From: an uncultured Bacilli bacterium
GTDB taxonomy: Bacteria > Bacillota_I > Bacilli_A > ML615J-28 > CAG-313
Reading direction: 5' to 3'
Length of the DNA: 64,000 nt
Assembly: GCA_934140285.1 (NCBI GenBank)
Contig: CAKPBI010000006.1
Location: 7,042 to 71,041 of the forward strand
Within the stretch, counting starts at the first letter, position 1, and each line of letters opens with the position of its first letter. Below are positions 1-64,000 of this stretch, one piece after another. Both the position numbers and the translations under genes were made by a program. The notes under the pieces are model-generated. The model ran no database searches. It was not told the origin of the DNA and saw only the letters and a program-made list of their open reading frames with translations.

Positions 1-2
1 AC

Positions 3-1574
3 CAAAGAAAGAAAGTTGTTTTCTCAAGTGTTGGTGCATCAGGAAGAATGGCAATTCAAATGGATGGTGCATGGAGAAGTTTTTGGCAAGGCTTAGTTGA
101 CAAAATTCCTGCTCATCGTTTTGAATTCCTAGAAATGGCAGAAGTAGTAAGCAGTTTTACAACTGGTGGCGATAGAGCCTTAGTACGTTCTGTTGAAAAC
201 TTTGAAGACTATATGACATTTGGCGCTCGTCAAGTTGATGAAGCTGAAGTAGGCCCTGGTGATGTATTAGTTGCATTATCTGAATGTGGTCTTTCTGCAA
301 GTATCAATGGTTCAGCTGTTCGTGGATATGAACTAGGTGTTAGAACATACTATTTATTCTGTAACCCAGAAAACATCTTAAGAACACACTTAGATCGTGC
401 ACGTGCTGTATTTGAATGCTTAGATGAATATGCAGCAAATAAAGCAAAAGGCATTGACAATGGTAAATATATTGTTAAAATTCCTCTATTTGTTGGTAAC
501 ATGGCTGTATCTGGTTCAACTCGTATGCAAGTTACTACAGTTGAATTATTAGCTGCTGGTGCTGCACTAGAAGTAGCCGCAAACCGTTGGTTAAAAGAAA
601 ATCTAACTGAACAAGAATTAGCAGTAGTTGGTGGTGAAATGCTTTCACTAGATGAATACGCTGATGCCTTTGTTTCATTAAATAAACAATTATCAAGTGG
701 TAAAGCTCTAAAAGGTTTAGCTCAAGCTGTTGAATTTGAAGTTAATACATATAATCAAAAAGGATTAGTAACATACATTACTCATGACTACCTACTTGAT
801 ATTATGACTGATACAACTGAACGTCAACCTACATTTACCCTTCCTCCATTTAGAAAATTTGCTGATCATGATAGTGAAGTATCTTGGGCATACATTAAAG
901 ACCCTCTATATCCAAACGAAGTTGCTTGGCAACAAGTATTCCGTCGTCCTATTAAAGGTCTTGAATGGACTAAAGAAGATTACATTGAAATGAAAGCAAG
1001 TCAAGACATTATCAATAACCCTCCAAAAGTTAGTGGTAGTGAAGTATTAGAATATGTTATTGGTAACGAAGATGACCCTTCTAGATACTCTCGTCCATGT
1101 TCTCAACTTGTATTAATCGATGTAAATGGTAGTGCTACTCCAGAAGTTGTTGCTTGGTATAAGAAAGAACTTGTTAAATATAGTGGTGGAATTGTTCTTC
1201 GCTTAGGTCAAATCCCAGCTACTAAGATTGACAAAAATGAAATCAGAATTCCAGTTGAACTTCCTAGAACTTGTACAGATATTCTTTATCACTTACTAGT
1301 TAAGGTTGCATTCAATGCTTTAAGTACTGGAACAATGGCTAAGATGGGTCGTGTTTATGGTAACTGGATGGTTCAAGTTCTTCCAACAAATAAGAAATTA
1401 ATTGACCGTTCTTCTAGAATTATAGCAAGTCTTGCAAAAATTCCTTATGAAAAAGCCGTAGAAGAATTCTTCTATTCATACTATAATCGTAAACCTGAAG
1501 ATGAATATCGTGAATCATATGTAATTGAAACACTTCGTCGTTTAGGATTCGATCCAAGCAAAGACATTAAATAG
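3..1574 (+). CDS. SIS-domain sugar-phosphate isomerase/etherase family protein (MurQ / GckR-like), probably 5'-truncated by the window edge
   Basis: The frame is open upstream of the ATG at 48 back to the window start. The motif SGSTRMQVTTVELLAAGAAL resembles the MurQ GSTRLKSGTAQK SIS signature. At 508+ aa it is longer than MurQ, suggesting a GckR-like double-SIS protein. A hairpin terminator follows at about 1589-1620. Confidence 0.5.
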   Translation, partial: QRKKVVFSSVGASGRMAIQMDGAWRSFWQGLVDKIPAHRFEFLEMAEVVSSFTTGGDRALVRSVENFEDYMTFGARQVDEAEVGPGDVLVALSECGLSASINGSAVRGYELGVRTYYLFCNPENILRTHLDRARAVFECLDEYAANKAKGIDNGKYIVKIPLFVGNMAVSGSTRMQVTTVELLAAGAALEVAANRWLKENLTEQELAVVGGEMLSLDEYADAFVSLNKQLSSGKALKGLAQAVEFEVNTYNQKGLVTYITHDYLLDIMTDTTERQPTFTLPPFRKFADHDSEVSWAYIKDPLYPNEVAWQQVFRRPIKGLEWTKEDYIEMKASQDIINNPPKVSGSEVLEYVIGNEDDPSRYSRPCSQLVLIDVNGSATPEVVAWYKKELVKYSGGIVLRLGQIPATKIDKNEIRIPVELPRTCTDILYHLLVKVAFNALSTGTMAKMGRVYGNWMVQVLPTNKKLIDRSSRIIASLAKIPYEKAVEEFFYSYYNRKPEDEYRESYVIETLRRLGFDPSKDIK

Positions 1575-1695
1575 TAATTAAATACAAAGACCTTCATTCA
1601 AAATATGAAGGCCTTTTGTTTTATAATATTATCTTATACGCTTTTATAAATGACAATTTAATAAAAATATGGTATACTATTTAATAGGTGATATT

Positions 1696-3111
1696 ATGGA
1701 AAAAGACTTAGTATTAATAATTGGCTTATGTGGAGAATCAGTATTTTTACAAACTGATCATTTTCATCAAGATGGAGAAACCATAACTATTGATTCAATG
1801 TACAAAGAACCAGGGGGAAAAGGATACAACCAAGCTATAGCCACAAAACTGATGGAAACAAACGTCGCATTTATTGGAGCCATTGGTAATGATGACTATG
1901 GAAAAATATGTGAAGATACCTTAAAAAAACTAGGAATTGAAGCCTACTTAATAAAAAAAGAAGAAGGAACTGCTTTCGCAACCATTCTTACCGATAAAAA
2001 GGGAAATAACCAAGTATCAGTATATCCAGGTGCTAGCTCGCTATTAACTAAAGACGACATAGATAATTATATACATCTATTTGAAAGAGCAAACTTCCTT
2101 CTTTTAACATATGAACTTGAAGAAGCGGTACTAACACATATTTATGAACTTGCTGAAAAATACCAAATAAAAATAATCTTAAATCCTGCTCCATATAAAA
2201 ATTATAATCAAAACTTTTTACATAAAGCTTTTCTTATAACCCCTAATTTAATTGAAGCCAAAGAAATGTTAAACACTGATGTTTCCTCATATTTTGAATT
2301 AGGTGAAAAACTAGAAAAATCAAATTTTAAAAATACAATTGTTACTCTTGGAAAAGATGGTGTTCTTTTGGTAAATGACGATAGTAATGTTGTCATACCT
2401 ACAATAAAAGAAAAAACCAATGTAGTTGATACCACAGGTGCAGGAGATACCCTCAATGGATGTTTAGTAGCAATGCTTAATAAAGGTAAAGATCTCATCG
2501 AAGCAATCGCTTATAGTATTTTTGCTGCCTCCTTAAGTACAGAGATAAAATATGTACTTCCAAGTATACCATCTATTAAGGATATTTCAAACCTAAGAGT
2601 TTCACTCGATAAATACAATGAATATAAAGGATACTTAAACACAAGAAAAACAGTTCGTGCCTTTTTAGTAAATGAAAATAAACAATATGGAATGTTAAAA
2701 ATTGAAGGAAAAGATGAATTTGGTCAAAGATGTCATCTCGAAACTACAGGTGGTGGCATCGAAAATGGTGAATTAGAAATTGAAGCACTAAATCGTGAAA
2801 TATTAGAAGAAACTGGCTATAATGGTAAAATCATTTCCCATCTAGGATACCTAGTTCATGAATATAACCTAATTAAACGTGTCTCAATTGCTAGTTACTA
2901 CTTAGTTTTGGTAAACACTAAAAATCAAGATAATACAAAATATACTAATGAGGAATCATCACTTATTAAAGGCATTAAATGGATGAACTATGATGAACTA
3001 AAAACAAACTTAAATCAAAATAAATATCCTTGTGATTACTTAGTCCAAATGCGAGAACTAGAAGCTCTAAAATTACTTGATAGATATTTACAGGAGGAAA
3101 ACAATGACTAA
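1696..3111 (+). CDS. PfkB/ribokinase-family carbohydrate kinase fused to a C-terminal NUDIX hydrolase domain
   Basis: The N-terminal half has GGKGYNQA and DTTGAGDTLNG, which are PfkB/ribokinase motifs. The C-terminal half has GGGIENGELEIEALNREILEETGY, a Nudix box (GX5EX7REUXEEXGU). The RBS AGGTGA precedes the ATG at 1696. The earlier ATG at 1669 lies inside a putative promoter (-10 TATACT around 1673-1678). Confidence 0.6.
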   Translation: MEKDLVLIIGLCGESVFLQTDHFHQDGETITIDSMYKEPGGKGYNQAIATKLMETNVAFIGAIGNDDYGKICEDTLKKLGIEAYLIKKEEGTAFATILTDKKGNNQVSVYPGASSLLTKDDIDNYIHLFERANFLLLTYELEEAVLTHIYELAEKYQIKIILNPAPYKNYNQNFLHKAFLITPNLIEAKEMLNTDVSSYFELGEKLEKSNFKNTIVTLGKDGVLLVNDDSNVVIPTIKEKTNVVDTTGAGDTLNGCLVAMLNKGKDLIEAIAYSIFAASLSTEIKYVLPSIPSIKDISNLRVSLDKYNEYKGYLNTRKTVRAFLVNENKQYGMLKIEGKDEFGQRCHLETTGGGIENGELEIEALNREILEETGYNGKIISHLGYLVHEYNLIKRVSIASYYLVLVNTKNQDNTKYTNEESSLIKGIKWMNYDELKTNLNQNKYPCDYLVQMRELEALKLLDRYLQEENND

Positions 3112-3841
3112 GCTTGAATTATTACAAAAATTAATTGATGTATCAGATAATATTGTCATTCTTACAGGAGCAGGATTTTCAACCGCGTCTAACATTCCCG
3201 ACTTTAGAAGTGATAATGGACTATATAAAATAAAAGGAACAAGCATTCCTCCAGAAGAAATTTTATCCCATCATTTCTTTATTAGTCATCCAGATGAGTT
3301 CTTTAAATATTATTTTTCTAAAATGGTATATATGGATGCTTTACCTAATGCAGGGCACAAAAAACTAGCTGAACTTGAAAGTAATGGTAAAAACATCACT
3401 ATTATAACTCAAAACATTGATGGCTTACACCAAAAAGCAGGAAGCAAACATGTCTTAGAACTTCATGGTTCTGTTCGTAGAAATCATTGTATGAAATGTC
3501 ATAAATATTATGCATTAGAAGAAATTCCCCATGATGGTTCAATTCCCTATTGTACATGTGGGGGAATTATAAAACCTGATGTTGTGTTATATGAAGAAGG
3601 ATTAGATGAAAAAGTAATCGATGAATCACTTAGAAAAATAGTTAACGCGGACTTACTAATTATTAGTGGTTCTTCTATGGTTGTAAATCCTGCTGCTAGT
3701 CTTCCTTATTATTATAGAGGAAACAAAATGGTAATAATTAACCTAAGTGAAACTCCACTTGATAGTTTTGCAAGCCTAATTATTCGTGAAAAGTCAGAAG
3801 AAGTATTTTCAAAAATTGTCGTAAAAGGAGAAACAAAATGA
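3104..3841 (+). CDS. cobB: NAD-dependent protein deacylase, Sir2/CobB family
   Basis: Motifs GAGFSTASNIPDFRS, QNIDGLHQKAGS, HG, and a Zn-ribbon CMKC...CTCGG are present. The RBS AGGAGG precedes the ATG at 3104. The gene overlaps the end of the upstream gene. Confidence 0.75.
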   Translation: MTKLELLQKLIDVSDNIVILTGAGFSTASNIPDFRSDNGLYKIKGTSIPPEEILSHHFFISHPDEFFKYYFSKMVYMDALPNAGHKKLAELESNGKNITIITQNIDGLHQKAGSKHVLELHGSVRRNHCMKCHKYYALEEIPHDGSIPYCTCGGIIKPDVVLYEEGLDEKVIDESLRKIVNADLLIISGSSMVVNPAASLPYYYRGNKMVIINLSETPLDSFASLIIREKSEEVFSKIVVKGETK

Positions 3842-4320
3842 ATATAGTTGGAAAATTTGAAAAAGTATCACTTGAAGAATGGCAAAAAGAAACAAATATC
3901 GAATTATACAATGAAATAAAACTACCCCAAAGAGCAACAAAAGGCTCTGCTGGTTATGATTTTTATTCACCAATTGATTTTACACTTAATCCCCAAGAAA
4001 CCATCAAAGTACCAACTGGGGTTAGAGTAAAAATTGAAGATGGCTGGTTTTTAAGTATTTTCCCTCGTAGTAGTCTAGGTTTTAAATATCGCTTAAGACT
4101 TAATAATACAGTAGGAATAATAGATAGTGATTACTATCACGCGTTAAATGAAGGTCATATCTTTATTAAAATAACTAATGAATCAACAGATAAAGTTGTA
4201 ACTATTAAGAAAGGTGAAGCTTTCGCCCAGGGCATTTTTATTCCTTTTGGCATAACTGAAGATGACGATGTAGAAACAGTAAGAACAGGTGGTATGGGTA
4301 GTACCAACCAAAAAAATTAG
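3838..4320 (+). CDS. dut: dUTPase-like protein (dUTP diphosphatase / dCTP deaminase superfamily)
   Basis: The motif GSAGYDFYSP resembles the dUTPase motif. It is a 160-aa beta-rich protein. The RBS AAAGGAG is present and the start overlaps the cobB stop. Confidence 0.5.
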   Translation: MNIVGKFEKVSLEEWQKETNIELYNEIKLPQRATKGSAGYDFYSPIDFTLNPQETIKVPTGVRVKIEDGWFLSIFPRSSLGFKYRLRLNNTVGIIDSDYYHALNEGHIFIKITNESTDKVVTIKKGEAFAQGIFIPFGITEDDDVETVRTGGMGSTNQKN

Positions 4321-4328
4321 AGGATAAC

Positions 4329-5615
4329 ATGAGACCAACAAACTTAAAAGTAATAAACGATGAACTATATTTAAACAACGTTTCCTTAACTTCTCTCGCA
4401 AACCAATATAAAACTCCCCTTTACGTCTTTGATGAATTTGAACTAGAAGAAAAAATGGATGAATTTAAAGATTACTTTTGTAGCGAAAAATTTATGACAG
4501 AAATAGTTTACGCTTCCAAAGCTTTCCTAGTGCCAGAAATTTGTAAAATGGCATCAAAAAAAGGCTTAATGATTGATGCTGTTAGCCTTGGTGATTTATA
4601 TGTAATTAACTATTCAGGTTTTCCATTAACAAGAGTAGTCTTTCATGGCAATAATAAATCGGATGAAGAACTAGAATATGCGGTAAAAAATAATGTTGGA
4701 ATAATTGTAGTAGATAATTTAGATGAATTACAAAGACTAAATAAAGTAGCTAAACATTATCAAAAATCAATAAACACCTTGTTTAGAGTTAATCCAGGCA
4801 TTGATGCTCATACGCACAAATACATTCAAACTGCTTTGTTTGTATCTAAATTTGGCGAAAGTATTTATGATGAAGTATTGATTGACAAAATCATTAAAGA
4901 GTATCTTGAAAGTAAATATGTTAAACTTTTAGGATTCCACTCCCATATTGGATCACAAATTAAAGCCTTTAAACCATTTATATTAAACATTGACAAAATG
5001 ATTGACTTTAGTAAAAATATAGAAGAAAAATATCAAATTAAATTACCATACCTTAATTTAGGAGGTGGTTTTGGTATCCAATATTATGAAAATGATACAT
5101 CATTTGATACCCCTAAATTATTAAATAGAATGATAAAACATCTTGAAAAACTATCCAAAGAAAAGAATTATCATCTTGAAAAAGTCTTCATAGAACCTGG
5201 AAGAAGTATCGTTGGTAATGCGGGAATCAGCCTTTATACATGTGGAATAACGAAACATACATATGGTGGTAAGAACTATTTATTCATAGATGGTGGCATG
5301 ACTGACAATATTAGACCAGCTTTATATCAAGCAATTTATCAATGTGAAGTCATAAACAAAGTCACAAAGAAAAAAGAAATAGTTGTAGATGTAGCTGGAA
5401 AGTGTTGTGAATCAGGGGATATAATTGCTAAAGATGTTTTACTTCCTCAAACAAAACCTGGAGATATCCTAGTTGTATATGCAACCGGTGCTTACACTTA
5501 TTCAATGGCATCATCATACAATAATCACCTAAAACCAAAAGTATTATTTATTGGTGATACGATCAAAGAAGTATCAAAAGAAGAACCGATAGAGGATCTA
5601 ATTAAACTATTTTAA
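4329..5615 (+). CDS. lysA: diaminopimelate decarboxylase (fold-III PLP decarboxylase)
   Basis: Motifs PLYVFDE, HSHIGSQ, EPGRSIVGNAG and CESGD match the LysA/ODC family. The RBS AGAGGA is present. Confidence 0.75.
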   Translation: MRPTNLKVINDELYLNNVSLTSLANQYKTPLYVFDEFELEEKMDEFKDYFCSEKFMTEIVYASKAFLVPEICKMASKKGLMIDAVSLGDLYVINYSGFPLTRVVFHGNNKSDEELEYAVKNNVGIIVVDNLDELQRLNKVAKHYQKSINTLFRVNPGIDAHTHKYIQTALFVSKFGESIYDEVLIDKIIKEYLESKYVKLLGFHSHIGSQIKAFKPFILNIDKMIDFSKNIEEKYQIKLPYLNLGGGFGIQYYENDTSFDTPKLLNRMIKHLEKLSKEKNYHLEKVFIEPGRSIVGNAGISLYTCGITKHTYGGKNYLFIDGGMTDNIRPALYQAIYQCEVINKVTKKKEIVVDVAGKCCESGDIIAKDVLLPQTKPGDILVVYATGAYTYSMASSYNNHLKPKVLFIGDTIKEVSKEEPIEDLIKLF

Positions 5616-5730
5616 TAGGAAATAATCACAAAGTAAATATAAATTAAAAAATCTAAAATACGGATAATTTTATCCTTGAGTTGACTTTATATTCAAAAAA
5701 TGCTATAATATTTATAGTCGGAGGTACACA

Positions 5731-6039
5731 ATGAGAAAAGAAGAAGCTTTATTGATTTGGACACGAGAATTTGGTGATGTAGATTATGCTCATGATTTTA
5801 CAGGCCGTAAAATTAAGAGAGATGATTATGGACTAGAAAATCAAGTAGGTTGGGTAGTATCATATATGAAACCCTTATCTTTAGGTGGTCTCCAAAACGA
5901 AGATAACGAAATGATTGTTCATCATATAACTGCGTATGAAAAAGGCGATAATTACCCTTCTTTTGAAGTCGTTGGGGTAAAGTATCATGTAGGACATGAT
6001 GAAAAGCAAGATTTCTATTATATTGAAAAAGAAGACTAA
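5731..6039 (+). CDS. small standalone protein, possible HNH-type nuclease
   Basis: This is a 102-aa ORF with its own consensus promoter (TTGACT 5681-5686, TATAAT 5705-5710) and its own terminator (6047-6088). The pattern KPLSLGG...N..N..IVHH resembles an HNH core but is degenerate. Confidence 0.3.
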   Translation: MRKEEALLIWTREFGDVDYAHDFTGRKIKRDDYGLENQVGWVVSYMKPLSLGGLQNEDNEMIVHHITAYEKGDNYPSFEVVGVKYHVGHDEKQDFYYIEKED

Positions 6040-6114
6040 AAAAAACAAGCAATATAACGGATAAGGTGTTATATTGCTTATTATTTAGTAATTAAAACAT
6101 GAGGAATATTAAAT

Positions 6115-6660
6115 ATGAGGATAATTGGCGGAAAATTTAGAAGTAGAAAATTAGTAACACTTGAAGGCCTAAAAACAAGACCAACACTTGATGGAACCAA
6201 AGAAGCCATCTTTAATAGCTTAGGAAACTATATTCCTGATTTTGTTGTTCTTGATGTTTTCGGTGGAAGCGGAGCTTTAAGCTTAGAATCAATAAGTCGT
6301 GGTGCTAAACATGCATATATCATTGATAATAATGTTGAAGCTATCAAAATCATAAAAACAAACATTGCGACCTTAAAAGTTGAAAATCAAGTTACAATTC
6401 TTCAAGGTTCATATGATCAAATGTTAAAAAAACTAACAAACAAAAAATTTGATTTAATATTTTTAGATCCTCCATTTAGAATGAAAGTCATTGATGAATT
6501 AATTACTTTTATTCTTGACAATGACATGCTTGAAGATGGTGGATACATTATGGCTGAATATCCTAAGGAAGATGTGGTAAGAAAAGACTACCCAAACTTA
6601 AAAATAAAATTATGTCGTACTTACTCAAGTAGTGAAGTAATGATTTTAGAAAAGGAGTAA
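6115..6660 (+). CDS. rsmD: 16S rRNA (guanine966-N2)-methyltransferase RsmD
   Basis: Motifs MRIIGGKFRSRKL, VLDVFGGSGALSLES and DPPF are present. It is immediately followed by coaD, a conserved pair. Confidence 0.8.
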   Translation: MRIIGGKFRSRKLVTLEGLKTRPTLDGTKEAIFNSLGNYIPDFVVLDVFGGSGALSLESISRGAKHAYIIDNNVEAIKIIKTNIATLKVENQVTILQGSYDQMLKKLTNKKFDLIFLDPPFRMKVIDELITFILDNDMLEDGGYIMAEYPKEDVVRKDYPNLKIKLCRTYSSSEVMILEKE

Positions 6661-6662
6661 TT

Positions 6663-7154
6663 ATGCGTATTGGAGTATATCCTGGAAGCTTTGACCCAGT
6701 AACTAATGGTCATTTAGATATTATCAAAAGAGGAGCAATATTATTTGATAAATTATATGTAGTTGTTCCTAAAAACATTCAAAAACATACTTTATTCTCC
6801 ACAGAAGAAAGAGTAGAACTTTTAAAAGAAGTAGTAAAAGATCTCCCAAATGTAATTGTCACCTCAACTGACCAACTTACCGTTAATTTTGCAAAATCAG
6901 TAAATGCTAACGCAATGCTTAGAGGTCTACGTATGGTAAGTGATTTTGAGTATGAACTTCAACTAGCAACGCTTAATCACCATTTAAATGAAGAAATTGA
7001 AACCATCTTTATTATGAGTTCACATGAATTTTCTTTTCTTTCTTCAAGTAGTGTTAAAGAGATTGCTCAATTTGGTGGTGACATTACAAGCTTTGTACCC
7101 AAAGTAGTTAAAGATGCCTTACTAAAAAAATATCATCAAGAAAAACATAATTAA
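6663..7154 (+). CDS. coaD: phosphopantetheine adenylyltransferase
   Basis: The N-terminus MRIGVYPGSFDPVTNGHLDII is the classic CoaD T/HxGH nucleotidyltransferase start. Confidence 0.9.
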   Translation: MRIGVYPGSFDPVTNGHLDIIKRGAILFDKLYVVVPKNIQKHTLFSTEERVELLKEVVKDLPNVIVTSTDQLTVNFAKSVNANAMLRGLRMVSDFEYELQLATLNHHLNEEIETIFIMSSHEFSFLSSSSVKEIAQFGGDITSFVPKVVKDALLKKYHQEKHN

Positions 7155-8012
7155 ACTAGAGATTAGCCCATGAATAAATCTAGATAACACAAGACTAGTT
7201 TTTGATAAATTAGTCTTTTTTAATTCGCTTAAGATCTGAACAATAATAGAAAGCCCTCCAAATGATAAAAAAAATGTCTGAAGGAGTACTTTTAAAGTAT
7301 CCTCAATGTTATATCCAATAATACAATTTAATCCTGTAGTTAACTCCATTGAATCAATTAAAAAAGTTACAAAAACACTATTGTTTAATTTAAATAATTC
7401 TTGAAGTTTGTAAAGAGGAATTTTAAACATACAAACAAATATCATTGATGATAAGATTGTAAGCATAACCATAGGACAATCATCAATTAGTTTAATAATA
7501 TCCTTCTTATTATAACCATGAATATTCTCTTTTGTATTTTTGCGTTTAAAGATAAGAAAAAGCAAATTAGAAACAAAAATTTGAACCAAATAAATAAATA
7601 ATCCCCACTTACTAATCATTAAAATGGTAAATAAAGGACTACTAAGAACCGTTCCTCTTAGTAGTCTATTTCCCTCTTCAATCGATATTGTGTTGTTCTT
7701 AACCTCAGATATTACCAAATAACTTGATGTTGGATTACCCGTAATAAAACTTAATAAAAACAAAGAACAAGATGTAGTATTTTCAAATCTAAAAATACGA
7801 TTAAATAAATGATAGAATATCTTACTAATAAACGGATAATTAATTAAAATATTACTCAAAAAATAAAAAGGAATTAAAGCAACTAAAACATTATTTAACC
7901 ATAATGATAAAGTATTATAAATATTAACTCTTGCTACATCTTTGTATATTAAAAAGATAACCCCAGTAAATAGGAGAAAACTGACAACTAAGAAATATTT
8001 AATTTTTTTCAT
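7122..8012 (-). CDS. YlbJ-like integral membrane protein (nucleoside-recognition/Gate domain)
   Basis: It is polytopic and hydrophobic. The N-terminus MKKIKYFLVVSFLLF... resembles Bacillus YlbJ, and the gene has the same position and orientation as ylbJ after rsmD-coaD. It overlaps the coaD 3' end. Confidence 0.45.
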   Translation of the reverse strand: MKKIKYFLVVSFLLFTGVIFLIYKDVARVNIYNTLSLWLNNVLVALIPFYFLSNILINYPFISKIFYHLFNRIFRFENTTSCSLFLLSFITGNPTSSYLVISEVKNNTISIEEGNRLLRGTVLSSPLFTILMISKWGLFIYLVQIFVSNLLFLIFKRKNTKENIHGYNKKDIIKLIDDCPMVMLTILSSMIFVCMFKIPLYKLQELFKLNNSVFVTFLIDSMELTTGLNCIIGYNIEDTLKVLLQTFFLSFGGLSIIVQILSELKKTNLSKTSLVLSRFIHGLISSLIMFFLMIFF

Positions 8013-8703
8013 TAATTATAAGTTCCATTCTTGGATATATCGTATTATTAGTTAAATTATTATCTTTTTTAATTTTATCAATGCTTGTATTATATTCTTT
8101 ACTAATTGAATATAAAGACTCATTAGGTCTAACGACATGAATTTGGTATGTTGGGGGAGTATATGGAACTTTGTAATATGAAGCAAGACTCTTAACTACC
8201 GCCTCAGCTAAATTTTGCCAGTTATAAACTAACATATCCGTATCTTTCTTGTTGTCAGCGAACCCATATTCAATAATCATCGCTTTATTTGGAGTAGTAC
8301 CACGAAGAATAAAGTAATAATCTTTGCCGGTTTTCCCTACGCGTTGATAAACATTACGGATTGAAAGTCCAGCCTCTTTTAAGTTTTCACTAATAATCAT
8401 TGGAAGTTCGTTATCCCCTCGTAAGGAATAAATAATCTCGCCGCCACTAGATCCTCCCGTATTAATATGGTTACTAATAAGAATGTCTGACTCACTTGCA
8501 CCTAGTTTACTTATTCTATTTAAACGATCATTGGGAGCTAAGGTTTCATCACTAGATCTTACTAACACATTAGGAATACCTATCTCATTTAAACGGTTGT
8601 GTTCATAATTACTAATCTTTAAAGCTAAGTCTTTTTCTTTAAAGTAATTATTACTACCACCACCGGGATCCCAACCTCCATGACCTGGATCAATAATAAT
8701 CAC
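7999..8703 (-). CDS. N-acetylmuramoyl-L-alanine amidase (Amidase_3) with C-terminal LysM domain
   Basis: IIIDPGHGGWDPG is the Amidase_3 zinc site. The C-terminal YQIHVVRPNESLYSISKEYNTSIDKIKK is LysM-like. The tracked ORF (to 8820) runs into tRNA-Arg and its terminator, so the start is placed at the GTG at 8703 with the RBS GAGGTG. This boundary is uncertain. Confidence 0.6.
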   Translation of the reverse strand: MIIIDPGHGGWDPGGGSNNYFKEKDLALKISNYEHNRLNEIGIPNVLVRSSDETLAPNDRLNRISKLGASESDILISNHINTGGSSGGEIIYSLRGDNELPMIISENLKEAGLSIRNVYQRVGKTGKDYYFILRGTTPNKAMIIEYGFADNKKDTDMLVYNWQNLAEAVVKSLASYYKVPYTPPTYQIHVVRPNESLYSISKEYNTSIDKIKKDNNLTNNTIYPRMELIINEKN

Positions 8704-8785
8704 AAAAATCACCTCAATAAAGTATATGAGGAAAATAAAAAAAAAGACATCCAAAACGAAATGTCTGTCAAGATTATAAAAAAAA

Positions 8786-8862
8786 TGGCGTCCCAGACAC
8801 GATTCGAACGTGCGACACACGGCTTAGAAGGCCGTTGCTCTATCCAACTGAGCTACTGGGAC
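8786..8862 (-). tRNA. tRNA-Arg (anticodon TCT)
   Basis: The reverse complement folds as a canonical 77-nt cloverleaf GTCCCAGTAGCTCAGTTGGATAGAGCAACGGCCTTCTAAGCCGTG...TTCGAATCGTGTCTGGGACGCCA. The anticodon loop is CTTCTAA and the CCA is encoded. On the minus strand a hairpin plus T-run terminator follows, at about 8741-8770. Confidence 0.9.
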
Positions 8863-9040
8863 ATTTGCGTTAATATTATACAATAAAAACCACTAAATGT
8901 AAAGTAAAATGAACTATATTTTATTGATTGATAATGTCAAAAAAATATCTATAATCGTTATATTTTTATTTCAATTAAACTTAATTACTTGTAAATAAAA
9001 GTTAATTGTTATATAATAATATAAAAAAGGGGTGAAATTA

Positions 9041-10894
9041 ATGAATATAATTAAAAAAATAAAATTATTTATTTGTAGTTTAGTTATTTTAATTTCTAGT
9101 GTTATAATGTCTGGATGTGTTGTCGAACAACCTAAAGAGAATTTTGAAAATTTCACTAATTCAATTTTCAAAACATTAATGGGGAACAATGAACTAACAT
9201 CTAATTATTTATTTAATAATCCTGAAAACTTTGGCCTAGAACGCTATGAACCAAGCCTACCAACACCAGGTAAAACTCAAGCGTTAGGTTTATTAATTAT
9301 TAACCTATATTTTGGTCAAATTAAAGGATTCAAATATGAAGAATTAAATGAAGATCAACAAATTACCTATGATATTATTGTTGATTTATTAGATGGTATT
9401 AATCAACAAAATGCATGTACGGGATATGCTTATTTAAGTAGTGATTATTTGGGATCATATCTAGGATACCAAGCTCAATTACCATTACTTCTTGTAGAAT
9501 ACAAATTTAAAGATAAGATTGATGTTGAAAACTACTTTAAATACCTTGACTTAGTTCCAGAAACCTTCAAAAAATATGTTGACTTTGAAATTGAAAAAGC
9601 TGACAATGGTTATGGTATGCCTGACTTTGTTATTGATAAGGTAGTAGGTCAATGTGAAAACTTCATAAATCAAGTAAAAAATAGTGATGGAACAACAGAC
9701 AATCACTTTATGATTACCGTTGTAAATAACAAAATAGATAATCTTAGTTTCTTAACAGAAGAAGAAAAAGAAACATACAAAAAGAAAAACATCGAGAAAG
9801 TTAATGGTCCGCTTCTTGAAGGATATCGTTATGTAAAAAATAATCTTCCTTCATTAAAGGGTCGTGCAACAAACAATATGGGTCTTGCACATTATGTTGG
9901 TGCTGATGGTGAGATGATTGGCCAAAAGTATTATGAAGTTGCCTTCAAAAAAGCCGTTGGCTACGATATCAGTGTTCCTGAAGCCAAAGCATATATTGAA
10001 AATAAATTACAACAACTAGAAAGTAAGAAAGAATATTTTGCAGAAATTGTAAAGTCTGATCCAACATTCTTAGAAAAAGTTGAAAATGCTAAGTTTATGG
10101 ATAATACACCAGAAGAACAAATTAGTTTATTCGAAAAATTAATTAATGGTCACTTTCCAAAATTAATTCTTCAAAATCCACTAAATATTCAAGTTAAATA
10201 TGTTGATAAATCAATGGAAGATAACTTTAGCCCTGCTGCTTACATGGTTTCTCCAATTGATGAATTTAATAATGAATATATCTATTTAAATAAAAAATCA
10301 ATTATGAAATCATATTTAGATAGTGAGGGTAACTTAGTTAGTGATTATGATTATAATTACTTATACAATACCATTGCTCATGAAGGTATTCCAGGTCACT
10401 TATATCAAAATGTTTATTTCAAAAATAAAGAAACCAACATTATCAGAAAAGTCCTAAAGAATTCTGGCTATATGGAAGGCTGGGCAACTTATGCTGAACA
10501 TTATGTATATGACTTTTTAGAAGGATATGATCAAAATATAATTGATTATTATAAATGGCAAGATGACTATCAAGGTGCAATCTACTCAAGACTTGATATG
10601 GGTATTCACTATGATGGTTGGACACTCGAAGAAACTTATAATTTTTTAACTAAATATTATAAGATTAATATGGAACAAGCTCAATCAATCTATGAAAGAT
10701 TAATTGAAGTTCCTAATAATTGCCAACAATACTATTTCACATATTTCAAACTTTGTGATTTACGTGACAAAGTAATGAACAAGATGCAAACTGAATTTGA
10801 TCCAGTTAAGTTCCATGAACTAATTCTTAATTGTGGTCCTATTCCTCTAAAATATGTCGAAGCAAGAGTCTTAAAAGCTTATGGCATTGAATAA
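9041..10894 (+). CDS. DUF885-family lipoprotein (putative metallopeptidase-like)
   Basis: The signal peptide ends in the lipobox MSGC. The motif HEGIPGHLYQ matches the DUF885 HExxPGHxxQ signature. A consensus promoter (TTGATA-17-TATAAT) sits at about 8929-8962 and the RBS is AAAGGGG. Confidence 0.6.
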   Translation: MNIIKKIKLFICSLVILISSVIMSGCVVEQPKENFENFTNSIFKTLMGNNELTSNYLFNNPENFGLERYEPSLPTPGKTQALGLLIINLYFGQIKGFKYEELNEDQQITYDIIVDLLDGINQQNACTGYAYLSSDYLGSYLGYQAQLPLLLVEYKFKDKIDVENYFKYLDLVPETFKKYVDFEIEKADNGYGMPDFVIDKVVGQCENFINQVKNSDGTTDNHFMITVVNNKIDNLSFLTEEEKETYKKKNIEKVNGPLLEGYRYVKNNLPSLKGRATNNMGLAHYVGADGEMIGQKYYEVAFKKAVGYDISVPEAKAYIENKLQQLESKKEYFAEIVKSDPTFLEKVENAKFMDNTPEEQISLFEKLINGHFPKLILQNPLNIQVKYVDKSMEDNFSPAAYMVSPIDEFNNEYIYLNKKSIMKSYLDSEGNLVSDYDYNYLYNTIAHEGIPGHLYQNVYFKNKETNIIRKVLKNSGYMEGWATYAEHYVYDFLEGYDQNIIDYYKWQDDYQGAIYSRLDMGIHYDGWTLEETYNFLTKYYKINMEQAQSIYERLIEVPNNCQQYYFTYFKLCDLRDKVMNKMQTEFDPVKFHELILNCGPIPLKYVEARVLKAYGIE

Positions 10895-10968
10895 AAGCAA
10901 ATTATAAGAAAAAATAACAAAAATTTGGTATAATTACAAAAGTAAAAATAAGAAGGAGATTAATTCGT

Positions 10969-12291
10969 ATGAGTGAATTAAAAGTAAATGTAGAAAAACT
11001 ATCAGAGAGTCAAGTTAAATTAACAATTGACGTAACAGCTGAACAATTTGATGAAGCTTTAGACAGAGCTTTTGAAAAAGTAATTAAAAATGTAAAAATT
11101 GATGGTTTTAGACAAGGTAAAGCTCCAAAGAGTGTATTTATTAACCACTATGGTTGGGAAAGTCTATACCAAGATGGTATTGAATTTGCTTTACAAGCTA
11201 CTTACTATCTAGCTTTACAACAAGCAGAAGTAATGCCTGTATCTGATCCCAAAATTGATTTAAATGTTGCTGAAATCAAAAAAGGACAAGGTTTCACATA
11301 TACAGCTGTTGTTGATGTATGGCCAGATGCTGTAATCGGTGAATACAAAGGATTAAGTATTAAACCTAAATCAACAAGAGTAACAAAGAAAATGGTTGAT
11401 GAATATATTGCTCAACAATTAAAAGGCAAAGCTGAAATCATGGTTAAAGAAGGCCCTGCCGCTTTAGGTGATACAGTTGTAATCGATTTTGAAGGATTTG
11501 TTGATGGTGTTGCCTTTGAAGGTGGCAAAGCTGAAAACTACCCTCTAGAACTTGGTTCAAATTCATTTATCCCTGGTTTTGAAGATCAACTAGTTGGAAC
11601 TAAATCAGGTGATGAACTAGATGTTAACGTAGTATTCCCTGAAAACTATCATGCAGAACTTGCTTCTAAAGCTGCTGTATTTAAAGTTAAAGTTCATGAA
11701 GTAAAAGAAAAAGTACAACCTGAACTAACTGATGATGTAGTTCTTGAAATGGAACTTCCAGAAGTAAAGACAGTAAGTGAATATACAACATATGTTAAAA
11801 ATCTATTAAAACAAGAAAAAGAACAAGAAGCAGAAAACTACTTTATGGATACTTTAATGAAGAAAATTGAAAAGAATTCAAAAATTGTAATTCCTCAAAC
11901 TGTTATTGATAATGAAGTTGAAAAACAAGTTAAGAGACTTGAACAACAAGCACAACAATATAAAGTACCTACTGAAGTATTAGTTCAATACAGCGGATTT
12001 GAAAGCTTAGAAGCATATCGTCAAGCTGGTGCTGAATATGTTAAACGTCAAATTACCGAAGAAATTATTATTGAAGAAATCATTAAAAAAGAACAATTTG
12101 AAGTTTCTAAAGAAGAAGTAGAAAATGAATACAAGAAACTTGCTAATGTTTTAGATACAGACACTGAAGAAGAAGCAACTAAAAAAGTTAATGATGTTAA
12201 GAAAAAATATGATGCAAGTCAAGTTGAACATCATTTAATGATGGTTAAAGCTATTGATTTAATTAAATCAAGTGCTGTAATTACTAAATAA
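10969..12291 (+). CDS. tig: trigger factor
   Basis: The N-terminus MSELKVNVEKLSESQVKLTIDV, the 440-aa size with an acidic C-terminus, and the position upstream of clpX-lon all fit tig. Confidence 0.9.
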   Translation: MSELKVNVEKLSESQVKLTIDVTAEQFDEALDRAFEKVIKNVKIDGFRQGKAPKSVFINHYGWESLYQDGIEFALQATYYLALQQAEVMPVSDPKIDLNVAEIKKGQGFTYTAVVDVWPDAVIGEYKGLSIKPKSTRVTKKMVDEYIAQQLKGKAEIMVKEGPAALGDTVVIDFEGFVDGVAFEGGKAENYPLELGSNSFIPGFEDQLVGTKSGDELDVNVVFPENYHAELASKAAVFKVKVHEVKEKVQPELTDDVVLEMELPEVKTVSEYTTYVKNLLKQEKEQEAENYFMDTLMKKIEKNSKIVIPQTVIDNEVEKQVKRLEQQAQQYKVPTEVLVQYSGFESLEAYRQAGAEYVKRQITEEIIIEEIIKKEQFEVSKEEVENEYKKLANVLDTDTEEEATKKVNDVKKKYDASQVEHHLMMVKAIDLIKSSAVITK

Positions 12292-12342
12292 AGCTAATAA
12301 AAAATGAATTTCGCTCCATAATAATTATGGAGCGTGATTATT

Positions 12343-13521
12343 ATGGATAAACATTATTGTTCGTTTTGTAACCGAGAAATAACAATTGAAAATTTTGGAG
12401 TTGAAGGAAACCATGCATGGATGTGTATGGACTGCCTTGAACTCTATTATGAATTATTAAACTTTGACAAAAAAGAAGTTCTAAATAGCGACTTTTTAAA
12501 AGAAACTGCTAAAGAAAACATTTCCCCAAGATATATCTATGATAAACTAAGTGAAATGGTCATTAGCCAAGATAATGCTAAAAAGGTTTTAGCTGTTGCT
12601 TTATATGAACACTATAAAAGAATAACTTGTCCAGAGTTAGATGATTTAGAAAAACCTAACATCTTAATGATTGGTCCAACTGGGGTAGGTAAAACTTTAC
12701 TTGCAAAATCAATGGCATCAATCCTCAATCTTCCCCTTGCTATCTGTGACGCAACAGTGTATACCCAAGCTGGCTATGTAGGAGAAGATGTAGAAAATAT
12801 TCTCTTAAAATTGTTACAAAATGCAGACTATGATTTAGAACTTGCTCAAAAAGGCATCGTCTTTATTGATGAATTTGATAAACTCGCAAGAAAAGGGGAA
12901 AATCCATCAATAACAAGAGATGTATCAGGAGAGGGAGTTCAAAACTCATTACTAAAAATCATTGAGGGAAATATTGTTAATGTACCGCCTCAAGGTGGTC
13001 GTAAACACCCATATCAAGAGTACTTAAAATTTGATACATCAAAAGTTCTATTTATTTGTGCAGGAAGTTTTGAAGGACTAGACAAAGTAAAAAATAATGT
13101 TGTTGGATTTGAAAATACAACGCAAAAAGATCAAAACTTAATAGATACTAGAAAACTTCAAAAGTTTGGCATTATTCCCGAAATCCTAGGTCGTCTTCCT
13201 GTTATCACAAGACTTGAACCACTAACCTTAGAAGATTTAGAAAAGATCCTAACCTTACCAAAAAAGGCTATCACCAAGGAATATGAAAGATTATTTAAAA
13301 GTGATAATATCCATCTGATATTTTCTGAAAGTGCAATCAAAGAAATCGCAAAAAAAGCCTTTGATGAAGGTACTGGTGCTAGAGCTCTTAGAAAAATCAT
13401 TGAAGAAAGAATGCTTGATGTAATGTTTGAATTACCTTATAACAATGAAATAAACCAAATAATAATCGAAAAAGAAAATATAGAATATAATTTATGCAAG
13501 GAGGCTATCCCTTCCGCATAA
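12343..13521 (+). CDS. clpX: ATP-dependent Clp protease ATP-binding subunit ClpX
   Basis: It has an N-terminal C4 zinc finger (CSFCN...CMDC) and a Walker A motif GPTGVGKT. Confidence 0.9.
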   Translation: MDKHYCSFCNREITIENFGVEGNHAWMCMDCLELYYELLNFDKKEVLNSDFLKETAKENISPRYIYDKLSEMVISQDNAKKVLAVALYEHYKRITCPELDDLEKPNILMIGPTGVGKTLLAKSMASILNLPLAICDATVYTQAGYVGEDVENILLKLLQNADYDLELAQKGIVFIDEFDKLARKGENPSITRDVSGEGVQNSLLKIIEGNIVNVPPQGGRKHPYQEYLKFDTSKVLFICAGSFEGLDKVKNNVVGFENTTQKDQNLIDTRKLQKFGIIPEILGRLPVITRLEPLTLEDLEKILTLPKKAITKEYERLFKSDNIHLIFSESAIKEIAKKAFDEGTGARALRKIIEERMLDVMFELPYNNEINQIIIEKENIEYNLCKEAIPSA

Positions 13522-13535
13522 AGAAAGGAGACAAA

Positions 13536-15869
13536 ATGTTTGACAAAAATATAGAAGAAAGAGAACAACTTCCAGCTATATCCCTTTCTGATATCGTTCC
13601 ACTTCCAGGTAATGAAATTAGAATTGATGTAAATAATGATAGTGACATCAAAGCATTAAAAGTAGCAGAGCAATATCGTAACTATTTAGTTGTTCTATTC
13701 ACATTAAAAGGTAAAGATGATTTTGATACTCCTAAAATTGATAGATATTATCAAATGGGGATTCTATCAAAAGTTGTTCTACATATGACTAATCCAAATG
13801 GTTCTCATCGCATAAAAATCCAACCAATCGTTCGTTGCCATGTAAATGAATTTACCCTAACTAACCCTAACTTAATGGTTGATTTTACAACTTGTCCATC
13901 TTATACTGAAGATGAAAACAAAGAACTTGCGACATTAGAACTAATAAAACAAGAATTGGTATCAGACAATAAAATGATATCAGTAATTGAAAATCGTGAT
14001 TCAATCCTAAAAGCACTAAGAAAAGAAACAACTAGTGATGAATTTAGTGATTTAATTGCCTTTAATTTAGTAGGAGATTATAAAACACATTTACGTTACG
14101 TTTTTGAAACTAACATTAACACACGTTTAATATACATTCTTGAAGACCTAAGAAAGCAAAAAGTTTTCCGCTCTTTAGAAATGAAAATAGATGAAGAAGT
14201 AAAACGAAGCATCAATGAAAGTCAAAAAGAATATTACCTACGTGAAAAAATGAGAGCAATCCAAGATGAACTTGGTGATAAAGCTAAGAAAGAAACAGAT
14301 ATTGATTTGTTAAGAGAACAAATCAAAAAATCAGGTATGCCAAAAACTGTTGAAGAAAAGGCCTTAAACGAATTAAATCGTTATGCATCTACGCCTAGCA
14401 CATCACCTGAATCAGGAATTATCCGTTCATACATTGACTTCTTAATAGCTTTACCATGGAATAAACAATCTGTTGATTCTAATGATATTATGCTTGCTAA
14501 AAAGATTCTTGATCAAGATCACTATGGTCTTGATAAAGTAAAAGAAAGAATTCTTGAATATTTAGCAGTCAAAATTATGACTGGTAAAAATCCTCTAACC
14601 ATTCTTTGTCTTGTTGGTCCTCCAGGAGTTGGTAAAACATCTCTCGCAAGATCAATTGCTAAAGCCTTAAACAAAGAATTTGTATCGCTTCGTTTAGGTG
14701 GTGTAAAAGATGAAGCAGAAATAAGAGGTCACCGTCGTACTTACCTTGGTGCTCTTCCAGGTAGAATTCTTCAAAATCTAAAACGTGCAGGAACAAATAA
14801 TCCCGTTTTCTTACTTGATGAAATCGACAAAATGAGTAGTGATTACAAGGGTGACCCCGCAAGTGCAATGCTTGAAGTACTAGATCCTGAACAAAATAAA
14901 TTCTTTAGTGATAACTATCTTGAAGAACCATTCGATCTATCTCAAGTATTCTTCATTGCGACAGCTAACTACCTAGATAATATTCCCGAAACTTTACGTG
15001 ATCGTATTGAAATTGTTGAATTATCAAGTTACACTGAGTATGAAAAGTTTGAAATAGCTAAAAACTATTTAATTAAAAAACAACTTTCTTCCAATGGCCT
15101 TGATGAATCAAAATTTTCAATTAGTGATCAAGCAATCTACACAATAATTCAAAACTATACTCGTGAAGCCGGTGTTCGTGAACTGGAAAGATTAATCGGA
15201 ACAATTGTTAGAAAATCAGTAAAGATTGTATTAATGGATGGAAAAGAAAGAGTCGATGTAACAGTTGATAATCTTGAAGAATTCCTCGGCAAGCAACGCT
15301 TTGTCAATAATAAAACTGAAGAATCAGATTTAGTAGGTGTTGTAACAGGTCTTGCTTACACCCAATTTGGTGGTGACACTTTATCAATCGAAGCAACCCA
15401 CTATAAAGGTGAGGGTAGAGTACTTCTAACAGGTAAACTTGGTGATGTAATGAAAGAATCAGCTCAAGCTGCATTCTCATATGTTAAAACTAATGCGGAA
15501 AGATTTGGTATTGATCTTAAAGAAATTAAAGAATCAGACTTACACATCCATGTTCCTGAAGGTGCAATCCCTAAGGATGGTCCATCAGCTGGTGTTACCA
15601 TTACAATGGCGATAATTTCAACTTTCACAAATCGTCCTGTTCGTCATGATATTGGAATGACTGGTGAAGTAACCCTAAGAGGCCAAGTTCTTCCAATTGG
15701 TGGTTTAAGAGAAAAATCAATAGCTGCTCATCGTAGCGGATTAAAGAAAATAATAATACCTTATGATAATCTAAGAGACATTGATGAAATACCTGAAAGC
15801 GTTAGAAATAGCCTTGAAATCATCCCTGTAAAACAAGTAGATGAAATAATTGAAATTATTCTAAAATAA
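13536..15869 (+). CDS. lon: ATP-dependent protease Lon (LonA)
   Basis: It has a Walker A motif GPPGVGKTS and the protease active-site motif DGPSAG. The RBS AAGGAG precedes the ATG at 13536. Confidence 0.9.
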
Positions 15870-15956
15870 CAAAAAAGTAAAACGATTGCATTATTTGTTA
15901 TCTTATGATATAATAACAAAGAATTGTATAAAAAAATAGATAAATGGAGGCCTTTT

Positions 15957-16196
15957 ATGAGTGCTTTAAAATGGTATGACTATATTTTACTAGTAGTATC
16001 TGTATTAATGATTTTATTAGTTGTTGTTCAATCATCTAAAGAAGATGGTATGTCAGCTTTCACTGGTGAAAAATCAGATTTATTTGCTAATCAAAAACAA
16101 AGAGGATTAGAAAAAGCTATCAATACAACAACTACAGTATTATCAGTTATCTTCTTTATTTTAACAATCGTTGTTAGATTAATTGAAAGATACTAA
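15957..16196 (+). CDS. secG: preprotein translocase subunit SecG
   Basis: It is a two-TM, roughly 80-aa protein. LQSSK...LFG.QK.RGL...T.VL...FF.LTI aligns with Bacillus SecG. It has the conserved position upstream of rnr-smpB. The RBS is TGGAGG and a terminator lies at 16210-16234. Confidence 0.65.
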   Translation: MSALKWYDYILLVVSVLMILLVVVQSSKEDGMSAFTGEKSDLFANQKQRGLEKAINTTTTVLSVIFFILTIVVRLIERY

Positions 16197-16259
16197 AAAA
16201 AGAAACATAGGGCTTAGGTTTAAGCCCTTTTTTCACGAAAATTTAAAGGAGGTGAAACA

Positions 16260-18395
16260 ATGAAAGAAAGAATAATTAATTTATTAAAAACCCCAAAACA
16301 TCAACTAAGAACTTTAGATGAAATTTATAAAGATTTAAATTTAACGCAAGAAGATGAATTTGATGAAGTAGGTAGTGCCCTAGAAGAACTTGAAAATGAT
16401 TTTATTATTACTCATAATAAACAAAATCAATTTGCGTTACTAGAATACTTTAACCTTGTAAAAGGAGTTATAAACATTAAAGATGCTGGCTTTGGTTTTG
16501 TTGATGGCGAAACCTTTAGTGTTCATATTAGTGAAAACAACCTTCATACCGCAATGTCAGGCGATACTATTTTAGTTCGCTTTAAACAAGAAAGAAATAA
16601 AAGCTTTGAAGGTGAAGTTGTAAGAATCATTACAAGAGCTACAACTTTCATTGTTGGACCACTAAAGAAACATAAAAATCGCTTCTTTGTAAAAGGATTA
16701 ATCAATAAAATTAATGTTTGGGCAAGTATTAAAGATGTTGATCAAAAAATACTTAATAAAGTAGTAAAAGTTGAAATTACTAAATATTATAAGTATGATC
16801 AAGTAGAAGCCAAAATTAAAGAAGTATATGGTGATGAATTTGAAATAGGCATGGATATTACAATGCAAGTTCTTGCGAGCGGGGTTAAATATCAATTTGA
16901 TGATGAAACCATCAAAGAAGCAAAATCCATCCCTCAAGAAGTTGATATAAATAAATACAAAAATCGCCATGACCTAACAAAAGAAACAATAATTACCATT
17001 GATGGTGATGATGCAAGGGATTATGATGACGCGGTAACTTTAAAAGTTTTAGATAATGGGAACTACCTTCTAAAAGTATGCATCGCAGATGTCAGTGAAT
17101 ATGTCAAAGAAGGATCTTTCTTAGATATGGAAGCATATGAAAGAGGTACAAGTATTTATTTGCCAGATAGGGTAATCCCGATGTTACCACTAGAACTTTC
17201 TAATGGCATTTGTTCACTAAATGAAGGGGTAAACCGCTTGGTTGAAGTTGCTGAGATTGAACTTGACAAAGAAGCCAAAATCATTAATACATCATTTTAT
17301 GAAGGTATTATGAAAAGTAGTCATCGTATGACATATAGTTCTGTAAATAAAATAATTGAAGATGAAGATAAAGAAATGATTGAAAAATATCAAGATATTT
17401 ATGAAATGCTTATTTTGATGAACAATCTATCAAAAAAACTATACGAAAAACGAATCAAACGTGGATCATTTGATTTTGAAACTACCGAAGTAAAAGTAAA
17501 TCTTGATAAAAATGGTAACGTCATTGACTTATCTTACCGCGAAAGAAGAAGTGCTGAAAAATTAATTGAAGAATTCATGTTAGTCGCAAACGAAAGTGTG
17601 GCTGAACAAATGACATGGCTGGATGTCCCTTTTATCTACCGTGTTCATGATGAACCAGATGATGAAAGATTAAATCTTTTTTTGACTAGACTGAAGAGTT
17701 TAAAACAAGAATTCTCATATAAAAATAAGGCAGCTCTACCAAAAGCTCTTCAACAATTCTTGATAAACACAAATGATGAAAGCAACCCACTAGAAAAAAC
17801 TTTAAAAGTTGTTTTAAGTAATACTTTACTTAGAACAATGTCAAAGGCTAAATACCAAGAAGAAAATATTGGTCACTATGGCCTTGCGAGTAAGTGTTAT
17901 ACCCATTTTACATCACCAATAAGAAGATACCCTGATCTTCTCGTTCATCGCCTAATGAAACAATTCTTATTCAATGAAAGTGAAACTAACAATGATCCTA
18001 TTCTATACTTTACAAAAAAAGTTCATGACACCGGCATTCAAGCGTCACTTAAAGAAAAAACGGCAGAACGCTTAGAAAGAGATACTACTGACATGAAAAA
18101 ATGTGAATATATGGAACAATTTATGGGAAAAGTATTCACAGGTATGATTTCATCAGTCGTTAACTGGGGACTTTACATAACTTTAGAAAATACCGTTGAA
18201 GGTCTTGCGAGATTTGAAAATCTTCCCTATGACTATTATGAAGTAGATGAGAAAAAAGGAATTATCTATGGAAAGAAAAAAGATCATATCTATAGACTTG
18301 GCGATGTAGTTAAGGTAAAATTAATAGATATAAATATAGAAAAGCATCAAATAACATTTAAAATGTTAGGAAAGTTGGAAAATGAAGACAAATAA
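16260..18395 (+). CDS. rnr: ribonuclease R
   Basis: It is an RNB-family exoribonuclease with cold-shock and S1 domains. The motif TSPIRRYPDL is present. It lies between secG and smpB. Confidence 0.85.
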   Translation: MKERIINLLKTPKHQLRTLDEIYKDLNLTQEDEFDEVGSALEELENDFIITHNKQNQFALLEYFNLVKGVINIKDAGFGFVDGETFSVHISENNLHTAMSGDTILVRFKQERNKSFEGEVVRIITRATTFIVGPLKKHKNRFFVKGLINKINVWASIKDVDQKILNKVVKVEITKYYKYDQVEAKIKEVYGDEFEIGMDITMQVLASGVKYQFDDETIKEAKSIPQEVDINKYKNRHDLTKETIITIDGDDARDYDDAVTLKVLDNGNYLLKVCIADVSEYVKEGSFLDMEAYERGTSIYLPDRVIPMLPLELSNGICSLNEGVNRLVEVAEIELDKEAKIINTSFYEGIMKSSHRMTYSSVNKIIEDEDKEMIEKYQDIYEMLILMNNLSKKLYEKRIKRGSFDFETTEVKVNLDKNGNVIDLSYRERRSAEKLIEEFMLVANESVAEQMTWLDVPFIYRVHDEPDDERLNLFLTRLKSLKQEFSYKNKAALPKALQQFLINTNDESNPLEKTLKVVLSNTLLRTMSKAKYQEENIGHYGLASKCYTHFTSPIRRYPDLLVHRLMKQFLFNESETNNDPILYFTKKVHDTGIQASLKEKTAERLERDTTDMKKCEYMEQFMGKVFTGMISSVVNWGLYITLENTVEGLARFENLPYDYYEVDEKKGIIYGKKKDHIYRLGDVVKVKLIDINIEKHQITFKMLGKLENEDK

Positions 18396-18849
18396 TGAAA
18401 AAATAATATGCCAAAATAAAAGAGCATATCATGACTATTTCATCGAAGAAGAAATTGAAGCAGGTCTTGTTCTAAAAGGAACGGAAATCAAATCAATTAG
18501 AAATGGTAAAGTAAGCATTCAAGAAAGCTATTGTGAAATAAAAAACAATGAAATGTTTATTGTAGGTATGACTATTTCTCCATATGAAATGGGGAATATC
18601 TTTAATCACATTCCGGATGCGAAAAGAAAATTACTACTTCACCATCGTGAAATCATAAAGCTAGGTCAAAAAATTCAAAAAGAAGGTTATACCATAATCC
18701 CATTAAGGATTGTAATTAGAAATGGTATTGCTAAAATCGATATTGGCATTGCAAAAGGTAAAAAACTTTATGATAAGCGTGAAGACCTAAAAAAAGCTAG
18801 TGACCTAATGTATGTAAAAAAGGCAACCAAGGAGGAAACATATGGATAA
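18382..18849 (+). CDS. smpB: SsrA-binding protein SmpB
   Basis: The sequence KRAYHDYFIEEEIEAGLVLKGTEIKSIR is typical of SmpB. Confidence 0.9.
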   Translation: MKTNNEKIICQNKRAYHDYFIEEEIEAGLVLKGTEIKSIRNGKVSIQESYCEIKNNEMFIVGMTISPYEMGNIFNHIPDAKRKLLLHHREIIKLGQKIQKEGYTIIPLRIVIRNGIAKIDIGIAKGKKLYDKREDLKKASDLMYVKKATKEETYG

Positions 18850-20758
18850 ACAAACACTTGAAAAAATGTCACAATTTATAAACGATGGTAACTATGAAAA
18901 AGCAATTGAAGTACTTGATGAAGTAATACAAAATGAGCCAAAAAACTATCAAGCGATATTTAATCGAGCATTTATGGAATTTGTTTGTTTAAATAAAGTT
19001 GATGAAGACGTTATAAATGACTTTGACAAGGTCGCACAATCAAAAAGTGAACTAAAAGGAAAAGCCATTGCATGTTTAGTCATTGCATACAGTCACTTAG
19101 AAAACTATCGTGCTGCCTATTTATGTGGTAAAGCCAAAGATTGTGACTATAGTGATTTTGCACTTGACTATAATTTCGCAATGTCAAGAGCTTGTTTTTT
19201 CCTAGGTAATGAATACCTTGAAGAAGCCTTAGATTATATAAACAAATGTTTAGAAGATGAAAATGCTGATGAGTTTAATCACTACTACTGTAAAGTTGAC
19301 ATCTTACTTGAACTTGGTCGCTTTGATGAAGCATCACAATTACTTGATGATATGTATAGTCGTTTTGGTGCAAGCTTTAATTACTATTATGATCGTGCAA
19401 GAATAAACTTAGAATTATACAATCGCGATGAAAATAAGGATCCTCACTACCTTGAGGAAGCTGAAGCCTCAATCTTAGTCGCAAAAAAATATGAAGACAA
19501 AAATATCTCCATTGAACTATTACATATCGAAGTTCTTATGAACATGAAAAAGGCTAAAGAATCATTAGAAATTTTAGAAACAATTAAGAATGAACTAAAA
19601 GAAGAAGAATATATAATAAATAAATTAAAGATATATCAAGCAATAGATGATATAGATAGTATCATCACAACTGCTAAAGAATATTTAAAAACCAATGATT
19701 CTCCATTTATAAATAGCTACGTAGGTGCAACCTATCAAGATAATGCTAAAAGTAATGAAGATTTAAAGGAAGCCCTTCCTTATTATAAACATGCATATGA
19801 ACTTTCTCCAAATTACACTACTTTTATCCGCTTATATAACATAAACTATCTACTTCATTTAAATTCAGATAATCTTGAATTAATTAGAGATTATAATAAA
19901 AAAGCTGAGGATAGAAACGATACCCTAAATTGTCTTGCGACAACAAAATATCGCCTAAACCGTCCATATGATGAAATTGAAAGCGCGTATATGAAAAATG
20001 GCACTAAAAATGGTGTTGATTATTTAAAATTTATATCTATAATCTCAATGATTGATGTTAATCCTAAAAGATTCTATCGCTACTTTAAAAAATATAAAAA
20101 GATTCCTCTAGAAAAAATAGAAACTTGGAATTACAAAAAGTTAGGCTTTATGTTCTTATTTGGAGAAAATGGCTTAAGTGTAAACTATGATCGTGCTAAA
20201 GAATTTTTACTTGCATCATATAATGATGATCCTGATGAATCATGTAATATTTCGGCTTTAGCTCGTTTTTATGAAGTTACTGGTAACAATGAAGAAGCCT
20301 TTAAATTATATAAAGAAGCATATCTTAAACGTATCAACTACTTTGCGGCTCAATGTGTATGCTCAGATGGCTATATGGCTCATGCATACTTAAACGGAAT
20401 TGGAACTAAAGTAGATGAAGAAAAAGCCAAAGAAATAACGCTTAATGCTTTCAACTTCTTAAAAAAGACATGTAATAATACCATTATTTATCTATATACT
20501 TTTTTCGCATTACAAGGTGATGAAAGATTTAACCTTGAAACGGCAGAAGAATATCTCCAACTTACTTTCCCTTTTGAACGATACGAAATAACAAGATACA
20601 TGATGTTAAAAAGAGTAAAAGAAGCGCTAAATAAACCTACTGTGGACGTAGAAAGAGAAATAAAAAAATGTCTACCTTTTACAACAAAAATTGCTAAAGA
20701 CTTTTATAATGAACACAAAGATGATAAAATAATCTATATTTCTCCCGATTGCCTATGA
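18842..20758 (+). CDS. TPR-repeat-rich hypothetical protein
   Basis: Helical tetratricopeptide-like repeats run throughout (NYEKAIEVLDEVIQNEP, Sel1/TPR-like motifs). The RBS is AAGGAGG. Confidence 0.45.
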   Translation: MDKQTLEKMSQFINDGNYEKAIEVLDEVIQNEPKNYQAIFNRAFMEFVCLNKVDEDVINDFDKVAQSKSELKGKAIACLVIAYSHLENYRAAYLCGKAKDCDYSDFALDYNFAMSRACFFLGNEYLEEALDYINKCLEDENADEFNHYYCKVDILLELGRFDEASQLLDDMYSRFGASFNYYYDRARINLELYNRDENKDPHYLEEAEASILVAKKYEDKNISIELLHIEVLMNMKKAKESLEILETIKNELKEEEYIINKLKIYQAIDDIDSIITTAKEYLKTNDSPFINSYVGATYQDNAKSNEDLKEALPYYKHAYELSPNYTTFIRLYNINYLLHLNSDNLELIRDYNKKAEDRNDTLNCLATTKYRLNRPYDEIESAYMKNGTKNGVDYLKFISIISMIDVNPKRFYRYFKKYKKIPLEKIETWNYKKLGFMFLFGENGLSVNYDRAKEFLLASYNDDPDESCNISALARFYEVTGNNEEAFKLYKEAYLKRINYFAAQCVCSDGYMAHAYLNGIGTKVDEEKAKEITLNAFNFLKKTCNNTIIYLYTFFALQGDERFNLETAEEYLQLTFPFERYEITRYMMLKRVKEALNKPTVDVEREIKKCLPFTTKIAKDFYNEHKDDKIIYISPDCL

Positions 20759-21046
20759 TTTAATATTAAATCTTCGCATGATTAAATCAATTTTCCTTTT
20801 TAGTTCATTGTATTCATCACAACTTATATTACATTGATTTGCTGATGCTTGGGCATTATAGGTCAAAAGTAATTGTCCAACAAACTCTAACCAGTTACCT
20901 AGTGAGTTTTGTTGATCAACAGTAAGATTTTCAGCTAAAATATAACCAGTGATAGTACCAATCGTTGTAAATTGAAAAGGGGTTAAAGTCATTATCCAGT
21001 CAATAAATGACCGAATTTCATGAATATTTGAATTATTATTATTCAT
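20753..21046 (-). CDS. hypothetical small protein
   Basis: This 97-aa ORF has a strong RBS (AAGGGGGA) upstream on the minus strand and no recognisable domain. Confidence 0.4.
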   Translation of the reverse strand: MNNNNSNIHEIRSFIDWIMTLTPFQFTTIGTITGYILAENLTVDQQNSLGNWLEFVGQLLLTYNAQASANQCNISCDEYNELKRKIDLIMRRFNIKS

Positions 21047-21105
21047 AACATTTCCCCCTTATATAATAATACGAATAAATTATCAAAAAAATACGTGAGG
21101 CAAGA

Positions 21106-21597
21106 ATGAAAGTAATAAAAAAGCAAGTTAATAGTAAAATGTGTATTATCTGCGGAATTAATAATGAAGCAGGTCTAAAAGCTCCATTCTATGAAATGGA
21201 AGATAAAAGTGTAGTATCGATCTTCAAATATTCACAAATTCATCAAAGTTATCCCGAAAGAACTCATGGTGGCCTAATTTCAACAATGCTTGATGAAATA
21301 ATAGGTAGGGCCATCTGGATAGATGAACCAGATGTATGGGGAGTAACAATGGATCTACATGTAAAATTTAGAAAACCTACCCCATTAGATACGCCACTTT
21401 ATGCGGTGGGAAAAATAACCAAAAGTAGTAAAAAGTTTTTCTCAGGAACTGGTTACATCAAAGATATGAATGGTAACATTCTAGCAGAAGCAGAAGCCAA
21501 CTATATTAAACTTCCTGTTTCAAAACTTGCATCTACGGATGTACATGAAGATGTAAACATTTTAATACCTGATGATGTAAAAGAAATTAATATATAA
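21106..21597 (+). CDS. hotdog-fold thioesterase (PaaI/YiiD-like) with N-terminal Cys-pair
   Basis: The core HGGLISTMLDEIIGRAI is hotdog-like. CIICG near the N-terminus forms a Cys pair. The RBS is GTGAGG. Confidence 0.5.
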   Translation: MKVIKKQVNSKMCIICGINNEAGLKAPFYEMEDKSVVSIFKYSQIHQSYPERTHGGLISTMLDEIIGRAIWIDEPDVWGVTMDLHVKFRKPTPLDTPLYAVGKITKSSKKFFSGTGYIKDMNGNILAEAEANYIKLPVSKLASTDVHEDVNILIPDDVKEINI

Positions 21598-21621
21598 TGG
21601 ATACTACAAAGTATCCTAAAT

Positions 21622-21707
21622 GCAGCAGTGGCGGAACGGTAGACGCGCTACTTTGAGGGGGTAGTATACGCATGTATGTGTGAGTTCAAATCTCATCTGC
21701 TGCACCA
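21622..21707 (+). tRNA. tRNA-Leu (anticodon GAG), class II with long variable arm
   Basis: The acceptor stem is GCAGCAG/CTGCTGC with discriminator A and CCA. The anticodon stem-loop is CTACT-TTGAGGG-GGTAG. The T-arm is GTGAG-TTCAAAT-CTCAT. The variable hairpin is TATACGCATGTATGT. Confidence 0.75.
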
Positions 21708-21718
21708 TAAGAAGCAAT

Positions 21719-21752
21719 AAGCTTGATATAAATTGTATCAAGCTTTTTTTCT
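21719..21752 (+). terminator. rho-independent terminator after tRNA-Leu
   Basis: The hairpin AAGCTTGATA...TATCAAGCTT is followed by TTTTTTT. Confidence 0.7.
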
Positions 21753-21879
21753 TTTATATATTGCATTAATTATTGATTATACATAAGTTTTTTGGATGAC
21801 AGTAAAAATTTATTCATTTACGAAACAAAAATGTTGCAAATATCTAAATAATATTGTACAATAGCATTGAGGTATAGTT

Positions 21880-22197
21880 ATGAAAAAATTAAGTAAAATA
21901 GCAGAAATATATAATAACAAAGAATTAAAAGAAATGTCAATCGAACAACAAGAAAAATGGTTAAGAGCAAAAATAGTAATGCAATTTGTATATTTAAGAG
22001 AAAAACTAGGGTACACTCAACAAGAGATTGCGGATAAAATGGGAGTAATGCGTCAACAAATAACTAGATTTGAAAATATGAGTAATTCCCCAACTATTTT
22101 CTTTTTAGTAAAATATGCAAATGCATTGGATACCGAGTTAGATGTCGTTTTAAAAGGAATTGAATTAATAGGGGTGACAAATAATGAACAAATATGA
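21880..22197 (+). CDS. XRE-family helix-turn-helix transcriptional regulator
   Basis: LGYTQQEIADKMGVMRQQITRFEN is the HTH_XRE signature. A promoter TTGCAA...TGTACAAT lies at about 21834-21868. Confidence 0.6.
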   Translation: MKKLSKIAEIYNNKELKEMSIEQQEKWLRAKIVMQFVYLREKLGYTQQEIADKMGVMRQQITRFENMSNSPTIFFLVKYANALDTELDVVLKGIELIGVTNNEQI

Positions 22198-23050
22198 AAT
22201 TGTTAAGTTTGCTGATGATGAAGTAAAATTAGATGTCAATATTTCTCCGTTAGAAAAAACAATATGGATTAATATCGAGCAAATGTCTGTCTTATTTGAA
22301 AGGGATAGATCGGTAATAAGCAAACATATTAAAAATATTTTTTTGGAAGGAGAACTTTTGGAAAATTCAGTTTGTGCATTTTTTGCACATACTGCAAATG
22401 ATGGGAAGACATATAATGTTAAATATTATAATTTAGATGTAGTAATTTCAGTAGGATATAGAGTTAAGTCAAGAAGAGGTGTTCTATTTAGACAATGGGC
22501 AAACAATATAATACAGGAATATTTAATAAAAGGATATGCAATCAATGAAGAAAGAACCCTTGTTACTAATGAAAACTATGTAAGATTAATTAATAAAGTT
22601 GAGTCACTTGATGAAAGAGTTAGTAATATTGAAAAAGAATATAAACCAAAAGAATTTAAAAACACGCAACTTTTCTTTGATGGAGAGTTTTATGATGCAT
22701 ATACATTAATACAATCATTATTTGAATCAGCAAACAAAGAAATAATTATAATTGATAATTATGTTGATAGAACAATACTTGATAGATTAGTAGTAAAAAA
22801 AAGTGGTGTTCAAATATTAATTTATACAAGTATTAATTCAAGACTATTATCTAGAGATATAGATGCATTTAATAATCAGTATGGAGGTTTAGATGTTAGA
22901 TATACTGCTAATGTCCATGATAGATATATTATAATTGATCAAAATAAGTTATATCATTTAGGACACTCAATTAAAGACTTAGGTAAGAAGATATTTTCTA
23001 TCAGTGAATCAGATAATAGCTTAATATCCGTTTTATTGAGTAATATTTAG
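22184..23050 (+). CDS. RhuM-family protein (COG3943, virulence protein RhuM-like)
   Basis: The N-terminal block TIWINIEQMSVLFERDRSVISKHIKNIF and the block VGYRVKSRRGVLFRQWANNII match conserved RhuM family blocks. The gene overlaps the XRE gene, suggesting translational coupling. Confidence 0.6.
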   Translation: MNKYEIVKFADDEVKLDVNISPLEKTIWINIEQMSVLFERDRSVISKHIKNIFLEGELLENSVCAFFAHTANDGKTYNVKYYNLDVVISVGYRVKSRRGVLFRQWANNIIQEYLIKGYAINEERTLVTNENYVRLINKVESLDERVSNIEKEYKPKEFKNTQLFFDGEFYDAYTLIQSLFESANKEIIIIDNYVDRTILDRLVVKKSGVQILIYTSINSRLLSRDIDAFNNQYGGLDVRYTANVHDRYIIIDQNKLYHLGHSIKDLGKKIFSISESDNSLISVLLSNI

Positions 23051-23181
23051 GATTGACCTATAGCTCTACTTGTTTATAACTTCTTATGATTCTATTTTTT
23101 AAAAAATCAAAATAGAAACTTACAACAAATGTATTGACAATGTAATGACACTTTGATATAATTACATTGTGAGGTGATAAT

Positions 23182-23814
23182 ATGAGTTTTGTTCAAGTAA
23201 GAATTGAAGAAGAACTAAAAGAAGAAGCGATAAAATTATTTAATGAATTAGGTTTAGATTTATCTACAGCAATTCGTTTATTTTTAAAGAAATGTGTGGA
23301 AGATAAAAAATTGCCTTTTAAATTAAAAGTGAGAGAACATGATAATTCTAAAGATGTTGAATACAGAATAAAAGCTGATGTACTAGTACCACCTAGCACC
23401 AATCCGTTTGAATTGATGGATGAACTTATAAGAGTATGTAAAGAAAATGGATGGCACTGTCTTGGTGGTGGTGTTAAGTATCCAAATAAAGTATTAACAC
23501 TATCTAAAAAAGATGAAGGTATTTATTATTATGGATCTCCATATAGAATTGAAAAATTAGCAGAAAACTCTGATTTTACTCCATTTAAAGAACTTGCAAT
23601 TGCATTTGGAAGCAAGCCTTCGCATATATCTATTAATGAAGGAAAAGTAATTCATGATGGTATTAAATATCCAGTATATTTATATCAAATAGATGAAAAA
23701 ATAGAAATTGATAAAGACTTTACGAATCATCCTAATTCAGCATTTGGAGTAGGCATGGAATTTCGTACAAAAAGAGAATTAAAACTAAAATTAATTGATG
23801 TAATTAATGAATAA
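23182..23814 (+). CDS. RelB/DinJ-like ribbon-helix-helix antitoxin domain fused to ~150-aa C-terminal domain of unknown function
   Basis: The N-terminus MSFVQVRIEEELKEEAIKLFNELGLDLSTAIRLFLKKCVEDKKLPF closely parallels the DinJ antitoxin N-terminus. No RelE/YafQ-like toxin gene lies downstream. The RBS is GAGGTGA. Confidence 0.5.
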   Translation: MSFVQVRIEEELKEEAIKLFNELGLDLSTAIRLFLKKCVEDKKLPFKLKVREHDNSKDVEYRIKADVLVPPSTNPFELMDELIRVCKENGWHCLGGGVKYPNKVLTLSKKDEGIYYYGSPYRIEKLAENSDFTPFKELAIAFGSKPSHISINEGKVIHDGIKYPVYLYQIDEKIEIDKDFTNHPNSAFGVGMEFRTKRELKLKLIDVINE

Positions 23815-23826
23815 AAGAGAAAGTAT

Positions 23827-24144
23827 ATGTTTGTGAAATTATTTGTACCTTGTATTTCAATTATATTAGCACTGATTAATCTAATAAGACCAATGCAATG
23901 TGATGGTCCAATAGTTATTCGATTTGCTAAGAGAAATCCTAAATTATGGAATTTATCTCAAAGAATATATGCTGCACAATCATTATTATTAAATTTTGTG
24001 TTTTGTCTAATTGTAATTACTTTTAAAGATAATCATTACTTAAAAAATGAATTTTTAATTGTCACCATTATACTTTTAATTCAATTGATGCCGATAGCTT
24101 TTACATACTTAATTCTAAAAATAAAATGTAAAGATTTAAAATAA
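23827..24144 (+). CDS. small hydrophobic membrane protein, hypothetical
   Basis: This 105-aa ORF has about 3 predicted TM segments and a weak RBS. Confidence 0.3.
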   Translation: MFVKLFVPCISIILALINLIRPMQCDGPIVIRFAKRNPKLWNLSQRIYAAQSLLLNFVFCLIVITFKDNHYLKNEFLIVTIILLIQLMPIAFTYLILKIKCKDLK

Positions 24145-24204
24145 TAAATTGTAATTTGAAATGCAACAAAAATTAAATTTAAATAATCGCTTGACTTTTA
24201 ATGG

Positions 24205-24257
24205 TATTATTCCGTTAATTTAAAAATATTATTCCGTAAACACTTGATATTATTCCG
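24205..24257 (+). promoter_or_regulatory. three direct repeats of TATTATTCCG at 21-22 bp spacing overlapping the Fic-1 promoter (TTGATA 24244-24249, TGnTATAAT around 24265-24272)
   Basis: The repeats lie at 24205-24214, 24227-24236 and 24248-24257, about two helical turns apart. The last one overlaps the -35 element. Confidence 0.5.
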
Positions 24258-24295
24258 CTAATGTTGTATAATAAATAAAAAGAGAGGTATAATCA

Positions 24296-25183
24296 ATGTA
24301 TATAACTGTAAAACAAGCTGCAGAAAAATGGAAAATTTCTGAAAGAAGAATCCGTACTCTATGTGCAGAAGGAAAAATAAATGGAGCATATCAAGAAGGA
24401 CGTGGATGGAAAATACCAATTGACGCTGAAAAACCAGCCGATGGAAGATACAAGTCAAAAGAAAGTCTTTTATTAGTTATAGATAAAAAGAAACAAGAAC
24501 TTGATAATAGAAGACCTCTAACTGAAGGTGAAGTCGCAAGACTTAATGAAGAATTTATAGTTGAATATACCTATAATTCTAATGCTATTGAGGGAAATAC
24601 GTTAACGTTAAGAGAAACCGATCTAGTACTTAGAGGTATTACGATTGATAAAAAGCCATTAAAAGATCATATTGAAGCAGCTGGACATAAAGAAGCATTT
24701 GAATATGTTAGTGAGTTAGTTAAAAATAATGTTCCATTAAGTGAAAGCATTATTAAACAAATTCATTTCTTAGTTTTAGCTGATAAAAAGTATGATAGGG
24801 GTGTATATCGTAAAATTCCTGTACGTATAATGGGAGCTTACCATGAACCTGTACAACCTTATCTAATTGAACCTAAAATGGTACAACTTTTAATAGATTA
24901 TAAAGAAAGTAAAGAACATATAATAACTAAGTTAGCTCGCTTTCATATTGAGTTTGAAGCTATTCATCCATTTATTGATGGAAATGGTAGAACAGGTAGA
25001 TTATTAGTTAATTTAGAACTAATGAAAGCCGGATATCCACCAATTGATATTAAATATATTGATCGTTTTGCATATTATAAAGCATTTGATGAGTATCATA
25101 CTAATCATAATTTATCAGCAATGGAAAATTTATTTGCAAAATATATTAATGAAAGACTTGACATGTATTTAAAAATCTTATAA
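24296..25183 (+). CDS. Fic-family AMPylator with N-terminal HTH DNA-binding domain (class II, auto-inhibited)
   Basis: The Fic motif HPFIDGNGRTGR is present. SNAIEG, upstream of it, matches the inhibitory (S/T)xxxE(G/N) motif. The N-terminal segment KQAAEKWKISERRIRTLCAEGKI is HTH-like. Confidence 0.8.
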   Translation: MYITVKQAAEKWKISERRIRTLCAEGKINGAYQEGRGWKIPIDAEKPADGRYKSKESLLLVIDKKKQELDNRRPLTEGEVARLNEEFIVEYTYNSNAIEGNTLTLRETDLVLRGITIDKKPLKDHIEAAGHKEAFEYVSELVKNNVPLSESIIKQIHFLVLADKKYDRGVYRKIPVRIMGAYHEPVQPYLIEPKMVQLLIDYKESKEHIITKLARFHIEFEAIHPFIDGNGRTGRLLVNLELMKAGYPPIDIKYIDRFAYYKAFDEYHTNHNLSAMENLFAKYINERLDMYLKIL

Positions 25184-25422
25184 TAAACCAATAGTAATTC
25201 AACAAAACTTAGCATTTGAATAACCATTAATTTAAAAACTCCCTATAAAAAAGTGTATAATTTAATTTGAAACAATAATTATCTTTAAAAAAAATTGAAT
25301 AATAAAAATAAATATAATATTAGTAGTAACTTCAAACTTGCAGATAGTAATGTTGGTACCACAAACGGGATTAACACCATTCCATTATATATGGCATTTT
25401 TAATAAAATAAAATTTATGAAA

Positions 25423-25495
25423 AGGAACTAGTATATATGAACTGAACACCATTGTTCATTGGTGTATTTCAATATTTAGTTCCTTTTTGATATTT
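25423..25495 (+). terminator. long hairpin (AAAGGAACTA...TAGTTCCTTTTT, inner ACACCA...TGGTGT) downstream of Fic-1
   Basis: The inverted repeat is followed by a T-run. It is a probable terminator or attenuator between Fic-1 and the sigma-like gene. Confidence 0.45.
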
Positions 25496-25587
25496 ATAAG
25501 TTATTAATAATTATTATAGTAATATATAAAGTAGTGGGAACCTTTTTTAATCTTTTACAACTATATAAGTGAAGAGGTAAATATTTC

Positions 25588-27198
25588 ATGAATGAAACTA
25601 TGAACAAAAAGGAATTAAAAGAAAAAGTCGTAGATTATGCTAGTAAAGTATTTTTCTATTGTATCAAAAGATGCAATAACAGAATGGATGCTGAAGACTT
25701 ATCACAAACAATTCTCCTAGAAATAATTCAAAATATTGATAAAGGTGCACAGATCAATAATATGGATTACTACATCTGGGGAGTTTGTAAGAATCAATAC
25801 AACATGTATTTACGAAAGACCATTAAAGAAAGAAATAAAATAGAATACAAAGATGTAATTGATGATGTAGATAATTCAAAAACGGTAATTGAAGAAATGC
25901 TTGAAGATGAAAAAATCAGAAGAATGAATCAAGCCATTAAATTACTAAGTAAAGATTATGCAGAAATACTTTACGCTTATTATGTAGAAGATAAAACCTT
26001 AAAGTTCATAGCTGAAGAATTAAACTTACCTCTTGGAACTGTTAAAAAAAGACTGTTCACGCTTAGAAAAAAGTTAAAGGAGTACTTAGATATGGAAAAG
26101 CTAAATGGCAAAAAAGCCTATGTACCAAAAGATTTTTCGGGTATAATGAGTAATGAAGGAGAAATTGATTTTTATCCTGACTATGAAACCTCCCCCTTAT
26201 TAATTAAAAACTTACTATATCATTCATACAATAACCCTTGTTCAATTGAAGATTACTCAATTGAGCTAGGCATATCTGTTGCGTATGTCGAGGACTATGT
26301 TAAACAACTCGTCAAAAAAGAATTTTTAATAAAACAAGATAATGGTAAATACCTAACAAATATTGCGTTCGCAGATAAAAAAACAAGAATCAAAATTCTT
26401 AAACTTGTAAAAGAGAATATTCATATTATTCAAAAGCCAATCGTTGAATTTTGTAAGAAAAACATTGAATATTATCGTTCTTTATTATTAAATAAAATTA
26501 ATAATGATGAATTATTGATGTGGTCACTAATTTTTATTGTAGAATTAGCAATAACAGAAAAAAAACCTTACAAGGGAACTAAAAAATGTAAAAATGGATC
26601 ATGGGATTATTGTATGGCAGAAAACATAAATACATGTAAAAGTAATGAATATTTCATTTCTTTTAATACAACATCAGTTGATGAATGTAATGTAGCCTTA
26701 ATTGCATGGCCATCCTCAGTATGTAATCCCAACTTTAAAGTAGGATATAGAACATCCTGGAATAATGCTGCAAATGGAAGAGAAGATTATCAATTATTCT
26801 CACATGTTTTGGAAAACGAATTAAAATATGATGAATTAGATACAGATACAAAAACATTAGTTGATAAGTATATAAGTAATAATTACTTAAAAGTTGAAAA
26901 TAATATAATTAAAGTTATTCCTCCTGTAATTTCTAAAAATAATTTATTAAAACTTTATAATTTCATTAAAAATGATACTACTCTTCAAAATGCATTCAAT
27001 GAATATTCTAAAAATGTTTATAAAGAGGTTGAAAAATTATTTCCTTCATACTTACATAATCAATTAGAATTCATTGTATCTTCATTCACCGTTACTCAAC
27101 GTTCATTAATAATTAATTATGCTTACAATGAGGGGCTATTGTCATTAGATGATGAACAAAAACATTTTGTTTATAATATGATGGTTGTAAAAAAATAA
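25588..27198 (+). CDS. ECF-type sigma-70 family protein (regions 2 and 4) with ~370-aa C-terminal extension of unknown function
   Basis: Region-2-like DAEDLSQTILLEI...YYIWGVCKNQY and region-4.2-like LNLPLGTVKKRLFTLRKKL are present. The C-terminal part has a wHTH-like segment and no known domain. The RBS is GAAGAGG. Confidence 0.55.
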   Translation: MNETMNKKELKEKVVDYASKVFFYCIKRCNNRMDAEDLSQTILLEIIQNIDKGAQINNMDYYIWGVCKNQYNMYLRKTIKERNKIEYKDVIDDVDNSKTVIEEMLEDEKIRRMNQAIKLLSKDYAEILYAYYVEDKTLKFIAEELNLPLGTVKKRLFTLRKKLKEYLDMEKLNGKKAYVPKDFSGIMSNEGEIDFYPDYETSPLLIKNLLYHSYNNPCSIEDYSIELGISVAYVEDYVKQLVKKEFLIKQDNGKYLTNIAFADKKTRIKILKLVKENIHIIQKPIVEFCKKNIEYYRSLLLNKINNDELLMWSLIFIVELAITEKKPYKGTKKCKNGSWDYCMAENINTCKSNEYFISFNTTSVDECNVALIAWPSSVCNPNFKVGYRTSWNNAANGREDYQLFSHVLENELKYDELDTDTKTLVDKYISNNYLKVENNIIKVIPPVISKNNLLKLYNFIKNDTTLQNAFNEYSKNVYKEVEKLFPSYLHNQLEFIVSSFTVTQRSLIINYAYNEGLLSLDDEQKHFVYNMMVVKK

Positions 27199-27274
27199 AT
27201 TTAACAGACTATTGTAATTTCTTATCTATTATGATAAAATGTAAGCATAAATAAAAATTAAGGAAAAATAGATA

Positions 27275-27373
27275 ATGTTTAAATTTGTATTTGACTTAGG
27301 AACTATACTTAATATTTTCTTAACAATCTTATATTTAATTATTATAATTAGTTTCCAGTTTGTAAAGATTTAG
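27275..27373 (+). CDS. 32-aa hydrophobic peptide ORF (MFKFVFDLGTILNIFLTILYLIIIISFQFVKI)
   Basis: It has a good RBS (AAGGAAAAATAGATAATG). It is absent from the ORF track because it is below 60 aa. It is speculative. Confidence 0.2.
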   Translation: MFKFVFDLGTILNIFLTILYLIIIISFQFVKI

Positions 27374-27401
27374 TTCTTGGGGTATAAAAAGAAATATATG
27401 T

Positions 27402-27656
27402 ATGACCTCAGAAGAACTATGGCATAAAGTACATGTAAATGCAAGTTTTGCGACCATTCCATTTTTACTAATAAGTACCTTGTTAATCTTTCTAAATAAC
27501 CTTTGGGTTAAGATTGTCGTAGGTTTACTATTATTGTTAATACTTCCAATGATATGGAATATCGTAGTAAAACTAACCCCAAAAAATAAATCACTTGAAT
27601 TAAGAAAACAAGAACAACAAGAATCAGAATCACAAATAAAAAAAGAATCATATTAG
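27402..27656 (+). CDS. small two-TM membrane protein, hypothetical
   Basis: This 84-aa ORF is hydrophobic, has a charged C-terminus and a weak RBS. Confidence 0.3.
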   Translation: MTSEELWHKVHVNASFATIPFLLISTLLIFLNNLWVKIVVGLLLLLILPMIWNIVVKLTPKNKSLELRKQEQQESESQIKKESY

Positions 27657-27996
27657 AATTAATAAAACACCTAATTTCTACCACCAACGCAACTAACTGG
27701 TGCAGTAAATTAAGCATAAAAAGTTGATAAATTATTTATAATGTTATATAATATTAGTGTAAAAGACCTCAAACAACGAAAGGAGTTGATTACTATGAAA
27801 ATCATGTTTTATAATAAATTAGAAGTAATCAAATCCTTTATAGGTACAGATATTTAATATTTTGTAGCAAGCATATAGAAACTATAGGCACTTCTAGTTT
27901 ATTAGAGGTGCTTTTTTGTTGCTACAAGAAAGGAGTGATAACATATGAAACAAATAACTTTAAAACGAAAAGAGGTATCTTACTATTAGCTTTGGC

Positions 27997-28185
27997 ATGA
28001 ATTTAAGAAAATTAAGAGAAAAGAAAAACTTATCTCAAGAAGCTCTTTCAAAAAAACTAAAGATTTCTAGACATTCAATATCCAAGTGGGAACAAGATAT
28101 AAGTTATCCTAGTATTTTGTATCTTATTCCCATCACTAAAATACTTGAATGTACACTAGATGAATTATTGAAAGATCTAAATTAG
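27997..28185 (+). CDS. XRE-family HTH regulator (62 aa)
   Basis: LSQEALSKKLKISRHSISKWEQ is the HTH_XRE signature. It is preceded by a 14-codon ORF (27946-27990) carrying the strong RBS AAAGGAG. Confidence 0.45.
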   Translation: MNLRKLREKKNLSQEALSKKLKISRHSISKWEQDISYPSILYLIPITKILECTLDELLKDLN

Positions 28186-28483
28186 AAAGAAGGAGTTAAG
28201 AATGAATGAATTTAAAGTATATAAGACAATCCATTCTTTAAACAAAGCAAAGAAAATCATGATATTCAATTCATTAAAGTTGTATTAAATAAATGGAATA
28301 TTATTATGAAAAACTATAATTTCTATAAAAGATGTTTATTGGAATTAGGATTTAAACAAAAAGATAATGAACTATTCACACTAGATGTTGAATAAAGATA
28401 ATTAAAAAAAGTTAGTATACAATAAATTAATTGTAAAATTTAAAAGATAATGAGACAAACATATAATATAATTTGACTTTAGG

Positions 28484-28607
28484 TAATACTTATCTTTTAA
28501 TGAATTCAAATAATAATAAATGATTGCTACCGGGCAAATGAATGTAAAGCATTCATATACTTATCGTTAGGTCCTTGAAGATAAGTATGTGAATGCTTAT
28601 TTTTTTG
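28484..28607 (+). promoter_or_regulatory. structured 5' leader with intrinsic terminator directly upstream of pnuC RBS (candidate riboswitch/attenuator)
   Basis: An 18-bp stem (28548-28565 paired with 28580-28598, one G-U) and T9 end 8 nt before the RBS GGAGGA. The upstream segment TAATACTTATC (28484-28494) can pair with the 3' stem half as an antiterminator. Confidence 0.45.
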
Positions 28608-28616
28608 GAGGATTAT

Positions 28617-29320
28617 ATGAAAATACTTAAAGCAATTGTAAAATACTTTTCAATAGGAGAAATTCTATTGTGGAGTTTCTCAACTATTTTAATTATTGCT
28701 TCATTTTGCCTTTTTGGTAAATCAAACTATCTAACTCTTGTAGCATCACTTATTGGTGTAACTTCTTTAATTTTTAATGAAAAAGGAAATCCTATAGGTC
28801 AAATTTTGATGATTATATTTAGTTTAGTTCATGGATACATTTCATTTATCTTCAAATAATATGGTGAAATGTTAACATATGTATGTATGACAATGCCGAT
28901 GGCAGTATTTGCTTTGGTATCTTGGTTAGCCCCCCTTTTAAAGGAGATAAAGCTGAAGTAGAAGTTAACAAACTAAAAAAGAATGAACCAATAATCATGT
29001 GGTTTTTAACAATTATTATAACAGTAATCTTCTATGTTATTTTAAGAGCCTTTAACACAAAAAACATTATTCCTAGTACAATCTCAGTAACCACAAGTTT
29101 TATTGCGGTATACCTTACTTTTAGAAGAAGTTCTTTTTATGCAATAGGTTATGCAACAAATGATATAGTACTAATTATACTATGGACTTTACCAACCATT
29201 GAAAACATATTTTACCTTTTTTGTAATTGTTTGTTTTATAACTTTTCTCGCAAACGATGTATATGGATTTATAAATTGGCAAAAGATGACTCAAAGGCAA
29301 TCAGATATAACAAAAGCATA
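28617..29320 (+). pseudogene. pnuC: nicotinamide riboside transporter PnuC, disrupted by at least 3 frameshifts
   Basis: The pieces lie in three frames: MKILKAIVKYFSIGEILLW...FIFK; YGEMLTYVCMTMPMAVFALVSWLAPL; and ...IMWFLTIIITVIFYVIL...ATNDIVLIILW. The final frame has ANDVYGFINWQKM, the PnuC C-terminal signature. One shift is at a C6 homopolymer (28930-28935). Confidence 0.5.
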
Positions 29321-29423
29321 AATAAAGAATGCCGTTATCGGCAATTTAACTTTTAAAATCAACAATTAATTACTTGATAATTTGCCGATAATGTGATATA
29401 ATAATCCTATATGGAGGTGTTTT

Positions 29424-30320
29424 ATGAATTATCTAAGCGTATTAGAAATTTCTAAACTTTGGAATTTGTCAGAACGCAGTGTTAGAAATTATTGTGCTAA
29501 TGGTAGAATCCCGGGAGCAATTCTTCTAGGTAAGACATGGATGATCCCAAGTAATGCTAAAAAACCAGAAAGAAAGAATAGAGAAAATTTTACTAAAAAT
29601 ACTTTACTTAATATTTTGAAACTTGAAAAAGCAACTAAGCTAAAAGGTGGAATATATCATAAAATTCAAATTGAACTTACATACAATTCTAATCATATGG
29701 AAGGAAGTAAACTTACTAGTGATCAAACTAGATATATTTATGAAACTAATACTATTGGTCAATCTAATGAAATAATAAATGTAGATGATATAATTGAAAC
29801 AGTTAACCATTTTAGATGTATTGATTTAATAATAGATAAAGCCAAACTTAATATTACAGAAAATCTCATAAAACAGCTTCATCTTATTTTAAAAAGTGAA
29901 ACGAGTGATAGTAGAAATAAATGGTTTGTTGTTGGTGATTATAAAAAATTACCAAGTGAAGTTGGCGGTCTTCCTACAACAAAACCAGAAAACGTCAAGG
30001 ATGAAATTAAAACTTTAATTGATTGGTATAACAATATTGAAACTAAAACATTAAATGACATAATTGAATTTTATTATCGTTTTGAATCTATTCATCCGTT
30101 CCAAGATGGTAATGGTAGAGTAGGAAGACTTTTAATGTTTAAAGAATGTTTAAAATACAATATTGTACCTTTTATAATAGATGATAATTTAAAAATGTTT
30201 TATTATAGGGGATTAAAAGAATGGCCAGTGGAAAAAGGGTATTTAATAGATATATGTAAGTCAGCTCAAGATCACTTCAAAAAATACTTAGATTACTTTA
30301 GAATTAAATATGATAAATAG
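29424..30320 (+). CDS. Fic-family AMPylator with N-terminal HTH (class II), paralog of 24296-25183
   Basis: HPFQDGNGRVGR is the Fic motif and SNHMEG the inhibitory motif. The N-terminal HTH is LEISKLWNLSERSVRNYCANGRI. A promoter TTGATA-17-TATAAT and the RBS TGGAGGTG are present. Confidence 0.8.
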   Translation: MNYLSVLEISKLWNLSERSVRNYCANGRIPGAILLGKTWMIPSNAKKPERKNRENFTKNTLLNILKLEKATKLKGGIYHKIQIELTYNSNHMEGSKLTSDQTRYIYETNTIGQSNEIINVDDIIETVNHFRCIDLIIDKAKLNITENLIKQLHLILKSETSDSRNKWFVVGDYKKLPSEVGGLPTTKPENVKDEIKTLIDWYNNIETKTLNDIIEFYYRFESIHPFQDGNGRVGRLLMFKECLKYNIVPFIIDDNLKMFYYRGLKEWPVEKGYLIDICKSAQDHFKKYLDYFRIKYDK

Positions 30321-30388
30321 ATAATTATTATAAAATTACTTCACTTTTTTAAAACTTTGTTACTATATTAGTGAAAGGAGGTATCATT

Positions 30389-31945
30389 ATGCAAAATAAA
30401 GAGCAATTAAAAGAATTAATAGCAAGTGAATATTTAAATAGATTCTTAACATTTTATATAAGCAGAACCTCTTCAATACAAGATGCGGAAGACTTATCAC
30501 AAAAGGCGGCCTGTGAGTGTTTAGATGCTTTAAGTCGTGTTGAAGAAATAAAGAATGTAAATGCTTATTTTTGGAGTATTGCTCATAATGTATATAAAAA
30601 CTACATTAATAGAAAAAATAATTATATTTTAGATGATGATTATTGTAAAATACAAATTATTGACACTTGCGATGATGAAAATAATGAAGAACAAACATTA
30701 CATAATGATATTAGAAAATCACTAAGTATCCTTTCAGGGTTATATCGTAAGATAATAGTACTTTACTATTATCATGAATTAAAAATCAAAGATATAGCCG
30801 AAAAACTTAATATTAGCCAAGACATGGTTAAGTATTATTTGTCAAATGGAAAGAAAAAGTTAAAGGAGATTTATGATATGAATAAGACAATCGGTGAAGT
30901 AAGCTTTAATCCTAAAGATTTTTCAATATACTATTCAGGAATTGATTTTACAAGCATAAACGTGTGGGAACTATTTAAAAGAAAATTACCATGTCAAATT
31001 GCCTTAATATGTTATGCTAAACCTAAATCAGTAACTGAAATTTCTAATGAAGTAGGTTGTAGTAGTTGTTACATTGAAGATGAAATTGCAATACTATTAA
31101 AAGCCGGAGTATTAATTGAAAAAGTAAAGAATAAATATCAAACAAATTTTTGCATTATCAGTAAAGAAGAACTTGATGTTATTGATACAATGTATAAAAA
31201 AATGTATGACGAATATGTAAAAGAAGTTGAAAAAGTTTTTAATGAACATTTTGAACAATTTAAACAAACAAATATTTATAATTATAAAGCTGAAATAGAT
31301 CAATACAAATGGATTTTTGTAGATAGAATCGCAGATATAGATAAAAGAAAGTTAGTTACTAAAGATTCAGATTATCCCAAAATTTTATCGTGTGGTGCAA
31401 GAGGATTAGTTTTTGGATTAGAAGCCAAAACTCCAAAAGGAGTATGTGGTCAAACCCCAACTTCATTAAATGATTATACCCTATGGGCAAGAGATTTATG
31501 GTTATCTAAAAACCATAGTTCCAATCAAGTAATCTTAAGAGATAAAGTAATAGCACAAACCGTCATTGATGTGTATAATGGTATAGTTGATAATAGTAAA
31601 GAAGAATTATATGCCTATTTAATTAAAAACAATATTTTAATTAAAGATAATGGAGTATTAAAAACGACTATTGCCTACTTAAATGAGGATTTTCAAAAAC
31701 TAATGGAAAACATCAATAATGATTTATACGTTAAATTAGAATCATCAACAAACAAAATTAAAGAATATTTAACAAAAATAATAACCAAATCAATTCCAAG
31801 TAATCTAAAAGAATATGTTAATGGATATGTTGTTATTTTAATGGAATTCTTTGCTGGTAACAAAATAATTCAAACTTTAATTGAAAATAATTTTTTAAAT
31901 GATAAAATAAAAAACATCCAAATTAGTTATTTTATCAATAAATAA
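30389..31945 (+). CDS. ECF-type sigma-70 family protein with ~350-aa C-terminal extension, paralog of 25588-27198
   Basis: Region 2 reads IQDAEDLSQKAACE...AYFWSIAHNVY. Region 4 reads YRKIIVLYYYHELKIKDIAEKLNISQDMVKYYLSNGKKKLKE. The RBS AAGGAGG precedes the ATG at 30389. The domain order matches the first sigma-like gene. Confidence 0.55.
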   Translation: MQNKEQLKELIASEYLNRFLTFYISRTSSIQDAEDLSQKAACECLDALSRVEEIKNVNAYFWSIAHNVYKNYINRKNNYILDDDYCKIQIIDTCDDENNEEQTLHNDIRKSLSILSGLYRKIIVLYYYHELKIKDIAEKLNISQDMVKYYLSNGKKKLKEIYDMNKTIGEVSFNPKDFSIYYSGIDFTSINVWELFKRKLPCQIALICYAKPKSVTEISNEVGCSSCYIEDEIAILLKAGVLIEKVKNKYQTNFCIISKEELDVIDTMYKKMYDEYVKEVEKVFNEHFEQFKQTNIYNYKAEIDQYKWIFVDRIADIDKRKLVTKDSDYPKILSCGARGLVFGLEAKTPKGVCGQTPTSLNDYTLWARDLWLSKNHSSNQVILRDKVIAQTVIDVYNGIVDNSKEELYAYLIKNNILIKDNGVLKTTIAYLNEDFQKLMENINNDLYVKLESSTNKIKEYLTKIITKSIPSNLKEYVNGYVVILMEFFAGNKIIQTLIENNFLNDKIKNIQISYFINK

Positions 31946-32023
31946 TAACTTATAAAGTTACAAAAAACTAAATATAGTATATAATATTAAAGAAAACAAA
32001 TAAACTTAAGATAAGGTGATATC

Positions 32024-32731
32024 ATGAAAACATATAGTACTCCCCATTATATTTTTACATATGAAGAAGGAAGTCTTGCGGAAAAAGACATCAAAATGAT
32101 TGCTGATGTCCAAGAAAATAGTTTCAACAAAATATGTGAAACATTAAAAGTAGATTTTCCTGAAAAAATAAAATACTATTTATTAGATTCAAAAGAAGAA
32201 GTTGGAAAACTATATGGTGATAACACTCCTATTAATGGTTTTGCTGTATGGGGAGAAAACAAAGTTTATGTAGTTTATAACAATGATACAAAATGCATTG
32301 GCCCACATGAAGATGCTCATCTTATCTCATTTATTATTAATGCTCCCATATCTGACTTTATTGTTGAAGGCCTCGCAATGTACTTTGACAAAGAATGGTG
32401 GAGACAATCAAATGATAGCTGGGCAGCATATTATAAAAAGAATGATGATACTCTATCTATTTTGAAATTACTAGATAACAATGAATTCTTCAAATATAAT
32501 TGTGAACTAACATATCCCATAGCAGGTTCATTTACTAAATTTTTAATTGAAACTTTTGGTATTTCAAAATACCTCGAACTATACAAAATAAAAACGGAAA
32601 TAAAAAAAGAAGATTTTGAAAATATATTTAACCTTACTCCTTTTGAAATAGAAACAATGTATTGGAATAAAATTAAAGAAATTCCGTTTAATTCAAAAAT
32701 TTTCAAAAAACTATTAAATGATAACAAGTAA
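32024..32731 (+). CDS. hypothetical protein with HEXXH motif (possible small zinc-dependent peptidase)
   Basis: The only recognisable motif is HEDAHLISF. It is a 235-aa protein with no signal peptide. The RBS is AAGGTGA. Confidence 0.35.
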   Translation: MKTYSTPHYIFTYEEGSLAEKDIKMIADVQENSFNKICETLKVDFPEKIKYYLLDSKEEVGKLYGDNTPINGFAVWGENKVYVVYNNDTKCIGPHEDAHLISFIINAPISDFIVEGLAMYFDKEWWRQSNDSWAAYYKKNDDTLSILKLLDNNEFFKYNCELTYPIAGSFTKFLIETFGISKYLELYKIKTEIKKEDFENIFNLTPFEIETMYWNKIKEIPFNSKIFKKLLNDNK

Positions 32732-32749
32732 AATAAAGAGGTATCATCC

Positions 32750-33256
32750 ATGATTAATTTAGTTAAATTAAATTACACAAGCGATAAAGTAGATGAAATA
32801 TTAAAGGAAATGGCCATAATTACGATTGATAATTTATCATACATTTATGGCGATGATATGAAGTCAAATGAAAACATCAAAAGTTATGTAGAATACAAAA
32901 AACAAGCTAAACCCATAACATACTTAATGCATGATGAAACATCAATATTTGGATACTTAACTTTAAGTTTAAGTTCAAAGATATTATATATTGAAGATAT
33001 CCAAATTAAAAATAGCTATCGTAATAATCCAGGAGTCATGTCAATGATTCTAAAAACTATTACTATAGAGTATCTAGAAAATAAAAATCAAATTGATAAA
33101 GTTGTATACTACATTAATAAAAAGAATAAACTTTCACAACATAACTTTTCAAAATTTGCTGAAAAGACCGAAGAAACCAAAAACAGCTATATGTATGCAC
33201 TTAATTTAGAACATCCATTTATTGTAAAGATGATTGATAAAGTAAAAAAGCAATAA
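32750..33256 (+). CDS. putative GNAT-family acetyltransferase
   Basis: At 168 aa it has a GNAT-like size and a weak motif around IEDIQIKNSYRNNPGVMSMIL. Confidence is low. A terminator hairpin lies at 33262-33290. Confidence 0.35.
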   Translation: MINLVKLNYTSDKVDEILKEMAIITIDNLSYIYGDDMKSNENIKSYVEYKKQAKPITYLMHDETSIFGYLTLSLSSKILYIEDIQIKNSYRNNPGVMSMILKTITIEYLENKNQIDKVVYYINKKNKLSQHNFSKFAEKTEETKNSYMYALNLEHPFIVKMIDKVKKQ

Positions 33257-33295
33257 AATAAGTCTAGTAGGAATAAAACTACTAGACTATTTTTA

Positions 33296-33324
33296 TTGAC
33301 AAAACTAATGTGATTAGTTATAAT
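33296..33324 (+). promoter_or_regulatory. consensus sigma-70 promoter (TTGACA-17-TATAAT) with embedded palindrome AACTAAT-GTG-ATTAGTT (33303-33319) upstream of tetR
   Basis: The -35 and -10 elements are perfect. The 7-bp inverted repeat lies within the spacer and is a likely TetR operator. Confidence 0.6.
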
Positions 33325-33351
33325 ATAACTACAATTAGTTTGGAGGCCAAT

Positions 33352-33918
33352 ATGTCTAAAAATAATATTAACGAACAACTTATTATTGAAACAGCAGCAT
33401 CCCTAGTTAATAAAGTAGGTTTAACTAATTTATCATTAAAACTAGTGGCAGAAGAATTAAATATTAAATCACCATCTTTATATAATCATATTTCTAGTTT
33501 GGAAGAACTAAAATCCAAACTTATGATCTATGGATGGAGATGCCTTGAAGAAAAGATAATTGATGCTGCAGTAGGAGTAACTGGATATGATGCTATAAAA
33601 AATATGTGTTATGCCTTTTATGATTATGCTACAACTAATAAAGGTATATTTACAACAATGCTTTGGTACAACAAATTTGAAAGTGTGGAAAAAGCTACAA
33701 CAAAACTATTTAATATTGTATTTAAAATAATGAAACCACTAAATATTAGTGAAGATAATATAAATCATATAATAAGAACACTAAGAGGATTCTTAGATGG
33801 CTTTGCTTTGCTTGTAAATAACGATGCATTTGGCAATCCGCTTCCTATAAAGGAAAGTTTTGATTTATCCCTTGAAATAATTATTAATGGCATAAAAACC
33901 CTAGAAGGAGTGAACTAA
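33352..33918 (+). CDS. TetR/AcrR-family transcriptional regulator
   Basis: The N-terminal HTH reads IETAASLVNKVGLTNLSLKLVAEELNIKSPSLYNHI. The RBS is TGGAGG. Confidence 0.7.
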   Translation: MSKNNINEQLIIETAASLVNKVGLTNLSLKLVAEELNIKSPSLYNHISSLEELKSKLMIYGWRCLEEKIIDAAVGVTGYDAIKNMCYAFYDYATTNKGIFTTMLWYNKFESVEKATTKLFNIVFKIMKPLNISEDNINHIIRTLRGFLDGFALLVNNDAFGNPLPIKESFDLSLEIIINGIKTLEGVN

Positions 33919-33919
33919 A

Positions 33920-34678
33920 ATGAATGATTATATCAATTTAACGCATGATAACATTGAAAAAGAACATATTTGTTGTGCCATTGGAGACAAAAAACATCAA
34001 AAAGGTGTTGAAAAGAAAAAACAATGGATTGAAAGAAAACTTGATGATGGTCATATTTTTCGAAAACTAAATGCTAGAGGCAAAGTATTTATAGAATATG
34101 AACCAATTGAAACCGCATGGGTACCAATCAATGGACATAATTATGAATATATTTATTGCTTGTGGGTAGCTGGTAGTTTCAAAGGAAAAGGAATTGCAAA
34201 AGAACTTTTAGAATATGCCATAGCTGACGCAAGATCAAAAGGTATGAGTGGTATTTGTACAATAACTTCCAAAAAGAAAAAACCTTTTATTGGCGAAAAA
34301 GCCTTCTACCTTCATTATAACTTTAAAGTAGTAGATGAAATTGATGATTATGAACTACTAGCATTAGAATTTAATAATGATGAGACACCTAAATTTAATG
34401 AAAATGCAAAACTTATGAAAATAGATAATCAAGACTTTACAATTTATTATAGTAATGAGTGTCCTTATGTTGAATATGAAGTAGAAGAACTTAGTGAATA
34501 TGCGAAAAATAATAATATAATAATTAACTTCATAAAAGTTGATACATTAGAAAAAGCTAAAAGTGTACCTTGTATTTTTAACAATTGGGCTAACTTTTAT
34601 AAGGGTAAGTTCATATCAAACACAATTCTAAACGCTAATGCTTTAGAAAAATTAATTAAAAGTTTAAATAATGACTAA
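33920..34678 (+). CDS. GNAT-family N-acetyltransferase with YoaP-like C-terminal domain
   Basis: CLWVAGSFKGKGIAKELLEYAIADAR is the acetyl-CoA binding Q/RxxGxG/A-like motif. The architecture is two-domain. Confidence 0.55.
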   Translation: MNDYINLTHDNIEKEHICCAIGDKKHQKGVEKKKQWIERKLDDGHIFRKLNARGKVFIEYEPIETAWVPINGHNYEYIYCLWVAGSFKGKGIAKELLEYAIADARSKGMSGICTITSKKKKPFIGEKAFYLHYNFKVVDEIDDYELLALEFNNDETPKFNENAKLMKIDNQDFTIYYSNECPYVEYEVEELSEYAKNNNIIINFIKVDTLEKAKSVPCIFNNWANFYKGKFISNTILNANALEKLIKSLNND

Positions 34679-34693
34679 TTTTAGGAGAATTAT

Positions 34694-35266
34694 ATGAATG
34701 AACGTCCCAACTTAACTAAAGAATTAAAGGTAGAAACATTTCTTAATTATTATTATTTAAAAGAAGAATTAATTAATTTTTGTAAAGAATATAACTTACC
34801 ATCATCAGGTAGTAAGATTGAACTAACTAACCGTATTGCATATTTCCTTAAAACAGGTTTAATCCAAAAACCTGAACGTAAAAAAACAATTAAACAACAT
34901 CATCAAGACATTACTGAAGATTCACTGATTGAACCAAATTTTGTGTACTCAGAAGAAAATAGAGCCTTCTTTGTCAGCAAAATTGGTAAAAGCTTTTCAT
35001 TCAATGTTTTATTTCAAAAATGGTTGAAAACAAACGCTGGTAAAACATATAAAGATGCTATCAATGCCTATTATGAAATACTAAATACCAAGAAAAAAAC
35101 AAACACGCCAATTGATAAGCAATTTGAATATAACACCTATATTCGTGATTTCTTTAAAGAAAACCACAACAAAACTTTAGCTGATGCTATAATTTGTTGG
35201 AAATATAAAAAGAGTCTACCTGGTCACAATCGCTATGAACCATCAGACCTTAAAGCATTAGATTAA
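34694..35266 (+). CDS. SAP-domain-containing hypothetical protein
   Basis: LKEELINFCKEYNLPSSGSKIELTNRIAYFL matches the SAP motif pattern. Confidence 0.4.
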   Translation: MNERPNLTKELKVETFLNYYYLKEELINFCKEYNLPSSGSKIELTNRIAYFLKTGLIQKPERKKTIKQHHQDITEDSLIEPNFVYSEENRAFFVSKIGKSFSFNVLFQKWLKTNAGKTYKDAINAYYEILNTKKKTNTPIDKQFEYNTYIRDFFKENHNKTLADAIICWKYKKSLPGHNRYEPSDLKALD

Positions 35267-35337
35267 TAAAAACAAATTACTTGACTTATAGCTATATTAT
35301 AATGTTATAATTTAACTATAAAAATGGAGGGAATAAA

Positions 35338-35994
35338 ATGAAAACAATCACAATAACAGGAATCGGCAAACTATCAGTTAAACCAGATTTAATCGTAATC
35401 TCTATGCAGCTTGATACCGAAAACAAAGAATATGATCAAGCAATGCTTTCAGCAAGTGAAAAAATTAATGCCTTAAATAAATCACTAGAAGAACTAGGAT
35501 TTAGTAAAGATGCTTTAAAAACTACAAACTTTAATGTTCGTACAATCTATGAAAATATAAAAGATGAAACTGGTAGATATAAAAATGTATTTAAAGGTTA
35601 TTCTTGTATTCATAACTTAAAGTTAGAATTTGACTTTGATACCAAACAACTATCAAAAGTATTATCAAGAATATCTAACTGTATCGCAAAACCAGAACTT
35701 TCGATTTTATTTACCATAGAAGATAAAACAAAGATAAACGAAGAACTTTTAAAATCAGCTTCTTTCAATGCCTTAGAAAAAGCAAAAATCCTATGTCTTG
35801 CTTCAAACGTAAAACTAGGTAATCTTATATCAATTAATTATAGTTGGGGAGAACTAAATGTTCATTCAGATACTAACTATAAAGTAGAAGCAAGATGTAT
35901 GATGAAAGCAGAATCTTGTCTTTCTAATATAGATATTGAACCTGAAGATATCGATATAACAGATTCTGCAACTTTTGTTTGGAAAATAATTTAA
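35338..35994 (+). CDS. SIMPL/DUF541-family protein (YggE-like)
   Basis: The N-terminus ITITGIGKLSVKPDLIVISMQLDTE and its size fit DUF541. A bidirectional terminator lies at 36014-36038. Confidence 0.4.
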   Translation: MKTITITGIGKLSVKPDLIVISMQLDTENKEYDQAMLSASEKINALNKSLEELGFSKDALKTTNFNVRTIYENIKDETGRYKNVFKGYSCIHNLKLEFDFDTKQLSKVLSRISNCIAKPELSILFTIEDKTKINEELLKSASFNALEKAKILCLASNVKLGNLISINYSWGELNVHSDTNYKVEARCMMKAESCLSNIDIEPEDIDITDSATFVWKII

Positions 35995-36021
35995 ATATAA
36001 AAAAGAATACACAAAAAGCCA

Positions 36022-36660
36022 TCAGTTTTGATGGCTTATTTCATTATGTGATAAAAATAAATGAATTCCAATTGCAGCATTAAAACCCGTAGCTGCAAAA
36101 ACACTAAATCTCTCAACAATACCAAAATATCTTTCTGGTACTATCTTCATGCCAAGAGCACCAACTAACATCATACCAAGGGCAACACAGGCACATATTG
36201 CGTAGGACAATAGACTTTTATCTTTAAATCCAGCAATAATAATAATAACTAAAGATGAAATAGATAAGAGTACTACCAAAACAGTAACAACCATATGCAT
36301 AACATCTTGGAATTCTCCTTGATAGCCACTTGCACTCAGTGGAAACATACGATATCCAACCGCAGAAATCCATTCCATCCCCGCAAACATATGCACGCCT
36401 ATTCTTAATAACTTAGTTTTTTTGTTACTAATCCAAACACATACCATCATAATACTTAGTACTTCACAAACATTGTAAAAGCTACTAAGTTGATTCCATA
36501 AAGCAAGTGAAGGTGAGTTTGTGGCACTAAGATCACTTACCGCTTGTCTCATCCAATCATATCCTGGATATGCAAGTGGTGAAAATATTACAGCAATACT
36601 ATAGGATAGTAGACTAACTACCCCAAGCAATCCACAATAGTTTAATAAACTTTTTTTCAT
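36022..36660 (-). CDS. polytopic membrane protein, hypothetical (co-transcribed with TetR)
   Basis: This 212-aa ORF has 5-6 TM segments. It overlaps the tetR stop by 1 nt. Confidence 0.4.
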   Translation of the reverse strand: MKKSLLNYCGLLGVVSLLSYSIAVIFSPLAYPGYDWMRQAVSDLSATNSPSLALWNQLSSFYNVCEVLSIMMVCVWISNKKTKLLRIGVHMFAGMEWISAVGYRMFPLSASGYQGEFQDVMHMVVTVLVVLLSISSLVIIIIAGFKDKSLLSYAICACVALGMMLVGALGMKIVPERYFGIVERFSVFAATGFNAAIGIHLFLSHNEISHQN

Positions 36661-37271
36661 TAATCATTACTCTTTACTTCGTGGGTTTTACAAAAACATT
36701 GAAGATATTCATCAAGCAAAGAATTATCAAAACTTAAATTAGCTATCAAATTATCTTCCCTTAAATCAATTAACTCATGTGTGGTAAAAGCAAAAGATAA
36801 AGCTTCAATCTTAATGTTAGAAAAGGACAATAAATTATGTTTACTCATACCAACGAATAACATATTGGTTGCTTGAATCATTTTATTAGTTTCTTCAACT
36901 AAGATAGCAGCTGCAGTAGATGATATAGAACGTTCACTATAAATTACTTTATAAAAATTCTTCATATCTTTTTGTTCTACCATACTAATATAACTATATA
37001 CAGCAGTTTGTAATATTTTTAAAGGATCTTTTTCTTCAAATATTTTAACATAATCAATATCATTAACATTACTTGCATCTCTAGTTTTATTTCTTAAAAA
37101 CAAGTATAATTCATTAATTAATTCATCTTTTGATGAAAAATGATTATATAATGAAGGTTTCTTAATGCCTATTTTTTCAGCAATCATATTCATAGCAATC
37201 CCCCTAATACCATAAATCGATGTTATATCAAGAGTAGCCATTAAAATAGTTTCTTTTCCATTTATTTTCAT
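36660..37271 (-). CDS. TetR/AcrR-family transcriptional regulator
   Basis: The HTH reads ITSIYGIRGIAMNMIAEKIGIKKPSLYNHF. The 20-bp perfect palindrome AAACTACCGAACGGTAGTTT (37285-37304) lies immediately upstream. Confidence 0.65.
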   Translation of the reverse strand: MKINGKETILMATLDITSIYGIRGIAMNMIAEKIGIKKPSLYNHFSSKDELINELYLFLRNKTRDASNVNDIDYVKIFEEKDPLKILQTAVYSYISMVEQKDMKNFYKVIYSERSISSTAAAILVEETNKMIQATNMLFVGMSKHNLLSFSNIKIEALSFAFTTHELIDLREDNLIANLSFDNSLLDEYLQCFCKTHEVKSND

Positions 37272-37284
37272 AAACACTTCTAAA

Positions 37285-37304
37285 CTACCGAACGGTAGTT
37301 TTTA
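37285..37304. promoter_or_regulatory. 20-bp perfect palindrome AAACTACCGAACGGTAGTTT, candidate TetR operator
   Basis: This perfect inverted repeat lies 8-27 bp upstream of the minus-strand tetR start. Confidence 0.5.
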
Positions 37305-37499
37305 TTTTCTTTTTTCAAATAATTAAACCTACAAAAACTATATCTTTTATTAATTGCTAAAAAAAGGGAAATATGCTATAATGTTACTGAAATAATAAGA
37401 AGGAAATTGTTGAAATTATTAAGTATTATATCAACACCTTTCTTATAATCAACATAATAATATTATATTATTATATATAATAAGGAAAGGAATTATCTC

Positions 37500-37796
37500 A
37501 TGGTAAAACACATTGTTTGTTTTAAACTAAAAGACAATAGTCTTGAAAATTGCTTAAAAACTAAAGAAATACTTATGTCGATGAAAGGAAATGTTGAAAA
37601 CCTAGTAGATATTAAAGTAGGTATTGATTACTTACATTCAGAACGTTCATATGACATTATTTTAGAAACCATCTTTAATACAAAAGAAGATGTTCAAAAA
37701 TATCAAAGTGATCCTTATCATTGTAATGTTGTAAAAAAACATATGCACGCGGTAAGAGAAGCAAGCATCGCAATCGATTATGAAATGGAGGACTAA
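37500..37796 (+). CDS. Dabb (stress-responsive alpha/beta barrel) family protein
   Basis: MVKHIVCFKLKD is the typical Dabb start. It is 98 aa. The RBS is AAGGAAAGG. Confidence 0.6.
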   Translation: MVKHIVCFKLKDNSLENCLKTKEILMSMKGNVENLVDIKVGIDYLHSERSYDIILETIFNTKEDVQKYQSDPYHCNVVKKHMHAVREASIAIDYEMED

Positions 37797-37799
37797 ACA

Positions 37800-38522
37800 A
37801 TGTTACAATTTAAAATCAAAGATCATCAAATAGGAAAAGACATCTGGATGAGTAAAACTGATTTATTTCATAACTTCTATGGTGAATTTTACAACTTCAT
37901 CTTAAATAATGGTGGCCAAGAAGATTTAGAAAGCCATGACATACATAATATCAATGATTTTTACAATTACGCTGATTGGAATGCTGATGGCAAAGATAGT
38001 TGCTATGCAATGGGATTTTCTTTTCATAAATATTACCTAACCCCTGGAGTTGGTAGAACTATCCAAGATCAACCAGAAACTACATTTATTGGATATTGTT
38101 ATAAAAATCAAATGTTTACTGACTTTCTTAATTTCCTAATTACCTTTTTCGCATGGTGGCGAAATGATGAAGGTTGTACTTGTTTTGATCCATACAACCA
38201 CGCAGATGAATTTTTTAACTCATCTTGGGCAGCCCTAGTTGATACATCTAAATTATTTTATCTATCAAGTGAAACTGTATATCACTGGCAATCATTTAGA
38301 GTAAAATATGCTTTAGATAATATTCCTGGAGTGATATTACATTACCCAGAAAATGAAAAAGATCGCTTAAGAGTCGCTGGCTATGAATTCATGGGATTTA
38401 CTAGTGATGATGGTTTAGTAGCAGAACTAAAACAAAAAGATACCTACAACTACTGGGAAAAAGAAGAAAAGACCATTAAGAAAGTTTATATTAAAGACTA
38501 CAAGAAAGTAGACCCTGCATAA
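37800..38522 (+). CDS. hypothetical protein
   Basis: This 240-aa ORF is Trp/Tyr/Phe-rich. No recognisable motifs were found. The RBS is TGGAGG. Confidence 0.3.
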   Translation: MLQFKIKDHQIGKDIWMSKTDLFHNFYGEFYNFILNNGGQEDLESHDIHNINDFYNYADWNADGKDSCYAMGFSFHKYYLTPGVGRTIQDQPETTFIGYCYKNQMFTDFLNFLITFFAWWRNDEGCTCFDPYNHADEFFNSSWAALVDTSKLFYLSSETVYHWQSFRVKYALDNIPGVILHYPENEKDRLRVAGYEFMGFTSDDGLVAELKQKDTYNYWEKEEKTIKKVYIKDYKKVDPA

Positions 38523-38662
38523 TTATTTATAAATACTCTATTTGTTTTAAAATAATTAGTTCCATAAATAATTATTTTGATAATGTTGGAGTTACTAAAT
38601 TTTCCCTAAAAGAGCTAAAATAGTAGTTTTGATATAATTTAAAAGAAAATGTAGGTGAAAAT

Positions 38663-39148
38663 ATGAAAAATCAAATTGAAAAAACCAATGCTATCAGAAT
38701 AATAGAACAAAAGAAACTAAATTATCAATTTCATAACTATGTAGGTACAAGTGCTATCTCAGGAGAAGACGTTGCAAAAGTCTTAAATCAAGATCCCAAC
38801 CACGTATTTAAAACTTTAGTTACTATTGGAAAATCAAATAATCATTATGTCTTTTTAGTTCCTGTTAATATGGAATTAGATTTAAAGAAAGCTGCAATAG
38901 CCGTAAATGAAAAAAACATTGAAATGATTAAATCAAAAGATTTACTTCCTCTCACAGGCTATATTCATGGTGGATGTTCACCAATAGGCATGAAAAAGCA
39001 ATTTACAACCATTATCGATGAATCAGCAATTCTTTACGATACTATCATGTTTAGTGGTGGCAAAATAGGCTATCAGGTAGAAATGTCCATCGATGAACTA
39101 AGTAAAGTAGTGGAGTTTAAACTTGCGGATATCACTAAAAATCGATAA
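38663..39148 (+). CDS. ybaK: Cys-tRNA(Pro)/Cys-tRNA(Cys) deacylase YbaK
   Basis: The 161-aa size and the motifs ...HVFKTLV...GYIHGGCSPIG... follow the YbaK/ProX pattern. Confidence 0.65.
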   Translation: MKNQIEKTNAIRIIEQKKLNYQFHNYVGTSAISGEDVAKVLNQDPNHVFKTLVTIGKSNNHYVFLVPVNMELDLKKAAIAVNEKNIEMIKSKDLLPLTGYIHGGCSPIGMKKQFTTIIDESAILYDTIMFSGGKIGYQVEMSIDELSKVVEFKLADITKNR

Positions 39149-39194
39149 AGTGCAATCGATATACTAAAATCGATAAAAAGGTATCGATTATATC
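39141..39194. repeat. four ATCGAT(A) palindromes phased at exactly 14 bp (39141, 39155, 39169, 39183) upstream of the adh promoter
   Basis: The units are atcgataaagtgca, atcgatatactaaa, atcgataaaaaggt and atcgattatatcaa. A consensus promoter (TTGACA 39238-39243, TATAAT 39261-39266) follows. Confidence 0.6.
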
Positions 39195-39294
39195 AAATAT
39201 GATATAATTATATAAAAACTTCATATATTTTAACCCTTTGACATTACATTTTACTTGCAGTATAATATTAATGTATCTAAAGGAGGTATTTGAA

Positions 39295-40512
39295 ATGTTT
39301 AGATTTACTTTACCTAGAGACCTTTATCATGGAAAAGGATCGCTAGAAGCACTTAAAACCCTAACAGGTAAAAAAGCCGTTATCTGTGTTGGTGGCGGAA
39401 GTATGAAAAAATTTGGTTTCTTAGACCGTGCTATCAATTATTTACAAGAAGCTGGTATGGAAGTAGCTGTTATTGATGGTATTGAACCAGACCCATCTGT
39501 TGAAACAGTTATGGCTGGAGCTCAAAAAATGCTTGAGTTTGGACCAGACTGGATCGTTGCAATCGGTGGAGGATCTCCAATCGATGCAGCAAAAGCTATG
39601 TGGATTAAATATGAATATCCTACAGTAACTTTTGAAGATATGTGTAAAGTATTTGGTTTACCAAAATTAAGAACAAAAGCTCATTTCTGTGCTGTTTCAT
39701 CTACATCTGGTACTGCAACAGAAGTTACTGCTTTTTCAATCATTACTGATTATAAGAAAGGTATTAAATACCCAATTGCAGACTTTGAAATTACACCTGA
39801 TGTTGCAATCGTTGATCCTGAACTTGCAGAAACAATGCCTAAGAAGTTAGTTGCCCATACTGGTATGGATGCAATAACTCATGCTATCGAAGCATATGTA
39901 TCCACTGCTCATTGTCATTATTCAGATCCACTATCTATTTTCGCAATCAAAATGATTCAAAAAGATTTAGTTTCATCTTACAATGGTGATATGGTTGCAC
40001 GTGATGCAATGCATGATGCACAATGCTTAGCTGGTATGTCATTCTCTAACGCTCTACTTGGTATCGTTCACTCAATGGCTCATAAGACCGGTGCTGCATT
40101 TGATGACTACGGAGCACACATTATTCATGGTGCAGCAAACGCAATGTATCTTCCAAAAGTAATTGCTTTCAATGCTAAAAACCCTGAAGCTTTAAAACGT
40201 TATGGCGAAATCGCAGATTATATGAATCTTGGTGGAAACACTGATGAAGAAAAAGTTCAACTTTTAATCAAAGCTTTAAGAAAAATGAATGATGATTTAA
40301 ATATTCCTCATTGTATTAAGAACTATGGCTTAGATAGTTATCCAACTGAAAATGGATTTGTTCCTGAAGAAGTATTCCTAGAAAGATTACCTGAAATTGC
40401 TAAAAACGCAATTGGCGATGCTTGCACAGGATCTAACCCTCGTATTCCAACACAAAAAGAAATGGAAGAACTTCTTAAGTGTTGCTATTACGATACAGAA
40501 GTTAATTTCTAA
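39295..40512 (+). CDS. iron-containing alcohol dehydrogenase (butanol/1,3-propanediol dehydrogenase family)
   Basis: GGGSPIDAAKA and the His-rich metal site motifs (HTGMDAITHAIEAY, HSMAHKTG) are present. A perfect promoter, the RBS AGGAGG and a terminator at 40518-40545 flank it. Confidence 0.85.
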   Translation: MFRFTLPRDLYHGKGSLEALKTLTGKKAVICVGGGSMKKFGFLDRAINYLQEAGMEVAVIDGIEPDPSVETVMAGAQKMLEFGPDWIVAIGGGSPIDAAKAMWIKYEYPTVTFEDMCKVFGLPKLRTKAHFCAVSSTSGTATEVTAFSIITDYKKGIKYPIADFEITPDVAIVDPELAETMPKKLVAHTGMDAITHAIEAYVSTAHCHYSDPLSIFAIKMIQKDLVSSYNGDMVARDAMHDAQCLAGMSFSNALLGIVHSMAHKTGAAFDDYGAHIIHGAANAMYLPKVIAFNAKNPEALKRYGEIADYMNLGGNTDEEKVQLLIKALRKMNDDLNIPHCIKNYGLDSYPTENGFVPEEVFLERLPEIAKNAIGDACTGSNPRIPTQKEMEELLKCCYYDTEVNF

Positions 40513-40560
40513 AAAAATGAGTCCCCTAAGGGACTCTTTTATAAAAAGGTAGGTAAAATA

Positions 40561-41088
40561 ATGAAACTAGAAGAAAAGAAAATATCCTCAGAAGAAATTT
40601 ATAAAGGCAAAATATTAAATTTATACAAAGATAAAGTTTTATGTCCAAATGGTAAAACATCATACCGTGAGGTAGTAAGACATTGTAAAGCCGTATGTAT
40701 TATTGCAGAACTTGATGGAAAGTATGCCATTGAAGAACAATATCGCTATCCATATGATGAGGTAATCCTTGAGTTTCCTGCTGGTAAAGTTGATAAGGAT
40801 GAAGACTTAACGACTGCGGCTATCCGTGAGTTGGAAGAAGAAATTGGATATCATGCGGAAACCATTGAATATTTAGGTGATATGTATCCAAGTTGTGCAT
40901 ATACTGACGAAATCATTTCTTTATATTTTGCGACTAACCTAGTTAAGACTCATCAATCACTTGATGAAAATGAAGCATTAAATTATAAGTTTATAACTCT
41001 AGAAGAAATAAAGGAACTAGTAGTTACTAATAAAATTAAAGACGCTAAAACACTTTGTGCTTTACAACTTTTCCTATTAAAAAAATAA
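40561..41088 (+). CDS. NUDIX hydrolase (ADP-ribose pyrophosphatase-like)
   Basis: The Nudix box is EFPAGKVDKDEDLTTAAIRELEEEIGY. Confidence 0.7.
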   Translation: MKLEEKKISSEEIYKGKILNLYKDKVLCPNGKTSYREVVRHCKAVCIIAELDGKYAIEEQYRYPYDEVILEFPAGKVDKDEDLTTAAIRELEEEIGYHAETIEYLGDMYPSCAYTDEIISLYFATNLVKTHQSLDENEALNYKFITLEEIKELVVTNKIKDAKTLCALQLFLLKK

Positions 41089-41116
41089 TGCCGGATTAAA
41101 ATCCGACATTTTTTCT

Positions 41117-42067
41117 TTATTTATTATATTTATAGAAACCTTCACCAGATGCCATACCAAGTTTTCCAGCATCAATATATTCTTTCAACATCTTTGCCAT
41201 ACCTTTAAAATTATAAGGAGCAAGGAATGAAGGAATCTTAACATACATTGAAACAATGTTATAGGCAGTTGTAAGACCTACGATATCAAGAATTTGGAAA
41301 GGTCCTTTAGGAGCACCTGTACCAAGTACCCATGCTTTATCGATACTTTCAGGATCAGAAATTCCATTTACGTATAAATCCATACCTGAGAAAAGAAGAG
41401 GAACAAGCATTGAATTTAATAAATATCCTGATTTTTCTTTTTTAACTGGAAGTGGAATCATACGGATTTGTTTTGCAAATTCCATGATTTCATCAAAATA
41501 CTTCATATTAGTTTTAGCTTGAGCCATAACTTCAGTCATATTGTTTTTCCAAATAGAGTTAGCGAAATGTAATGATAAATATTTGTCAGGTCTTCCAGTG
41601 TATTTAGCAAACTTAGATGGAAGAAGTGTAGATGAATTAGTTACAATAACAGTTTTAGCTGGTAAAACTAATGCTAACTTTTTATAAAAATTAACTTTTT
41701 CTTCTACATTTTCTGCCATTGATTCAATAATTAAATCAGCATCTTCAACTGCTTTTGCAAGATCTAATTCTAATTTAATAGAACTATATGCATTTTCAGA
41801 TTTCTTTAAACATTCTTCCATATTAAATGCTTCAAAATCAGCAATTCCTCTAGCCCAATTAGCAGGAGTTTGACCTTCCTTAGTTGCCATTAATTCAATA
41901 GTTTCCTTGTAAACTTTTCTTAAGTTATCAAGCTTAGGTTGAGTTCTGCCAATACTACCTTCGCTTCTTAGCCAGATAGTTACTTCAAAACCACAATATG
42001 CTGCTTGGTATGCGATTTGGCTTCCTAGTACGCCACCACCAGCAATAACAATCTTTTTATAATTCAT
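41117..42067 (-). CDS. 3-hydroxyacyl-CoA (3-hydroxybutyryl-CoA) dehydrogenase
   Basis: The Rossmann motif IAGGGVLGSQIAYQAA is N-terminal. The HCDH-family C-terminal domain is present. A hairpin at 41089-41115 is shared with the upstream + gene. Confidence 0.7.
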   Translation of the reverse strand: MNYKKIVIAGGGVLGSQIAYQAAYCGFEVTIWLRSEGSIGRTQPKLDNLRKVYKETIELMATKEGQTPANWARGIADFEAFNMEECLKKSENAYSSIKLELDLAKAVEDADLIIESMAENVEEKVNFYKKLALVLPAKTVIVTNSSTLLPSKFAKYTGRPDKYLSLHFANSIWKNNMTEVMAQAKTNMKYFDEIMEFAKQIRMIPLPVKKEKSGYLLNSMLVPLLFSGMDLYVNGISDPESIDKAWVLGTGAPKGPFQILDIVGLTTAYNIVSMYVKIPSFLAPYNFKGMAKMLKEYIDAGKLGMASGEGFYKYNK

Positions 42068-42105
42068 ATATTACCTCCTAAAATAATACTTTTACATTTT
42101 ATCAT

Positions 42106-42174
42106 ATCGATAAAAAAATATCAATATAAATACAATATAAATTGATAAAAATTTATCGATTTGTTTGTATCGAT
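42106..42174. repeat. ATCGAT palindromes (42106, 42155, 42169; the last two 14 bp apart) in the divergent hbd / lipoprotein-apbE-rnf promoter region
   Basis: This is the same motif and the same 14-bp phasing as at 39141-39188. The consensus promoter TTGACT(42291-42296)-17-TATAAT(42314-42319) drives the + operon. Confidence 0.5.
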
Positions 42175-42327
42175 TTAAAATATGGTAATTTTTACATGTT
42201 CAACCTAAAAAATGATTTAACGGAAATTTCCTATTATAAAAAATGAAATACATTATTCGATAAAATTATATCAAATTAATTATTAAATTCTTGACTTTAA
42301 AGATTAAATATGCTATAATTATACTGC

Positions 42328-43416
42328 TTGAAAAAAATAAGCTCTAAAATTCGTGAAAGGAAGACATTTATGAAAAAAATTTTTAGAATTATGGCTAGCT
42401 TACTTGTTGTTTTCACACTAGCATTTGCTGTAAGTTCATGCAAGAAAAAAGAAAACAAAGAAGCTACTTATAAATTAGGTATGGGTGTTGTTGTTAGTAC
42501 TGCATCAAGCAAAACTAACGCTCCTCAAGTTGATGCAACTGTATCTTCAGTTGTTTTAAAAGATGGTAAAATTGTTGCATGCCGTATCGATGCAGTTCAA
42601 AACAAAGCTACAATCGCTGATGGCGTTTACACAGTTAAAAATCTTGAAACAAAAATGGAATTAGGCGATCGCTATGGCATGGCTCCTGCAAAAATCGATA
42701 ACGATGGTAATGGCGTTACAAAAGAATGGTATGACCAAGTTAAAGCATTTGAAGCATATGTTGTTGGTATGACTGCTGATGAAGTTAAGAACATGAAGAC
42801 TCAAGAAAAGAATGGTCACGTTATTTCTGCTGATCAAAAATTACTTGATGCTGGTTGTTCAATTCAAATTACTGATTTCATCGCTGCTACAGTTAAAGCT
42901 TGTAACGATGAACAAGGTCAAGAGTTTAAGACTGCTAAAGAATTTACACTTGGTGTTGCTGCTACATCTCATGTAGATGCTTCAAGTAAAAATGCTACTG
43001 CAGAAGCTGATGGCGCTATCAATATGTATTCTGATTTCGCTGCTACAGTTGTTGCTGAAGGCAAAATTCTTGCTTGCTTAAATGATGCAATTCAACCTAA
43101 ATTTGCATTCACTTTTGAAGGTGAACTTACTCCTTCTTTCCAAGACACTAAACGTTGCCTAAAAGAAAAATATGGTATGGCTCCTGTAAAAATCGATAAC
43201 GATGGTAATGGTGTTACAAAAGAATGGTTCGAACAATCTGCTGCATTCTCTGCATACGTTGTTGGTATGACTGCTGACGAAGTTAAGAATATGAAGACTC
43301 AAGAAAAGAATGGTCACGTTATTTCTGCTGATAAAGGCTTACTTGATGCTGGCTGCTCAATTCAAATTACTGACATCAAAGCAGTAGTTGCAAAAGCTGT
43401 TGCTAATGCTAGATAA
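42328..43416 (+). CDS. lipoprotein with two tandem ~125-aa FMN_bind-like domains (PplA-like), canonical flavinylation motif not evident
   Basis: The lipobox is AVSSC. Two internal repeats each contain GMAP(A/V)KIDNDGNGVTKEW and YVVGMTADEVKNMKTQEKNGHVISAD..LLDAGCSIQITD. The repeat ends align to the FMN_bind C-terminus (VDAVSGATVTS) but lack SGAT. Confidence 0.4.
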   Translation: MKKISSKIRERKTFMKKIFRIMASLLVVFTLAFAVSSCKKKENKEATYKLGMGVVVSTASSKTNAPQVDATVSSVVLKDGKIVACRIDAVQNKATIADGVYTVKNLETKMELGDRYGMAPAKIDNDGNGVTKEWYDQVKAFEAYVVGMTADEVKNMKTQEKNGHVISADQKLLDAGCSIQITDFIAATVKACNDEQGQEFKTAKEFTLGVAATSHVDASSKNATAEADGAINMYSDFAATVVAEGKILACLNDAIQPKFAFTFEGELTPSFQDTKRCLKEKYGMAPVKIDNDGNGVTKEWFEQSAAFSAYVVGMTADEVKNMKTQEKNGHVISADKGLLDAGCSIQITDIKAVVAKAVANAR

Positions 43417-43438
43417 TTAAATTATAAGGATTTTACAG

Positions 43439-44530
43439 ATGAATATGAATTTGACGAAGTTCAAAAGAATATTCTGTCTGGGCTTAATTTTAGGGCAACT
43501 TATCTTAATGTTGGGTTGCTCTAATTTTTTTCATAGACACGAAAAACCAAATGATAAAGTTTGGAATATAACATACTTTCAATATTTTGATACAGTGAGC
43601 AATATTTATAGCTATGCAGGAGACACGGAAGAAGAATTTTCCAAAAACTGTGATCTTGTATCAACTGAGTTACAAACTTATCACCAACTTTTTGATATTT
43701 ATCACGAGTATTCAGGTATTGTTAATCTTTGTACGATAAACAAGAACGCTGGTGGTGAACCTCAAAAGGTCGATGATCGCTTGATCAAATTTTTGAAATA
43801 TACAAAAGAATTATATGCTTTAACAAATGGAAAAATGAATGTCATGCTTGGAGCTGTCTTAAGACCTTGGCATGATGCAAGAACTAATGCATCAGATGAT
43901 CCACAAAATGCTAAAATTCCGACAATGGAAGTCTTAGAAGAAGCAGCTAAACATATTGATATTAACTTACTAGATATTGATGAAGCAAATAAAACTGTAA
44001 GAATTAAAGATCCAAAAGCATCAATTGATGTTGGTGCAGTTGGTAAGGGGTATGCGACTGAACAAGCCGCAAAAGTACTAGAACAAAAGGGATGCAAAAG
44101 TTATGTTCTTAATATTGGTGGAAACATCAGAATTGTAGGAACAAAATCAAACGGGGATGGTTGGACAACAGGAATCAAAGATCCAAATAATCCATATGGT
44201 GGATATGTAATGTACTTAAAAATTGCTGATACATCATGTGTTACATCAGGAGTTTATGAAAGATACTTTATGGTTAATGGGGTTAGATATCATCATATAA
44301 TTGATGAAAAAACATTAATGCCTGCTAATTATTTTATTTCTTTAACAGTTATTACAAAAGATAGTGGACTTGCAGATGCCTTATCTACAGCTCTATTTTG
44401 TATGACATATGAAGAAGGATTAGCTCTTGTAAATACGTTAGAAAACGTTGATGTTTTATGGATTTATAGTGATGGAACTCAAAAATATACTAAAGGAATA
44501 GTTCCTATTGATCCAAATAAAAATAAATAG
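43439..44530 (+). CDS. apbE: FAD:protein FMN transferase (ApbE family), lipoprotein
   Basis: The lipobox is LGC. DVGAVGKGYATEQAAKVL and the C-terminal motifs are ApbE signatures. Confidence 0.8.
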   Translation: MNMNLTKFKRIFCLGLILGQLILMLGCSNFFHRHEKPNDKVWNITYFQYFDTVSNIYSYAGDTEEEFSKNCDLVSTELQTYHQLFDIYHEYSGIVNLCTINKNAGGEPQKVDDRLIKFLKYTKELYALTNGKMNVMLGAVLRPWHDARTNASDDPQNAKIPTMEVLEEAAKHIDINLLDIDEANKTVRIKDPKASIDVGAVGKGYATEQAAKVLEQKGCKSYVLNIGGNIRIVGTKSNGDGWTTGIKDPNNPYGGYVMYLKIADTSCVTSGVYERYFMVNGVRYHHIIDEKTLMPANYFISLTVITKDSGLADALSTALFCMTYEEGLALVNTLENVDVLWIYSDGTQKYTKGIVPIDPNKNK

Positions 44531-44554
44531 TTAAATAAATTTTAGGAGGAAATA

Positions 44555-45916
44555 ATGGCTATTAGAAAAAATATTTCTTCATTACATTTACCACATAATA
44601 AGCATACTGCAGAATGTGAGCCAATTCGTATTCCAGTTCCTAGTGAAGTAATCCTTCCTATGGATATGCAATCTGGCGGAAATGCAGTACCTATCGTAAA
44701 TGTTGGAGATCATGTTTATGTAGGACAACTTATTGCAAGAGAAGATGGAAGATTCTCTTCTCCTGTACATGCTTCTGTTTCAGGTACAGTTACAGAAATT
44801 TCTTCACTTGAACGTGCTGGTGGAAAATCAGTACAAGCAATCCACATTGCAAGTGATGGCTTAATGGAAAAAGATCCAAATCTTAAAGTACCAGTTATTA
44901 ATTCAGCAGATGAATTCTTACAAGCAGTTCGTGAAAGCGGATGTGTAGGACTTGGTGGTGCTGCCTTCCCAACATGGGCTAAACTAAATGAACTTCGTAA
45001 TGGTGAATATACTGTTGATACAGTACTTGTAAATGCAGCTGAATGTGAACCATACATTACAAGTGACCATCGTATGATGCTAAGTCATCCTGATTTAATC
45101 GATAAAGGTATTGAATATTTAAGAACATACTTAAGTGAATATTTAAGTAATGCTAAATTCATGATTTGCATTGAAAAAAATAAACCAGATGCAATCGAAT
45201 TATTAAAAGAAACTTTCGCAAGCAAAGACTATGTTGAAGTTTATGAACTTGATCCAGTGTATCCACAAGGTGCAAAACAAGTTATGTTATATAATGCAAC
45301 TGGTCGTGTATCAATTGCTGGAAAGAGATTCCCTTATTTCCATGCTATAATCATTAACGTTTCTTCACTAGCAAAAATGGCAGAATACCTATCAACTGGT
45401 ATGCCACTTGTTGAACGTATTGTAACAGTTGATGGCCCTGCAGTACTAGAACCTAAAAACTTAATTGCTCCAATTGGAACAAGAATTAGTTATTTACTAG
45501 ATCAAACTGGTCTTTCTACTGAACCAGGTAAAATTGTAATTGGCGGTCCGATGAATGGTCATGCTGTATTATCAATTGATGATCCAATTGTAAAAGTATC
45601 TAACTGCGTTCTTGCATTTGATGAAAAACATAGTGTTTTACCTGATCCTACAGCTTGTATCCACTGTGGACGTTGTATTGATAAATGTCCTATCAATATT
45701 AATGTTCCTGCAGTAGATGTTGCCTTAAGAGAAGAGAATGAAGATGTACGTGCTGAAAAGTTAATCGCAACTGGTGTTCGTCAATGTGTTGACTGTGCAA
45801 GCTGTGCATATGTATGCCCTGCTCATCGTCATTTACTTGCAAGCAACCAAAAAGCTAAGAAATTCTTAAAAAACTATGAATATGAAAAAGCACATCAAGA
45901 AGGAGGAAACAAATAA
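44555..45916 (+). CDS. rnfC: Rnf electron transport complex subunit C
   Basis: It has two 4Fe-4S clusters, CIHCGRCIDKCP and CVDCASCAYVCP, and an NADH-binding GLGGAAFP motif. Confidence 0.85.
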   Translation: MAIRKNISSLHLPHNKHTAECEPIRIPVPSEVILPMDMQSGGNAVPIVNVGDHVYVGQLIAREDGRFSSPVHASVSGTVTEISSLERAGGKSVQAIHIASDGLMEKDPNLKVPVINSADEFLQAVRESGCVGLGGAAFPTWAKLNELRNGEYTVDTVLVNAAECEPYITSDHRMMLSHPDLIDKGIEYLRTYLSEYLSNAKFMICIEKNKPDAIELLKETFASKDYVEVYELDPVYPQGAKQVMLYNATGRVSIAGKRFPYFHAIIINVSSLAKMAEYLSTGMPLVERIVTVDGPAVLEPKNLIAPIGTRISYLLDQTGLSTEPGKIVIGGPMNGHAVLSIDDPIVKVSNCVLAFDEKHSVLPDPTACIHCGRCIDKCPININVPAVDVALREENEDVRAEKLIATGVRQCVDCASCAYVCPAHRHLLASNQKAKKFLKNYEYEKAHQEGGNK

Positions 45917-46887
45917 TGAATGATCTTAACGTTTCTGCTGCACCACACATTAATAGTGGTGTGTCAACTAGAAATATTATGCTAGATGTAATTATTGCTT
46001 TAATTCCTGCTTCAATTATGGGTATTATTTACTTTGGATGGAAAGCATTATTAATCATAGCATCATGTGTAGGAACAGCTGTTCTTGCAGAATTCTTATT
46101 TAATCTAATTACAAGAAGAAAACAAACAATCAGTGATTTAAGTGCTGTAGTTACAGGTTTAATTCTTGCGTTAAACTTAAGTGTTAATGTTGGTTTATTT
46201 GAATGTATTATTGGTTCTTTATTCGCAATAATCATTGTTAAATGTTTATTTGGTGGAATTGGTAAAAACATTGCTAACCCAGCAATCGCTGCTCGTGTAT
46301 TTATGCTATTAACATTTGGTTCTGTTGCTTTAGCTCCACATCTTGCAAATAACGCAATAACAAAAGGAATTGCTAATGCTCTTGATGTTGAACTAACTGC
46401 AGGTGCAACACCACTATCTTTCTTAAATAATGGTGCTGGTACTGAAGGTACTCCATCTTTACTTACTTTATTAGTAGGTCTTCATGGTGGTACAATTGGT
46501 GAAACTTGTGCAATAGCATTACTTATTGGATTTATCTATTTAATGGTTAGAAAAGTAATCAAATGGTACATTCCTGTAACATTTGTAGCAACTGTATTTG
46601 TTTTATACTTATTAACTTCTAAATTCAATGCAGCATATGCATTATCACATGTACTTGCTGGTGGCTTACTATTTGGTGCAATCTTTATGGCAACTGATTA
46701 TGTAACTAGTCCAATCAGCAATCTAGGTAAAGTTATTTTTGGTGTTGGTTGTGGTTTAATTACTTTCTTAATTAGAAAGTATGGAGCATTCCCAGAAGGT
46801 GTATCAATTTCAATTTTATGTATGAATTTACTTGTACCTCTAATTGAAAAAATCACTACTCCAAAAACACTTGGTGGAATTAGATAA
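45916..46887 (+). CDS. rnfD: Rnf complex subunit D
   Basis: It is a polytopic membrane protein. The NqrB/RnfD family motif region around SGVST...GG is present. It lies in the rnf gene order. Confidence 0.8.
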   Translation: MNDLNVSAAPHINSGVSTRNIMLDVIIALIPASIMGIIYFGWKALLIIASCVGTAVLAEFLFNLITRRKQTISDLSAVVTGLILALNLSVNVGLFECIIGSLFAIIIVKCLFGGIGKNIANPAIAARVFMLLTFGSVALAPHLANNAITKGIANALDVELTAGATPLSFLNNGAGTEGTPSLLTLLVGLHGGTIGETCAIALLIGFIYLMVRKVIKWYIPVTFVATVFVLYLLTSKFNAAYALSHVLAGGLLFGAIFMATDYVTSPISNLGKVIFGVGCGLITFLIRKYGAFPEGVSISILCMNLLVPLIEKITTPKTLGGIR

Positions 46888-46905
46888 GGAATAGGAGGAA
46901 AAAAT

Positions 46906-48168
46906 ATGAAAAAAGAAAATTTACTTACAGCATTATTTATTACTCTTATTGTCATAGTATTTGGTGCCTTAGCATTTGCGTTAAACCTTGTCACTGGCCC
47001 AATTATTGAAAAAAATAAACAACAAGGTGAACTTTCATCTTTGAAAGAAGTTATGCCTGATGCAGAAAACTTTGAATTATTAGAATCACTAAAAGATGTT
47101 CCTTCAACAGTTACTGCTATTTATAAAGAAACATCTGGTAAAGGTTATGTACTTCGTTTCTCAACTACATCTATGTATTCCGAATCTCCACTCGTATTTA
47201 CTCTTGGTGTAACAACTGATGGTAAAATCTCAGGTGTAAAGGTAAATGAATATCATGAATCACTTGATTTTAAAGATTATCCACTTACATTTATTGGAAA
47301 AGATTCAGCATTAACTGGTGTAACCATTCATGCTGGTGTAACATTCTCATCAACTGCATTTAAAAACGCAGTAGAAGAAGGTCTAAAATGCCTAATTGAT
47401 AATGACCTTATCAAAGAAGGGGTTAAGACTGATGATCAAATTTTACTTGAATTAATTCCAACTGTTCATGGTGGAATGATAAGTGCGGGTAACTTAAGAG
47501 CTGAAGAAATTGAAGCAAGTGGAAATATTGTTAAAGGCTATAAAGCATTAAGCGATGCAGGTTATGCTTTCATTATGAAAGAAGCTGACAAGATGTATTT
47601 AGTAATATTTAATAATCTTGGTACACATGCCATTTATGATACTGAAGGTAACGATGTAACTGCTGATCATGAAACTCTTGCAACTGAAGCAAGTGCTAAA
47701 GTTACAATAAATAATAGTGTTGATAAACTTATTAAGAAAGTTGAAAGAATTGAAGGAGCAACAGATATTAAGAAAATTAATATTGAAATATACAATACTG
47801 TTGTTGCAGCTGTAAGCTTTAACGTAGACGGTAAAGTTCATTACGGATTCTATACAAGAAACTATGGATATCGTAACAATGTTATGGAAATCTTTGTAAT
47901 TCTTGATGAAAATGGAGCTATCGTTAGCACATCTGCTACTGAATGCTTCTTTGATATTGAATACTATAATGGTGTTGATCCTAACTTTACTGAAAAAAAT
48001 TATTACAATGGTTTAGTGGGATTAAAGGATAGTACATTTGATGGATCACAAACTATAATCGGTGGTGCAACATTAACATCAAATGGATTTAAAGAATCAT
48101 TAAATGATGCATTTAAAGCATTTAAAACTATATCTTCAAACGTAGTGGAGGGAACTGAAAATGAATAA
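46906..48168 (+). CDS. rnfG: Rnf complex subunit G, double-length with two FMN-binding domains
   Basis: It has an N-terminal TM segment. The first domain ends HAGVTFSSTAFKNAV and the second IGGATLTSNGFKESLNDAFKAF, which is a canonical SGAT-type flavinylation site. At 420 aa it is about twice the typical 200 aa. Confidence 0.7.
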   Translation: MKKENLLTALFITLIVIVFGALAFALNLVTGPIIEKNKQQGELSSLKEVMPDAENFELLESLKDVPSTVTAIYKETSGKGYVLRFSTTSMYSESPLVFTLGVTTDGKISGVKVNEYHESLDFKDYPLTFIGKDSALTGVTIHAGVTFSSTAFKNAVEEGLKCLIDNDLIKEGVKTDDQILLELIPTVHGGMISAGNLRAEEIEASGNIVKGYKALSDAGYAFIMKEADKMYLVIFNNLGTHAIYDTEGNDVTADHETLATEASAKVTINNSVDKLIKKVERIEGATDIKKINIEIYNTVVAAVSFNVDGKVHYGFYTRNYGYRNNVMEIFVILDENGAIVSTSATECFFDIEYYNGVDPNFTEKNYYNGLVGLKDSTFDGSQTIIGGATLTSNGFKESLNDAFKAFKTISSNVVEGTENE

Positions 48169-48766
48169 ACTTAAAAAATTACTTTTAAGAGGTACACCTT
48201 CATTCTTACTACCACTTGGTGCTGGATTTGTAATGGCGTCTAGTGGTGATGTACGTGCTGCACTTGGAATGGGTGTCGCTGTTACTGTCATTTTAGTATT
48301 AAGCTCAATCTTAATCTGTGCATTAAAGAAAGTAATTCCTGCAAAAGGTAAAGTACCTGTATATATTTTAATAGTTACTGGTTTTACTACTCTTGTTTGT
48401 ATGTTAATGCAAGCTTTCGTTCCAACTGTTGTTGATATGTTAGGTGTTCATCTTGCATGCCTTGCAGTAAGCGCTGTAAATTTCCGTGAAGCAGATGAAA
48501 TCGCAAGTGTTGAAGGAGAAGGAAAATCAATTCTTTCGGCTTTAATTACTGGTGCATTCTTCCTTGTAATTATGTGTGTGTGTGCATGCTTCCGTGAAAT
48601 TCTTGGTAATGCAACATTCTTTGGAAAAGAACTTAAATTCCTTGCTAATTATAAAATTAGCACTCTTGTTGGAACTCTAGGCGGATATATTGTTCTTGCA
48701 ATTATCCTTGCTGTTATTCGCCATATTGGTGAAAAAATTGAAACTAAAGAGGAGGTAAATGAATAA
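48161..48766 (+). CDS. rnfE: Rnf complex subunit E
   Basis: LGAGFVMASSGDVRAALGMGVAVTVILV matches the RnfE/NqrD family. Its position after rnfG fits. Confidence 0.8.
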   Translation: MNKLKKLLLRGTPSFLLPLGAGFVMASSGDVRAALGMGVAVTVILVLSSILICALKKVIPAKGKVPVYILIVTGFTTLVCMLMQAFVPTVVDMLGVHLACLAVSAVNFREADEIASVEGEGKSILSALITGAFFLVIMCVCACFREILGNATFFGKELKFLANYKISTLVGTLGGYIVLAIILAVIRHIGEKIETKEEVNE

Positions 48767-49317
48767 TGGATCTTAAGTTAATTTTAGGTATTATTTTTGC
48801 TGGTCTTTTATCAAACAACTATGCAATCCTACATTTCCTTGGAACTGGCGCAGTTATTGAAAATAATCGTACAATTAAAAGATCATTATTTATTGGCTTA
48901 GGTACTCTTTTAGTAATGGTACTCACAACATTAATTACTTGGCCAATTAATAAGTATTTACTTGCTCATGCTCAATATTTACAAACATTAGTATTTGTGT
49001 TAGTAGTTTTAGGTATTGTTGAACTTATCCATTTAGTTGCAAAAGGTAAATTAGAAGGATATTGTCAAGTTGACTTCCTAACTTTCGCAATCAATGGGGC
49101 AGTACTTGGTTTATGTATCAATGGTGCTAGCCTAGGATTTGGTGAAGCATGTCTAACTGCTGCTCAAGTAGGTGTAGGTTTAACTTTAACAATGATTATT
49201 TTTAGTACTTTACATGAACGTCTAGATGAAACAAGTGTACCAAAAGCATTCCGTGGTCTTCCAATTAGTTTATTAGTTGCAGGCCTTATGGCACTTGCTT
49301 TCCTTGCTTGTAAATGA
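48766..49317 (+). CDS. rnfA: Rnf complex subunit A
   Basis: SNNYAILHFLGTGAVIEN matches the RnfA/NqrE family N-terminus. Confidence 0.8.
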   Translation: MDLKLILGIIFAGLLSNNYAILHFLGTGAVIENNRTIKRSLFIGLGTLLVMVLTTLITWPINKYLLAHAQYLQTLVFVLVVLGIVELIHLVAKGKLEGYCQVDFLTFAINGAVLGLCINGASLGFGEACLTAAQVGVGLTLTMIIFSTLHERLDETSVPKAFRGLPISLLVAGLMALAFLACK

Positions 49318-49658
49318 GAAAACGTGATTTTCTAATTATTGCTGGAATATTAGTTTTTGCGGCTATCTTATTTTTAGTAGTCAATCTAACAAAAAAAGAT
49401 GGTGGTGGTGTTATCGTTAAAGTCGATGGCGTAGAAGTAGCTCGTTATTCCTTCTCTGATGAGGGAACCTACGAACTAAATGGAGGAACTAATATTTTGT
49501 GTATAAAAGATAACCAAGCTTGGTTATTAGACGCAAATTGTAAAGATCATATTTGTGTAAAACAAGGTAAAATTAGTAAGGAAGGAGAAACAATTACTTG
49601 CTTACCCAATAAACTAACAGTCACAGTTTATGGTGTTGATAATATTAGTGAATTGTAA
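49314..49658 (+). CDS. NusG domain II (DUF1312) family protein
   Basis: It has an N-terminal TM segment. VKVDGVEV...LLDANCKDHICVKQGKISKEGETITCLPNKLTVTVYG matches the NusG_II pattern. The start overlaps rnfA. Confidence 0.55.
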   Translation: MRKRDFLIIAGILVFAAILFLVVNLTKKDGGGVIVKVDGVEVARYSFSDEGTYELNGGTNILCIKDNQAWLLDANCKDHICVKQGKISKEGETITCLPNKLTVTVYGVDNISEL

Positions 49659-49667
49659 ATAAGTAAA

Positions 49668-50165
49668 ATGAAAGCTGTTAAAAAGATAACTTACTTAAGT
49701 ATATGTATTTCCTTAGCTCTAATTCTTTCTTATGTTGAAAGTTTGCTGCCCACCTTTCCCCTACTTGCGGGAGTAAAACTTGGACTTCCCAATATAGTAA
49801 TAATATTTCTACTATATAAGTCAGGATGGAAAGATGCAGTTATCGTCAGTATATTAAGAGTATTTCTAGTAGCACTACTTTTTGGTAATGCATATAGTCT
49901 TGCTTATAGTATTGCTGGTGCAATCTTAAGTTTAACAGCAATGATTCTTTTAAAACAATTAACCAAACTATCAACAATCACCGTAAGTGTAATTGGTGGT
50001 GTATTCCATAACATTGGTCAAATACTAGTTGCTTGTTTTGTAACAACAACAGTTGAAATAGCTTACTACTTACCAGTTTTAATAATTACGGGAACAGTAG
50101 CTGGTGTTATCATTGGTTTGATCGGTGGTAACCTTGCTAAAAAGTTTCAAAATATTGAATTATAA
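49668..50165 (+). CDS. Gx transporter family membrane protein (heptaprenyl diphosphate synthase component I-like, PF07456)
   Basis: This 165-aa polytopic protein has the LLP/GVKLGLPNI motif region. This family typically co-occurs with NusG_II and ApbE. Confidence 0.5.
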   Translation: MKAVKKITYLSICISLALILSYVESLLPTFPLLAGVKLGLPNIVIIFLLYKSGWKDAVIVSILRVFLVALLFGNAYSLAYSIAGAILSLTAMILLKQLTKLSTITVSVIGGVFHNIGQILVACFVTTTVEIAYYLPVLIITGTVAGVIIGLIGGNLAKKFQNIEL

Positions 50166-50287
50166 GGGTTATAGAGATTATCTCTATAATCCTTTTTTCT
50201 TTCAAAAACAAATAATTTTTACATATAAGTTGAAAAAAATGAAAAAATGATGTATAATAAAAAAGATTGATATTGCTGGAGATGAAT

Positions 50288-51175
50288 ATGAAAAGAAGGA
50301 ACATTTTAGTTTTAGTAAATGAAGCTAAAGATGAAAAACTTGTTGTCACAAATGAAGTAATAAGTTTTTTAGAAAAAAACAATTGTAATGTATTTCTTGA
50401 AGATGAACTAATCGCAAAAATTAATAGAGGCAGTAAAATTCAAGATAATACGGAAATTAATTTTGCTCTTGTACTAGGTGGAGATGGAACATTGCTTAAT
50501 AAGTTACACCGATATGTAGATAAAGATTATGCATACTTTGGTATTAATTTAGGAAGAGTAGGATGCTTAACCGAGGCCACAAGAACAAACTATCCGGAAA
50601 AATTAACAAGTATATTTAATGATAACTATTTTGTAGAAAATAGAAATACCCTTGAATATGTTGTTAAGAATGGTGAAAATGACATTCATAAAGGAATTGC
50701 CTTTAATGAAGTAAGCATTGAAAGAGGAAAACTTTTCAAAATGTTACTTATTAATATGTATGTTAATGGTAATAACAAAACCTCATTTTATGCGGATGGA
50801 GTCATTGTTGCTACCTCAACCGGATCAAGTGCATTTAGTCTTTCTAGTGGAGGACCTTTACTTCTACCTAATGCTAAAAATTTTGTGGTTACGCCACTTT
50901 GTCCCCAACTTAGAAATATTACATCTTTAGTAGTAAATGATACAGATATAGTTTCTATTGATATCACTGATCCTAATCAACGTCAATCTTACCATGAACA
51001 CAAACCAATAGTTGTAATTGATGGAAGAACAATGATTGAGATTGATGAAAATAGTAAACTAGTTATCCAAAAAAGTCCTAAATATTTAAAAATATTAAAG
51101 GTAAATGGTCAAGGCTCATTATTTGAACCAACATTTAAAGTAGCGATGTCAAATCAAAACTTATTCAATGAATGA
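50288..51175 (+). CDS. nadK: NAD kinase
   Basis: ALVLGGDGTLL is the GGDGT motif. The RBS GGAG lies 7 nt before the ATG at 50288. The gene ends in a TGA stop. Confidence 0.8.
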   Translation: MKRRNILVLVNEAKDEKLVVTNEVISFLEKNNCNVFLEDELIAKINRGSKIQDNTEINFALVLGGDGTLLNKLHRYVDKDYAYFGINLGRVGCLTEATRTNYPEKLTSIFNDNYFVENRNTLEYVVKNGENDIHKGIAFNEVSIERGKLFKMLLINMYVNGNNKTSFYADGVIVATSTGSSAFSLSSGGPLLLPNAKNFVVTPLCPQLRNITSLVVNDTDIVSIDITDPNQRQSYHEHKPIVVIDGRTMIEIDENSKLVIQKSPKYLKILKVNGQGSLFEPTFKVAMSNQNLFNE

Positions 51176-51199
51176 AAAAAATGAAAAGGGAGTTAAAAA

Positions 51200-52057
51200 A
51201 TGGACAAGTTTAAATTAAATCAAATTGTTTTAAAAGAAGAACTAAACCCAACTGTAACAAAAATGGAAGTTTATTCTCCTTTTATTGCTAAGAAAGCTGA
51301 ACCAGGAGAATTTATTATCTTAAGAGTTGATGAGTCTGGTGAAAGAATTCCTCTAACTGTTGCTGGTTACGACCGTGAAAAAGGAACAGTTACAATTATT
51401 TTCCAAATAGTTGGTGGAACAACTATGTTATTAAACAACCTAAATGAAGGCGATTGCATTCATGACTTTGTAGGTCCACTTGGAAAAGCAACTGAAACTG
51501 AAGGATTAAAGAAAGTTGCAGTTGTTGGTGGTGGTGTTGGTTGTGCTATCGCATTACCTGTCGCTAAAAAATTACATGACATAGGTTGTGAAGTTCACTC
51601 AGTTATTGGATTTAGAAATAAAGATTTAGTTATCTTAGAAAAAGAATTCACTGAAGCAAGTGACAAACTATGCTTAATGACAGATGATGGTAGTTATGGA
51701 ACTAAAGGTTTAGTAACTAACGCATTAGAAGAATTAATTAAAGCAGGAAATGAATATGATGAAGTAATCGCTATTGGACCACTTATCATGATGAAGTTTG
51801 TTACATTATTAACAAAGAAATATAACATCAAAACAGTTGTAAGTATGAACCCAATTATGATCGATGGTACTGGTATGTGTGGATGCTGTCGTTTAACAGT
51901 AGGTGGCAAAACTAAATTTGCCTGTGTTGATGGTCCTGATTTCGACGCATTTGAAGTCGACTTTGATGAAGCTATCTCAAGATCTAGAAGTTATACAGAT
52001 TTTGAAGCAAGAGCAAGAGAAAAATCTTGTAATTTATTGAAAAAAGAGGTTAAATAA
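51200..52057 (+). CDS. PyrK-like FAD/[2Fe-2S] oxidoreductase subunit (NfnA / sulfide dehydrogenase SudB-like)
   Basis: It has a ferredoxin-NADP reductase-type fold and a C-terminal cysteine cluster CGCCRLTVGGKTKFACVDGP. It pairs with the gltD-like gene. Confidence 0.7.
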   Translation: MDKFKLNQIVLKEELNPTVTKMEVYSPFIAKKAEPGEFIILRVDESGERIPLTVAGYDREKGTVTIIFQIVGGTTMLLNNLNEGDCIHDFVGPLGKATETEGLKKVAVVGGGVGCAIALPVAKKLHDIGCEVHSVIGFRNKDLVILEKEFTEASDKLCLMTDDGSYGTKGLVTNALEELIKAGNEYDEVIAIGPLIMMKFVTLLTKKYNIKTVVSMNPIMIDGTGMCGCCRLTVGGKTKFACVDGPDFDAFEVDFDEAISRSRSYTDFEARAREKSCNLLKKEVK

Positions 52058-52059
52058 TT

Positions 52060-53448
52060 ATGCCTAATATGTCACTTAAAAAGAACCCAATGCCATCTTT
52101 AGATGCAAACGTTAGAAATAAAAACTTTGAAGAAGTTGCTTTAGGTTATACTGAAGAAATGGCAATTGATGAAGCAGAAAGATGCTTACATTGTAAAAAT
52201 AAACCATGTGTTAATGGTTGCCCTGTTGGAATCAACATTCCTGATTTCATTGCTCAAGTTAAAGTTAAAAACTATGAAGAAGCTTATAATATCATTTACA
52301 AGAGTAGTGCACTACCTGCTGTTTGTGGTCGTGTATGTCCTCAAGAAAGCCAATGTGAAGGTAAATGTGTAAGAGGTATTAAAGGCGAACCAGTTGGAAT
52401 CGGTAGACTTGAAAGATTCGTTGCTGACTATCATAATGCTCACCAAACTGGTGAAGTAGTAAGACCTGCATCAAATGGTCATAAAGTAGCAGTAATTGGT
52501 TCAGGTCCTTCTGGATTAACATGTGCTGGTAAACTTGCCCTTGAAGGCTATGAAGTTACAATTTTTGAAGCATTACATATGGCTGGTGGAGTTCTAGTTT
52601 ATGGTATTCCTGAATTTCGTCTTCCAAAATCAATCGTTCAAAAAGAAATCGACAACTTAATCGCTTTAGGTGTTAAAGTTGAAACTAACATGGTTGTTGG
52701 TAAAGTATTATCAATTGATGAATTAATCGATGAATATAAGTTTGAAGCTATCTTCATTGGTAGCGGTGCTGGACTTCCCAAGTTTATGAATATCCCTGGT
52801 GAAAACTTAAAAGGTGTATTCAGTGCTAATGAAATCTTAACACGTGTTAACTTAATGAAAGCTTACCTTCCTGATTCAACTACTCCAGTAAAACAAAGCA
52901 AGAATGTTGCTGTTGTAGGTGGTGGTAACGTTGCAATGGATGCTGCTAGATGTGCTAAACGTTTAGGTGCTGAAAATGTTTATATCGTTTATCGTCGTGG
53001 ATTAGATGAACTTCCAGCAAGAAGAGAAGAAGTTGAACATGCTATGGAAGAAGGTATCATCTTCAAAGTATTAACTAACCCAATTGAATTAATCGGTGAT
53101 GAAACGGGAACTGTTTCACAAATGAAATGTGTTGAAATGGAACTTGGAGAAGCTGATGCATCTGGTCGTAGAAAACCAGTAGTTAAAGCTGATTCTGAAT
53201 TTGTAATGGATGTTGACTGTGTTATTATGGCACTTGGTACATCTCCTAACCCTCTAATCAAGAACACTACTAAAGGTCTTGATACTGAAAAATGGGGTGG
53301 AATCATTGCTAATGAAGATGGATTAACTTCAAGAGAAGGTATCTACGCTGGCGGTGACGCTGTAACAGGTGCTGCTACAGTAATCCTTGCTATGGGTGCT
53401 GGTAAAAAAGCTGCTGAAGCTATCGACAATTACCTAAAGAATAAATAA
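52060..53448 (+). CDS. glutamate synthase small-chain-like NADPH oxidoreductase (NfnB / SudA-like)
   Basis: Two Fe-S cysteine motifs (CLHCKNKPC, CGRVCPQESQCEGKC) and two Rossmann sites (GSGPSG, VVGGGNVAMD) are present. A terminator lies at 53461-53492. Confidence 0.8.
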   Translation: MPNMSLKKNPMPSLDANVRNKNFEEVALGYTEEMAIDEAERCLHCKNKPCVNGCPVGINIPDFIAQVKVKNYEEAYNIIYKSSALPAVCGRVCPQESQCEGKCVRGIKGEPVGIGRLERFVADYHNAHQTGEVVRPASNGHKVAVIGSGPSGLTCAGKLALEGYEVTIFEALHMAGGVLVYGIPEFRLPKSIVQKEIDNLIALGVKVETNMVVGKVLSIDELIDEYKFEAIFIGSGAGLPKFMNIPGENLKGVFSANEILTRVNLMKAYLPDSTTPVKQSKNVAVVGGGNVAMDAARCAKRLGAENVYIVYRRGLDELPARREEVEHAMEEGIIFKVLTNPIELIGDETGTVSQMKCVEMELGEADASGRRKPVVKADSEFVMDVDCVIMALGTSPNPLIKNTTKGLDTEKWGGIIANEDGLTSREGIYAGGDAVTGAATVILAMGAGKKAAEAIDNYLKNK

Positions 53449-53684
53449 GTCTAAATATCACAAGCATATCAGTTAATGATATGCTTGTTTTTACATATTG
53501 AAAAAGTTAGCTAGTACTTACTAATTGAGTTTTCTTTATTTCAGTGCCATAATATAATAATATAAGAGGTATAATAATAAAAAATAAAAACTTAAACTTT
53601 AATAGAACAAGTTCTTTTTTACTTGCTTTTTATCGTTTAAAAAGATATAATTAAAAAAACAACAACAATTGAAGGAGAGAAAAA

Positions 53685-55220
53685 ATGAAAAAACTTGAAG
53701 AAATGACATTACAAGAAAAGATTGGACAACTAATTATTGTTGGTTTTCATTCAACCTACTATGATCAACACATCTGTGAATTAGTTGAAAAATATCGTGC
53801 GGGAAACATCATTTTATTTACAAGAAATTTTACAGATGCTTCTCAACTAAAAACCTTAACTACTTCATTATATAATCATATAGTTAAGGAAAATGACATA
53901 ATTCCTTTTATTGCGATTGACCAAGAAGGAGGAATGGTAACAAGACTAGTTAAAGATGTTACCTTTGCACCATCACAAATGACATGTGGTGCCTCTAATG
54001 TTTCTTCATCTGCTTATACATCTGGTAAGATTATCGCAAGAGATATGATAAAACTTGGTTTAAACCTTGACTTTGCACCTTGTCTTGAAGTAAACAATGA
54101 ATTAAAAAACTATACAGTAAATGTCAGAAGTTATGGTGCTAGTCCTAAACTTGTAGCTACACTTGCACATCAATTTATTAAAGGTTTAGCTGAATATGGA
54201 GTACTAGCTTGTACAAAACACTTCCCAGGCGAAGGTAAATGCTTAATTGATACTCATTTAGAACTTCCAATATTAGATGTTTCTAAAGAGGAAATGCACA
54301 AAACAGGTTTAGTTCCTTTCATAGAAAATATCGATGTACCATGCATAATGACTACTCATACTTTATTTAAGGCGTATGATGAGTATCCTGCCACTCTATC
54401 ACCTAAAGTAATTAAAGGATTACTTCGTGAAGAATTAGGATATAAGGGAATGATTGTTTCCGATTGCTTAGAGATGAAAGCCATCCAAGACCATTACACA
54501 ACCCCAGGTGGTGCTGTTCTTGCTTTAAAAGCTGGATGTGATATGGTCCTTGTGTGTCACACCAAAGAATTACAAGAATCTGCCTTTGAAAAAGTCTATG
54601 AAGCCGTTCAAAACGGAATTATAACAGAAGCTGAAATAGATGAAAAAATCAAAAGAATCTTGGCTTATAAACGTCAAATCCTTCCATATTTAGAGAAATA
54701 CTTTTTAAATAATCAATTATATGAACTAGATGAAAATAGCAGTCGCCTTGCTCAAAAAATAGTTGATGAATCATTAACTAAAGTATTAGGTGATGTTCCA
54801 ACCATTGATGGAAATACGGTAGTTTTCGCTCCTACCCCTCGCGTAAGCTCAATTGTTGAAGATGAGTTTGAAAAACGTGACCTTGCGACAACCCTTAAAA
54901 CTACATTTAAAAATTTAAAAGTCATAAACTTAGAAGATGATATGGAATTACCTAATTTAAATAACTATCAAAAAATAATAGTATTTAGTTATGATGCATG
55001 TAAAAATCTAAAACAACAAAATATCATTAACCAAATACTTGATAATTATCAAAATGTCTATGTAATTTCTTTAAAAGGACCGATGGATAAAGAAGTATTA
55101 CATAATCTTAAAAACTATATGTGTTTATATGAATATACTCCTAATTCTATAAAAACAATTATTAAATTCTTTAAAAAAGAGCTTTCACCATTAGGACACT
55201 TACCTTTAGGATATAACTAA
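53685..55220 (+). CDS. glycoside hydrolase family 3 beta-N-acetylhexosaminidase (NagZ-like)
   Basis: LQEKIGQLIIVGF, KHFPGEG and the catalytic region around D-C-L-E-M are present. Confidence 0.75.
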   Translation: MKKLEEMTLQEKIGQLIIVGFHSTYYDQHICELVEKYRAGNIILFTRNFTDASQLKTLTTSLYNHIVKENDIIPFIAIDQEGGMVTRLVKDVTFAPSQMTCGASNVSSSAYTSGKIIARDMIKLGLNLDFAPCLEVNNELKNYTVNVRSYGASPKLVATLAHQFIKGLAEYGVLACTKHFPGEGKCLIDTHLELPILDVSKEEMHKTGLVPFIENIDVPCIMTTHTLFKAYDEYPATLSPKVIKGLLREELGYKGMIVSDCLEMKAIQDHYTTPGGAVLALKAGCDMVLVCHTKELQESAFEKVYEAVQNGIITEAEIDEKIKRILAYKRQILPYLEKYFLNNQLYELDENSSRLAQKIVDESLTKVLGDVPTIDGNTVVFAPTPRVSSIVEDEFEKRDLATTLKTTFKNLKVINLEDDMELPNLNNYQKIIVFSYDACKNLKQQNIINQILDNYQNVYVISLKGPMDKEVLHNLKNYMCLYEYTPNSIKTIIKFFKKELSPLGHLPLGYN

Positions 55221-55221
55221 T

Positions 55222-56319
55222 ATGATTATAGATTCTCATTTACATTTTTCCTTGCCATCTCTTGTTGAAGATGTACTAGAAGCCCTTGATTTAACAAACT
55301 GTCAGTATGGAAACTTAGTTGCACAAATAAACATGTATCAATCATCAGAAACTCTTGACTGTTTGTTTGCGAAAGCAAAATCAAATCACCGATTATATAC
55401 TTATGGTAGCTTAGATCCAACAGAATATATAAAAAGGACTAACATGGGTGAAAATCTAATAGAACATGTAAAAAAAATTATGAAATGTGGATGTGATGGC
55501 ATTAAAATGCTTGAAGGAAAGCCTGATGAAAGAAAAAGATTTCCTATCCCTGATTTTGATAGTGAAGAATTTGATAAATTATTTTCTTACTTAGAAAAAG
55601 AAAAAATCAACATCATCTGGCATGTTAATGATCCTGAAGAATTCTGGGATGAAACTAAAATACCAGAATGGGCTAAAAGAGAAGGTTGGTTTTATGATGA
55701 AAGTTATGTCAATAATCTTGATCAATATCGTCAAGTAGAAAAAGTCTTAAAAAAACATCCTAATCTTCACATTACATTTGCTCACTTTTTCTTTCTCTCA
55801 AAAAACTTAGAAAAACTTTCAAAACTATTTGATTCCTATCCTAATATATCAGTAGATATAACCCCAGGAATTGAACTATTTACCAACCTCTCTCAAAATA
55901 TTAAAGAAGCAAGAACTTTCTTTATTAAGTATGCCGACCGTATAATCTATGGAACTGACATATCTCATCTAAACACCGATACTGATCGTGAATTTAACAA
56001 AGAAGATGCCATCATAAGAGGAAATCTATGCTATAGCTTTCTAACGAAAGAAAGAGTAAACCTCAAAGGAAACGAAAAATCCCTACTTGGTAAAGAAGAC
56101 CTCGAAATCAATGGATTAAATCTCCCAAGTGAAATAGTAAAAAAAATATGTTATAGTAACTTCTATAACAAAAACGGACAACCTAAAGAAATTAACAAGG
56201 AAGAAATACTCCAAGAAATTGAAAGAGAAAGGCAAAGAATTACATTTTTATCAAAGTATTATAAATTTAAACCAGATTATACAAAATTAGATTGCTTAAA
56301 AACTTACTTTGAACAATAA
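55222..56319 (+). CDS. amidohydrolase-family (metal-dependent TIM-barrel hydrolase) protein
   Basis: The N-terminus MIIDSHLHF is the amidohydrolase_2 HxH motif. It is translationally coupled to the GH3 gene. Confidence 0.5.
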   Translation: MIIDSHLHFSLPSLVEDVLEALDLTNCQYGNLVAQINMYQSSETLDCLFAKAKSNHRLYTYGSLDPTEYIKRTNMGENLIEHVKKIMKCGCDGIKMLEGKPDERKRFPIPDFDSEEFDKLFSYLEKEKINIIWHVNDPEEFWDETKIPEWAKREGWFYDESYVNNLDQYRQVEKVLKKHPNLHITFAHFFFLSKNLEKLSKLFDSYPNISVDITPGIELFTNLSQNIKEARTFFIKYADRIIYGTDISHLNTDTDREFNKEDAIIRGNLCYSFLTKERVNLKGNEKSLLGKEDLEINGLNLPSEIVKKICYSNFYNKNGQPKEINKEEILQEIERERQRITFLSKYYKFKPDYTKLDCLKTYFEQ

Positions 56320-56345
56320 AATCATAAAAAAAATTATACCAATTA

Positions 56346-56374
56346 TTGACAGAATTTTTATACTATGGTATAAT
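56346..56374 (+). promoter_or_regulatory. consensus sigma-70 promoter TTGACA-17-TGgTATAAT starting a ~255-nt leader ahead of the paralog array
   Basis: TTGACA lies at 56346-56351 and TATAAT at 56369-56374 with an extended -10 TG. No long ORF is present until 56638. Confidence 0.55.
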
Positions 56375-56637
56375 TATGTTAAGGTTTGGGCCACCCATAA
56401 TTAATAAAAGATTAACTGGAGAAAGGCATTAATCAATTATTAATTATACAATTGAATATTAGTTAATCAAAATGATTAAATATTTGTATGCTAGGTAGAA
56501 TACGCTTTTGCCTCTGACGTAAGGGTAAAAGTCGTAGACTGCCAATAATAGGATGCAGGTTTTTAGTCATTTTTTAAATAATAGGACGCTTAAGCATATG
56601 CATATAATGAAAGAGAAAAAAGGAGAATAAAATAATT

Positions 56638-57261
56638 ATGGATAAAAAGAAAATTAATGTTAAAAAGATAATTAAAATCACTATTTTATTGATAATACTT
56701 ATAACAATTCCTACAACAATAATGTGTAGATCTAGTTGTATGTATTCAGAAAAAGGTCATTATAGAAGAATTCAAAAAAGAATAGAAGAAAGATTTATTG
56801 AAACTGGTGTACATAAAGAATATGAACTATACCCATTATATGATGAAAATGATAAATTAAAATATTTTGTAGTTGATTTTCCAACTAATTATCATATTAT
56901 AAGGATAAATAAATATGATTTAGGTTGCCTAGGCGTATCAATGTATACACTATCTATAAATAATCCATGGCAAAGATATGTCTTAGAAAATGGAGAAAAA
57001 GTATATGAAAAAGATAAAGATGGTAACGATATATTCTATAAACAAAGTCCATATAAAATAGCAGGAATAAAAGATGAAAAAAAATATTTAATTGAGGTTA
57101 GCCAAGGCTCAAGTTCAAGTTATGTTCCAGCAGTAAAAAGAGGAGACAAGTACTTAAATCTAATCTCAATGAAAGAAGAAGAAATAGTATTGAAATCAAA
57201 TGAACAAATAAATGAAACATGGACTATAAGTTGTATCTATAAGCCATATTTTGATTTATAA
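56638..57261 (+). CDS. paralog 1 of a 4-member tandem family: small N-terminally anchored secreted/lipo-protein, unknown function
   Basis: The signal or TM anchor ILLIILITIPTTIMC-RSSC is followed by the conserved core HYRRIQKRIEERFIETG...NPWQRYVLENGEK...VPAVKRGDKYLNLISMKEEEI. The first ~300 nt are identical to copy 3. Confidence 0.6.
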   Translation: MDKKKINVKKIIKITILLIILITIPTTIMCRSSCMYSEKGHYRRIQKRIEERFIETGVHKEYELYPLYDENDKLKYFVVDFPTNYHIIRINKYDLGCLGVSMYTLSINNPWQRYVLENGEKVYEKDKDGNDIFYKQSPYKIAGIKDEKKYLIEVSQGSSSSYVPAVKRGDKYLNLISMKEEEIVLKSNEQINETWTISCIYKPYFDL

Positions 57262-57290
57262 TAGTTATAAATAAAGTAAAGGAAATAATT

Positions 57291-57917
57291 ATGGAAAAAA
57301 AGAAAATTAATGTTAAAAAGATAATAAGAATAACTATTTTATTGATAATACTCATAACTATTCCTACAACAATAATGTGTAGGTCTAGTTGTATGTATTC
57401 AGAAAAAGGCCATTATAGAAGAATTCAAAAAAGAATAGAAGAAAGATTTATTACTACAGGATTGTATGAAGAATATGAACTATACCCATTATATGATGAA
57501 GAAGATAAACTAAGATATTTTGTTGTTGAATTTTCTCCTACTGACTATCGTGTAATAAGCATAAATAAATATGATTTTGGTTGCTTAGGTGCATCAATGT
57601 ACTCACTCTTTGAAACTAATCCATGGCAAAGATATGTCTTAGATAATGGAGAAAAGATATATGAAAAAGATAAAGATGGTAATGATATATTCTATAAACA
57701 AAGTCCATATAAAATAGCAGGAATAAAAAATGAAAAAAGATATTTAATTGAGGTTAAACAAGATTCTAATCTATTTTATGTTCCAGCAGTAAAAAGAGGA
57801 GATAAGTACTTAAATCTAATATCAATGAAAGAAGAAGAAATAATATTAGAATCAAAGAAAGAGATAAATGAATCATTGGATATCTACTTTTTTATCAAAC
57901 CAAGATTTGATTTATAA
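57291..57917 (+). CDS. paralog 2 of the tandem family
   Basis: It is about 85% identical to copy 1. It lies only 29 nt after copy 1, so it is probably co-transcribed. Confidence 0.6.
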   Translation: MEKKKINVKKIIRITILLIILITIPTTIMCRSSCMYSEKGHYRRIQKRIEERFITTGLYEEYELYPLYDEEDKLRYFVVEFSPTDYRVISINKYDFGCLGASMYSLFETNPWQRYVLDNGEKIYEKDKDGNDIFYKQSPYKIAGIKNEKRYLIEVKQDSNLFYVPAVKRGDKYLNLISMKEEEIILESKKEINESLDIYFFIKPRFDL

Positions 57918-58007
57918 TAAGTATAAAAAAACATATAAAACATTTTTATTTAAACGAGAAAAAACAAACAATTAATTGTTTGCATGAATAAAAAGGGAGT
58001 GTAAAAA

Positions 58008-58631
58008 ATGGAAAAAAAGAAAATTAATATTAAAAAGATAATTAAAATCACTATTTTATTGATAATACTTATAACAATTCCTACAACAATAATGTGTAGA
58101 TCTAGTTGTATGTATTCAGAAAAAGGTCATTATAGAAGAATTCAAAAAAGAATAGAAGAAAGATTTATTGAAACTGGTGTACATAAAGAATATGAACTAT
58201 ACCCATTATATGATGAAAATGATAAATTAAAATATTTTGTAGTTGATTTTCCAACTAATTATCATATTATAAGGATAAATAAATATGATTTAGGTTGCCT
58301 AGGCGTATCAATGTATACACTTTTTGAAACTGATCCATGGCAAAGATATGTCTTAGAAAATGGAGAAAAAGTATGTGAAAAAGATAAAGATGGTAATGAT
58401 ATATTCTATAATCAAAGCCCATATAAAGTAGCAGGAATAAAAGATGAAAAAAGATATTTGATGTGTGTTCAACAAGATTCTAATTTTAATTATGTTCCAG
58501 CAGTAAAAAGAGGAGATAAGTACTTAAATTTAATCTCAATGAAAGAAGAAGAAATAATATTAGAATCAAAGGAAGAGATAAATGAATCATGGGATATAAG
58601 AGATTATATTTGTTCACAATTTGATTTGTAA
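58008..58631 (+). CDS. paralog 3 of the tandem family
   Basis: The N-terminal half is identical to copy 1 and the C-terminal half resembles copy 2. An 18-bp palindrome CAAACAATTAATTGTTTG (57965-57982) lies upstream. Confidence 0.6.
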   Translation: MEKKKINIKKIIKITILLIILITIPTTIMCRSSCMYSEKGHYRRIQKRIEERFIETGVHKEYELYPLYDENDKLKYFVVDFPTNYHIIRINKYDLGCLGVSMYTLFETDPWQRYVLENGEKVCEKDKDGNDIFYNQSPYKVAGIKDEKRYLMCVQQDSNFNYVPAVKRGDKYLNLISMKEEEIILESKEEINESWDIRDYICSQFDL

Positions 58632-58719
58632 TAAGTATAAAAAACATATAAAAAACTTTTATTTAAATGATAAAAGCAAACAATTAATTGTTTGCATGAA
58701 TAAAAAAGGAGTGTAAAAA

Positions 58720-59349
58720 ATGGAAAAAAAGAAAATTAAAAAGATAATTAGAATAACCAGTTTATTAATAGTGATATTTGTATTGTTAGCGATACCTACT
58801 TTAAAAATGTGTTATCCACGTTGTATATATTCAGAAAAAGCTCATTATAGAAGAATTCAAAAAAGAATAGAAGAAAGATTTATTGAAACTGGTGTACATA
58901 AAGAATATGAGCTATACCCATTATATGATGAGAATGATCAATTAAAATATTTTGTTGTTGATTTTCCAACTAATTATCATATTATAAATATAAATTCATT
59001 TGATTATAGTTGTATTTCTGGTACATCATTATATTCACTATCTATAACTAATCCATGGCAAAGATATGTCTTAGAAAATGGAGAAAAAGTATATGAAAAA
59101 GATGAAGATGGTAATGATATATTTTATAATCAAAGTCCATATAAAGTTGCAGGAATAAAAGATGAAAAAAGATATTTAATTAAAATTAGACAAGGATCTA
59201 ACTCAGATTTTGTTCCTGCAGTAAAAAGAGGAGATAAGTATTTAAATCTAATATCAATGAAAGAAGAAGAAATAGTACTAAAATCAAATGAAGAAGTAAA
59301 TGAAACATTCTATACATTTTATTCACCAAAGCCACAGTTTAATTTATAA
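58720..59349 (+). CDS. paralog 4 of the tandem family (most divergent N-terminus)
   Basis: The anchor differs (MCYPRC), the C-terminal tail resembles copy 1 and the mid-region resembles copy 3. A 20-bp palindrome GCAAACAATTAATTGTTTGC (58676-58695) lies upstream. Confidence 0.6.
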   Translation: MEKKKIKKIIRITSLLIVIFVLLAIPTLKMCYPRCIYSEKAHYRRIQKRIEERFIETGVHKEYELYPLYDENDQLKYFVVDFPTNYHIININSFDYSCISGTSLYSLSITNPWQRYVLENGEKVYEKDEDGNDIFYNQSPYKVAGIKDEKRYLIKIRQGSNSDFVPAVKRGDKYLNLISMKEEEIVLKSNEEVNETFYTFYSPKPQFNL

Positions 59350-59417
59350 AAATATATGATAATTATTATATAAAAATGAATTTATATAAATGAAAATAAA
59401 AATTTAAGGAGTACAAT

Positions 59418-62400
59418 ATGAAGAGCATTATCACAAGAAATTTATTTAAATTAACACTAATTTTATTAAGTATAGTAACACTACTTTATATAATTAAACC
59501 ATCAAATGTAAATGCAAATGTAGGTGTAGATACATTAAACTCCAAAGGAGATGAAGAAATAGCAATCAAATATGAGAATGAACATAATTTATCTGATATT
59601 AAATTAATAAAAAATGCTACATATTTCAAAAATAACCCAAAGCATGGTAATAATGATGGAACTATAAACTCTAAGGGAACATGTACTACTGTTGCAATGC
59701 AACTTTTAATGGGGTATCATAATTATTATAGTTATAGAAAAATAATTCCTGAATATGGAAATGATGGAGAAAAATTTTTGGAGGATAATTATGGCGATTT
59801 ATTGGAACATCCATCAATAAATGATGAAGTAGGAGAAGGACAAGGAAAAGCCAGTATAGGAACAACAGATGATTTTTATCTTGAATTGATAGAATTAAAC
59901 GATGTATCACAAGGAACTGCTTTAGGACAAGCAATTGGCGTTGTTAAAGATGCAGCTGAAAAATTTGTGAATAAATATACAGATTTAACAGATGCTTCAA
60001 TAACTATTGATTCAGGGATATATGATGAGGCAGAAGCGTTATCGGAAATTAACAAGGACAATCCAATAATTCTAGGATATAATCCTTTTAAAACTGATGA
60101 TTATTCATTTCATATAGTAGTTGCATATGGATATGCGAAATACAATAATGTTGAAGGATATATAGTTCATTGTGGTTGGGGAGATTATAAAAACTATGCC
60201 TGGATTCCAGAAAGCTTAATTGCATTTAAAATTAAAATGAATGTTATACATAATCACAATTTACAATATACTGGTGAAACAGTGCAAGATAGTTATCGAG
60301 TATTACGATGCACTTCATGTGGGTATGAAGAACTAGAGTGTGTGTATCAATTAAATGAAGATGGAAATGCAATAACAGGTATAAAATATCCATTAAATGA
60401 AAATATAACAATTCCAGATAAAATATATAATAAAACTATTAATGTAATTTCTAATAATGCATTTTCACAAAATGCTGAAATAAAAAGAGTAGATTTTTCT
60501 GATTCACTTAATATAATTGGTGAAAATGCATTTTATAATTGTCCAAATTTAGAGTTAATAAACATAAGTGGTAATTTGCAAAGCATAGGAAAATCTGCTT
60601 TTAAAAATTGTCCAAATTTAACATATGTCAATAATTTCAGTAATATAAATACCATAGAAGAAAGTGCATTTGAGGAATGTTCTAACTTGAGAGCGGTTGA
60701 TTTTCCTTCAACGTTAATAAGTATAGGAAATTCAGCATTTAAAAATTGTTCAAAATTAAATTCTGCTTTAATGAAAGGAAATTTAAAAAATATTGGAAAT
60801 AATGCATTTGAAGGTTGTACATCTTTGTGGAGAGTTGAACTATCCGAAATGCTTGAAACAATAGGAGAATCTGCATTCAAAGGGTGTACAAGTTTAATTT
60901 TACTTGATATGAAAGATAATGTAATAAATATCAAAAAAAATGCATTTGAAGGTTGTGCATCTTTGAAAAACTTTACACTCTCAACAAGTCTTGAAACAAT
61001 AGGAGAATCTGCATTTAAAGGTTGTAAATTACTTAATAATATTACTTTACCAAATAGTCTAAAAACAATAGGTTCAAGTGCCTTTATGAATTGTGAGGGT
61101 CTTACAAGTATATCTATACCTTATCAAATTGAAATAATTGAGTCTAATGTATTTATAAATTGTACTTCATTACAAGAAATAACTATTCCAAATAATTGTA
61201 AAATAATTAAAGATTCAGCATTTAAATATTGTACAAGTTTAAATAAAATAAATATACCTAATACCTTACAAGAAATAGGTGTAAGTGCCTTTGAACATTG
61301 TGAGAGTATAAAAAACATTGAACTACCAGATTCAATAACAAAAATAGGGGAAAATGCATTTTATAGGTGTCTTAAACTTGAAACAATTCATTTGCCAGAA
61401 AACCTTCAAATAATTGAAAACAATACGTTTTATGGCTGTAACAAAATTGTAACAATTCATTTACCTGAAAATCTTCAAGCAATTAAAAACAGAGCTTTTT
61501 ATGGTTGTAGTGGTCTAAAGAATATATCTCTTCTTTTCAAAGTTGAAGAAGTAGGAGATGAAGCATTCTCAAGATGTTTTGAATTAGAAAGAGTATACAT
61601 TAAAAAAGAAACAGGTAGATTAACATCATTTGGGGTAAATGTTTTTGAGTTTACATCTAGAGATTTAAAGATTATAGTCCCTTTAAATAAATATGTTGAA
61701 TATTCAATTAGTAGTAATCTAACAACTTACAAAGATATAATTTTACCAAGTAATTATATTAATGAATTAACATTAAACTGTAAGAGTAATTTAAATAATA
61801 CCATCTCTCTTACAAGTGGATATAATAAACTTTATATTTTAAATATTGATTGTGCTAAAACATATAAAATACTTGCTGATGCGTCATCTGATGTAAATAT
61901 TAAAATATATAAAGATGATTTAACTAAAATATATGATGATAATAATATCAGTTACCCATATTTAAATGTTGGTATGTATTATTTATCAGTAGAATATGTT
62001 GATGAAACATCATCTGGTGATCTTAATCTTAATCTTACATTAAGATGGAATACTAATGATACCACCTTAACTATGGGCTCAAATGATATTAAGAGTGCGT
62101 TACATAAGACTACAAATGATTTATATCATGGTTACTTTGAATTAATAGTAACTAGAAGTAATTCAGTATATAAATTTACTTTTAATGCGGGTAATAATAT
62201 AGTATATCCAGAAGGTTGCATTAAAGTATATAATGGCTATGATAGAACTAACTTAATGACTCGTTTAGGCGGAAATTCTCTCGCAAAAACTGAAACTAAC
62301 GAAAATCAAATGTATGTATTTTTTAATACAGATAATACTAGATGCAATATAACTATTGAACTTCCATATGATACTTATAATTCAATAACATTTGAAGTTG

Positions 62401-63395
62401 AAGAAATAGATGATTATCAAACCGATTATCTAAATAGTCTTGCTAGTGTATGCTTTGATGAAATATTATCAAATAGAACTGCCCAAAGTACATTTAAAGA
62501 AGTAACTATTAGCCATCGTTCTAAAATTCAATTAGACATTGTGACAAGTGGAACTATTACAAATAATATTCCTATTTATATTATAAGTAAAGAACGAGAA
62601 GGAGGACTAGACATTGGTGTAGTTAGTTATGTATTAACAACCAAACTAAGTGAATGTATTACTATAGATCATAGCGGTCCAGTATTTACCAGTATTTTAG
62701 ATCCTGGAACTTACTATATTGGGTATACCAAAAATAATAATAATGTAAATATTAGTTTTGCTTTAAAAAGACTTGTAAATCAAGAACTAAATATTGGTGG
62801 AACCTTGGTTGCGGACCCAGCTAACGACTTAGGTTTCATCGCAGGAAGCGAAGTAACCTTAAATGGAGGAAGCTTTAGAGGTAATACAATAACTGAAGGC
62901 TTTACAAGACATCTCTATTTAATGGTTGAAAATGTTTTAGAAGAACCAATGTCAAGATTAGAATATGACTGGTATTCAAGTAATGAAAATGTTGCTAAAG
63001 TAACTGCTTATGGTACAGTACTTGCATTGAACGTAAATGCTGATACTGATGTTACCATCTACGCAGTAAATAAAGATGATCCATCAAGAGTATATTTAAA
63101 AACCTTTACCATCAAGAAAGAAACAGAAACTGATCCAATCTTTATATCTTGTGAAATGTCATATTCTTATGCACAAGAAAATGGAAGATACACCTTAGAA
63201 TTAGATTTTAGTAATAGTCCATTCCCATATCTAGCTTACTATGACTATAGTATAGAAGATAATGATAACATTGGAGCAGCTATAGTTGGTTTTGGCTTTA
63301 TGTATTCAAATAGACCAGGAACTGTAGAAATCACATTAAATTATCGATTAAATAGAAGAGTCTTTATTTACATTACTTTAACAATAACTGAATAA
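59418..63395 (+). CDS. large secreted/cell-surface protein: N-terminal papain/C39-like cysteine peptidase domain, BspA-type leucine-rich repeat array, C-terminal beta-rich domains
   Basis: It has a signal peptide. GTCTTVAMQLLMGYHNYY has a Cys-peptidase-like Cys, followed by HIVVAYGY and HCGWGD. About 20 repeats of the type IGxxAFxxCxxLxxIxIPxxL follow, which is the LRR_5/BspA type. A terminator lies at 63399-63428. Confidence 0.65.
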   Translation: MKSIITRNLFKLTLILLSIVTLLYIIKPSNVNANVGVDTLNSKGDEEIAIKYENEHNLSDIKLIKNATYFKNNPKHGNNDGTINSKGTCTTVAMQLLMGYHNYYSYRKIIPEYGNDGEKFLEDNYGDLLEHPSINDEVGEGQGKASIGTTDDFYLELIELNDVSQGTALGQAIGVVKDAAEKFVNKYTDLTDASITIDSGIYDEAEALSEINKDNPIILGYNPFKTDDYSFHIVVAYGYAKYNNVEGYIVHCGWGDYKNYAWIPESLIAFKIKMNVIHNHNLQYTGETVQDSYRVLRCTSCGYEELECVYQLNEDGNAITGIKYPLNENITIPDKIYNKTINVISNNAFSQNAEIKRVDFSDSLNIIGENAFYNCPNLELINISGNLQSIGKSAFKNCPNLTYVNNFSNINTIEESAFEECSNLRAVDFPSTLISIGNSAFKNCSKLNSALMKGNLKNIGNNAFEGCTSLWRVELSEMLETIGESAFKGCTSLILLDMKDNVINIKKNAFEGCASLKNFTLSTSLETIGESAFKGCKLLNNITLPNSLKTIGSSAFMNCEGLTSISIPYQIEIIESNVFINCTSLQEITIPNNCKIIKDSAFKYCTSLNKINIPNTLQEIGVSAFEHCESIKNIELPDSITKIGENAFYRCLKLETIHLPENLQIIENNTFYGCNKIVTIHLPENLQAIKNRAFYGCSGLKNISLLFKVEEVGDEAFSRCFELERVYIKKETGRLTSFGVNVFEFTSRDLKIIVPLNKYVEYSISSNLTTYKDIILPSNYINELTLNCKSNLNNTISLTSGYNKLYILNIDCAKTYKILADASSDVNIKIYKDDLTKIYDDNNISYPYLNVGMYYLSVEYVDETSSGDLNLNLTLRWNTNDTTLTMGSNDIKSALHKTTNDLYHGYFELIVTRSNSVYKFTFNAGNNIVYPEGCIKVYNGYDRTNLMTRLGGNSLAKTETNENQMYVFFNTDNTRCNITIELPYDTYNSITFEVEEIDDYQTDYLNSLASVCFDEILSNRTAQSTFKEVTISHRSKIQLDIVTSGTITNNIPIYIISKEREGGLDIGVVSYVLTTKLSECITIDHSGPVFTSILDPGTYYIGYTKNNNNVNISFALKRLVNQELNIGGTLVADPANDLGFIAGSEVTLNGGSFRGNTITEGFTRHLYLMVENVLEEPMSRLEYDWYSSNENVAKVTAYGTVLALNVNADTDVTIYAVNKDDPSRVYLKTFTIKKETETDPIFISCEMSYSYAQENGRYTLELDFSNSPFPYLAYYDYSIEDNDNIGAAIVGFGFMYSNRPGTVEITLNYRLNRRVFIYITLTITE

Positions 63396-63425
63396 AAAAG
63401 AAAAGGTAGCTTAAACTACCTTTTT

Positions 63426-64000
63426 TTAAACGCCTTGTAAGATATTAAGATTTCTTAGTTCAGGATCTTTGATTTGATTATTAACAGAATATGAATGAGT
63501 ATCTAGATTATTACATTTTTCTTTGGTGTAATTTTTATCAATTAATTCACTGATTATTCTTTCTGATATTAATGAGATTAATTCTTGTTTTTTAATGATG
63601 GTTTCTTTATCATTATTGTTTAGAATTAAAAAGGATAAGTCATCTTTTAAGTCACTTAATAATGTTAAGTTATCAAGTCCTTTAAACATCCATTTATAAT
63701 ATGGCATAAGTGTATTATTTAAAAGATAAATACAGTTTATAGCATGTTTTACAAATTCAAATAAAGATACTTGTGCACCACTTAAATCATTTCTTTGAAT
63801 CATTCTTGTAAAATTATACATTCCTGATTGATGCATTAAAAATAAGTTTCCCGCAAGTTTTTTTAGGATAACATCTTGAGGAATATTTTTTAGGTTATTT
63901 CTTACAATACTAAATACTCCAAGATCATCTTTAAATACTTCACCATTAGTTGCTTCAAGAATGTAGAATTCTTCAACTTTCAACCAATCAGTTAAGGTTT
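63426..64000 (-). CDS. hypothetical protein, 5' end probably beyond window
   Basis: The frame stays open from the TTG start-like codon at 63983 to the window edge. It shares a bidirectional terminator with the LRR gene. There is a faint resemblance to nucleotidyltransferase-associated helical domains. Confidence 0.3.
   Translation of the reverse strand, partial: TLTDWLKVEEFYILEATNGEVFKDDLGVFSIVRNNLKNIPQDVILKKLAGNLFLMHQSGMYNFTRMIQRNDLSGAQVSLFEFVKHAINCIYLLNNTLMPYYKWMFKGLDNLTLLSDLKDDLSFLILNNNDKETIIKKQELISLISERIISELIDKNYTKEKCNNLDTHSYSVNNQIKDPELRNLNILQGV

Follow-up and report, generated by a model that had tools for sequence, protein, structure and literature searches.

We show that the CCA end of the tRNA-Leu(GAG) gene in the 64,000-nt stretch of DNA analyzed here (the window) is an unoccupied integration site. 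The locus probably consists of an empty integration hotspot and, 3′ of it, a lineage-specific, non-mobile block of ∼17–19.4 kb, set in a flexible locus between syntenic core blocks. The block is the gene stretch 3′ of tRNA-Leu(GAG), from 21.7 to 38.6 or 41.1 kb. All comparators (L-numbers) are metagenome contigs or MAGs, and species identity was judged by percent identity.

The tRNA-Leu(GAG) gene is intact whether the site is empty or occupied, and it has its own terminator (hairpin plus T-run, 21719–21750). The attB of the window reads GCACCAT followed by AAGAAG, the attL of L001 reads GCACCAT followed by TAGAG, and the attR of L014, L015 and L017 reads AAATACAT followed by AAGAAG. CA(T) is the only sequence common to attB, attL and attR, as found for hybrid sites. 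The att-like motif has a single copy in the window, at the tRNA (profile E=1e-16; next forward-strand match E=1.7). The host-side arm motif recurs at attR beyond the prophage that occupies the site in other strains, and 3 copies are present in the sister species L182. A profile of the element arm and 12 variants of the arm gave only chance matches in the window. Judged by sequence comparison, the 21697–21764 segment would be an attB, the same point being occupied elsewhere by a large-serine-recombinase element.

The original prediction had seen no obvious direct repeat of the tRNA 3′ end, and the best match in our search was indeed one 12-mer inside a gene at 45934, attributable to chance. Serine recombinases need only a 2–3 bp identical core. 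The missing direct repeat is therefore uninformative about age, and reading the missing repeat and integrase as marks of an old, degraded island did not hold, the att site being intact and merely unoccupied in the window.

The site was occupied in 17 of the 22 conspecific contigs among the matches listed, to which all conspecific counts refer, and empty, as in the window, in 5 of 22. The occupants, at 21706–21711, are a ∼54 kb prophage, R-M or Hachiman-type islands, and small recombinase-less cassettes, which bears out the tRNA 3′ end as an insertion site. Breakpoints map to 21707–21711 in L001, L002, L004 and L005, and to 21706 in L014, L015 and L017; contig NODE_563 spans both flanks with 53.9 kb extra. 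In the prophage, two paralogous large serine recombinases (39% identity) stand in tandem; their lengths are 436 and 529 aa and their domains Resolvase, Recombinase and Zn_ribbon. Large serine recombinase genes are located at the far end of the elements using the site: in L014, L015 and L017 the pair lies directly upstream of XRE, ending ∼290 bp before its start codon, and past the recombinases the sequence is again homologous to the window from 21706. Recombinase fragments adjoin tRNA-Leu in L023. IMG/VR phage contigs of 50–52 kb, with prophage-type ends, stop at or cross the same point (...AAATACAT) into other host arms. The predicted attP junction (P-core-P′, 28-mer) had 0 matches in viral_contigs, absence from that collection being weak evidence. 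Defence cargo at the locus comprises Dcm-type methylases with or without LlaJI, type III R-M, and HamA plus helicase, as well as RhuM/PDC-S05 and Fic/PDC-S04. The hotspot character of the site is evident in several species.

Table 1. Features of the tRNA-Leu(GAG) locus (window positions).
Feature	Position	Strand	Evidence
tRNA-Leu(GAG)	21622-21707	+	ARAGORN; Rfam RF00005
Host-side att arm, including terminator hairpin	21697..21764	+	nhmmer profile
Crossover core CA(T) at CCA end of tRNA	21706..21708	.	attB/attL/attR comparison
XRE regulator	21880-22197	+	Pfam HTH_3
RhuM-family protein	22184-23050	+	Pfam Virulence_RhuM; PADLOC PDC-S05 full length, E=1.7e-90
RelB/DinJ antitoxin domain fused to unknown ∼150-aa domain	23182-23814	+	Pfam RelB 7e-13; NCBIfam RelB_DinJ 2.5e-18
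105-aa membrane ORF after RelB fusion	23827-24144	+	
HTH_17-Fic #1 (Fic1)	24296-25183	+	Pfam Fic 2.5e-20; PADLOC PDC-S04 7.2e-40, SoFic 3.4e-29
ECF-type sigma with long C-terminal extension #1 (Sig1)	25588-27198	+	Pfam Sigma70_r2/r4
Small XRE regulator (XRE2)	27997-28185	+	Pfam HTH_3 2e-14
GNAT remnant	28203..28400	+	Comparison with strain L021, blast breakpoints
pnuC (NMN transporter), split	28593-28859 and 28883-29356	+	Pfam NMN_transporter positions 1-43 and 72-162
HTH_17-Fic #2 (Fic2)	29424-30320	+	Pfam; PADLOC PDC-S04 4.6e-108
ECF-type sigma with C-terminal extension #2 (Sig2)	30371-31945	+	Pfam
Two unknown ORFs, TetR, GNAT-YoaP, SAP-DUF6434, SIMPL, DUF998(-), TetR(-), Dabb, unknown 240-aa protein	32024..38522		Pfam
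TetR	33310-33918		
GNAT-YoaP	33920-34678		
TetR	36660-37277	-	
YbaK-type deacylase, Fe-ADH (called start 39295), NUDIX	38663..41088	+	Pfam
3-hydroxyacyl-CoA dehydrogenase (3HCDH)	41117..42067	-	86% identical and syntenic in L191

Pfam agreed with the genes previously read after tRNA-Leu, namely XRE-RhuM, a DinJ-like fusion, two Fic genes, two ECF-sigma-like genes and TetRs (Table 1). XRE and RhuM form a candidate defence pair on their family assignments, and different downstream cargo accompanies the pair in L019. The anti-phage candidates matched PADLOC family models (RhuM, PDC-S05; Fic1 and Fic2, PDC-S04), the PDC families being defence candidates on the basis of genomic association; the scores with the NCBIfam SoFic equivalog (44.9 and 29.5 bits) were far under its cutoff of 550. 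No toxin partner of the RelB/DinJ fusion was recognized at 23182..24144. Sig1 and Sig2 share 32% identity across ∼270 aa and belong to a small family (41 proteins); the TIGR02937 match in the Fic #1/Sig1 entry (24296..27198) scored 79 bits vs. a cutoff of 42.9. Relatives of Sig2 with 46–81% identity are found in other species of the lineage. A Sig1/XRE2/Sig2 cluster is present without Fic genes in a distant species (L279), where an XRE2 relative (77%) adjoins the Sig1- and Sig2-like genes. The cargo at 32024..38522 is of the regulator or small-molecule type.

Gene decay was also observed. The pnuC gene, described earlier as decayed, is split in two ORFs, and is likewise split in other strains (80 aa plus 145/157 aa). 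As for the GNATs claimed there, GNAT-YoaP is supported by Pfam, but the second is only a deletion remnant near 28.2 kb, ∼795 bp having been deleted relative to L021, with a 17 bp overlap at 28223–28239; the L021 GNAT is intact (334 aa). For the tiny membrane peptides there are only ORF predictions, one of which has a weak SdpI match. DUF998 and SAP-DUF6434 are sporadically split, in single strains. The content of the block is a mosaic with decaying genes, not one element. As in the original prediction, no integrase or transposase was found: Pfam recombinase or transposase domains, including the Phage_integrase domain of tyrosine integrases, were absent from all ORFs between 21.7 and 41.1 kb. 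Pfam detected no phage genes in the block, which had no match in phage and plasmid records.

The left conserved block (...RNase R-SmpB-TPR-thioesterase-tRNA-Leu) is kept in 8 related species (L022, L023, L024, L030, L032, L087, L182 and L183), each of which carries different low-GC cargo after tRNA-Leu and no block genes. Because the block is absent in these eight relatives, the gene order after tRNA-Leu is not a conserved one, the outcome that would have marked it as core; the block is missing from relatives with the same left flank, as had been anticipated. L191 contains a 95% match to the 130-nt arm found after tRNA-Leu in L184 and L190, with an attR-type junction (ACACACAT) before the match and MetNIQ-SDR-3HCDH-lipoprotein-ApbE-Rnf after it. 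In the sister species the tRNA-side arm lies ∼4 kb from the 3HCDH-ApbE-Rnf block, with only MetNIQ-SDR between the flanks, a bridge that joins two contigs of different samples via the 130-nt match. With the sister-species arm joined to MetNIQ-SDR-3HCDH-ApbE-Rnf, the 21.7–41.1 kb stretch is therefore a lineage-specific filling between two conserved blocks.

The right-hand conserved block opens with 3HCDH (3HCDH-lipoprotein-ApbE-RnfCDGEA...), and synteny puts the edge at ∼41.1 kb, at the 3HCDH start, rather than at the 38.6 kb originally proposed. The YbaK/Fe-ADH/NUDIX segment between these two positions is housekeeping-like, with core-like composition (GC1 0.465). It is without synteny in the sister species, being missing upstream of 3HCDH/ApbE in L191 and L193. 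An operator-like palindrome is common to Fe-ADH and the core 3HCDH/lipoprotein control region.

Within the species, the order around 3HCDH and around YbaK was the same in 23 of 23 conspecific contigs among the matches listed, and the gene order of 32024..38522 was identical in 23 of 23. RhuM-RelB-Fic-Sig follows XRE in 18 of the 19 XRE contigs. Look-ups were by exact protein sequence, and strains in which a copy is divergent or missing would escape them. Whether the site is empty or occupied, the block is present. Strain variation is confined to the tRNA-XRE spacer, and the block is the portion of the locus that does not vary in the species. The term accessory region therefore stands for a lineage-specific stretch absent in relatives, but not for a strain-variable one, since all checkable conspecific contigs carry the block.

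The block has a GC content of 0.25–0.27 vs. 0.30–0.34 in the flanks. The drop is limited to codon position 1 and position 3 is unaffected (GC3 0.182 vs. 0.188 and 0.171; p=0.89), and the dinucleotide delta* of the block is 38 vs. 62 ± 6.5 for core chunks, i.e., under the within-core spread. The low GC is an amino-acid-composition effect only. The shift in dinucleotide signature that had been suggested as a check was not seen: GC3 and dinucleotide signature are indistinguishable from the core, and composition therefore gives no sign of foreign origin. Native GC3 fits old acquisition, acquisition from close relatives or, equally well, vertical descent. The claim that many genes have their own promoters is plausible, with perfect or 11/12 sigma-70-like sites directly upstream of the RelB fusion (consensus promoter at 23134–23162), Fic1, Fic2 and TetR1. 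Promoter-like sites numbered 170 vs. 139 ± 12 in shuffles, and terminator-like sites 16 vs. 4.6 ± 1.9.

The block yielded no att scar, arm motif or recombinase remnant at any point, and its origin by insertion at the site is therefore a matter that we infer. We propose that (i) the block may have accumulated piecemeal from earlier insertions at the same hotspot, each new arrival entering beside the tRNA and shifting older cargo rightward; (ii) it would later have lost recombination functions and junction sequences and become fixed, a long att repeat not being expected, given the 2–3 bp core; and (iii) its genes would now be ordinary chromosomal genes, many presumably with their own promoter and terminator, some being candidate anti-phage proteins (RhuM/PDC-S05, two Fic/PDC-S04) and others possibly stand-alone regulators (XRE, TetR, extended ECF sigmas) or small-molecule and detoxification functions.

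A single old integrative island, inserted as one element at the 3′ end of tRNA-Leu and since deprived of integrase and att repeats, would account for the decayed genes, the defence-type cargo, the absence between the same flanks in the sister species and the position directly 3′ of the tRNA, a proven integration site. We consider it unlikely, however: XRE-RhuM occurs with other cargo (L019) and Sig1/XRE2/Sig2 elsewhere without Fic, no scar is found at either candidate right end, and the tRNA att is an intact, usable attB and not an attL, with a host arm that is unchanged at attR after prophage insertion. Native composition also argues against it, and is what would be expected if the region were native and vertically inherited, the species differing by loss or rearrangement at a synteny breakpoint and not by horizontal acquisition. 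The GC3 and dinucleotide signature identical to the core, the fixation in the species, the relatives of Sig2 in the lineage and of the Sig1/XRE2/Sig2 cluster in a distant species, and the palindrome shared with the core are consistent with such descent. It is nevertheless unlikely, given that none of the block genes follows tRNA-Leu in eight relatives, that MetNIQ-SDR is all that separates the same flanks in the sister species, that mobile DNA typically carries such cargo (RhuM, Fic, XREs and an orphan antitoxin domain), and that several species use the site as a hotspot.

It is highly improbable that the block is an island still mobile or variable among strains, or that it belongs to a prophage. 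Only the position beside the tRNA and the low overall GC favour this reading, which is contradicted by the presence of the block in empty and occupied states and in every checked contig, and by the absence of recombinase, att and phage genes and of any match in phage or plasmid records.

Classical tRNA islands and prophages (pathogenicity islands, ICEs, P4-like elements) use tyrosine integrases and duplicate a 15–76 bp tRNA 3′ segment. Like them, the locus has cargo directly 3′ of an intact tRNA, accessory or defence genes and possible tandem accretion. In contrast to them, it shows neither a tyrosine integrase nor such a duplicated segment, the elements at the site rely on large serine recombinases, CA(T) being all that they have in common with their target, and the block of the window is without any mobility genes. 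The Resolvase, Recombinase and Zn-ribbon domains and the tiny identical core recall phiC31, Bxb1, A118 and SPbeta SprA, and the hybrid attL/attR without long repeats and the recombinase genes near one phage end recall large serine integrase prophages in general. Serine recombinases usually integrate inside a gene (PMC5704250). Here, however, the target is the exact tRNA 3′ end, which stays undisrupted, and two paralogous recombinases lie in tandem.

SCC/SCCmec elements use CcrA/CcrB at the 3′ end of rlmH in staphylococci. The pair of large serine recombinases in tandem, of comparable size (436 + 529 aa), the undisrupted 3′ end of a housekeeping gene and the arrays of cassettes with att-like repeats at their bounds, which include cassettes lacking a recombinase (L182, L005), resemble SCC, but the carrier is a ∼50 kb tailed phage and the target a tRNA gene, not rlmH. 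The recombinases are not Ccr orthologues: NCBIfam SCCmet_CcrB gave 147.8 and 136.7 bits vs. a cutoff of 900, and CcrA 76.7 and 68.3 vs. 700. The resemblance is one of analogy, not membership. It is doubtful, though conceivable, that tandem large serine recombinases drive an SCC-like accretion of cassettes with the tRNA-Leu CCA end as its entry, the block being a fossil cassette array with eroded junctions; phages carrying the recombinase pair may then have moved recombinase-less cassettes with the same arm motifs (triple AGGGGTG) in trans.

In the E. coli pan-genome, defence islands integrate at hotspots between conserved core genes (PMC10121019). The present locus likewise has a fixed position between core genes and defence cargo differing by strain, but its variable part is only the tRNA-XRE spacer, the 17–19 kb block being invariant in the species. 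The locus is of an ordinary kind, and its integrase target is mildly unusual.

Three island cues misled: low GC, the missing direct repeat and tRNA adjacency, which pointed to the spacer and not to the block. In annotation, the block is best described as a flexible-locus region that is lineage-specific and fixed in the species, instead of a mobile island, and the empty attachment site (21697–21764) should be flagged as the real hotspot. The locus provides a natural attB/attL/attR set for an uncharacterized large serine recombinase pair that targets a tRNA end without disruption, and a catalogue of defence cargo swapped at one site in a prevalent uncultured human-gut bacterium.

Within-species comparison rests on human-gut metagenome contigs, because genome-contig matches did not include the species of the window (best 75%). 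The contigs were obtained by exact-protein look-ups, are 98.4–100% identical to the window and are biased to close strains; comparators throughout were metagenome contigs or MAGs. A look-up with the thioesterase that adjoins tRNA-Leu on its left, which presupposes no block after the tRNA, returned 22 contigs. The empty-site arrangement of the window was present in 5 of them. In 15, two Dcm-type methylases (with or without an LlaJI-type system) were followed by phage genes; one carried a type III R-M system with a HamA/helicase pair, and one a 3.9-kb insert encoding an 829-aa Flg_new protein. The occupied contigs always diverged from the window within positions 21707–21711.

The far end of the large insert was seen in contigs found with the XRE protein. 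Tail genes are followed by two tandem large serine recombinases, which stop ~290 bp short of the start codon of XRE; the sequence becomes homologous to the window again exactly at 21706. The empty junction (attB) reads GCACCAT joined to AAGAAGC, the left junction (attL) GCACCAT joined to TAGAGTA, and the right junction (attR) AAATACAT joined to AAGAAGC; the three share only CA(T), with which the CCA of the tRNA ends. Contig NODE_563 spans both flanks; from the tRNA to YbaK it is 53.9 kb longer than the window. IMG/VR contigs of 50–52 kb encode the same recombinase (95–98% identity), and stop at the AAATACAT point or cross it into other host arms. The phage-side junction (attP) is predicted to join GTTGTTCAAATACAT to TAGAGTACATTAG; a predicted attP 28-mer had 0 matches among viral contigs. 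The tRNA–XRE spacer is thus a serine-recombinase attachment site, empty in the window. At attL (L001:10608–10650) the left arm of the prophage contributes a hairpin and T-run of its own immediately after the tRNA; the native terminator is replaced there and shifted to attR, so that a terminator still follows the tRNA gene in the lysogen.

The two recombinases (436 and 529 aa, with Resolvase, Recombinase and Zn-ribbon domains) are paralogues with 39% identity. The pair recalls CcrA/CcrB in sizes and layout; orthology was rejected, as the scores fall far short of the equivalog cutoffs for CcrA, CcrB and CcrC. One prophage-bearing contig (L014) has a third, inverted large serine recombinase of 474 aa. 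According to a review of integrative elements (PMC5704250), serine recombinases use ~2 bp of identity and usually insert inside genes, whereas tyrosine recombinases target tRNA genes at their 3′ ends. This accounts for the missing direct repeat and makes a tRNA end a somewhat unusual target.

The original prediction of an old island at the tRNA had found no obvious direct repeat of the 3′ end of the tRNA. A BLAST search of the window with the tRNA and its 53 downstream nucleotides agreed, with chance matches only (the best a single 12-mer, within a gene at 45934). In nhmmer searches, profiles of the host-arm motif and the element arm detected no further copy in the window and no scar in the block; blastn-short with 12 variants of the arm, taken from other strains and species, likewise revealed nothing else in the window and no scar in the block. 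Three AGGGGTG repeats on the element arm are shared by the phage and by those inserts in L005 and L019 that have no recombinase, which suggests that small recombinase-less cassettes may use the same recombination machinery in trans. In a sister species (L182), three extra att-like copies divide the cargo downstream of the tRNA into cassettes of ~4.1, 2.1 and 2.1 kb, an arrangement that looks like tandem accretion.

Coordinates of features in the window and in the comparison contigs (window positions unless a contig is named)
Feature	Position	Remarks
tRNA-Leu(GAG)	21622–21707	+ strand; ARAGORN and Rfam
tRNA-Leu terminator	21719–21750	hairpin and T-run
XRE and RhuM	21880–22197; 22184–23050	Pfam
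RelB/DinJ domain fusion	23182–23814	Pfam; residues 1–65, then ~145–150 residues without any family match
Two HTH_17-Fic proteins	24296–25183; 29424–30320	Pfam
Two ECF-type sigma factors	25588–27198; 30371–31945	Pfam; ~350-aa extensions
pnuC	28593–28859; 28883–29356	Pfam; broken into two ORFs
Small XRE	block	Pfam
Two TetR, GNAT-YoaP, SAP-DUF6434, SIMPL, DUF998, Dabb	block	Pfam
Three ORFs without family	block	Pfam
Tandem recombinases	L014:6850–9715; L015:6847–9712	right end of prophage inserted at window 21706–21708
AGGGGTG-type triple repeat	L014:9720–9826; L005:14400–14512; L019:600–716	spaced ~30 nt; element side, next to crossover
Three extra att-like motif copies (~50 bp)	L182:14661–14723; 16810–16876; 18894–18961	downstream of tRNA-Leu
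L182 cassettes		XRE fragment-Fic-KilA-N-XRE; Na/H exchanger; two unknown ORFs
L182 after tRNA-Leu		XRE fragment, Fic, KilA-N, XRE, Na/H exchanger
L023 after tRNA-Leu	L023:11093–11812	Recombinase and Zn-ribbon fragments without catalytic domain, then radical-SAM and other genes
L022 after tRNA-Leu		HipA-like gene
L183 after tRNA-Leu		two XRE genes and two ABC transporters
Palindrome clusters, ATCGATAAA-N4-TATCGAT	39141–39188; 42106–42174	upstream of Fe-ADH; 3HCDH/lipoprotein intergenic

Pfam recovered essentially all the genes listed for the block in the original prediction, and confirmed the absence of mobility genes noted there: from 21.7 to 41.1 kb, every ORF is free of recombinase and transposase domains. 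In PADLOC, RhuM is a full-length match to PDC-S05, a candidate defence family (E = 1.7e-90), and the Fic proteins match PDC-S04 (7e-40 and 5e-108) and SoFic. Next to the RelB/DinJ fusion there is no recognisable toxin gene; the following ORF encodes a 105-aa membrane protein. An Rfam scan of the window returned two tRNAs and nothing else, hence no riboswitch upstream of pnuC. Internal repeats were limited to the paralogous sigma genes and to chance pairs, short and rich in A/T, and megablast of 21700–41100 found nothing among phage and plasmid records.

The two sigma factors are 32% identical to each other. Each contains a segment resembling a wHTH and ends in a divergent extension of ~270 aa at the C-terminus; no membrane segment is obvious. 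The family of the second is small (41 proteins, every named member from a 'Bacilli bacterium' MAG), and its relatives occupy similarly mixed neighbourhoods, none adjoining Fic; in one distant species, genes like the second sigma, XRE and the first sigma are grouped together. A conserved two-gene module of HTH-Fic and extended sigma was rejected, the relatives in L274, L277 and L279 lying away from Fic. In L019 the XRE-RhuM pair and its att motif precede unrelated Flg_new_2 genes. Because XRE-RhuM there has other cargo and the sigma relatives are without Fic, the block is a mosaic of parts with different histories rather than a single element.

The left flank (Tig-ClpX-Lon-SecG-RNase R-SmpB-TPR-hyp-thioesterase-tRNA-Leu(GAG)) is kept in all eight other species found with a thioesterase profile (one genome per species) and look-ups of 77–81% homologues: L022, L023, L024, L030, L032, L087, L182 and L183. 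Beyond the tRNA, where the contig reaches, the sequence is different and of low GC. The conserved gene order that, in the original prediction, would mark the block as core was not found in these species, since the cargo differs among them. In L023, deposited as 'Staphylococcus sp. CAG:324' (FR890804.1), the fragments of a large serine recombinase directly follow the tRNA and are what remains, in decayed form, of an element at this site in a different species.

The conserved right block was located with ApbE orthologues (70–76% identity). It begins with 3HCDH(-)-lipoprotein-ApbE-RnfCDGEA in L191 and at the lipoprotein in L193, and YbaK, Fe-ADH and NUDIX are not at its edge in either. A metagenome scan with YbaK was uninformative (60–69% identity in many unrelated contexts, no synteny). 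In the sister species, a bridge joins two contigs: the 130 nt after tRNA-Leu in L184 and L190 (GCACCAT joined to TAAAGTCGGTC) recur in L191 with 95% identity, where an attR-type junction (ACACACAT) lies before them and MetNIQ-SDR-3HCDH-lipoprotein-ApbE-Rnf after them. This match is the decisive link, so that the tRNA site and the Rnf block bracket one locus in both species. The locus measures ~3.9 kb in the sister species vs. ~19.4 kb in the window (21.7–41.1 kb). This comparison, called for in the original prediction, supports an accessory nature of the region at the species level. The predicted edge at 38.6 kb gives way to a synteny edge at 41.1 kb, although it is still reasonable as a functional and compositional edge. 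Several independent metagenome contigs of a sister species (L185, L186 and L187, with loci ending at 10550) stop inside or just after tRNA-Leu, the pattern expected of assemblies that break at a strain-variable junction.

Several other features were observed on the right side of the window. The palindrome occurs only in its two clusters (8 matches vs. 0.11 expected) and is absent from the sister-species contigs L191 and L193; it is probably an operator common to the Fe-ADH and 3HCDH/lipoprotein regions. The 362-aa lipoprotein gene upstream of ApbE has an internal 203-nt direct repeat (42673–42875 and 43171–43373, 88% identity). The window's lowest-GC stretch (56638–63395; GC 0.24–0.27, GC3 0.126) has four tandem paralogous genes of 207–209 aa with near-identical N-termini, followed by a gene for a 1325-aa secreted or surface-type protein.

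Within the species the block is fixed. All 23 contigs found with YbaK, and all 23 found with the core gene 3HCDH, have the window gene order in the 10 kb towards the tRNA, the sole departures being sporadic splits of DUF998 or SAP-DUF6434. Among XRE-found contigs, 18/19 have the same genes downstream to the contig limit, and the block is present with the att site occupied or empty. A currently mobile element is contradicted, and we give it almost no credence. The pnuC gene is split in all strains. Compared with L021 (6370–7374), the window and most strains are without ~795 bp of a 334-aa GNAT gene at ~28.2 kb; because the alignment blocks overlap by 17 bp (28223–28239), this loss is consistent with a microhomology-mediated deletion. 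Such decay would fit a single degraded island as originally proposed, but the mosaic make-up makes that unlikely.

Block genes have a lower overall GC than the core on either side (0.274 vs. 0.305 and 0.328; p = 1e-6). This deficit lies wholly at codon position 1 (0.370 vs. 0.44–0.47), and GC3 is the same as in the core (0.182 vs. 0.188 and 0.171; p = 0.89). The dinucleotide-signature shift that the original prediction had suggested looking for was not present, the block–core distance (38) being under that of random core chunks (62 ± 6.5). With GC3 and dinucleotide values like those of the core, composition gives no evidence of recent foreign origin, and the GC dip was rejected as a sign of foreign origin. 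These values would suit a native, vertically inherited region; with cargo that differs from species to species, we consider that reading quite improbable.

The data argue with fair confidence for (i) a flexible locus that lies between conserved blocks and is entered at the tRNA CCA end; and (ii) an empty entry point in the window beside a cargo block that is fixed in the species, immobile and in part decaying, and that probably accreted from past insertions. A locus of this kind is well known; the use of a tRNA end by serine recombinases, the pairing of recombinases in tandem and the arrays of cassettes are modestly unusual.

Follow-up and report, generated by a model that had tools for sequence, protein, structure and literature searches.

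A very probable guanidine-IV riboswitch in the leader of a PnuC-family transporter pseudogene

Positions 28520-28606 of the window, by which we mean the whole 64-kb stretch of DNA that was analysed, very probably form a guanidine-IV riboswitch (GGAM-1 or mepA motif). The 5' leader that contains it belongs to a transporter gene of the PnuC family, which has turned into a pseudogene in this lineage. The aptamer and the terminator are intact, and the riboswitch is most plausibly a relic of a decaying gene island, orphaned only recently. By homology to other members of the class, the RNA would respond to guanidinium. An earlier note on this DNA had proposed a riboswitch-type transcription attenuator, and this is borne out by conservation before intact pnuC genes and by covariation. 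The note had also suggested an NAD-related class (NAD+-II, the pnuC motif), and here it was mistaken: Rfam gives no match, and the RNA falls with guanidine-IV, a class documented with PnuC-like cargo. With a known riboswitch class, a known gene context and an ordinary pseudogene, the finding is an ordinary one; its sole part that might be new is a hairpin formed by the linker between the two halves of the aptamer.

Anatomy and class of the leader

The leader is made of the following parts.

28473..28501, + strand: promoter, position-conserved in relatives; -35 box TTGACT (28473-28478), 17-nt spacer, -10 box TTTAAT (28496-28501); placed from the leaders of loci L001 and L004
28520..28603, + strand: extent of the match to our guanidine-IV covariance model, R1
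28524..28537, + strand: P1 hairpin of the guanidine-IV aptamer; 5 bp, UUGCU/GGCAA (28524-28528 with 28533-28537), loop ACCG (28529-28532)
28529..28572, + strand: kissing loop or pseudoknot, A28529-C28530-C28531 with G28570-G28571-U28572, placed by covariation
28538..28556, + strand: linker hairpin, AUGAAUGU-AAA-GCAUUCAU, 8 bp, -6.8 kcal/mol
28549..28606, + strand: intrinsic terminator with the second aptamer half inside it; lower stem 28549-28556/28589-28596, upper stem 28557-28565/28580-28588, U-tract 28597-28606
28607..28619, + strand: ribosome-binding site GGAGG (28607-28611) and start codon ATG (28617-28619) of pnuC; same layout in L001 and L004

The leader folds at -36.4 kcal/mol (z = -3.5), more stably than 200 of 200 dinucleotide shuffles. 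The earlier note had described a terminator with an 18-bp stem and nine T's, set 8 nt before the ribosome-binding site. The terminator stands, with 17 uninterrupted pairs (28549-28565 with 28580-28596), or 18 counting A28548-U28597; its tail TTATTTTTTT (28597-28606) has T at nine of ten positions and directly abuts GGAGG. A simple terminator scan misses it because the scan allows loops of up to 8 nt, whereas the apical loop here, GUUAGGUCCUUGAA (28566-28579), has 14; this loop is conserved, and the apex as a whole (28565-28580, CGUUAGGUCCUUGAAG) fits the conserved loop C-R-N-Y-AGGYC ... GAAG of guanidine-IV. The ribosome-binding site is unpaired in the conserved structure, and the expression platform is the intrinsic terminator that ends 5' of it. 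The string singled out earlier as a candidate aptamer is indeed present and holds the 5-bp P1 hairpin with its ACCG loop.

The proposed antiterminator fared differently. A segment complementary to the 3' half of the stem does exist upstream (ATACTTATC, 28487-28495, a repeat of 28557-28565), but we reject its antiterminator role: it lies inside the 17-nt spacer of the conserved promoter, is therefore untranscribed, and is not conserved in relatives. The promoter itself is absent from a consensus scan because its -10 hexamer, TTTAAT in the window versus TATAAT in relatives, has lost the critical A at position 2. Promoters stand 20-25 nt 5' of P1 in many PnuC loci of a one-genome-per-species scan. 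The window also has a TTTAAA-17-TATAAT of its own at 28439-28467, 30 nt 5' of the conserved promoter, which by its sequence could act as a replacement.

Membership in guanidine-IV rests on our own model R1 and on published sequences, as Rfam 15 seems to have no family for the class. In GGAM-1, that is guanidine-IV, two hairpins are joined by a pseudoknot and the second is a Rho-independent terminator (Lenkeit et al. 2020, PMC7736828). The sequences behind R1 are 2 validated ones and 11 associated with SMR, MATE or NimA genes; PnuC-associated sequences were left out. It matches the window at 28520-28603 with 61.8 bits (E = 2.2e-17), the sole match in 64 kb, and it matches 72 of 82 PnuC loci at 31-76 bits, a range that includes the score of the window. 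The window RNA also aligns with two guanidine-binding RNAs, 147 Lla from L. lactis (...ACUCC-ACCG-GGAGU...UUUCAGUAGGUCUGAGAAGAAAU...) and 92 Rti from R. timonensis (...CUGCC-GCCG-GGUAG...AUCGUUAGGCCAUAGAAGAU...; PMC7736828 supplement), both 5' of sugE/emrE genes, and every invariant nucleotide is kept. The P1 loop is ACCG, as guanidine-IV requires (ACCG or GCCG, closed by C-G pairs), and the invariant loop columns of the window are common to validated, SMR-associated and MATE-associated members.

Covariance scans with the Rfam riboswitch models, which the earlier note had suggested, gave neither NAD+-II nor any other riboswitch. At gathering score, Rfam 15 found no riboswitch in the whole window, its sole matches being two tRNA genes (8789-8862, - strand; 21622-21704, + strand). 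At E <= 10, only chance miRNA-precursor matches of the long hairpin appeared in 28380-28680. Four relatives (L001, L002, L004, L005), the consensus-like L039 and an SMR-associated member likewise gave no riboswitch, only chance miRNA or sRNA hairpins. Because the scans gave only such chance matches, guanidine-IV seems to be absent from the Rfam library, and Rfam-only scans will keep flagging leaders of this kind as 'new'. A degenerate purine riboswitch, suspected from CUACCGGGCA, was rejected, as there is no RF00167 match and the architecture is another one. A literature search found no Clostridia pnuC riboswitch and no 'NAD+-III' class, and no PnuC entry occurred in 200 files searched among the supplements of the human-microbiome structured-RNA catalogue.

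A near-identical leader lies on contigs that code intact pnuC homologues. Comparison with the pnuC loci of relatives, which had also been suggested, shows the leader conserved before intact homologues in about 70 of 82 loci (72 by R1). In the one-genome-per-species sample, 80 loci with 44-75% protein identity and mainly from Christensenellales, Oscillospiraceae, Ruminococcus and other Clostridia MAGs, the three-part RNA lies directly 5' of pnuC in most cases. Across an alignment of 45 leaders, the pairs of P1, the upper stem, the lower stem and the 3-bp loop-loop pairing are formed in 98.7% of cells, with compensatory changes in 15 of 22 pairs; none of 500 shuffles matches the observed pairing, and slid controls are 30-42% paired. 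P1 alone is 99% paired, with covariation. The loop-loop pairing ACC:GGU is paired in 100% of the leaders (AU 41, GC 2, GU 2), and it covaries: it is replaced by GCC:GGC in L082 and L044, as in the validated 92 Rti, and by AUC:GAU in L050, a locus that reaches only 19.9 bits. The apical-loop sequence CGUUAGGUC...GAAG is invariant across downstream-gene families.

These families were surveyed by scanning metagenomes for the pattern GCCACCGGGYA-N20-50-CGTTAGGTCTTWGAAG, which matched at least 120 stretches. Among the 80 loci listed, about 60 have a PnuC homologue downstream, and the others listed include MatE, Multi_Drug_Res (SMR, SugE-like), EamA and Pyridox_ox_2 (NimA-like) genes, all Pfam-confirmed. 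This gene set is the signature of guanidine riboswitches. In fact, the published cargo of guanidine-IV is SugE (31%), PnuC-like (25.2%) and MATE (22.6%) proteins, along with NimA; its authors raised the PnuC and MATE classes as possibly new guanidine exporters, and PnuC genes are almost never linked with guanidine-I, -II or -III riboswitches (PMC7736828). When the literature was searched for experiments on guanidine export by PnuC, only this 2020 speculation came up. The PnuC clade studied here is nearly always under a guanidine-IV riboswitch (72 of 82 loci), where annotators who see 'pnuC' would expect NAD-related control. This association agrees with the published suggestion that PnuC-like proteins handle guanidine or a related compound and not nicotinamide riboside. 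Among the scanned loci, L009 holds two guanidine-IV copies (1705-1786 and 2404-2486), one before a NimA-like gene and one before PnuC. In L128 (SMR) and L124 (EamA) the RNA has no U-tract and abuts the ribosome-binding site, so these riboswitches may, from their layout, be translational versions.

Could the leader belong instead to a look-alike subclass of guanidine-IV, such as the variant Gd4v, sensing another gut-relevant ligand that the PnuC-like protein would import or export? We consider this very unlikely. [quoted passage not shown] Moreover, two PnuC loci, L050 (about 2015-2107) and L069 (2348-2448), have an extra hairpin in the terminator apex that resembles feature D2 of Gd4v. However, the loop nucleotides of the window are those of validated and SMR-associated members, and all G's invariant in these members are present (guanidine-IV and Gd4v are told apart by the D1 nucleotide, whose position is given in a figure of the Gd4v paper). 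The authors of Gd4v, for their part, left PnuC-associated RNAs in guanidine-IV.

The chances are slimmer still for an NAD+-related riboswitch (NAD+-II, the pnuC motif, or another NAD or nicotinamide riboside class) that would turn off import of nicotinamide riboside once enough of the cofactor is present. The protein gives this reading its appeal: it matches PF04973 and the PnuC equivalog TIGR01528, and it is distantly related to the solved nicotinamide riboside transporter 4QTN (E = 3.5e-16). The RNA speaks against it. Neither the window nor the consensus-like relative has an Rfam match even at E <= 10, which refutes NAD+-II membership; members of that class are translational switches of Streptococcus with a Shine-Dalgarno pseudoknot. 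This RNA also lies before genes unconnected with NAD (SMR, MATE and NimA), and all its invariant positions are identical to those of guanidine-binding RNAs. Lastly, there is next to no probability that the element merely terminates the transcription unit before it, senses nothing and has complementary sequence close by through chance: a hairpin with a U-tract before a gene is common, and the upstream GNAT and HTH genes lie on the same strand, but the loop does not vary between distant taxa or with the kind of gene downstream, covariation is seen both in P1 and in the loop-loop pairing, many loci have a dedicated promoter between the upstream gene and P1, and the covariance model matches at E = 2e-17.

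A linker hairpin in the switching mechanism

The guanidine-IV members that have been studied bind guanidinium with a KD of about 60-200 uM, and their two conserved loops kiss. The ligand can bind only as long as the terminator stem is unfinished, within a narrow co-transcriptional interval at about nucleotides 87-88; ligand then causes read-through, making these RNAs ON switches (PMC7736828; bioRxiv 10.1101/2020.10.21.349134; PMC11611296). By analogy, without ligand the hairpin 28549-28596 and its U-tract would stop transcription of the window RNA just 5' of the ribosome-binding site. With guanidinium, the P1 loop ACC (28529-28531) would kiss the apical loop GGU (28570-28572), a contact that would be needed while the polymerase is still on the U-tract and that would keep the lower 7-8 bp of the terminator open (28549-28556/28589-28596). 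An open lower stem would allow read-through, and the switch would then be ON with ligand.

In the window and in most PnuC-associated members, we propose that the freed 5' strand of the lower stem could be captured by the linker hairpin (28538-28556), so that the read-through state would consist of three adjacent hairpins. The conserved competitor of the terminator is in fact AUGAAUGU (28538-28545), which pairs with the 5' stem half 28549-28556; since the 5' strand of the lower stem doubles as the 3' arm of the linker hairpin, the hairpin is a candidate classical antiterminator. Predicted energies for the window RNA are -27.0 kcal/mol for P1 plus the full terminator, -18.7 kcal/mol for P1 plus linker hairpin and upper stem, and -11.9 kcal/mol for P1 plus upper stem with an open linker. 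By the same predictions, a nascent transcript ending at 28588 folds unaided into the three-hairpin state.

This pairing of the linker with the lower stem's 5' strand is seen in 37 of the 45 leaders of the alignment, with 96.8% of cells paired and compensatory change in 4 of 5 pairs, against 23-37% paired in slid controls. In a metagenome sample picked by the exact RNA pattern, 153 distinct linkers fold at -4.6 kcal/mol versus -1.25 for shuffles (mean z -2.7). A linker hairpin of at least 5 bp is found in 86% of 127 PnuC-associated members (mean z -2.85), in 4 of 10 MATE-associated and in 0 of 3 SMR-associated ones, the latter two samples being tiny. The validated L. lactis RNA has one too (AAUCGU/ACGAUU). 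The sections of the published guanidine-IV texts available to us do not mention an antiterminator hairpin, and describe the linker as single-stranded or flexible.

We therefore raise, as a tentative and rather doubtful idea, that PnuC-associated guanidine-IV riboswitches are a subtype in which a conserved linker hairpin captures the 5' strand of the lower terminator stem. If so, the ligand-bound state would be a compact fold of three hairpins (P1, linker hairpin and upper stem) locked by the kissing loop, and the device a classical terminator/antiterminator switch, not one that works purely by steric hindrance or linker length. The observation is a modest refinement of the debate on how guanidine-IV works.

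Decay of the transporter gene and its island

The gene that the riboswitch precedes, and the remnant of another gene upstream, are laid out as follows.

28202..28395, + strand: GNAT acetyltransferase gene, reduced to a remnant by the loss of about 795 bp between two short imperfect repeats, CAATCCATT and CAATTCAGTT
28617..29321, + strand: PnuC-family transporter pseudogene with three lesions, 85% identical to the intact 234-aa homologue P0001
28857-28859, + strand: lesion 1, in-frame TAA (TAC>TAA) at codon 81, which is Tyr in all homologues
28930-28935, + strand: lesion 2, frameshift, net -1 at a C6 tract
29217-29222, + strand: lesion 3, frameshift, +1 T in a T6 tract

Once repaired, the product (235 aa) covers positions 2-175 of the 175 in the PF04973 profile (E = 3.7e-30), and it scores 63.8 bits with the PnuC equivalog TIGR01528, whose cut-off is 42.45. 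P0001 comes from human-gut metagenomes. Over columns that are otherwise invariant among 11 homologues, changes private to the repaired protein number 10, most of them non-conservative; the homologues themselves have 0-7 such changes, and the nearest relative has 0. The earlier note had counted at least three frame breaks. There are indeed three disruptions, including the break it had placed at the C6 tract (net -1), but only two shift the frame, the other one being the in-frame TAA.

The note had left three readings of these breaks side by side: real decay, a phase-variable slippage site, or sequencing error. The first holds. Among 10 independent gut-metagenome contigs, 8 are 100% identical to the window over 28440-29360 with all three lesions, and the remaining 2 (L212 and L215) have the leader, the TAA and the C6 lesion in common with it and lack the extra T; the third lesion is thus polymorphic and the first two are shared. 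The same lesions on independent contigs mean real decay. Sequencing error is rejected, with the TAA and C6 lesion in 10 of 10 contigs and all three lesions in 8 of 10; besides, the intact long ORFs (34 kb) contain 93 homopolymer runs of 6 bases or more, none of which causes a frameshift. Phase variation is rejected as well, since the length of the C6 tract is constant in 10 of 10 contigs and the two other lesions keep the gene off anyway. Two products of the broken gene, one of 80 aa that stops at the TAA and one of 157 aa from the frameshift, are each recorded in exact form on at least 22 contigs. The contigs stem from many different samples and projects, among them Hadza, Nepal, MERR22, ERZ2728xxxx and a Logan run, and have the same neighbours (sigma-like, HTH, Fic, sigma-like). 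The pnuC of this lineage is a true pseudogene, and its cargo cannot be made.

No G/C run in the 64 kb is longer than the C6 tract (within 28926-28936). Set against L001 (CTAAAAAATCCA), the tract came about by a cluster of A-to-C/G changes with a 1-nt loss (TT-AGCCCCCCT), not by simple slippage. In L212 and L215, which belong to the same lineage as the window and come from Hadza and Nepal samples, 24-25 substitutions are clustered within 29156-29327, the 3' 170 bp, and this diverged stretch looks like a recombined segment.

Decay extends to the GNAT gene upstream. Window 25629-28239 corresponds to L001 1-2609 and window 28223-29404 to L001 3405-4582, which maps the deletion, and the sister lineage (L001-L003) has both an intact 334-aa GNAT and an intact pnuC. 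Identity to this lineage is 94.7% in the upstream flank and 89% from the deletion junction through pnuC. The riboswitch itself differs from L001 at 4 of 87 nt, similar to the 5.3% of the upstream flank, so that there is no sign of special retention. GNATs are a gene class linked to guanidine-IV and Gd4v riboswitches; the remnant here has no riboswitch before it. Genes for two paralogous sigma-70-region-4 proteins, each of about 530 aa, stand on either side of the island (25588-27198 and 30371-31945). On its 3' side, a Fic-domain gene (29424-30320) has a strong promoter of its own, TTGATA-17-TATAAT with TG (29374-29402), and is preceded by a small hairpin (29330-29343). One gut lineage has lost a small detoxification module, of which the orphan riboswitch, dead transporter and deleted GNAT are the traces; the same lesions are seen in samples from several cohorts.

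Comparison with known systems

Several known riboswitches share single traits with the window RNA. In the HMP-PP riboswitch (thiS motif) the aptamer is likewise embedded in an intrinsic terminator hairpin, but ligand, sequence and genes are others and the window has no Rfam match to it. NAD+-II (RF03013), whose covariance model has conserved internal-bulge nucleotides between two stems, also lies upstream of a PnuC-family gene; it has no similarity in sequence or structure and no covariance-model match here, and it is a translational OFF switch of Streptococcus in which the Shine-Dalgarno sequence is sequestered in a pseudoknot, whereas the window RNA uses an intrinsic terminator. Guanidine-II (mini-ykkC) binds the same ligand, and also through ligand-dependent kissing of two C-G-closed hairpin loops. 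However, its loops are ACGR, as against ACCG and GGUC here, its control is mostly translational, and the discoverers of guanidine-IV found no binding-pocket pattern homologous between the two classes.

Gd4v (Lenkeit et al. 2022, PMC9788692) is closer. It has two hairpins and a pseudoknot with a terminator-embedded aptamer, and is enriched in gut metagenomes; it precedes transaminase, GNAT and MATE genes and never sugE. The window differs in having no extra apex hairpin (D2) but a plain 14-nt loop, and in keeping the guanidine-IV loop.

The closest likeness is to guanidine-IV (Lenkeit et al. 2020 NAR; Salvail et al. 2020), with its P1 and ACCG loop, its terminator loop CGUUAGGUC...GAAG, its covarying 3-bp loop-loop pseudoknot, its U-tract directly before the ribosome-binding site and its cargo set of SugE, PnuC, MATE and NimA. 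The window departs from it in its pseudogene cargo and its degraded -10 box, and, together with most PnuC-associated members, in having a stable linker hairpin where published models have a single-stranded linker.

What the first reader, a model, noticed from the sequence alone, without database searches (positions are those of the whole stretch)
39141..42174. ATCGAT palindromes phased at exactly 14 bp mark the promoters of the fermentation/redox gene block
Four ATCGAT(A) sites lie at 39141, 39155, 39169 and 39183, a perfect 14-bp register. They sit just upstream of the consensus promoter of the Fe-alcohol dehydrogenase gene. The same motif with the same 14-bp step (42155 and 42169, plus 42106) lies between the divergently transcribed 3-hydroxyacyl-CoA dehydrogenase and the lipoprotein-apbE-rnf operon. 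This looks like operator sites of one regulator coordinating NADH- and ferredoxin-linked fermentation genes. The motif is not the Rex or CcpA (cre) consensus.
Basis: seen in the sequence. Interest (0 to 1): 0.5.

Follow-up and report, generated by a model that had tools for sequence, protein, structure and literature searches.

The report
Variant Rex redox-repressor operator arrays
The evenly spaced ATCGAT sites are real and are most likely chained binding sites for an under-studied branch of the NADH-sensing repressor Rex, whose DNA target differs from the published Rex box and so is missed by standard regulon scans.

Summary
ATCGAT lies at 39141, 39155, 39169 and 39183, an exact 14-bp step, and at 42106, 42155 and 42169. 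One-mismatch cores at 42120 and 42141 complete the second set. Every intergenic ATCGAT in the 64-kb window belongs to these two clusters.

A pair ATCGAT-N8-ATCGAT reads as a(TCGATAA-N4-TTATCGA)t. That is the 7-N4-7 inverted repeat of a Rex operator with a changed half-site. Because TCGA is self-complementary, neighbouring operators can share a core, which gives the 14-bp register.

In other genomes the same arrays sit at promoters of rex itself, adhE, Fe-ADH, ldh and hydrogenase genes. The linked Rex proteins form one clade (NCBIfam NF003994). They keep the base-reading Arg and Lys, but the wing is Pro-Lys instead of Arg-Gly. The second Rex of Clostridium thermocellum (Cthe_0422, upstream of adhE) carries an identical four-core array.

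A matrix trained only on foreign rex promoters picks exactly the six window operators as its top hits.

Limits: no rex gene lies in the window, and binding is inferred, not shown. The adh array sits upstream of the promoter. The 3HCDH array is species-specific, and the link to rnf is weak. I found no paper describing this motif.

The parts
39141..39188 (.). Array 1: four ATCGAT cores (39141, 39155, 39169, 39183) forming three overlapping 20-bp operators (39141-39160, 39155-39174, 39169-39188). 39169-39188 has the best flanks.
   Evidence: An independent PWM scores the three operators 19.3, 18.9 and 21.0 bits. The cores are invariant in 6 strains while 8 of 24 spacer positions vary.
38663..39148 (+). 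Cys-tRNA(Pro) deacylase (YbaK) gene. Its stop codon TAA (39146-39148) overlaps core 1, and no terminator was found between it and adh.
   Evidence: Pfam tRNA_edit, TIGR00011, terminator scan.
39200..39208 (+). Possible extended -10 element TGaTATAAT (putative upstream promoter P2). Core 4 would lie at its -35 position. It is not conserved in the related species L223.
   Evidence: Read from the sequence. Conserved in 6 strains. Absent in L223.
39238..39266 (+). Consensus sigma-70 promoter TTGACA-17-TATAAT of the Fe-ADH gene. It starts 49 bp after the array.
   Evidence: 12 of 12 matches.
39295..40512 (+). Iron-type alcohol dehydrogenase, closest to the ADH half of AdhE. It is the best-supported target gene of array 1.
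   Evidence: Pfam and NCBIfam. Orthologues in L054, L125 and L223 also carry 14-bp-register arrays upstream.
42106..42125 (.). Operator O1, ATCGATAAAAAAATATCAAT (one mismatch). It covers the spacer and the -35 of the 3HCDH promoter.
   Evidence: PWM score 19.3 bits. Promoter coordinates.
42141..42174 (.). Operators O2 (42141-42160, ATTGAT...ATCGAT) and O3 (42155-42174). They share core 42155.
   Evidence: PWM scores 17.8 and 21.4 bits.
42096..42124 (-). Promoter-like site of the 3HCDH gene: -35 TTGATA at 42124-42119, -10 TAAAAT at 42101-42096, with an upstream TG.
   Evidence: 10 of 12 matches.
41117..42067 (-). 3-hydroxyacyl-CoA dehydrogenase (NAD-linked). It is the likely target of O1-O3 in this species.
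   Evidence: Pfam. NF006143 scores 389.8 bits, above its cutoff.
42256..42275 (.). Weak operator-like site TTCGATAAAATTATATCAAA, 16 bp before the -35 of the lipoprotein-apbE-rnf promoter (42291-42319). It is a doubtful member.
   Evidence: Seventh-best PWM hit in the window at 8.4 bits. Promoter.

Best explanation
The phased ATCGAT sites are chained operators for a Rex-family NADH/NAD+-sensing repressor of the NF003994 clade.

The unit is a 20-bp inverted repeat, tATCGATa-N6-tATCGATa, which equals TCGATAW-N4-WTATCGA. One Rex dimer is inferred to bind it in the same way a canonical Rex dimer binds TTGTGAA-N4-TTCACAA. Because the TCGA core is its own reverse complement, one core can serve as the right half of one operator and the left half of the next. 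Operators can therefore be concatenated with shared cores, which gives the exact 14-bp register.

When NADH is low relative to NAD+, Rex would occupy the arrays and repress the NADH-consuming enzymes: Fe-ADH at array 1 and 3-hydroxyacyl-CoA dehydrogenase at array 2. When NADH rises, Rex would leave the DNA and the genes would be expressed.

Shown: the sites, their statistics, their conservation, their association with rex and Rex-regulon genes elsewhere, and the shared geometry. Inferred: actual binding, the NADH response, the stoichiometry (probably two dimers on four cores, since two dimers cannot use one core at once), and the presence of such a Rex in the source genome.
For: 1. Gene association. 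A scan of 185,579 species genomes for three phased cores gave two kinds of hit. One kind is trivial tandem repeats. The other has AT-rich variable spacers and sits directly upstream of particular genes (Pfam check):
   - rex at 15 loci, with 17 of 120 loci holding rex within 8 kb;
   - adhE at 5 loci;
   - Fe-ADH at 4 loci;
   - ldh at 1 locus;
   - NuoE/HydC-type hydrogenase subunits at 3 loci.

2. A test independent of the DNA pattern. Eighty metagenome loci were chosen by Rex protein alone.
   - TCGA-TCGA pairs in the 250 bp upstream of rex occur 18 times at 14 bp and 11 times at 13 bp, and at most 3 times at any other spacing.
   - This is about 50-fold above the rest of the loci.
   - 32 of 58 unique promoters have at least 2 cores in register, mostly as one pair.

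3. PWM test. A matrix trained only on those foreign rex promoters ranks the six window operators as the top six of 64 kb, at 17.8-21.4 bits. The next hit scores 8.4 bits.

4. The proteins are Rex.
   - They carry PF06971 and PF02629.
   - The best PDB match is the Rex structure 3WG9, E = 4e-39.
   - The best NCBIfam model is NF003994.

5. Structural rationale. In the T. maritima Rex-DNA complex (PMC8836258):
   - Arg48 reads the G at half-site position 3;
   - Lys49 reads positions 5 and 6;
   - wing residues Arg60 and Gly61 read the T bases at positions 2 and 1.
   The array-linked clade keeps Arg and Lys, and its operator keeps G3 and A6. Its wing is Pro-Lys, and position 2 has changed from T to C.

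6. C. thermocellum. Cthe_0422 (Rex_1799), upstream of adhE, has TTGACT-17-TAAAAT followed by cores at L207 5862, 5876, 5890 and 5904, an exact 14-bp register. That operon is strongly down-regulated when furfural drains NAD(P)H (PMC3848806).

7. Conservation. Within the species the four cores are invariant while 8 of 24 spacer positions vary. A 91%-identical ADH in another species keeps a 14-bp-register array despite a different upstream gene.

8. Promoter overlap. O1 covers the -35 and spacer of the 3HCDH promoter.
Against: - No rex gene lies in the 64-kb window (tblastn, profile HMM). I could not reach the rest of the source genome, so the cognate regulator is unverified there.
- No binding data exist for this clade.
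- At adh the array ends 49 bp before the -35 of the consensus promoter, and the related species L223 has the same arrangement. Simple promoter occlusion therefore does not explain repression there.
- Operators 39141-39160 and 39155-39174 have A instead of the preferred T before their right-hand core, so they are half-quality sites.
- 3HCDH orthologues at 82-86% identity have no array, including one with the same divergent rnf layout.
- 26 of 58 variant-rex promoters show no pair of cores in register.
Confidence: 0.72

Rival explanations
1. The arrays are operators of a different, unidentified transcription factor that controls rex together with the fermentation genes. Rex itself does not bind them.
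For: Binding has not been demonstrated. No rex gene is in the window. The half-site differs from every published Rex box. 26 of 58 variant-rex promoters lack the motif.
Against: The only gene consistently next to the arrays across Firmicutes, Chloroflexi, Spirochaetes, Syntrophorhabdaceae and Verrucomicrobia is the NF003994-type rex itself. The 7-N4-7 geometry and the retained G3 and A6 fit the retained Arg and Lys readers. A second factor would have to co-occur with this Rex clade in all these phyla.
Confidence: 0.12
2. A canonical-type Rex, not a special clade, binds these sites as degenerate Rex boxes.
For: The geometry is the same. One operator (42142-42159, TTGATAAAAATTTATCGA) is within 3 mismatches of the clostridial consensus. 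Position 4 is variable even in the crystallised T. maritima operator.
Against: Most operators differ from the consensus at three positions in each half-site. In C. thermocellum the canonical Rex_2471 has a DAP-seq and EMSA motif matching TTGTTAA-N4-TTAACAA (PMC8457756), while the ATCGAT array sits at the promoter of the other paralogue. All 80 protein-selected loci that carry the motif encode the Pro-Lys/Arg wing type.
Confidence: 0.06
3. The arrays are a non-functional low-identity tandem repeat, or a chance cluster in AT-rich intergenic DNA.
For: Tandem Repeats Finder reports array 1 as a 14-bp repeat with 73% matches. ATCGAT is somewhat over-represented in the window. Many hits of the genome-wide scan are plain tandem repeats.
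Against: Zero of 100 shuffles give even one N8 pair. The cores are invariant while the spacers vary between strains. Two separate clusters both lie at redox-gene promoters. A foreign-trained PWM singles them out. The same architecture occurs at rex and adhE promoters in distant phyla.
Confidence: 0.04
4. The ATCGAT sites are targets of a ClaI-type DNA methyltransferase and act through methylation (epigenetic control or restriction-modification), not as a repressor operator.
For: ATCGAT is a known restriction-modification recognition sequence (my own knowledge). Clustered methylation sites in promoters can be regulatory.
Against: Methylation would not explain the fixed 14-bp (or 13-bp) spacing, the conserved T and A flanks, or the cross-phylum linkage to one Rex clade. 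Core variants such as CTCGAT and TAGATA keep the geometry but not the ClaI site.
Confidence: 0.03

Closest known systems
Rex operator (ROP): TTGTGAA-N4-TTCACAA, and TTGTTAA-N4-TTAACAA in Clostridiaceae
   Same: Both are 7-N4-7 inverted repeats for one dimer. G at half-site position 3 and A at position 6 are kept. Both lie at promoters of rex itself, adhE, adh, ldh and hydrogenase genes. The expected logic is the same: repression relieved by NADH.
   Different: The half-site is TCGATAW, with C at position 2, A at position 4 and T at position 5. That is six differences from the general consensus per operator, so canonical matrices miss it. The core is self-complementary, which allows chained operators with shared cores in a 14-bp register. 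The linked proteins have a Pro-Lys wing in place of Arg-Gly.
Clostridium thermocellum Rex_1799 (Cthe_0422 / Clo1313_1799), the second Rex paralogue upstream of adhE
   Same: It belongs to the same protein clade (NF003994, 59% identical to the L072 array-linked Rex). It has the same four-core array in exact 14-bp register, placed right after the -10 of its own promoter.
   Different: It comes from a different organism and class. There the array overlaps the transcription start, whereas the window's adh array lies upstream of the promoter. No binding motif has been reported for this protein in the papers I could search.
MetJ met-box arrays (tandem 8-bp palindromic boxes bound cooperatively by repressor dimers). 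This comparison rests on my own knowledge and was not tested here.
   Same: Short self-complementary units are repeated head to tail in a fixed register, so the number of units sets the number of repressor dimers that can bind.
   Different: The period is 8 bp rather than 14 bp. MetJ is a ribbon-helix-helix protein rather than a winged helix with a Rossmann domain. Its effector is S-adenosylmethionine rather than NADH. Cooperativity is not shown for the arrays described here.

Membership tests
Rex operator / Rex regulon | Inverted repeat of two 7-bp half-sites separated by 4 bp (18-20 bp in all) | tested here: met
   ATCGAT-N8-ATCGAT equals a(TCGATAA-N4-TTATCGA)t. A logo from 84 sites gives t(77%)ATCGATa(86%)-W6-t(86%)ATCGATa(77%).
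Rex operator / Rex regulon | Match to the published consensus TTGTGAANNNNTTCACAA or TTGTTAANNNNTTAACAA | tested here: not met
   Only 42142-42159 comes within 3 mismatches. The sole 1-mismatch hit in the window (51798) lies inside an ORF.
Rex operator / Rex regulon | Sites lie upstream of rex itself and of NADH-recycling fermentation genes | tested here: met
   Arrays lie at rex, adhE, Fe-ADH, ldh and hydrogenase-subunit genes. TCGA pairs are enriched about 50-fold upstream of protein-selected rex genes. In the window they precede Fe-ADH and 3HCDH.
Rex operator / Rex regulon | Base-reading residues of the recognition helix (Arg48 and Lys49 in T. maritima numbering) are present in the linked protein | tested here: met
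   The motif QVRKD is conserved in all 14 array-linked Rex proteins and in P0014, mapped onto PMC8836258.
Rex operator / Rex regulon | Conserved wing residues Arg/Lys-Gly that read the two T bases at half-site positions 2 and 1 | tested here: not met
   The wing is G(K/R)P(K/R)xG(Y/F) in the array-linked clade, so Arg60 becomes Pro and Gly61 becomes Lys.
Rex operator / Rex regulon | A Rex gene is encoded in the same genome | not testable with these tools
   None lies in the 64-kb window. The rest of the source MAG could not be reached. One look-up of a low-GC candidate Rex could not be assigned to the source genome.
Rex operator / Rex regulon | Binding by Rex that is weakened by NADH | not testable with these tools
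   This needs EMSA, DAP-seq or footprinting. The only indirect hint is that the C. thermocellum rex-adhE operon falls when NAD(P)H is drained.
CcpA cre site | Match to WTGNAANCGNWNNCW | tested here: not met
   There are 29 hits with up to 1 mismatch against 27 expected. Only one 1-mismatch hit touches an array, at 39179-39193.
Simple tandem repeat (minisatellite) | Whole units, spacers included, are similar between copies | tested here: not met
   Tandem Repeats Finder gives 73% matches. Only the 6-bp cores are shared, and the spacers differ between copies and between strains.

The most novel reading that the evidence does not exclude
A large, widely distributed Rex clade (NF003994) has an undescribed DNA specificity, TATCGATA-N6-TATCGATA, produced by a re-tuned wing in which Arg-Gly is replaced by Pro-Lys. 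In organisms such as C. thermocellum it co-exists with a canonical Rex. It would therefore run a second Rex regulon in parallel, invisible to canonical Rex matrices.

Because the core is self-complementary, operators can be chained in a 14-bp register. Three steps span 42 bp, which is four helical turns. The number of cores could then tune how sharply fermentation genes respond to NADH.
Probability: 0.45. Interest if true: 0.65.

Novelty: new variant of a known kind. Interest (0 to 1): 0.55.

Why it matters
Rex is the main switch that matches fermentation enzymes to the NADH/NAD+ ratio in anaerobes. Regulon maps for gut and industrial bacteria are built by scanning with the canonical Rex box. 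If one whole Rex clade reads a different box, several things follow:
- Its targets are currently missed. These include adhE in C. thermocellum, a key gene for cellulosic ethanol, and alcohol and acyl-CoA dehydrogenases in uncultured gut Bacilli.
- The motif gives a direct, cheap test for the function of the unexplained second Rex paralogue.
- It gives a natural pair of non-cross-reacting Rex/operator systems for redox-responsive synthetic circuits.
- It gives a defined residue-to-base hypothesis (wing Pro-Lys against position-2 C) for how winged-helix specificity shifts.

Tried and rejected
- **Published consensus scans.** The canonical and clostridial Rex patterns and the cre pattern give chance-level results at the arrays.
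- **RNA element.** No Rfam family reaches E <= 1 in the two intergenic regions.
- **Plain tandem repeat.** Only the cores are shared between copies.
- **Finding the source genome's rex.**
  - tblastn and a profile HMM on the window found nothing.
  - Two protein searches returned thousands of Rex proteins without genomic context.
  - A look-up of a low-GC, widely seen candidate (P0198) gave gut contigs that could not be tied to the source genome. Tetranucleotide correlation was uninformative.
- **Literature.** Searches for an ATCGAT-type Rex box returned only primers and unrelated papers. Ravcheev et al. 2012 is not held in the library, so my statement that it reports only the clostridial exception rests on memory of its abstract.
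- **Conservation of array 2.** The intergenic region is identical in 4 strains, so it is uninformative. The array is absent upstream of four orthologues at 82-86% identity.
- **An extended -10 promoter overlapping array 1.** It is present in the window but not conserved in L223, so I do not rely on it.


Full report
**Observation.**
- ATCGAT occurs at 39141, 39155, 39169 and 39183, an exact 14-bp step, and at 42106, 42155 and 42169.
- Four ATCGAT-N8-ATCGAT pairs are present, against none in 100 dinucleotide-preserving shuffles.
- Allowing two mismatches gives 9 matches against 2.7 expected. Six of them lie in the two clusters and reveal one-mismatch cores at 42120 (ATCAAT) and 42141 (ATTGAT).
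- The second cluster is therefore two sub-arrays, 42106/42120 and 42141/42155/42169, offset by half a period.
- ATCGAT is about 2.8-fold over-represented overall. However, 16 of the 21 genic copies are in-frame Ile-Asp codons, and every truly intergenic copy belongs to one of the two arrays.

**Local anatomy.**
- Array 1 begins on the stop codon of a YbaK-type deacylase gene. It ends 49 bp before a perfect TTGACA-17-TATAAT promoter (39238-39266) of an iron-type alcohol dehydrogenase with ATG at 39295.
- A TGaTATAAT element at 39200-39208 could be a second promoter, but it is not conserved in a related species.
- Array 2 lies between a 3-hydroxyacyl-CoA dehydrogenase gene (41117-42067, minus strand) and a lipoprotein-ApbE-Rnf operon.
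- Operator 42106-42125 covers the spacer and the -35 of the 3HCDH promoter-like site (-35 at 42124-42119, -10 at 42101-42096).
- The strong operators are more than 115 bp upstream of the -35 of the rnf-side promoter (42291-42319).
- No Rfam family reaches E <= 1 in either intergenic region. Tandem Repeats Finder sees array 1 only as a 73%-match repeat.

**What the arrays accompany elsewhere.**
- I scanned one genome from each of 185,579 species for three cores in 14-bp register.
- Many hits are plain 7- or 14-bp tandem repeats in GC-rich genomes.
- About 30 hits have TATCGATA-like cores with variable AT-rich spacers and lie directly in front of genes.
- Those genes are:
  - ~215-240-aa proteins with the N-terminal LRRLPxY motif, confirmed as Rex by PF06971 plus PF02629, at 15 loci;
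  - AdhE at 5 loci;
  - orthologues of the window's Fe-ADH;
  - L-lactate dehydrogenase;
  - NuoE/HydC-type [2Fe-2S] subunits.
- Seventeen of the 120 loci hold a Rex gene within 8 kb.
- This is the classic content of a Rex regulon, including autoregulation.

**The Rex clade and an independent test.**
- The array-linked proteins are clear Rex homologues. The best PDB hit is 3WG9 at E = 4e-39.
- All of them score best against NCBIfam NF003994, whereas B. subtilis Rex scores best against NF003989.
- To avoid circularity, 80 metagenome loci were fetched by protein similarity alone. All but one (L189) match the wing pattern G(K/R)P(K/R/N/H/G)xG(Y/F).
- In the 250 bp upstream of 65 unique rex genes, TCGA-TCGA pairs occur 18 times at 14 bp and 11 times at 13 bp, and at most three times at any other spacing from 4 to 45 bp. 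Elsewhere in the same loci the density is about 50-fold lower.
- Thirty-two of 58 unique promoters carry at least two cores in register. Twenty-nine of these are single pairs, so the basic unit is one 20-bp inverted repeat.
- A weight matrix trained only on these foreign promoters ranks the six window operators as the top six positions of the 64-kb window (17.8-21.4 bits). The seventh hit scores 8.4 bits and is the weak site at 42256-42275 beside the rnf-side promoter.

**Why 14 bp.**
- Written out, ATCGAT-N8-ATCGAT is a(TCGATAA-N4-TTATCGA)t, the 7-N4-7 architecture of the Rex operator.
- The logo from 84 sites is tATCGATa-W6-tATCGATa.
- Compared with TTGTGAA or TTGTTAA, the half-site TCGATAW keeps T1, G3 and A6, and also T5 of the clostridial form. 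It changes position 2 (T to C) and position 4 (T to A).
- In the T. maritima Rex-DNA-NAD+ structure (PMC8836258):
  - Arg48 bonds the G at position 3;
  - Lys49 reads positions 5 and 6;
  - wing residues Arg60 and Gly61 bond the two T bases at positions 2 and 1.
- The array-linked clade keeps the Arg, Lys, Gln, Gly58 and Tyr64 equivalents. It replaces Arg60-Gly61 with Pro-Lys, which fits a change at position 2.
- TCGA is self-complementary, so each core can be the right half of one operator and the left half of the next. Chained operators therefore share cores and fall into an exact 14-bp register.
- My inference is that two dimers cannot use one core at the same time. Four cores would then hold two dimers, or offer three alternative registers.
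- Not all window operators are equal. Operators 39141-39160 and 39155-39174 have A rather than T before their right-hand core. The best-flanked operators are 39169-39188, 42106-42125 and 42141-42160.

**Link to a model organism.**
- Protein P0014 is annotated as Rex of Hungateiclostridium thermocellum.
- It sits in the order rex-adhE-APH-hypothetical-FeS-SpoIIE, which matches Cthe_0422-0427 (PMC3848806).
- Its promoter is TTGACT-17-TAAAAT, followed by ATCGAT, ATCGAT, ACCGAT and ATCGAT at L207 5862, 5876, 5890 and 5904. This is the same four-core, 14-bp architecture as in the window.
- A DAP-seq study of C. thermocellum validated TTGTTAA-N4-TTAACAA for the canonical paralogue Rex_2471. It notes that Rex_1799 is only 34-36% identical to characterised Rex proteins and gives no motif for it (PMC8457756).
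- Cthe_0422-0432 are among the most repressed genes after furfural exposure, which drains NAD(P)H. That is the direction expected for a Rex-type repressor.

**Conservation and limits.**
- Across six strains or assemblies, including the GTDB representative ('uncultured Bacilli bacterium', Hadza gut MAG), all 24 core positions of array 1 are invariant while 8 of 24 spacer positions vary.
- A 91%-identical ADH in another species has a different upstream gene. It still has ATAGAT, ATAGAT, ATCGAT and ATTTAT in a 14-bp register at the same distance from the ATG, again upstream of the -35.
- By contrast, four 3HCDH orthologues at 82-86% identity have no ATCGAT pair upstream. One of them has the same divergent lipoprotein-ApbE-Rnf layout. 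Array 2 is therefore a species-level gain. From my memory of Ravcheev et al. 2012, which the library does not hold, such turnover is usual for Rex sites.
- No Rex homologue is encoded in the window, and I could not reach the rest of the source genome.
- Binding, NADH response and stoichiometry are all inferred.
- How an array placed 50-100 bp upstream of the -35 would repress adh is unexplained.

**Rivals.**
- An unknown second factor is possible, but it would have to travel with this Rex clade across at least five phyla.
- Binding by a canonical Rex is unlikely, given the distinct validated motif of Rex_2471 in an organism that holds both paralogues.
- Chance or a neutral repeat is excluded by the shuffles, the contrast between cores and spacers, and the foreign-trained matrix.
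- A methylation role does not explain the fixed spacing, or the core variants (CTCGAT, TAGATA) that keep the geometry.

**Novelty.**
- The searchable papers report only the general and clostridial Rex boxes.
- Seven searches found no description of an ATCGAT-type box or of a motif for Cthe_0422.
- Subscription papers and regulon databases could not be checked.
- I therefore rate this a new variant of a known kind. It is a Rex operator with altered specificity and a chaining property, not a new class of element.

Noticed in passing
L157, L161, L166, L168, L171, L179-L181, L189 (250 bp upstream of rex): A subgroup of the variant Rex clade, mostly with wing GRPKIGY, has ATCGAT-N7-ATCGAT (13-bp step) instead of N8. 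This suggests that spacing co-varies with the protein subgroup.
   Followed up: partly
L160, L195, L206; L194, L204 (upstream of rex): Core variants keep the geometry: CTCGAT-N8-CTCGAT, and the inverted repeat TAGATA...TATCTA. Half-site position 2 drifts between C and A while the G at position 3 is kept.
   Followed up: partly
L057:1733-1822 (Treponema MAG): Seven ATCGAT cores lie in one uninterrupted 14-bp register, the longest array seen. No convincing gene was identified next to it, only a 97-aa ORF.
   Followed up: no
L217:3660-4000, and L215, L219, L221: 3HCDH orthologues at 82-86% identity lack any ATCGAT pair upstream. One of them has the same divergent lipoprotein-ApbE-Rnf arrangement in a 30% GC Hadza gut contig.
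   Followed up: yes
L223:4874-4921: A related species keeps a 14-bp-register array (ATAGAT, ATAGAT, ATCGAT, ATTTAT) upstream of its 91%-identical ADH, although the upstream gene is different (an HD-domain protein).
   Followed up: yes
window 51798-51815: TTGTTACATTATTAACAA is one mismatch from the clostridial Rex consensus, but it lies inside an ORF (51200-52057). Thirteen per cent of shuffles give such a hit, so it is probably chance.
   Followed up: partly
window 41087-41110 and 40519-40536: Terminator-like hairpins readable on both strands. One lies between the NUDIX gene and the convergent 3HCDH gene, and one lies after adh. adh is therefore likely monocistronic.
   Followed up: no
window 22000-34000 and 56000-62000: These stretches have lower G+C (0.24-0.27) than the rest of the window (0.30-0.34). 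They were not examined.
   Followed up: no
L022:196-229 and L022:1937-1970: One 8-kb locus of a Bacillota MAG carries two separate arrays. One lies directly upstream of its variant rex gene. The other lies 1.7 kb away at the contig edge, with its target unknown.
   Followed up: no
whole window (names): The closest named relatives of the source organism are 'Coprobacillus sp. CAG:698' and 'Bacilli bacterium' gut MAGs. The window's proteins recur in Hadza and other human-gut assemblies.
   Followed up: partly

Follow-up and report, generated by a model that had tools for sequence, protein, structure and literature searches.

The Rnf complex RnfABCDGE (7ZC6, 9ERI, 8AHX) is an ion-translocating ferredoxin:NAD+ oxidoreductase. 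In normal Rnf each inner half-helix contributes one of four cysteines, and the membrane subunits have strictly conserved cofactors (PMC12174285). The Listeria-type locus for flavin-based extracellular electron transfer comprises Ndh2, EetA, EetB, FmnA, FmnB, PplA and DmkA/B. The function of EetB is known from Listeria: extracytosolic ApbE/FmnB depends on it for FAD, and its gene lies together with apbE and rnf genes (PMC9973259); PF07009 is labelled EetA in the published data set. In Actinobacteria and CPR, a two-subunit Nqr/Rnf-like system (Meheust 2021, Huang 2024) pairs one RnfG-like subunit with a protein in which an RnfD-like membrane domain, lacking a flavinylation site, is joined to an NAD-binding domain of the NqrF type. 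A one-way Nqr/Rnf-like system has precedent (PMC8238504, PMC11334425). The 'FMN-bind2' domains of Huang et al. (2024, mSystems; NTW96865.1, Erysipelotrichaceae bacterium) are about 160 aa long and occur in 2, 4 or 6 copies paired into a pseudo-symmetric unit. Present in Erysipelotrichaceae and in mollicute-like Bacilli, they were identified via BLAST, not Pfam. Two FMN-bind1 proteins, A3DHT5 of C. thermocellum (2KZX) and CPE2226 of C. perfringens (3O6U), each consist of one compact domain of about 120 aa.

In the 64-kb window, the whole stretch of DNA analysed here, nine + strand genes formed one operon (Table 1); they overlapped or were tightly spaced, with promoter-like and terminator-like sites on the flanks. 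The series was a tandem-domain lipoprotein, a lipoprotein ApbE, RnfC, RnfD, a double-length RnfG, RnfE, RnfA, a NusG_II protein and a PF07456 protein. The promoter-like site had 11/12 hexamer matches plus the TG and was the top-scoring site of the region. The start of the EetA homologue overlapped the rnfA stop by 4 nt. All nine genes of the sequence-only reading were found where it had placed them, with strong profile matches, and its lipoprotein ApbE and complete rnfCDGEA set (TIGR01945, TIGR01946, FMN_bind and PF02508 matches) were borne out. The lipoprotein start it gave, TTG 42328, was wrong. The best promoter-like site has its -10 box 9 nt before this codon, and ATG 42370 follows the ribosome-binding site GAAAGGAAG; the resulting precursor was identical to MDY4051954.1 (348 aa, 'hypothetical protein', Bacilli bacterium MAG).

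Table 1. Features of the operon and of the operon that follows it
Feature	Position	Strand	Details
Promoter-like site	42291..42319	+	TTGACT, 17-nt spacer, extended -10 TGcTATAAT; consensus match only
Lipoprotein precursor	42370..43416	+	348 aa; lipobox VSSC (Cys24); two FMN_bind-like domains of ~155 aa each; translation, AF2 model
Lipoprotein domain 1	42457..42915	+	DNDGNG loop 42697-42714; AGCS motif 42850-42861
Lipoprotein domain 2	42931..43413	+	DNDGNG loop 43195-43212; AGCS motif 43348-43359
ApbE-family FAD:protein FMN transferase, lipoprotein	43439..44530	+	PF02424, E = 2.6e-66; lipobox MLGC (Cys27)
RnfC, NADH- and FMN-binding subunit	44555..45916	+	TIGR01945 360 bits vs cut-off 246; Complex1_51K, RnfC_N
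RnfD, membrane subunit	45916..46887	+	TIGR01946 292 bits vs cut-off 207; AGATPL 46399-46416
Variant RnfG	46906..48168	+	420 aa; N-terminal membrane helix; FMN_bind in two stretches (two domains); AGVT 47332-47343 (Thr146), GGAT 48061-48072 (Thr389)
Variant RnfE	48161..48766	+	PF02508, E = 1e-22; TIGR01948 98 bits vs cut-off 213; LGAGF 48215-48229, VSAVN 48467-48481, CVCAC 48575-48589
Variant RnfA	48766..49317	+	PF02508, E = 4e-20; TIGR01943 97 bits vs cut-off 229; LGTGA 48838-48852, INGAV 49090-49104
EetA homologue	49314..49658	+	NusG_II, PF07009, E = 1e-28; single membrane helix
EetB homologue	49668..50165	+	PF07456 'Gx transporter', E = 3e-37; ECF-S-like subunit for FAD export
Terminator-like hairpin	50164..50194	+	14-bp stem then T-run; operon end; consensus match only
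Neighbouring operon, separate though recurrent	50267..53448	+	NAD kinase 50267-51175; NfnA/SudB-like 51200-52057; NfnB/GltD-like 52060-53448
Promoter-like site of neighbouring operon	50230-50258
Terminator-like site of neighbouring operon	53460-53488

The subunits were homologous to those of the Rnf complex and followed the clostridial order C-D-G-E-A common to both, with eetAB adjoining, as in many Clostridia. The cofactor motifs of RnfC and the flavinylation site of RnfD were kept, and ApbE-dependent flavinylation is expected as in Rnf. Compared with the Rnf complex, the operon was led by the tandem FMN_bind-like lipoprotein and apbE, lacked RnfB, and had an RnfG of double length bearing two flavinylation motifs. 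The strongest anomaly, absent from the earlier reading, is the loss of the [2Fe-2S] cysteine ligands from RnfA and RnfE together with the duplicated RnfG. At the level of sequence, the ligand loss and the two predicted flavinylation sites on RnfG, with RnfC and RnfD still canonical, are what is new here. With the Listeria locus the operon shared a lipoprotein ApbE/FmnB, EetA/EetB, a surface lipoprotein with two flavin-carrier domains, and the proposed job of taking NADH electrons outside. It differed in its membrane step, proposed to be RnfC-D-G instead of Ndh2 plus demethylmenaquinone, and had neither a quinone-biosynthesis gene nor an FmnA gene; its lipoprotein was negative for Pfam FMN_bind and carried AGC[S/T] for [S/T]GA[S/T]. 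Compared with the two-subunit system, the NADH site came from RnfC, the RnfD site was kept, and RnfA and RnfE were retained.

RnfC and RnfD scored above their NCBIfam cut-offs, whereas RnfG (33 bits on TIGR01947, cut-off 102), RnfE and RnfA were far below. RnfC contained two [4Fe-4S] motifs, CIHCGRCIDKC and CVDCASCAYVC. RnfD matched 7ZC6_D at 271 bits, and the two were aligned at ATPL. The two RnfG domains matched each other with an hhalign probability of 97%, and the G-x-T core was kept in both across 61 orthologues. Two orthologues (L050 and L081) had three flavinylation motifs in RnfG.

Judged from sequence and published homologues, we lean slightly towards the operon encoding an Rnf paralogue remodelled to export electrons in one direction. 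Since the ferredoxin half appears to be lost and extra surface flavin carriers to be gained, NADH electrons would probably be exported and not used for ion pumping. NADH would be oxidised by RnfC, and the electrons would cross the membrane via RnfD with its covalent FMN to the outward-facing RnfG, which would offer two covalent FMN sites rather than one. RnfG would then reduce the surface lipoprotein, with its two divergent FMN-binding domains probably flavinylated at AGC[S/T], and the lipoprotein would pass electrons to some extracellular or cell-wall acceptor; no terminal reductase conserved in the cassette neighbourhood was found. We infer that electrons flow outward from NADH. The ferredoxin branch would be gone, with RnfB missing and RnfA and RnfE devoid of intramembrane [2Fe-2S] ligands, and these two subunits are probably retained as a scaffold or ion path. 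Their retention and conservation count against the export reading, as a path through RnfC, RnfD and RnfG alone leaves them unaccounted for. Flavins would be attached outside the membrane by the lipoprotein ApbE, and the FAD it needs would be exported by EetA/EetB. The last two genes are this published FAD-export pair supplying extracytosolic ApbE, an already known part. NusG-II and Gx-transporter genes had been reported at the usual place of rnfB; their presence was confirmed, but as EetA and EetB they are not stand-ins for it. The likely physiological role is NAD+ regeneration in fermentative gut anaerobes.

The lipoprotein had been described as two internal repeats of about 125 aa. The repetition was real, but the unit measured about 153-166 aa. 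The two domains were 57% identical (E = 9e-54), and a DNA repeat of 208 nt (88% identity, spacing 498 nt) lay inside the gene. DAGCSIQITD was present in both repeats, as reported, and every repeat carried one EF-hand-like DNDGNG loop. Profile and sequence searches gave no Pfam (including FMN_bind), NCBIfam or PDB sequence match. The AF2 model had pLDDT 92.8 and pTM 0.88. In a fold search with the lipoprotein domain the best three matches were FMN-binding domains, and a weak profile match to 2KZX was obtained (E = 0.11; hhalign E = 3.7e-4). The claimed kinship with FMN_bind held by fold plus the weak 2KZX match and failed on the Pfam profile. With this support, and with no rnfB adjacent, the interpretation of the locus as a flavinylation cluster was upheld. 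AGC[S/T] aligned with the SGAT of 2KZX, its Ser/Thr at the position of the flavinylated Thr; it is better seen as a variant of (S/T)GAT than as the replacement first described. Compared with 2KZX and its canonical SGAT, the window domain had insertions, the DNDGNG loop, and Cys at position -1. The family fits the 'FMN-bind2' class, compared by description only; that paper is silent on the AGC[S/T] motif and on a link to an RnfB-less Rnf.

In the lipoprotein domains, the Ser/Thr of AGC[S/T] probably carries the flavin. This flavinylation is putative because the Asp at position -6 of D-x-x-[S/T]-G-A-[S/T] was missing, Cys stood for the expected Ala, and the Pfam FMN_bind match was absent. The same deviations would suit a degenerate, flavin-free FMN_bind relative acting in thiol/persulfide redox or as a Ca2+-/substrate-binding surface protein, with ApbE serving only RnfD and RnfG. 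Cys was the best-conserved motif residue (AGC[S/T] in 332/337 motif instances), and a Redoxin/AhpC-TSA fusion (P0143) and the EF-hand-like loops point the same way. We regard a flavin-free lipoprotein as unlikely, as Ser/Thr was invariably present where the flavinylated Thr aligns, and apbE was always the next gene, even in a locus without rnf genes (L045). Cys at position -1 also occurred in bona fide RnfG FMN_bind motifs (AGCT at the domain 1 motif in some orthologues), and in a tested system flavinylation stayed at about 50% after an Ala-to-Val change at that position. A thiol role is also compatible with electron export, as a flavin plus thiol centre. Two natural fusions (P0132, P0211) were lipoproteins in which the tandem domains are joined to an RnfG-like ectodomain that aligns collinearly to residues 42-412 of RnfG (E = 1e-12 to 1e-13), and FMN_bind was also found in 4/35 further long family members.

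Alignment to solved Rnf/Nqr chains (9ERI_A, 7ZC6_A and 8AHX_A for RnfA; 9ERI_E and 7ZC6_E for RnfE) showed the four Cys positions of the [2Fe-2S] cluster to be occupied by Gly, Gly, Gly and Ala. Both canonical positions were substituted in RnfE, and both were Gly in RnfA. The RnfA cysteines were missing in 65/65 locus orthologues and 120/120 database homologues. In RnfE, site 2 was missing in 66/66 orthologues and site 1 in 59/66, the first Cys being retained in 7/66. Other cysteines were specific to the variant, namely RnfA Cys100 (91% of orthologues) and Cys117 (85%), one RnfE column (85%), and the CVCAC of RnfE; those of RnfA and RnfE might bind a different metal centre.

Such a site could admit NADPH/ferredoxin electrons into RnfA/RnfE from the neighbouring NfnAB-like pair, which would substitute for RnfB; the complex would then be an ion-coupled oxidoreductase in the membrane, either NADPH:NAD+ or extracellular. 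The pair lay within 10 kb of the cassette, on either side, in 17/55 complete loci; in L088 it came directly after rnfA, at the place of eetAB, and in the Bacilli group NAD kinase stood between cassette and pair. We consider this quite unlikely, since two thirds of the loci lacked the adjacency and the pair in the window had its own promoter-like and terminator-like sites. The conserved cysteines, two or three, are too few for a canonical cluster, and no role is left for the lipoprotein. Nfn-type proteins are soluble and are not known to dock to RnfA/RnfE. The frequent NfnAB-like and NAD kinase neighbours fit a role of the cassette in pyridine-nucleotide balancing.

The reported lack of rnfB held throughout the 64-kb window, where rnfC was the sole ORF with CxxCxxCxxxC motifs and tblastn with bona fide RnfB matched only the RnfC Fe-S domain. 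This window is also our view of the MAG's genome, and RnfC, D, G, E and A were all present, intact and co-transcribed, so an ordinary ion-translocating ferredoxin:NAD+ oxidoreductase with rnfB elsewhere in the genome, and the lipoprotein as an unrelated accessory, has to be weighed. In L051 the lipoprotein did adjoin a Cys-containing rnf operon. We nevertheless hold this to be very unlikely: the four missing ligands are the recipients of RnfB electrons, RnfG, RnfE and RnfA scored far under the family cut-offs, and rnfB was near none of the variant cassettes in about 60 species. A canonical operon lay beside the variant cassette in two genomes, with rnfB confirmed in one. In L040 it was a complete, divergent rnfCDGEAB operon, whose subunits gave 211-215 bits on Rnf-Nqr and whose RnfB had PF04060 plus Fer4; in L014 rnfCDGEA ran off the locus end. 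Variant subunits were 55-75% identical across Bacilli and Clostridia and 29-44% identical to the canonical copy of the same genome. By these identities the variant subunits are a distinct orthologous group.

The nine-gene operon was present in about 190 gut bacterial species; one carrier available in culture is Neglectibacter caecimuris. Gene order was conserved in 55/80 genome loci, contig ends interrupted 21 more, and a search started from RnfA recovered the same order. That the cassette is a decaying, non-functional rnf duplicate, as the loss of RnfB and cofactor ligands and the low scores of RnfG, RnfE and RnfA might suggest, is barely credible and effectively refuted by this conservation: all genes were intact in 55/55 complete loci of different species, orthologue identity was maintained across bacterial classes, the second RnfG FMN domain and the lipoprotein were gained and conserved, and the lipoprotein family numbers 1544 clusters at 50% identity.

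RnfC and RnfD of the operon scored above the cut-offs of their family models, and RnfG, RnfE, and RnfA scored far below theirs. RnfC gave 360 bits on TIGR01945 (cut-off 246), matched Complex1_51K (E = 2e-32), and carried the NADH/FMN module and the two [4Fe-4S] motifs (CxxCxxCxxxC) by which an Rnf-type RnfC is recognized. RnfD gave 292 bits on TIGR01946 (cut-off 207). The protein (323 aa) is unfused, PF03116 being its only domain, and its flavinylated threonine site was kept, with AGATPL in line with TTATPL of 7ZC6_D and 9ERI_D. RnfG gave 33 bits on the rnfG model (cut-off 102), and RnfE and RnfA reached 98 bits (cut-off 213) and 97 bits (cut-off 229), respectively, on the curated NCBIfam models; NCBI names the orthologues ‘hypothetical’ or ‘Rnf-Nqr domain containing protein’. 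From these scores it is clear that the NADH-side subunits are canonical and the other three strongly divergent. A further mark of an Rnf complex, an RnfB (PF04060 with 4Fe-4S domains) encoded alongside the other subunits, was missing from the window, as the sequence-only reading had claimed. No ORF with ferredoxin-type (Fer4) motifs besides rnfC was found across the 64 kb, and tblastn with the RnfB of L040, a Clostridia locus, matched RnfC alone. Likewise, no RnfB adjoined the variant cassettes of about 60 species.

In Rnf complexes, an intramembrane [2Fe-2S] cluster bound by four cysteines, one per inner half-helix, receives electrons from RnfB and passes them to RnfG, and the cofactors of the membrane subunits have been termed strictly conserved (PMC12174285). 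In alignments to 9ERI, 7ZC6, 8AHX, and 7XK3, the four positions were Gly, Gly, Gly, and Ala in the window proteins, an anomaly that the sequence-only reading had missed. LGICP and TNCAVLG of the solved RnfA chains were replaced by LGTGA and INGAVLG, and LGMCP and VNCII of RnfE by LGAGF and (S)A(V)N. Both RnfA cysteines were absent in all 65 locus orthologues, and neither was present in any of 120 database homologues; RnfE had lost the first site in 59 of 66 orthologues and the second in all 66. As the cysteines are absent across the orthologues, the loss of RnfB coincides with the loss of the cluster that accepts its electrons. Other cysteines were specific to the variant and conserved, namely RnfA Cys100 (91% of orthologues), RnfA Cys117 (85%), and, in the CVCAC run of RnfE, a single column (85%). 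Their role may be structural or that of an alternative metal site.

We hold, with slightly better than even confidence, that the cassette exports electrons. Electrons from NADH would enter at RnfC and pass through RnfD and the FMN sites of RnfG to the lipoprotein and an external acceptor. ApbE would flavinylate RnfD, RnfG, and probably the lipoprotein, and EetA with EetB would supply the FAD.

An Nfn-like pair of genes recurs near these cassettes, within 10 kb on either side in 17 of the 55 complete loci. In the window, a NAD kinase and an NfnAB/SudAB-like pair (PRK06222 396 bits, TIGR01316 578 bits) form a separate operon directly downstream. This adjacency fits a role in pyridine-nucleotide balance, and it also feeds a rival explanation in which an Nfn-like pair takes the place of RnfB. 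On one metagenomic contig (L088), NfnAB-like genes begin 26 nt after rnfA, where eetA and eetB usually lie.

The export reading draws its flavin supply from the genes at the usual place of rnfB, which the sequence-only reading had named NusG-II and Gx transporter. The profile matches agreed with these names (PF07009, E = 1e-28; PF07456, E = 3e-37), and ApbE showed a lipobox (MLGC) and a PF02424 match of E = 2.6e-66. Rivera-Lugo et al. 2023 (PMC9973259) showed that in Listeria the extracytosolic ApbE homologue FmnB depends on EetB (PF07456) for its supply of FAD. The same study reports eetB co-localized with eetA in 3,328 genomes and with apbE in 2,169, and gives 572 genomes of Clostridia in which it co-localizes with Rnf genes; its Data Set S1 labels PF07009 as EetA. 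On this evidence the two genes are a flavin-supply module, EetA and EetB, and the idea of a stand-in for rnfB was dropped. A transcription factor role of the NusG_II protein was also discarded, as it is the membrane protein EetA.

A scan in which each species was represented by a single genome found the lipoprotein in 193 genomes. The carriers were gut MAGs of Oscillospiraceae, Christensenellaceae, and other Clostridia, and of Bacilli (Coprobacillus CAG:698, Anaeroplasmatales), with one cultured carrier, Neglectibacter caecimuris. Among 80 loci, 55 showed the full order lipoprotein-ApbE-RnfC-D-G-E-A-EetA-EetB, 21 showed a prefix of it ended by the contig, and four differed. A search begun from RnfA recovered the cassette likewise. 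A reading of the cassette as a pseudogene or a product of decay was rejected because it is conserved. In two Oscillospiraceae/Clostridia MAGs a canonical operon divergently adjoined the cassette. That of L040 was a complete rnfCDGEAB with RnfA and RnfE of 211–215 bits, an RnfG of 236 aa, and a confirmed RnfB (PF04060 plus Fer4); that of L014, rnfCDGEA, ran off the locus end. With a canonical operon and its rnfB next to the variant cassette, both systems are present in the L040 genome at least. The variant subunits were 55–75% identical between Bacilli and Clostridia and 29–44% identical to the canonical copy of the same genome. By these identities, they are marked as a distinct orthologous group, which has probably been exchanged horizontally.

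Elsewhere, locus L045 held the lipoprotein, ApbE, and a second paralogue of 480 aa, with no rnf genes within 10 kb. In L051 (Candidatus Pelethenecus), the lipoprotein lay by a Cys-containing rnf operon with apbE, eetAB, and an RnfD of 655 aa. Upstream genes for thioredoxin, thioredoxin reductase, a Crp/Fnr regulator, and a choloylglycine-hydrolase-like protein were considered as a clue to the acceptor. They recurred only in one closely related lineage (84–100% identity) and were set aside as lineage synteny. Many apparent clusters in the neighbour survey were antisense ORFs in GC-rich genomes.

The window has about 30% G+C. The nine genes run head to tail, with overlaps of 1 nt (rnfC/rnfD), 8 nt (rnfG/rnfE), 1 nt (rnfE/rnfA), and 4 nt (rnfA/eetA). 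The TTG at 42328, earlier taken as the lipoprotein start, sits 9 nt past the −10 box. The start was moved to the ATG at 42370, which has GAAAGGAAG just upstream and gives a product of 348 aa, as in databases. The same protein is deposited as MDY4051954.1, a sequence from a Bacilli bacterium MAG that is labelled ‘hypothetical protein’.

Features of the window and of comparison loci in other genomes, with their positions
Feature	Sequence	Position	Strand	Remark
Promoter-like site	window	42291-42319	+	TTGACT, 17-nt spacer, TGcTATAAT; best of region; consensus match only
Nine-gene operon	window	42370-50165	+	opens with the lipoprotein ATG
Direct repeat, copies 1 and 2	window	42673-42880; 43171-43378		208 nt, 88% identity, inside the lipoprotein gene
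DNDGNG loops, repeats 1 and 2	window	42697-42714; 43195-43212
RnfE CVCAC run	window	48575-48589
RnfA Cys100	window	49057-49068		GYCQ
RnfA Cys117	window	49108-49119		GLCI
Terminator-like hairpin	window	50164-50194	+	14 bp plus T-run, after the last gene; consensus match only
NAD kinase and NfnAB/SudAB-like pair	window	50267-53448
Sigma-70 region 4 proteins	window	25588-27198; 30371-31945
Four tandem paralogous ORFs	window	56638-59349
Tandem ORFs and LRR_5 protein	window	56638-63395
Canonical rnfCDGEAB	L040	17-5283	minus
Canonical rnfCDGEA	L014	1-about 5000	minus
Long RnfG	L050	8777-10696
Long RnfG	L081	8084-9985
NfnAB-like genes after rnfA	L088	10578-12855
Lipoprotein, ApbE, and paralogue	L045	9920-18310
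Lipoprotein by rnf operon	L051	4741-12075

RnfG (420 aa) combines a membrane helix with two FMN_bind stretches, and hhalign relates one stretch to the other with a probability of 97%. In 61 orthologues both domains kept a G-x-T core, the motif being [S/A]G[A/V/S/T/C]T in domain 1 and x-x-A-T in domain 2. In two longer RnfG proteins (L050 and L081, 633–639 aa) the first FMN_bind-plus-linker module is duplicated, resulting in three flavinylation motifs (AGST, AGST, and ATAT).

The two repeats of the lipoprotein (153 and 161 aa) shared 57% identity (E = 9e-54). In DNA the two domains were near-identical over their C-terminal halves and had diverged over their N-terminal halves, a pattern that suggests gene conversion between the repeats. 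A profile search placed 1544 clusters (at 50% identity) in the family, 491 of them below 1e-30, and all members with a source name were called ‘hypothetical protein’. Most members had two copies of the domain, sometimes three or four. Each repeat showed the conserved elements GKIVxCRID-QNK, K-ELGD-YGM, a DNDGNG loop, EW-EQ-AF, and LL-AGC[S/T][IM]QI, with AGCT in 187 motif instances, AGCS in 145, and five others. The DNDGNG loop (DNNGDG in relatives) resembles calcium-binding loops of the EF-hand/dockerin type and lies in an insertion that sets the domain apart from compact FMN-binding domains.

The sequence-only reading had described these domains as FMN_bind-like, which held for the fold and a weak profile match to 2KZX and failed for the Pfam profile. 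PF04205 gave no match in the window lipoprotein at E ≤ 1, let alone at the gathering score, and was absent from the precomputed annotation of the best 120 homologues. Searches of the lipoprotein against Pfam, against NCBIfam, and with phmmer against PDB returned nothing meaningful, and Foldseek with the full model against PDB gave only noise (TM-scores of about 0.1). In the confident AF2 models (pLDDT 92.8 for the whole lipoprotein and 91.7 for domain 1; full-length pTM 0.88), the domain has the FMN_bind fold. The family profile matched 2KZX alone in PDB (E = 0.11), an FMN-binding single-domain protein of C. thermocellum, with a-G-c-s over S-G-A-T. A 67-aa fragment of 2KZX as query found only three proteins, which did not suffice to build a bridging profile. 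The search did yield a small 2KZX-like alignment, with which hhalign gave 36% probability (E = 3.7e-4) in an unchanged register. Probabilities for the lipoprotein domain against the FMN_bind domains of the operon's own RnfG (6% and 0.5%) were not significant.

Gly and the terminal Ser/Thr of the lipoprotein motif stood in register with SGAT of 2KZX, and since the 2KZX alignments agree in register, the Ser/Thr after the invariant Cys aligns with the FMN-attachment position of canonical domains. Compared with D-x-x-[S/T]-G-A-[S/T], the lipoprotein motif L-L-D-A-G-C-[S/T] has no Asp at −6 and has Cys at −1. Two RnfG orthologues likewise had Cys at −1 of a genuine motif, and in one tested protein, with other ApbE enzymes, about half-maximal flavinylation persisted after Ala-to-Val substitution at this position. 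The Ser/Thr in the FMN position, the RnfG cysteines, and this tolerance make flavinylation of the lipoprotein plausible.

Fusion proteins argue that the lipoprotein would work in series with the ectodomain of RnfG. In two lipoproteins of the family (P0132 and P0211), the N-terminal part was collinear with the RnfG ectodomain (residues 42–412; E = 1e-12 to 1e-13) and the C-terminal part was the tandem domain. FMN_bind was the commonest fusion partner among further long family members (4 of 35), and another member, P0143, had a Redoxin/AhpC-TSA domain.

The domains are probably the FMN-bind2 of Huang et al. (2024), to which they are likened by the published description only. FMN-bind2 is about 160 aa long, occurs in 2, 4, or 6 copies that form pseudo-symmetric pairs, was found by BLAST, and is not recognized by InterPro; the exemplars include NTW96865.1, from Erysipelotrichaceae, and WP_312031774.1. 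The window lipoprotein fits this length and the paired copies. A PplA-type lipoprotein has two flavinylated FMN_bind domains; the window lipoprotein has two FMN_bind-like domains, as judged by modelled fold, and no Pfam match. With flavin-based extracellular electron transfer (EET) of Listeria, the cassette shares the extracytosolic lipobox ApbE/FmnB and the EetA/EetB pair, but neither its nine genes nor those neighbours that were annotated included Ndh2, the demethylmenaquinone genes DmkA/B, or the ECF-T subunit FmnA. The two-subunit Nqr/Rnf-like system joins an RnfD-like part to an NqrF-type NAD-binding part (PF00175) and has no flavinylation site, whereas the window RnfD is unfused and keeps the site. 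The cassette shares the RnfC and RnfD of the Rnf complex but lacks RnfB, the four cluster cysteines, and the family scores of RnfG, RnfE, and RnfA. The Rnf subunits, ApbE, EetA/EetB beside Rnf, and the idea of a one-way Nqr/Rnf-like system are already known. In the open-access literature searched, accounts of RnfB-less or partial Rnf clusters did not include the cassette, and the combination of RnfCDGEA without RnfB and cluster ligands, a double-FMN RnfG, and a leading tandem AGC[S/T] lipoprotein was undescribed. Meheust et al. defined Rnf clusters via the presence of RnfB, so such cassettes would go uncounted as Rnf.

A wider reading, which we regard as improbable, would make the cassette a respiratory-type machine not recognized before, an Rnf turned into an NADH-driven export wire of quinone-poor gut anaerobes. 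It would carry up to five covalent flavins (one in RnfD, two in RnfG, two in the lipoprotein) and end in AGC[S/T] as a novel type of ApbE site. At this end the invariant cysteine and the flavinylated residue beside it would make up a flavin-thiol centre that reduces an extracellular disulfide, persulfide, or oxidant, and the cluster-free RnfA/RnfE would serve as an ion path.

Rnf genes in a genome are usually taken to mark energy conservation that depends on ferredoxin. With RnfC and RnfD above their family cut-offs, the cassette would likely be scored as Rnf by automated pipelines, although the entire ferredoxin branch is missing. If the export reading is true, Rnf-type energy conservation is over-counted in metabolic reconstructions of the carriers, and a quinone-independent disposal of NADH electrons outside the cell is overlooked. 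The cassette also amounts to a natural experiment on RnfA/RnfE without the [2Fe-2S] cluster, which touches the dispute over the Na+ translocation site in Rnf and Nqr, and AGC[S/T] offers a concrete and cheap gauge of drift in the ApbE recognition motif.

Further along the window is a tandem array of four paralogous ORFs, each of about 207 aa, and the two of them that were scanned had no Pfam match. They are followed by a BspA-type LRR_5 surface protein of 1325 aa. Where the window is richest in AT (22–36 kb, 24–27% G+C), two proteins of about 530 aa had an N-terminal sigma-70 region 4 as the sole Pfam match and may represent sigma factors that carry a long C-terminal extension.
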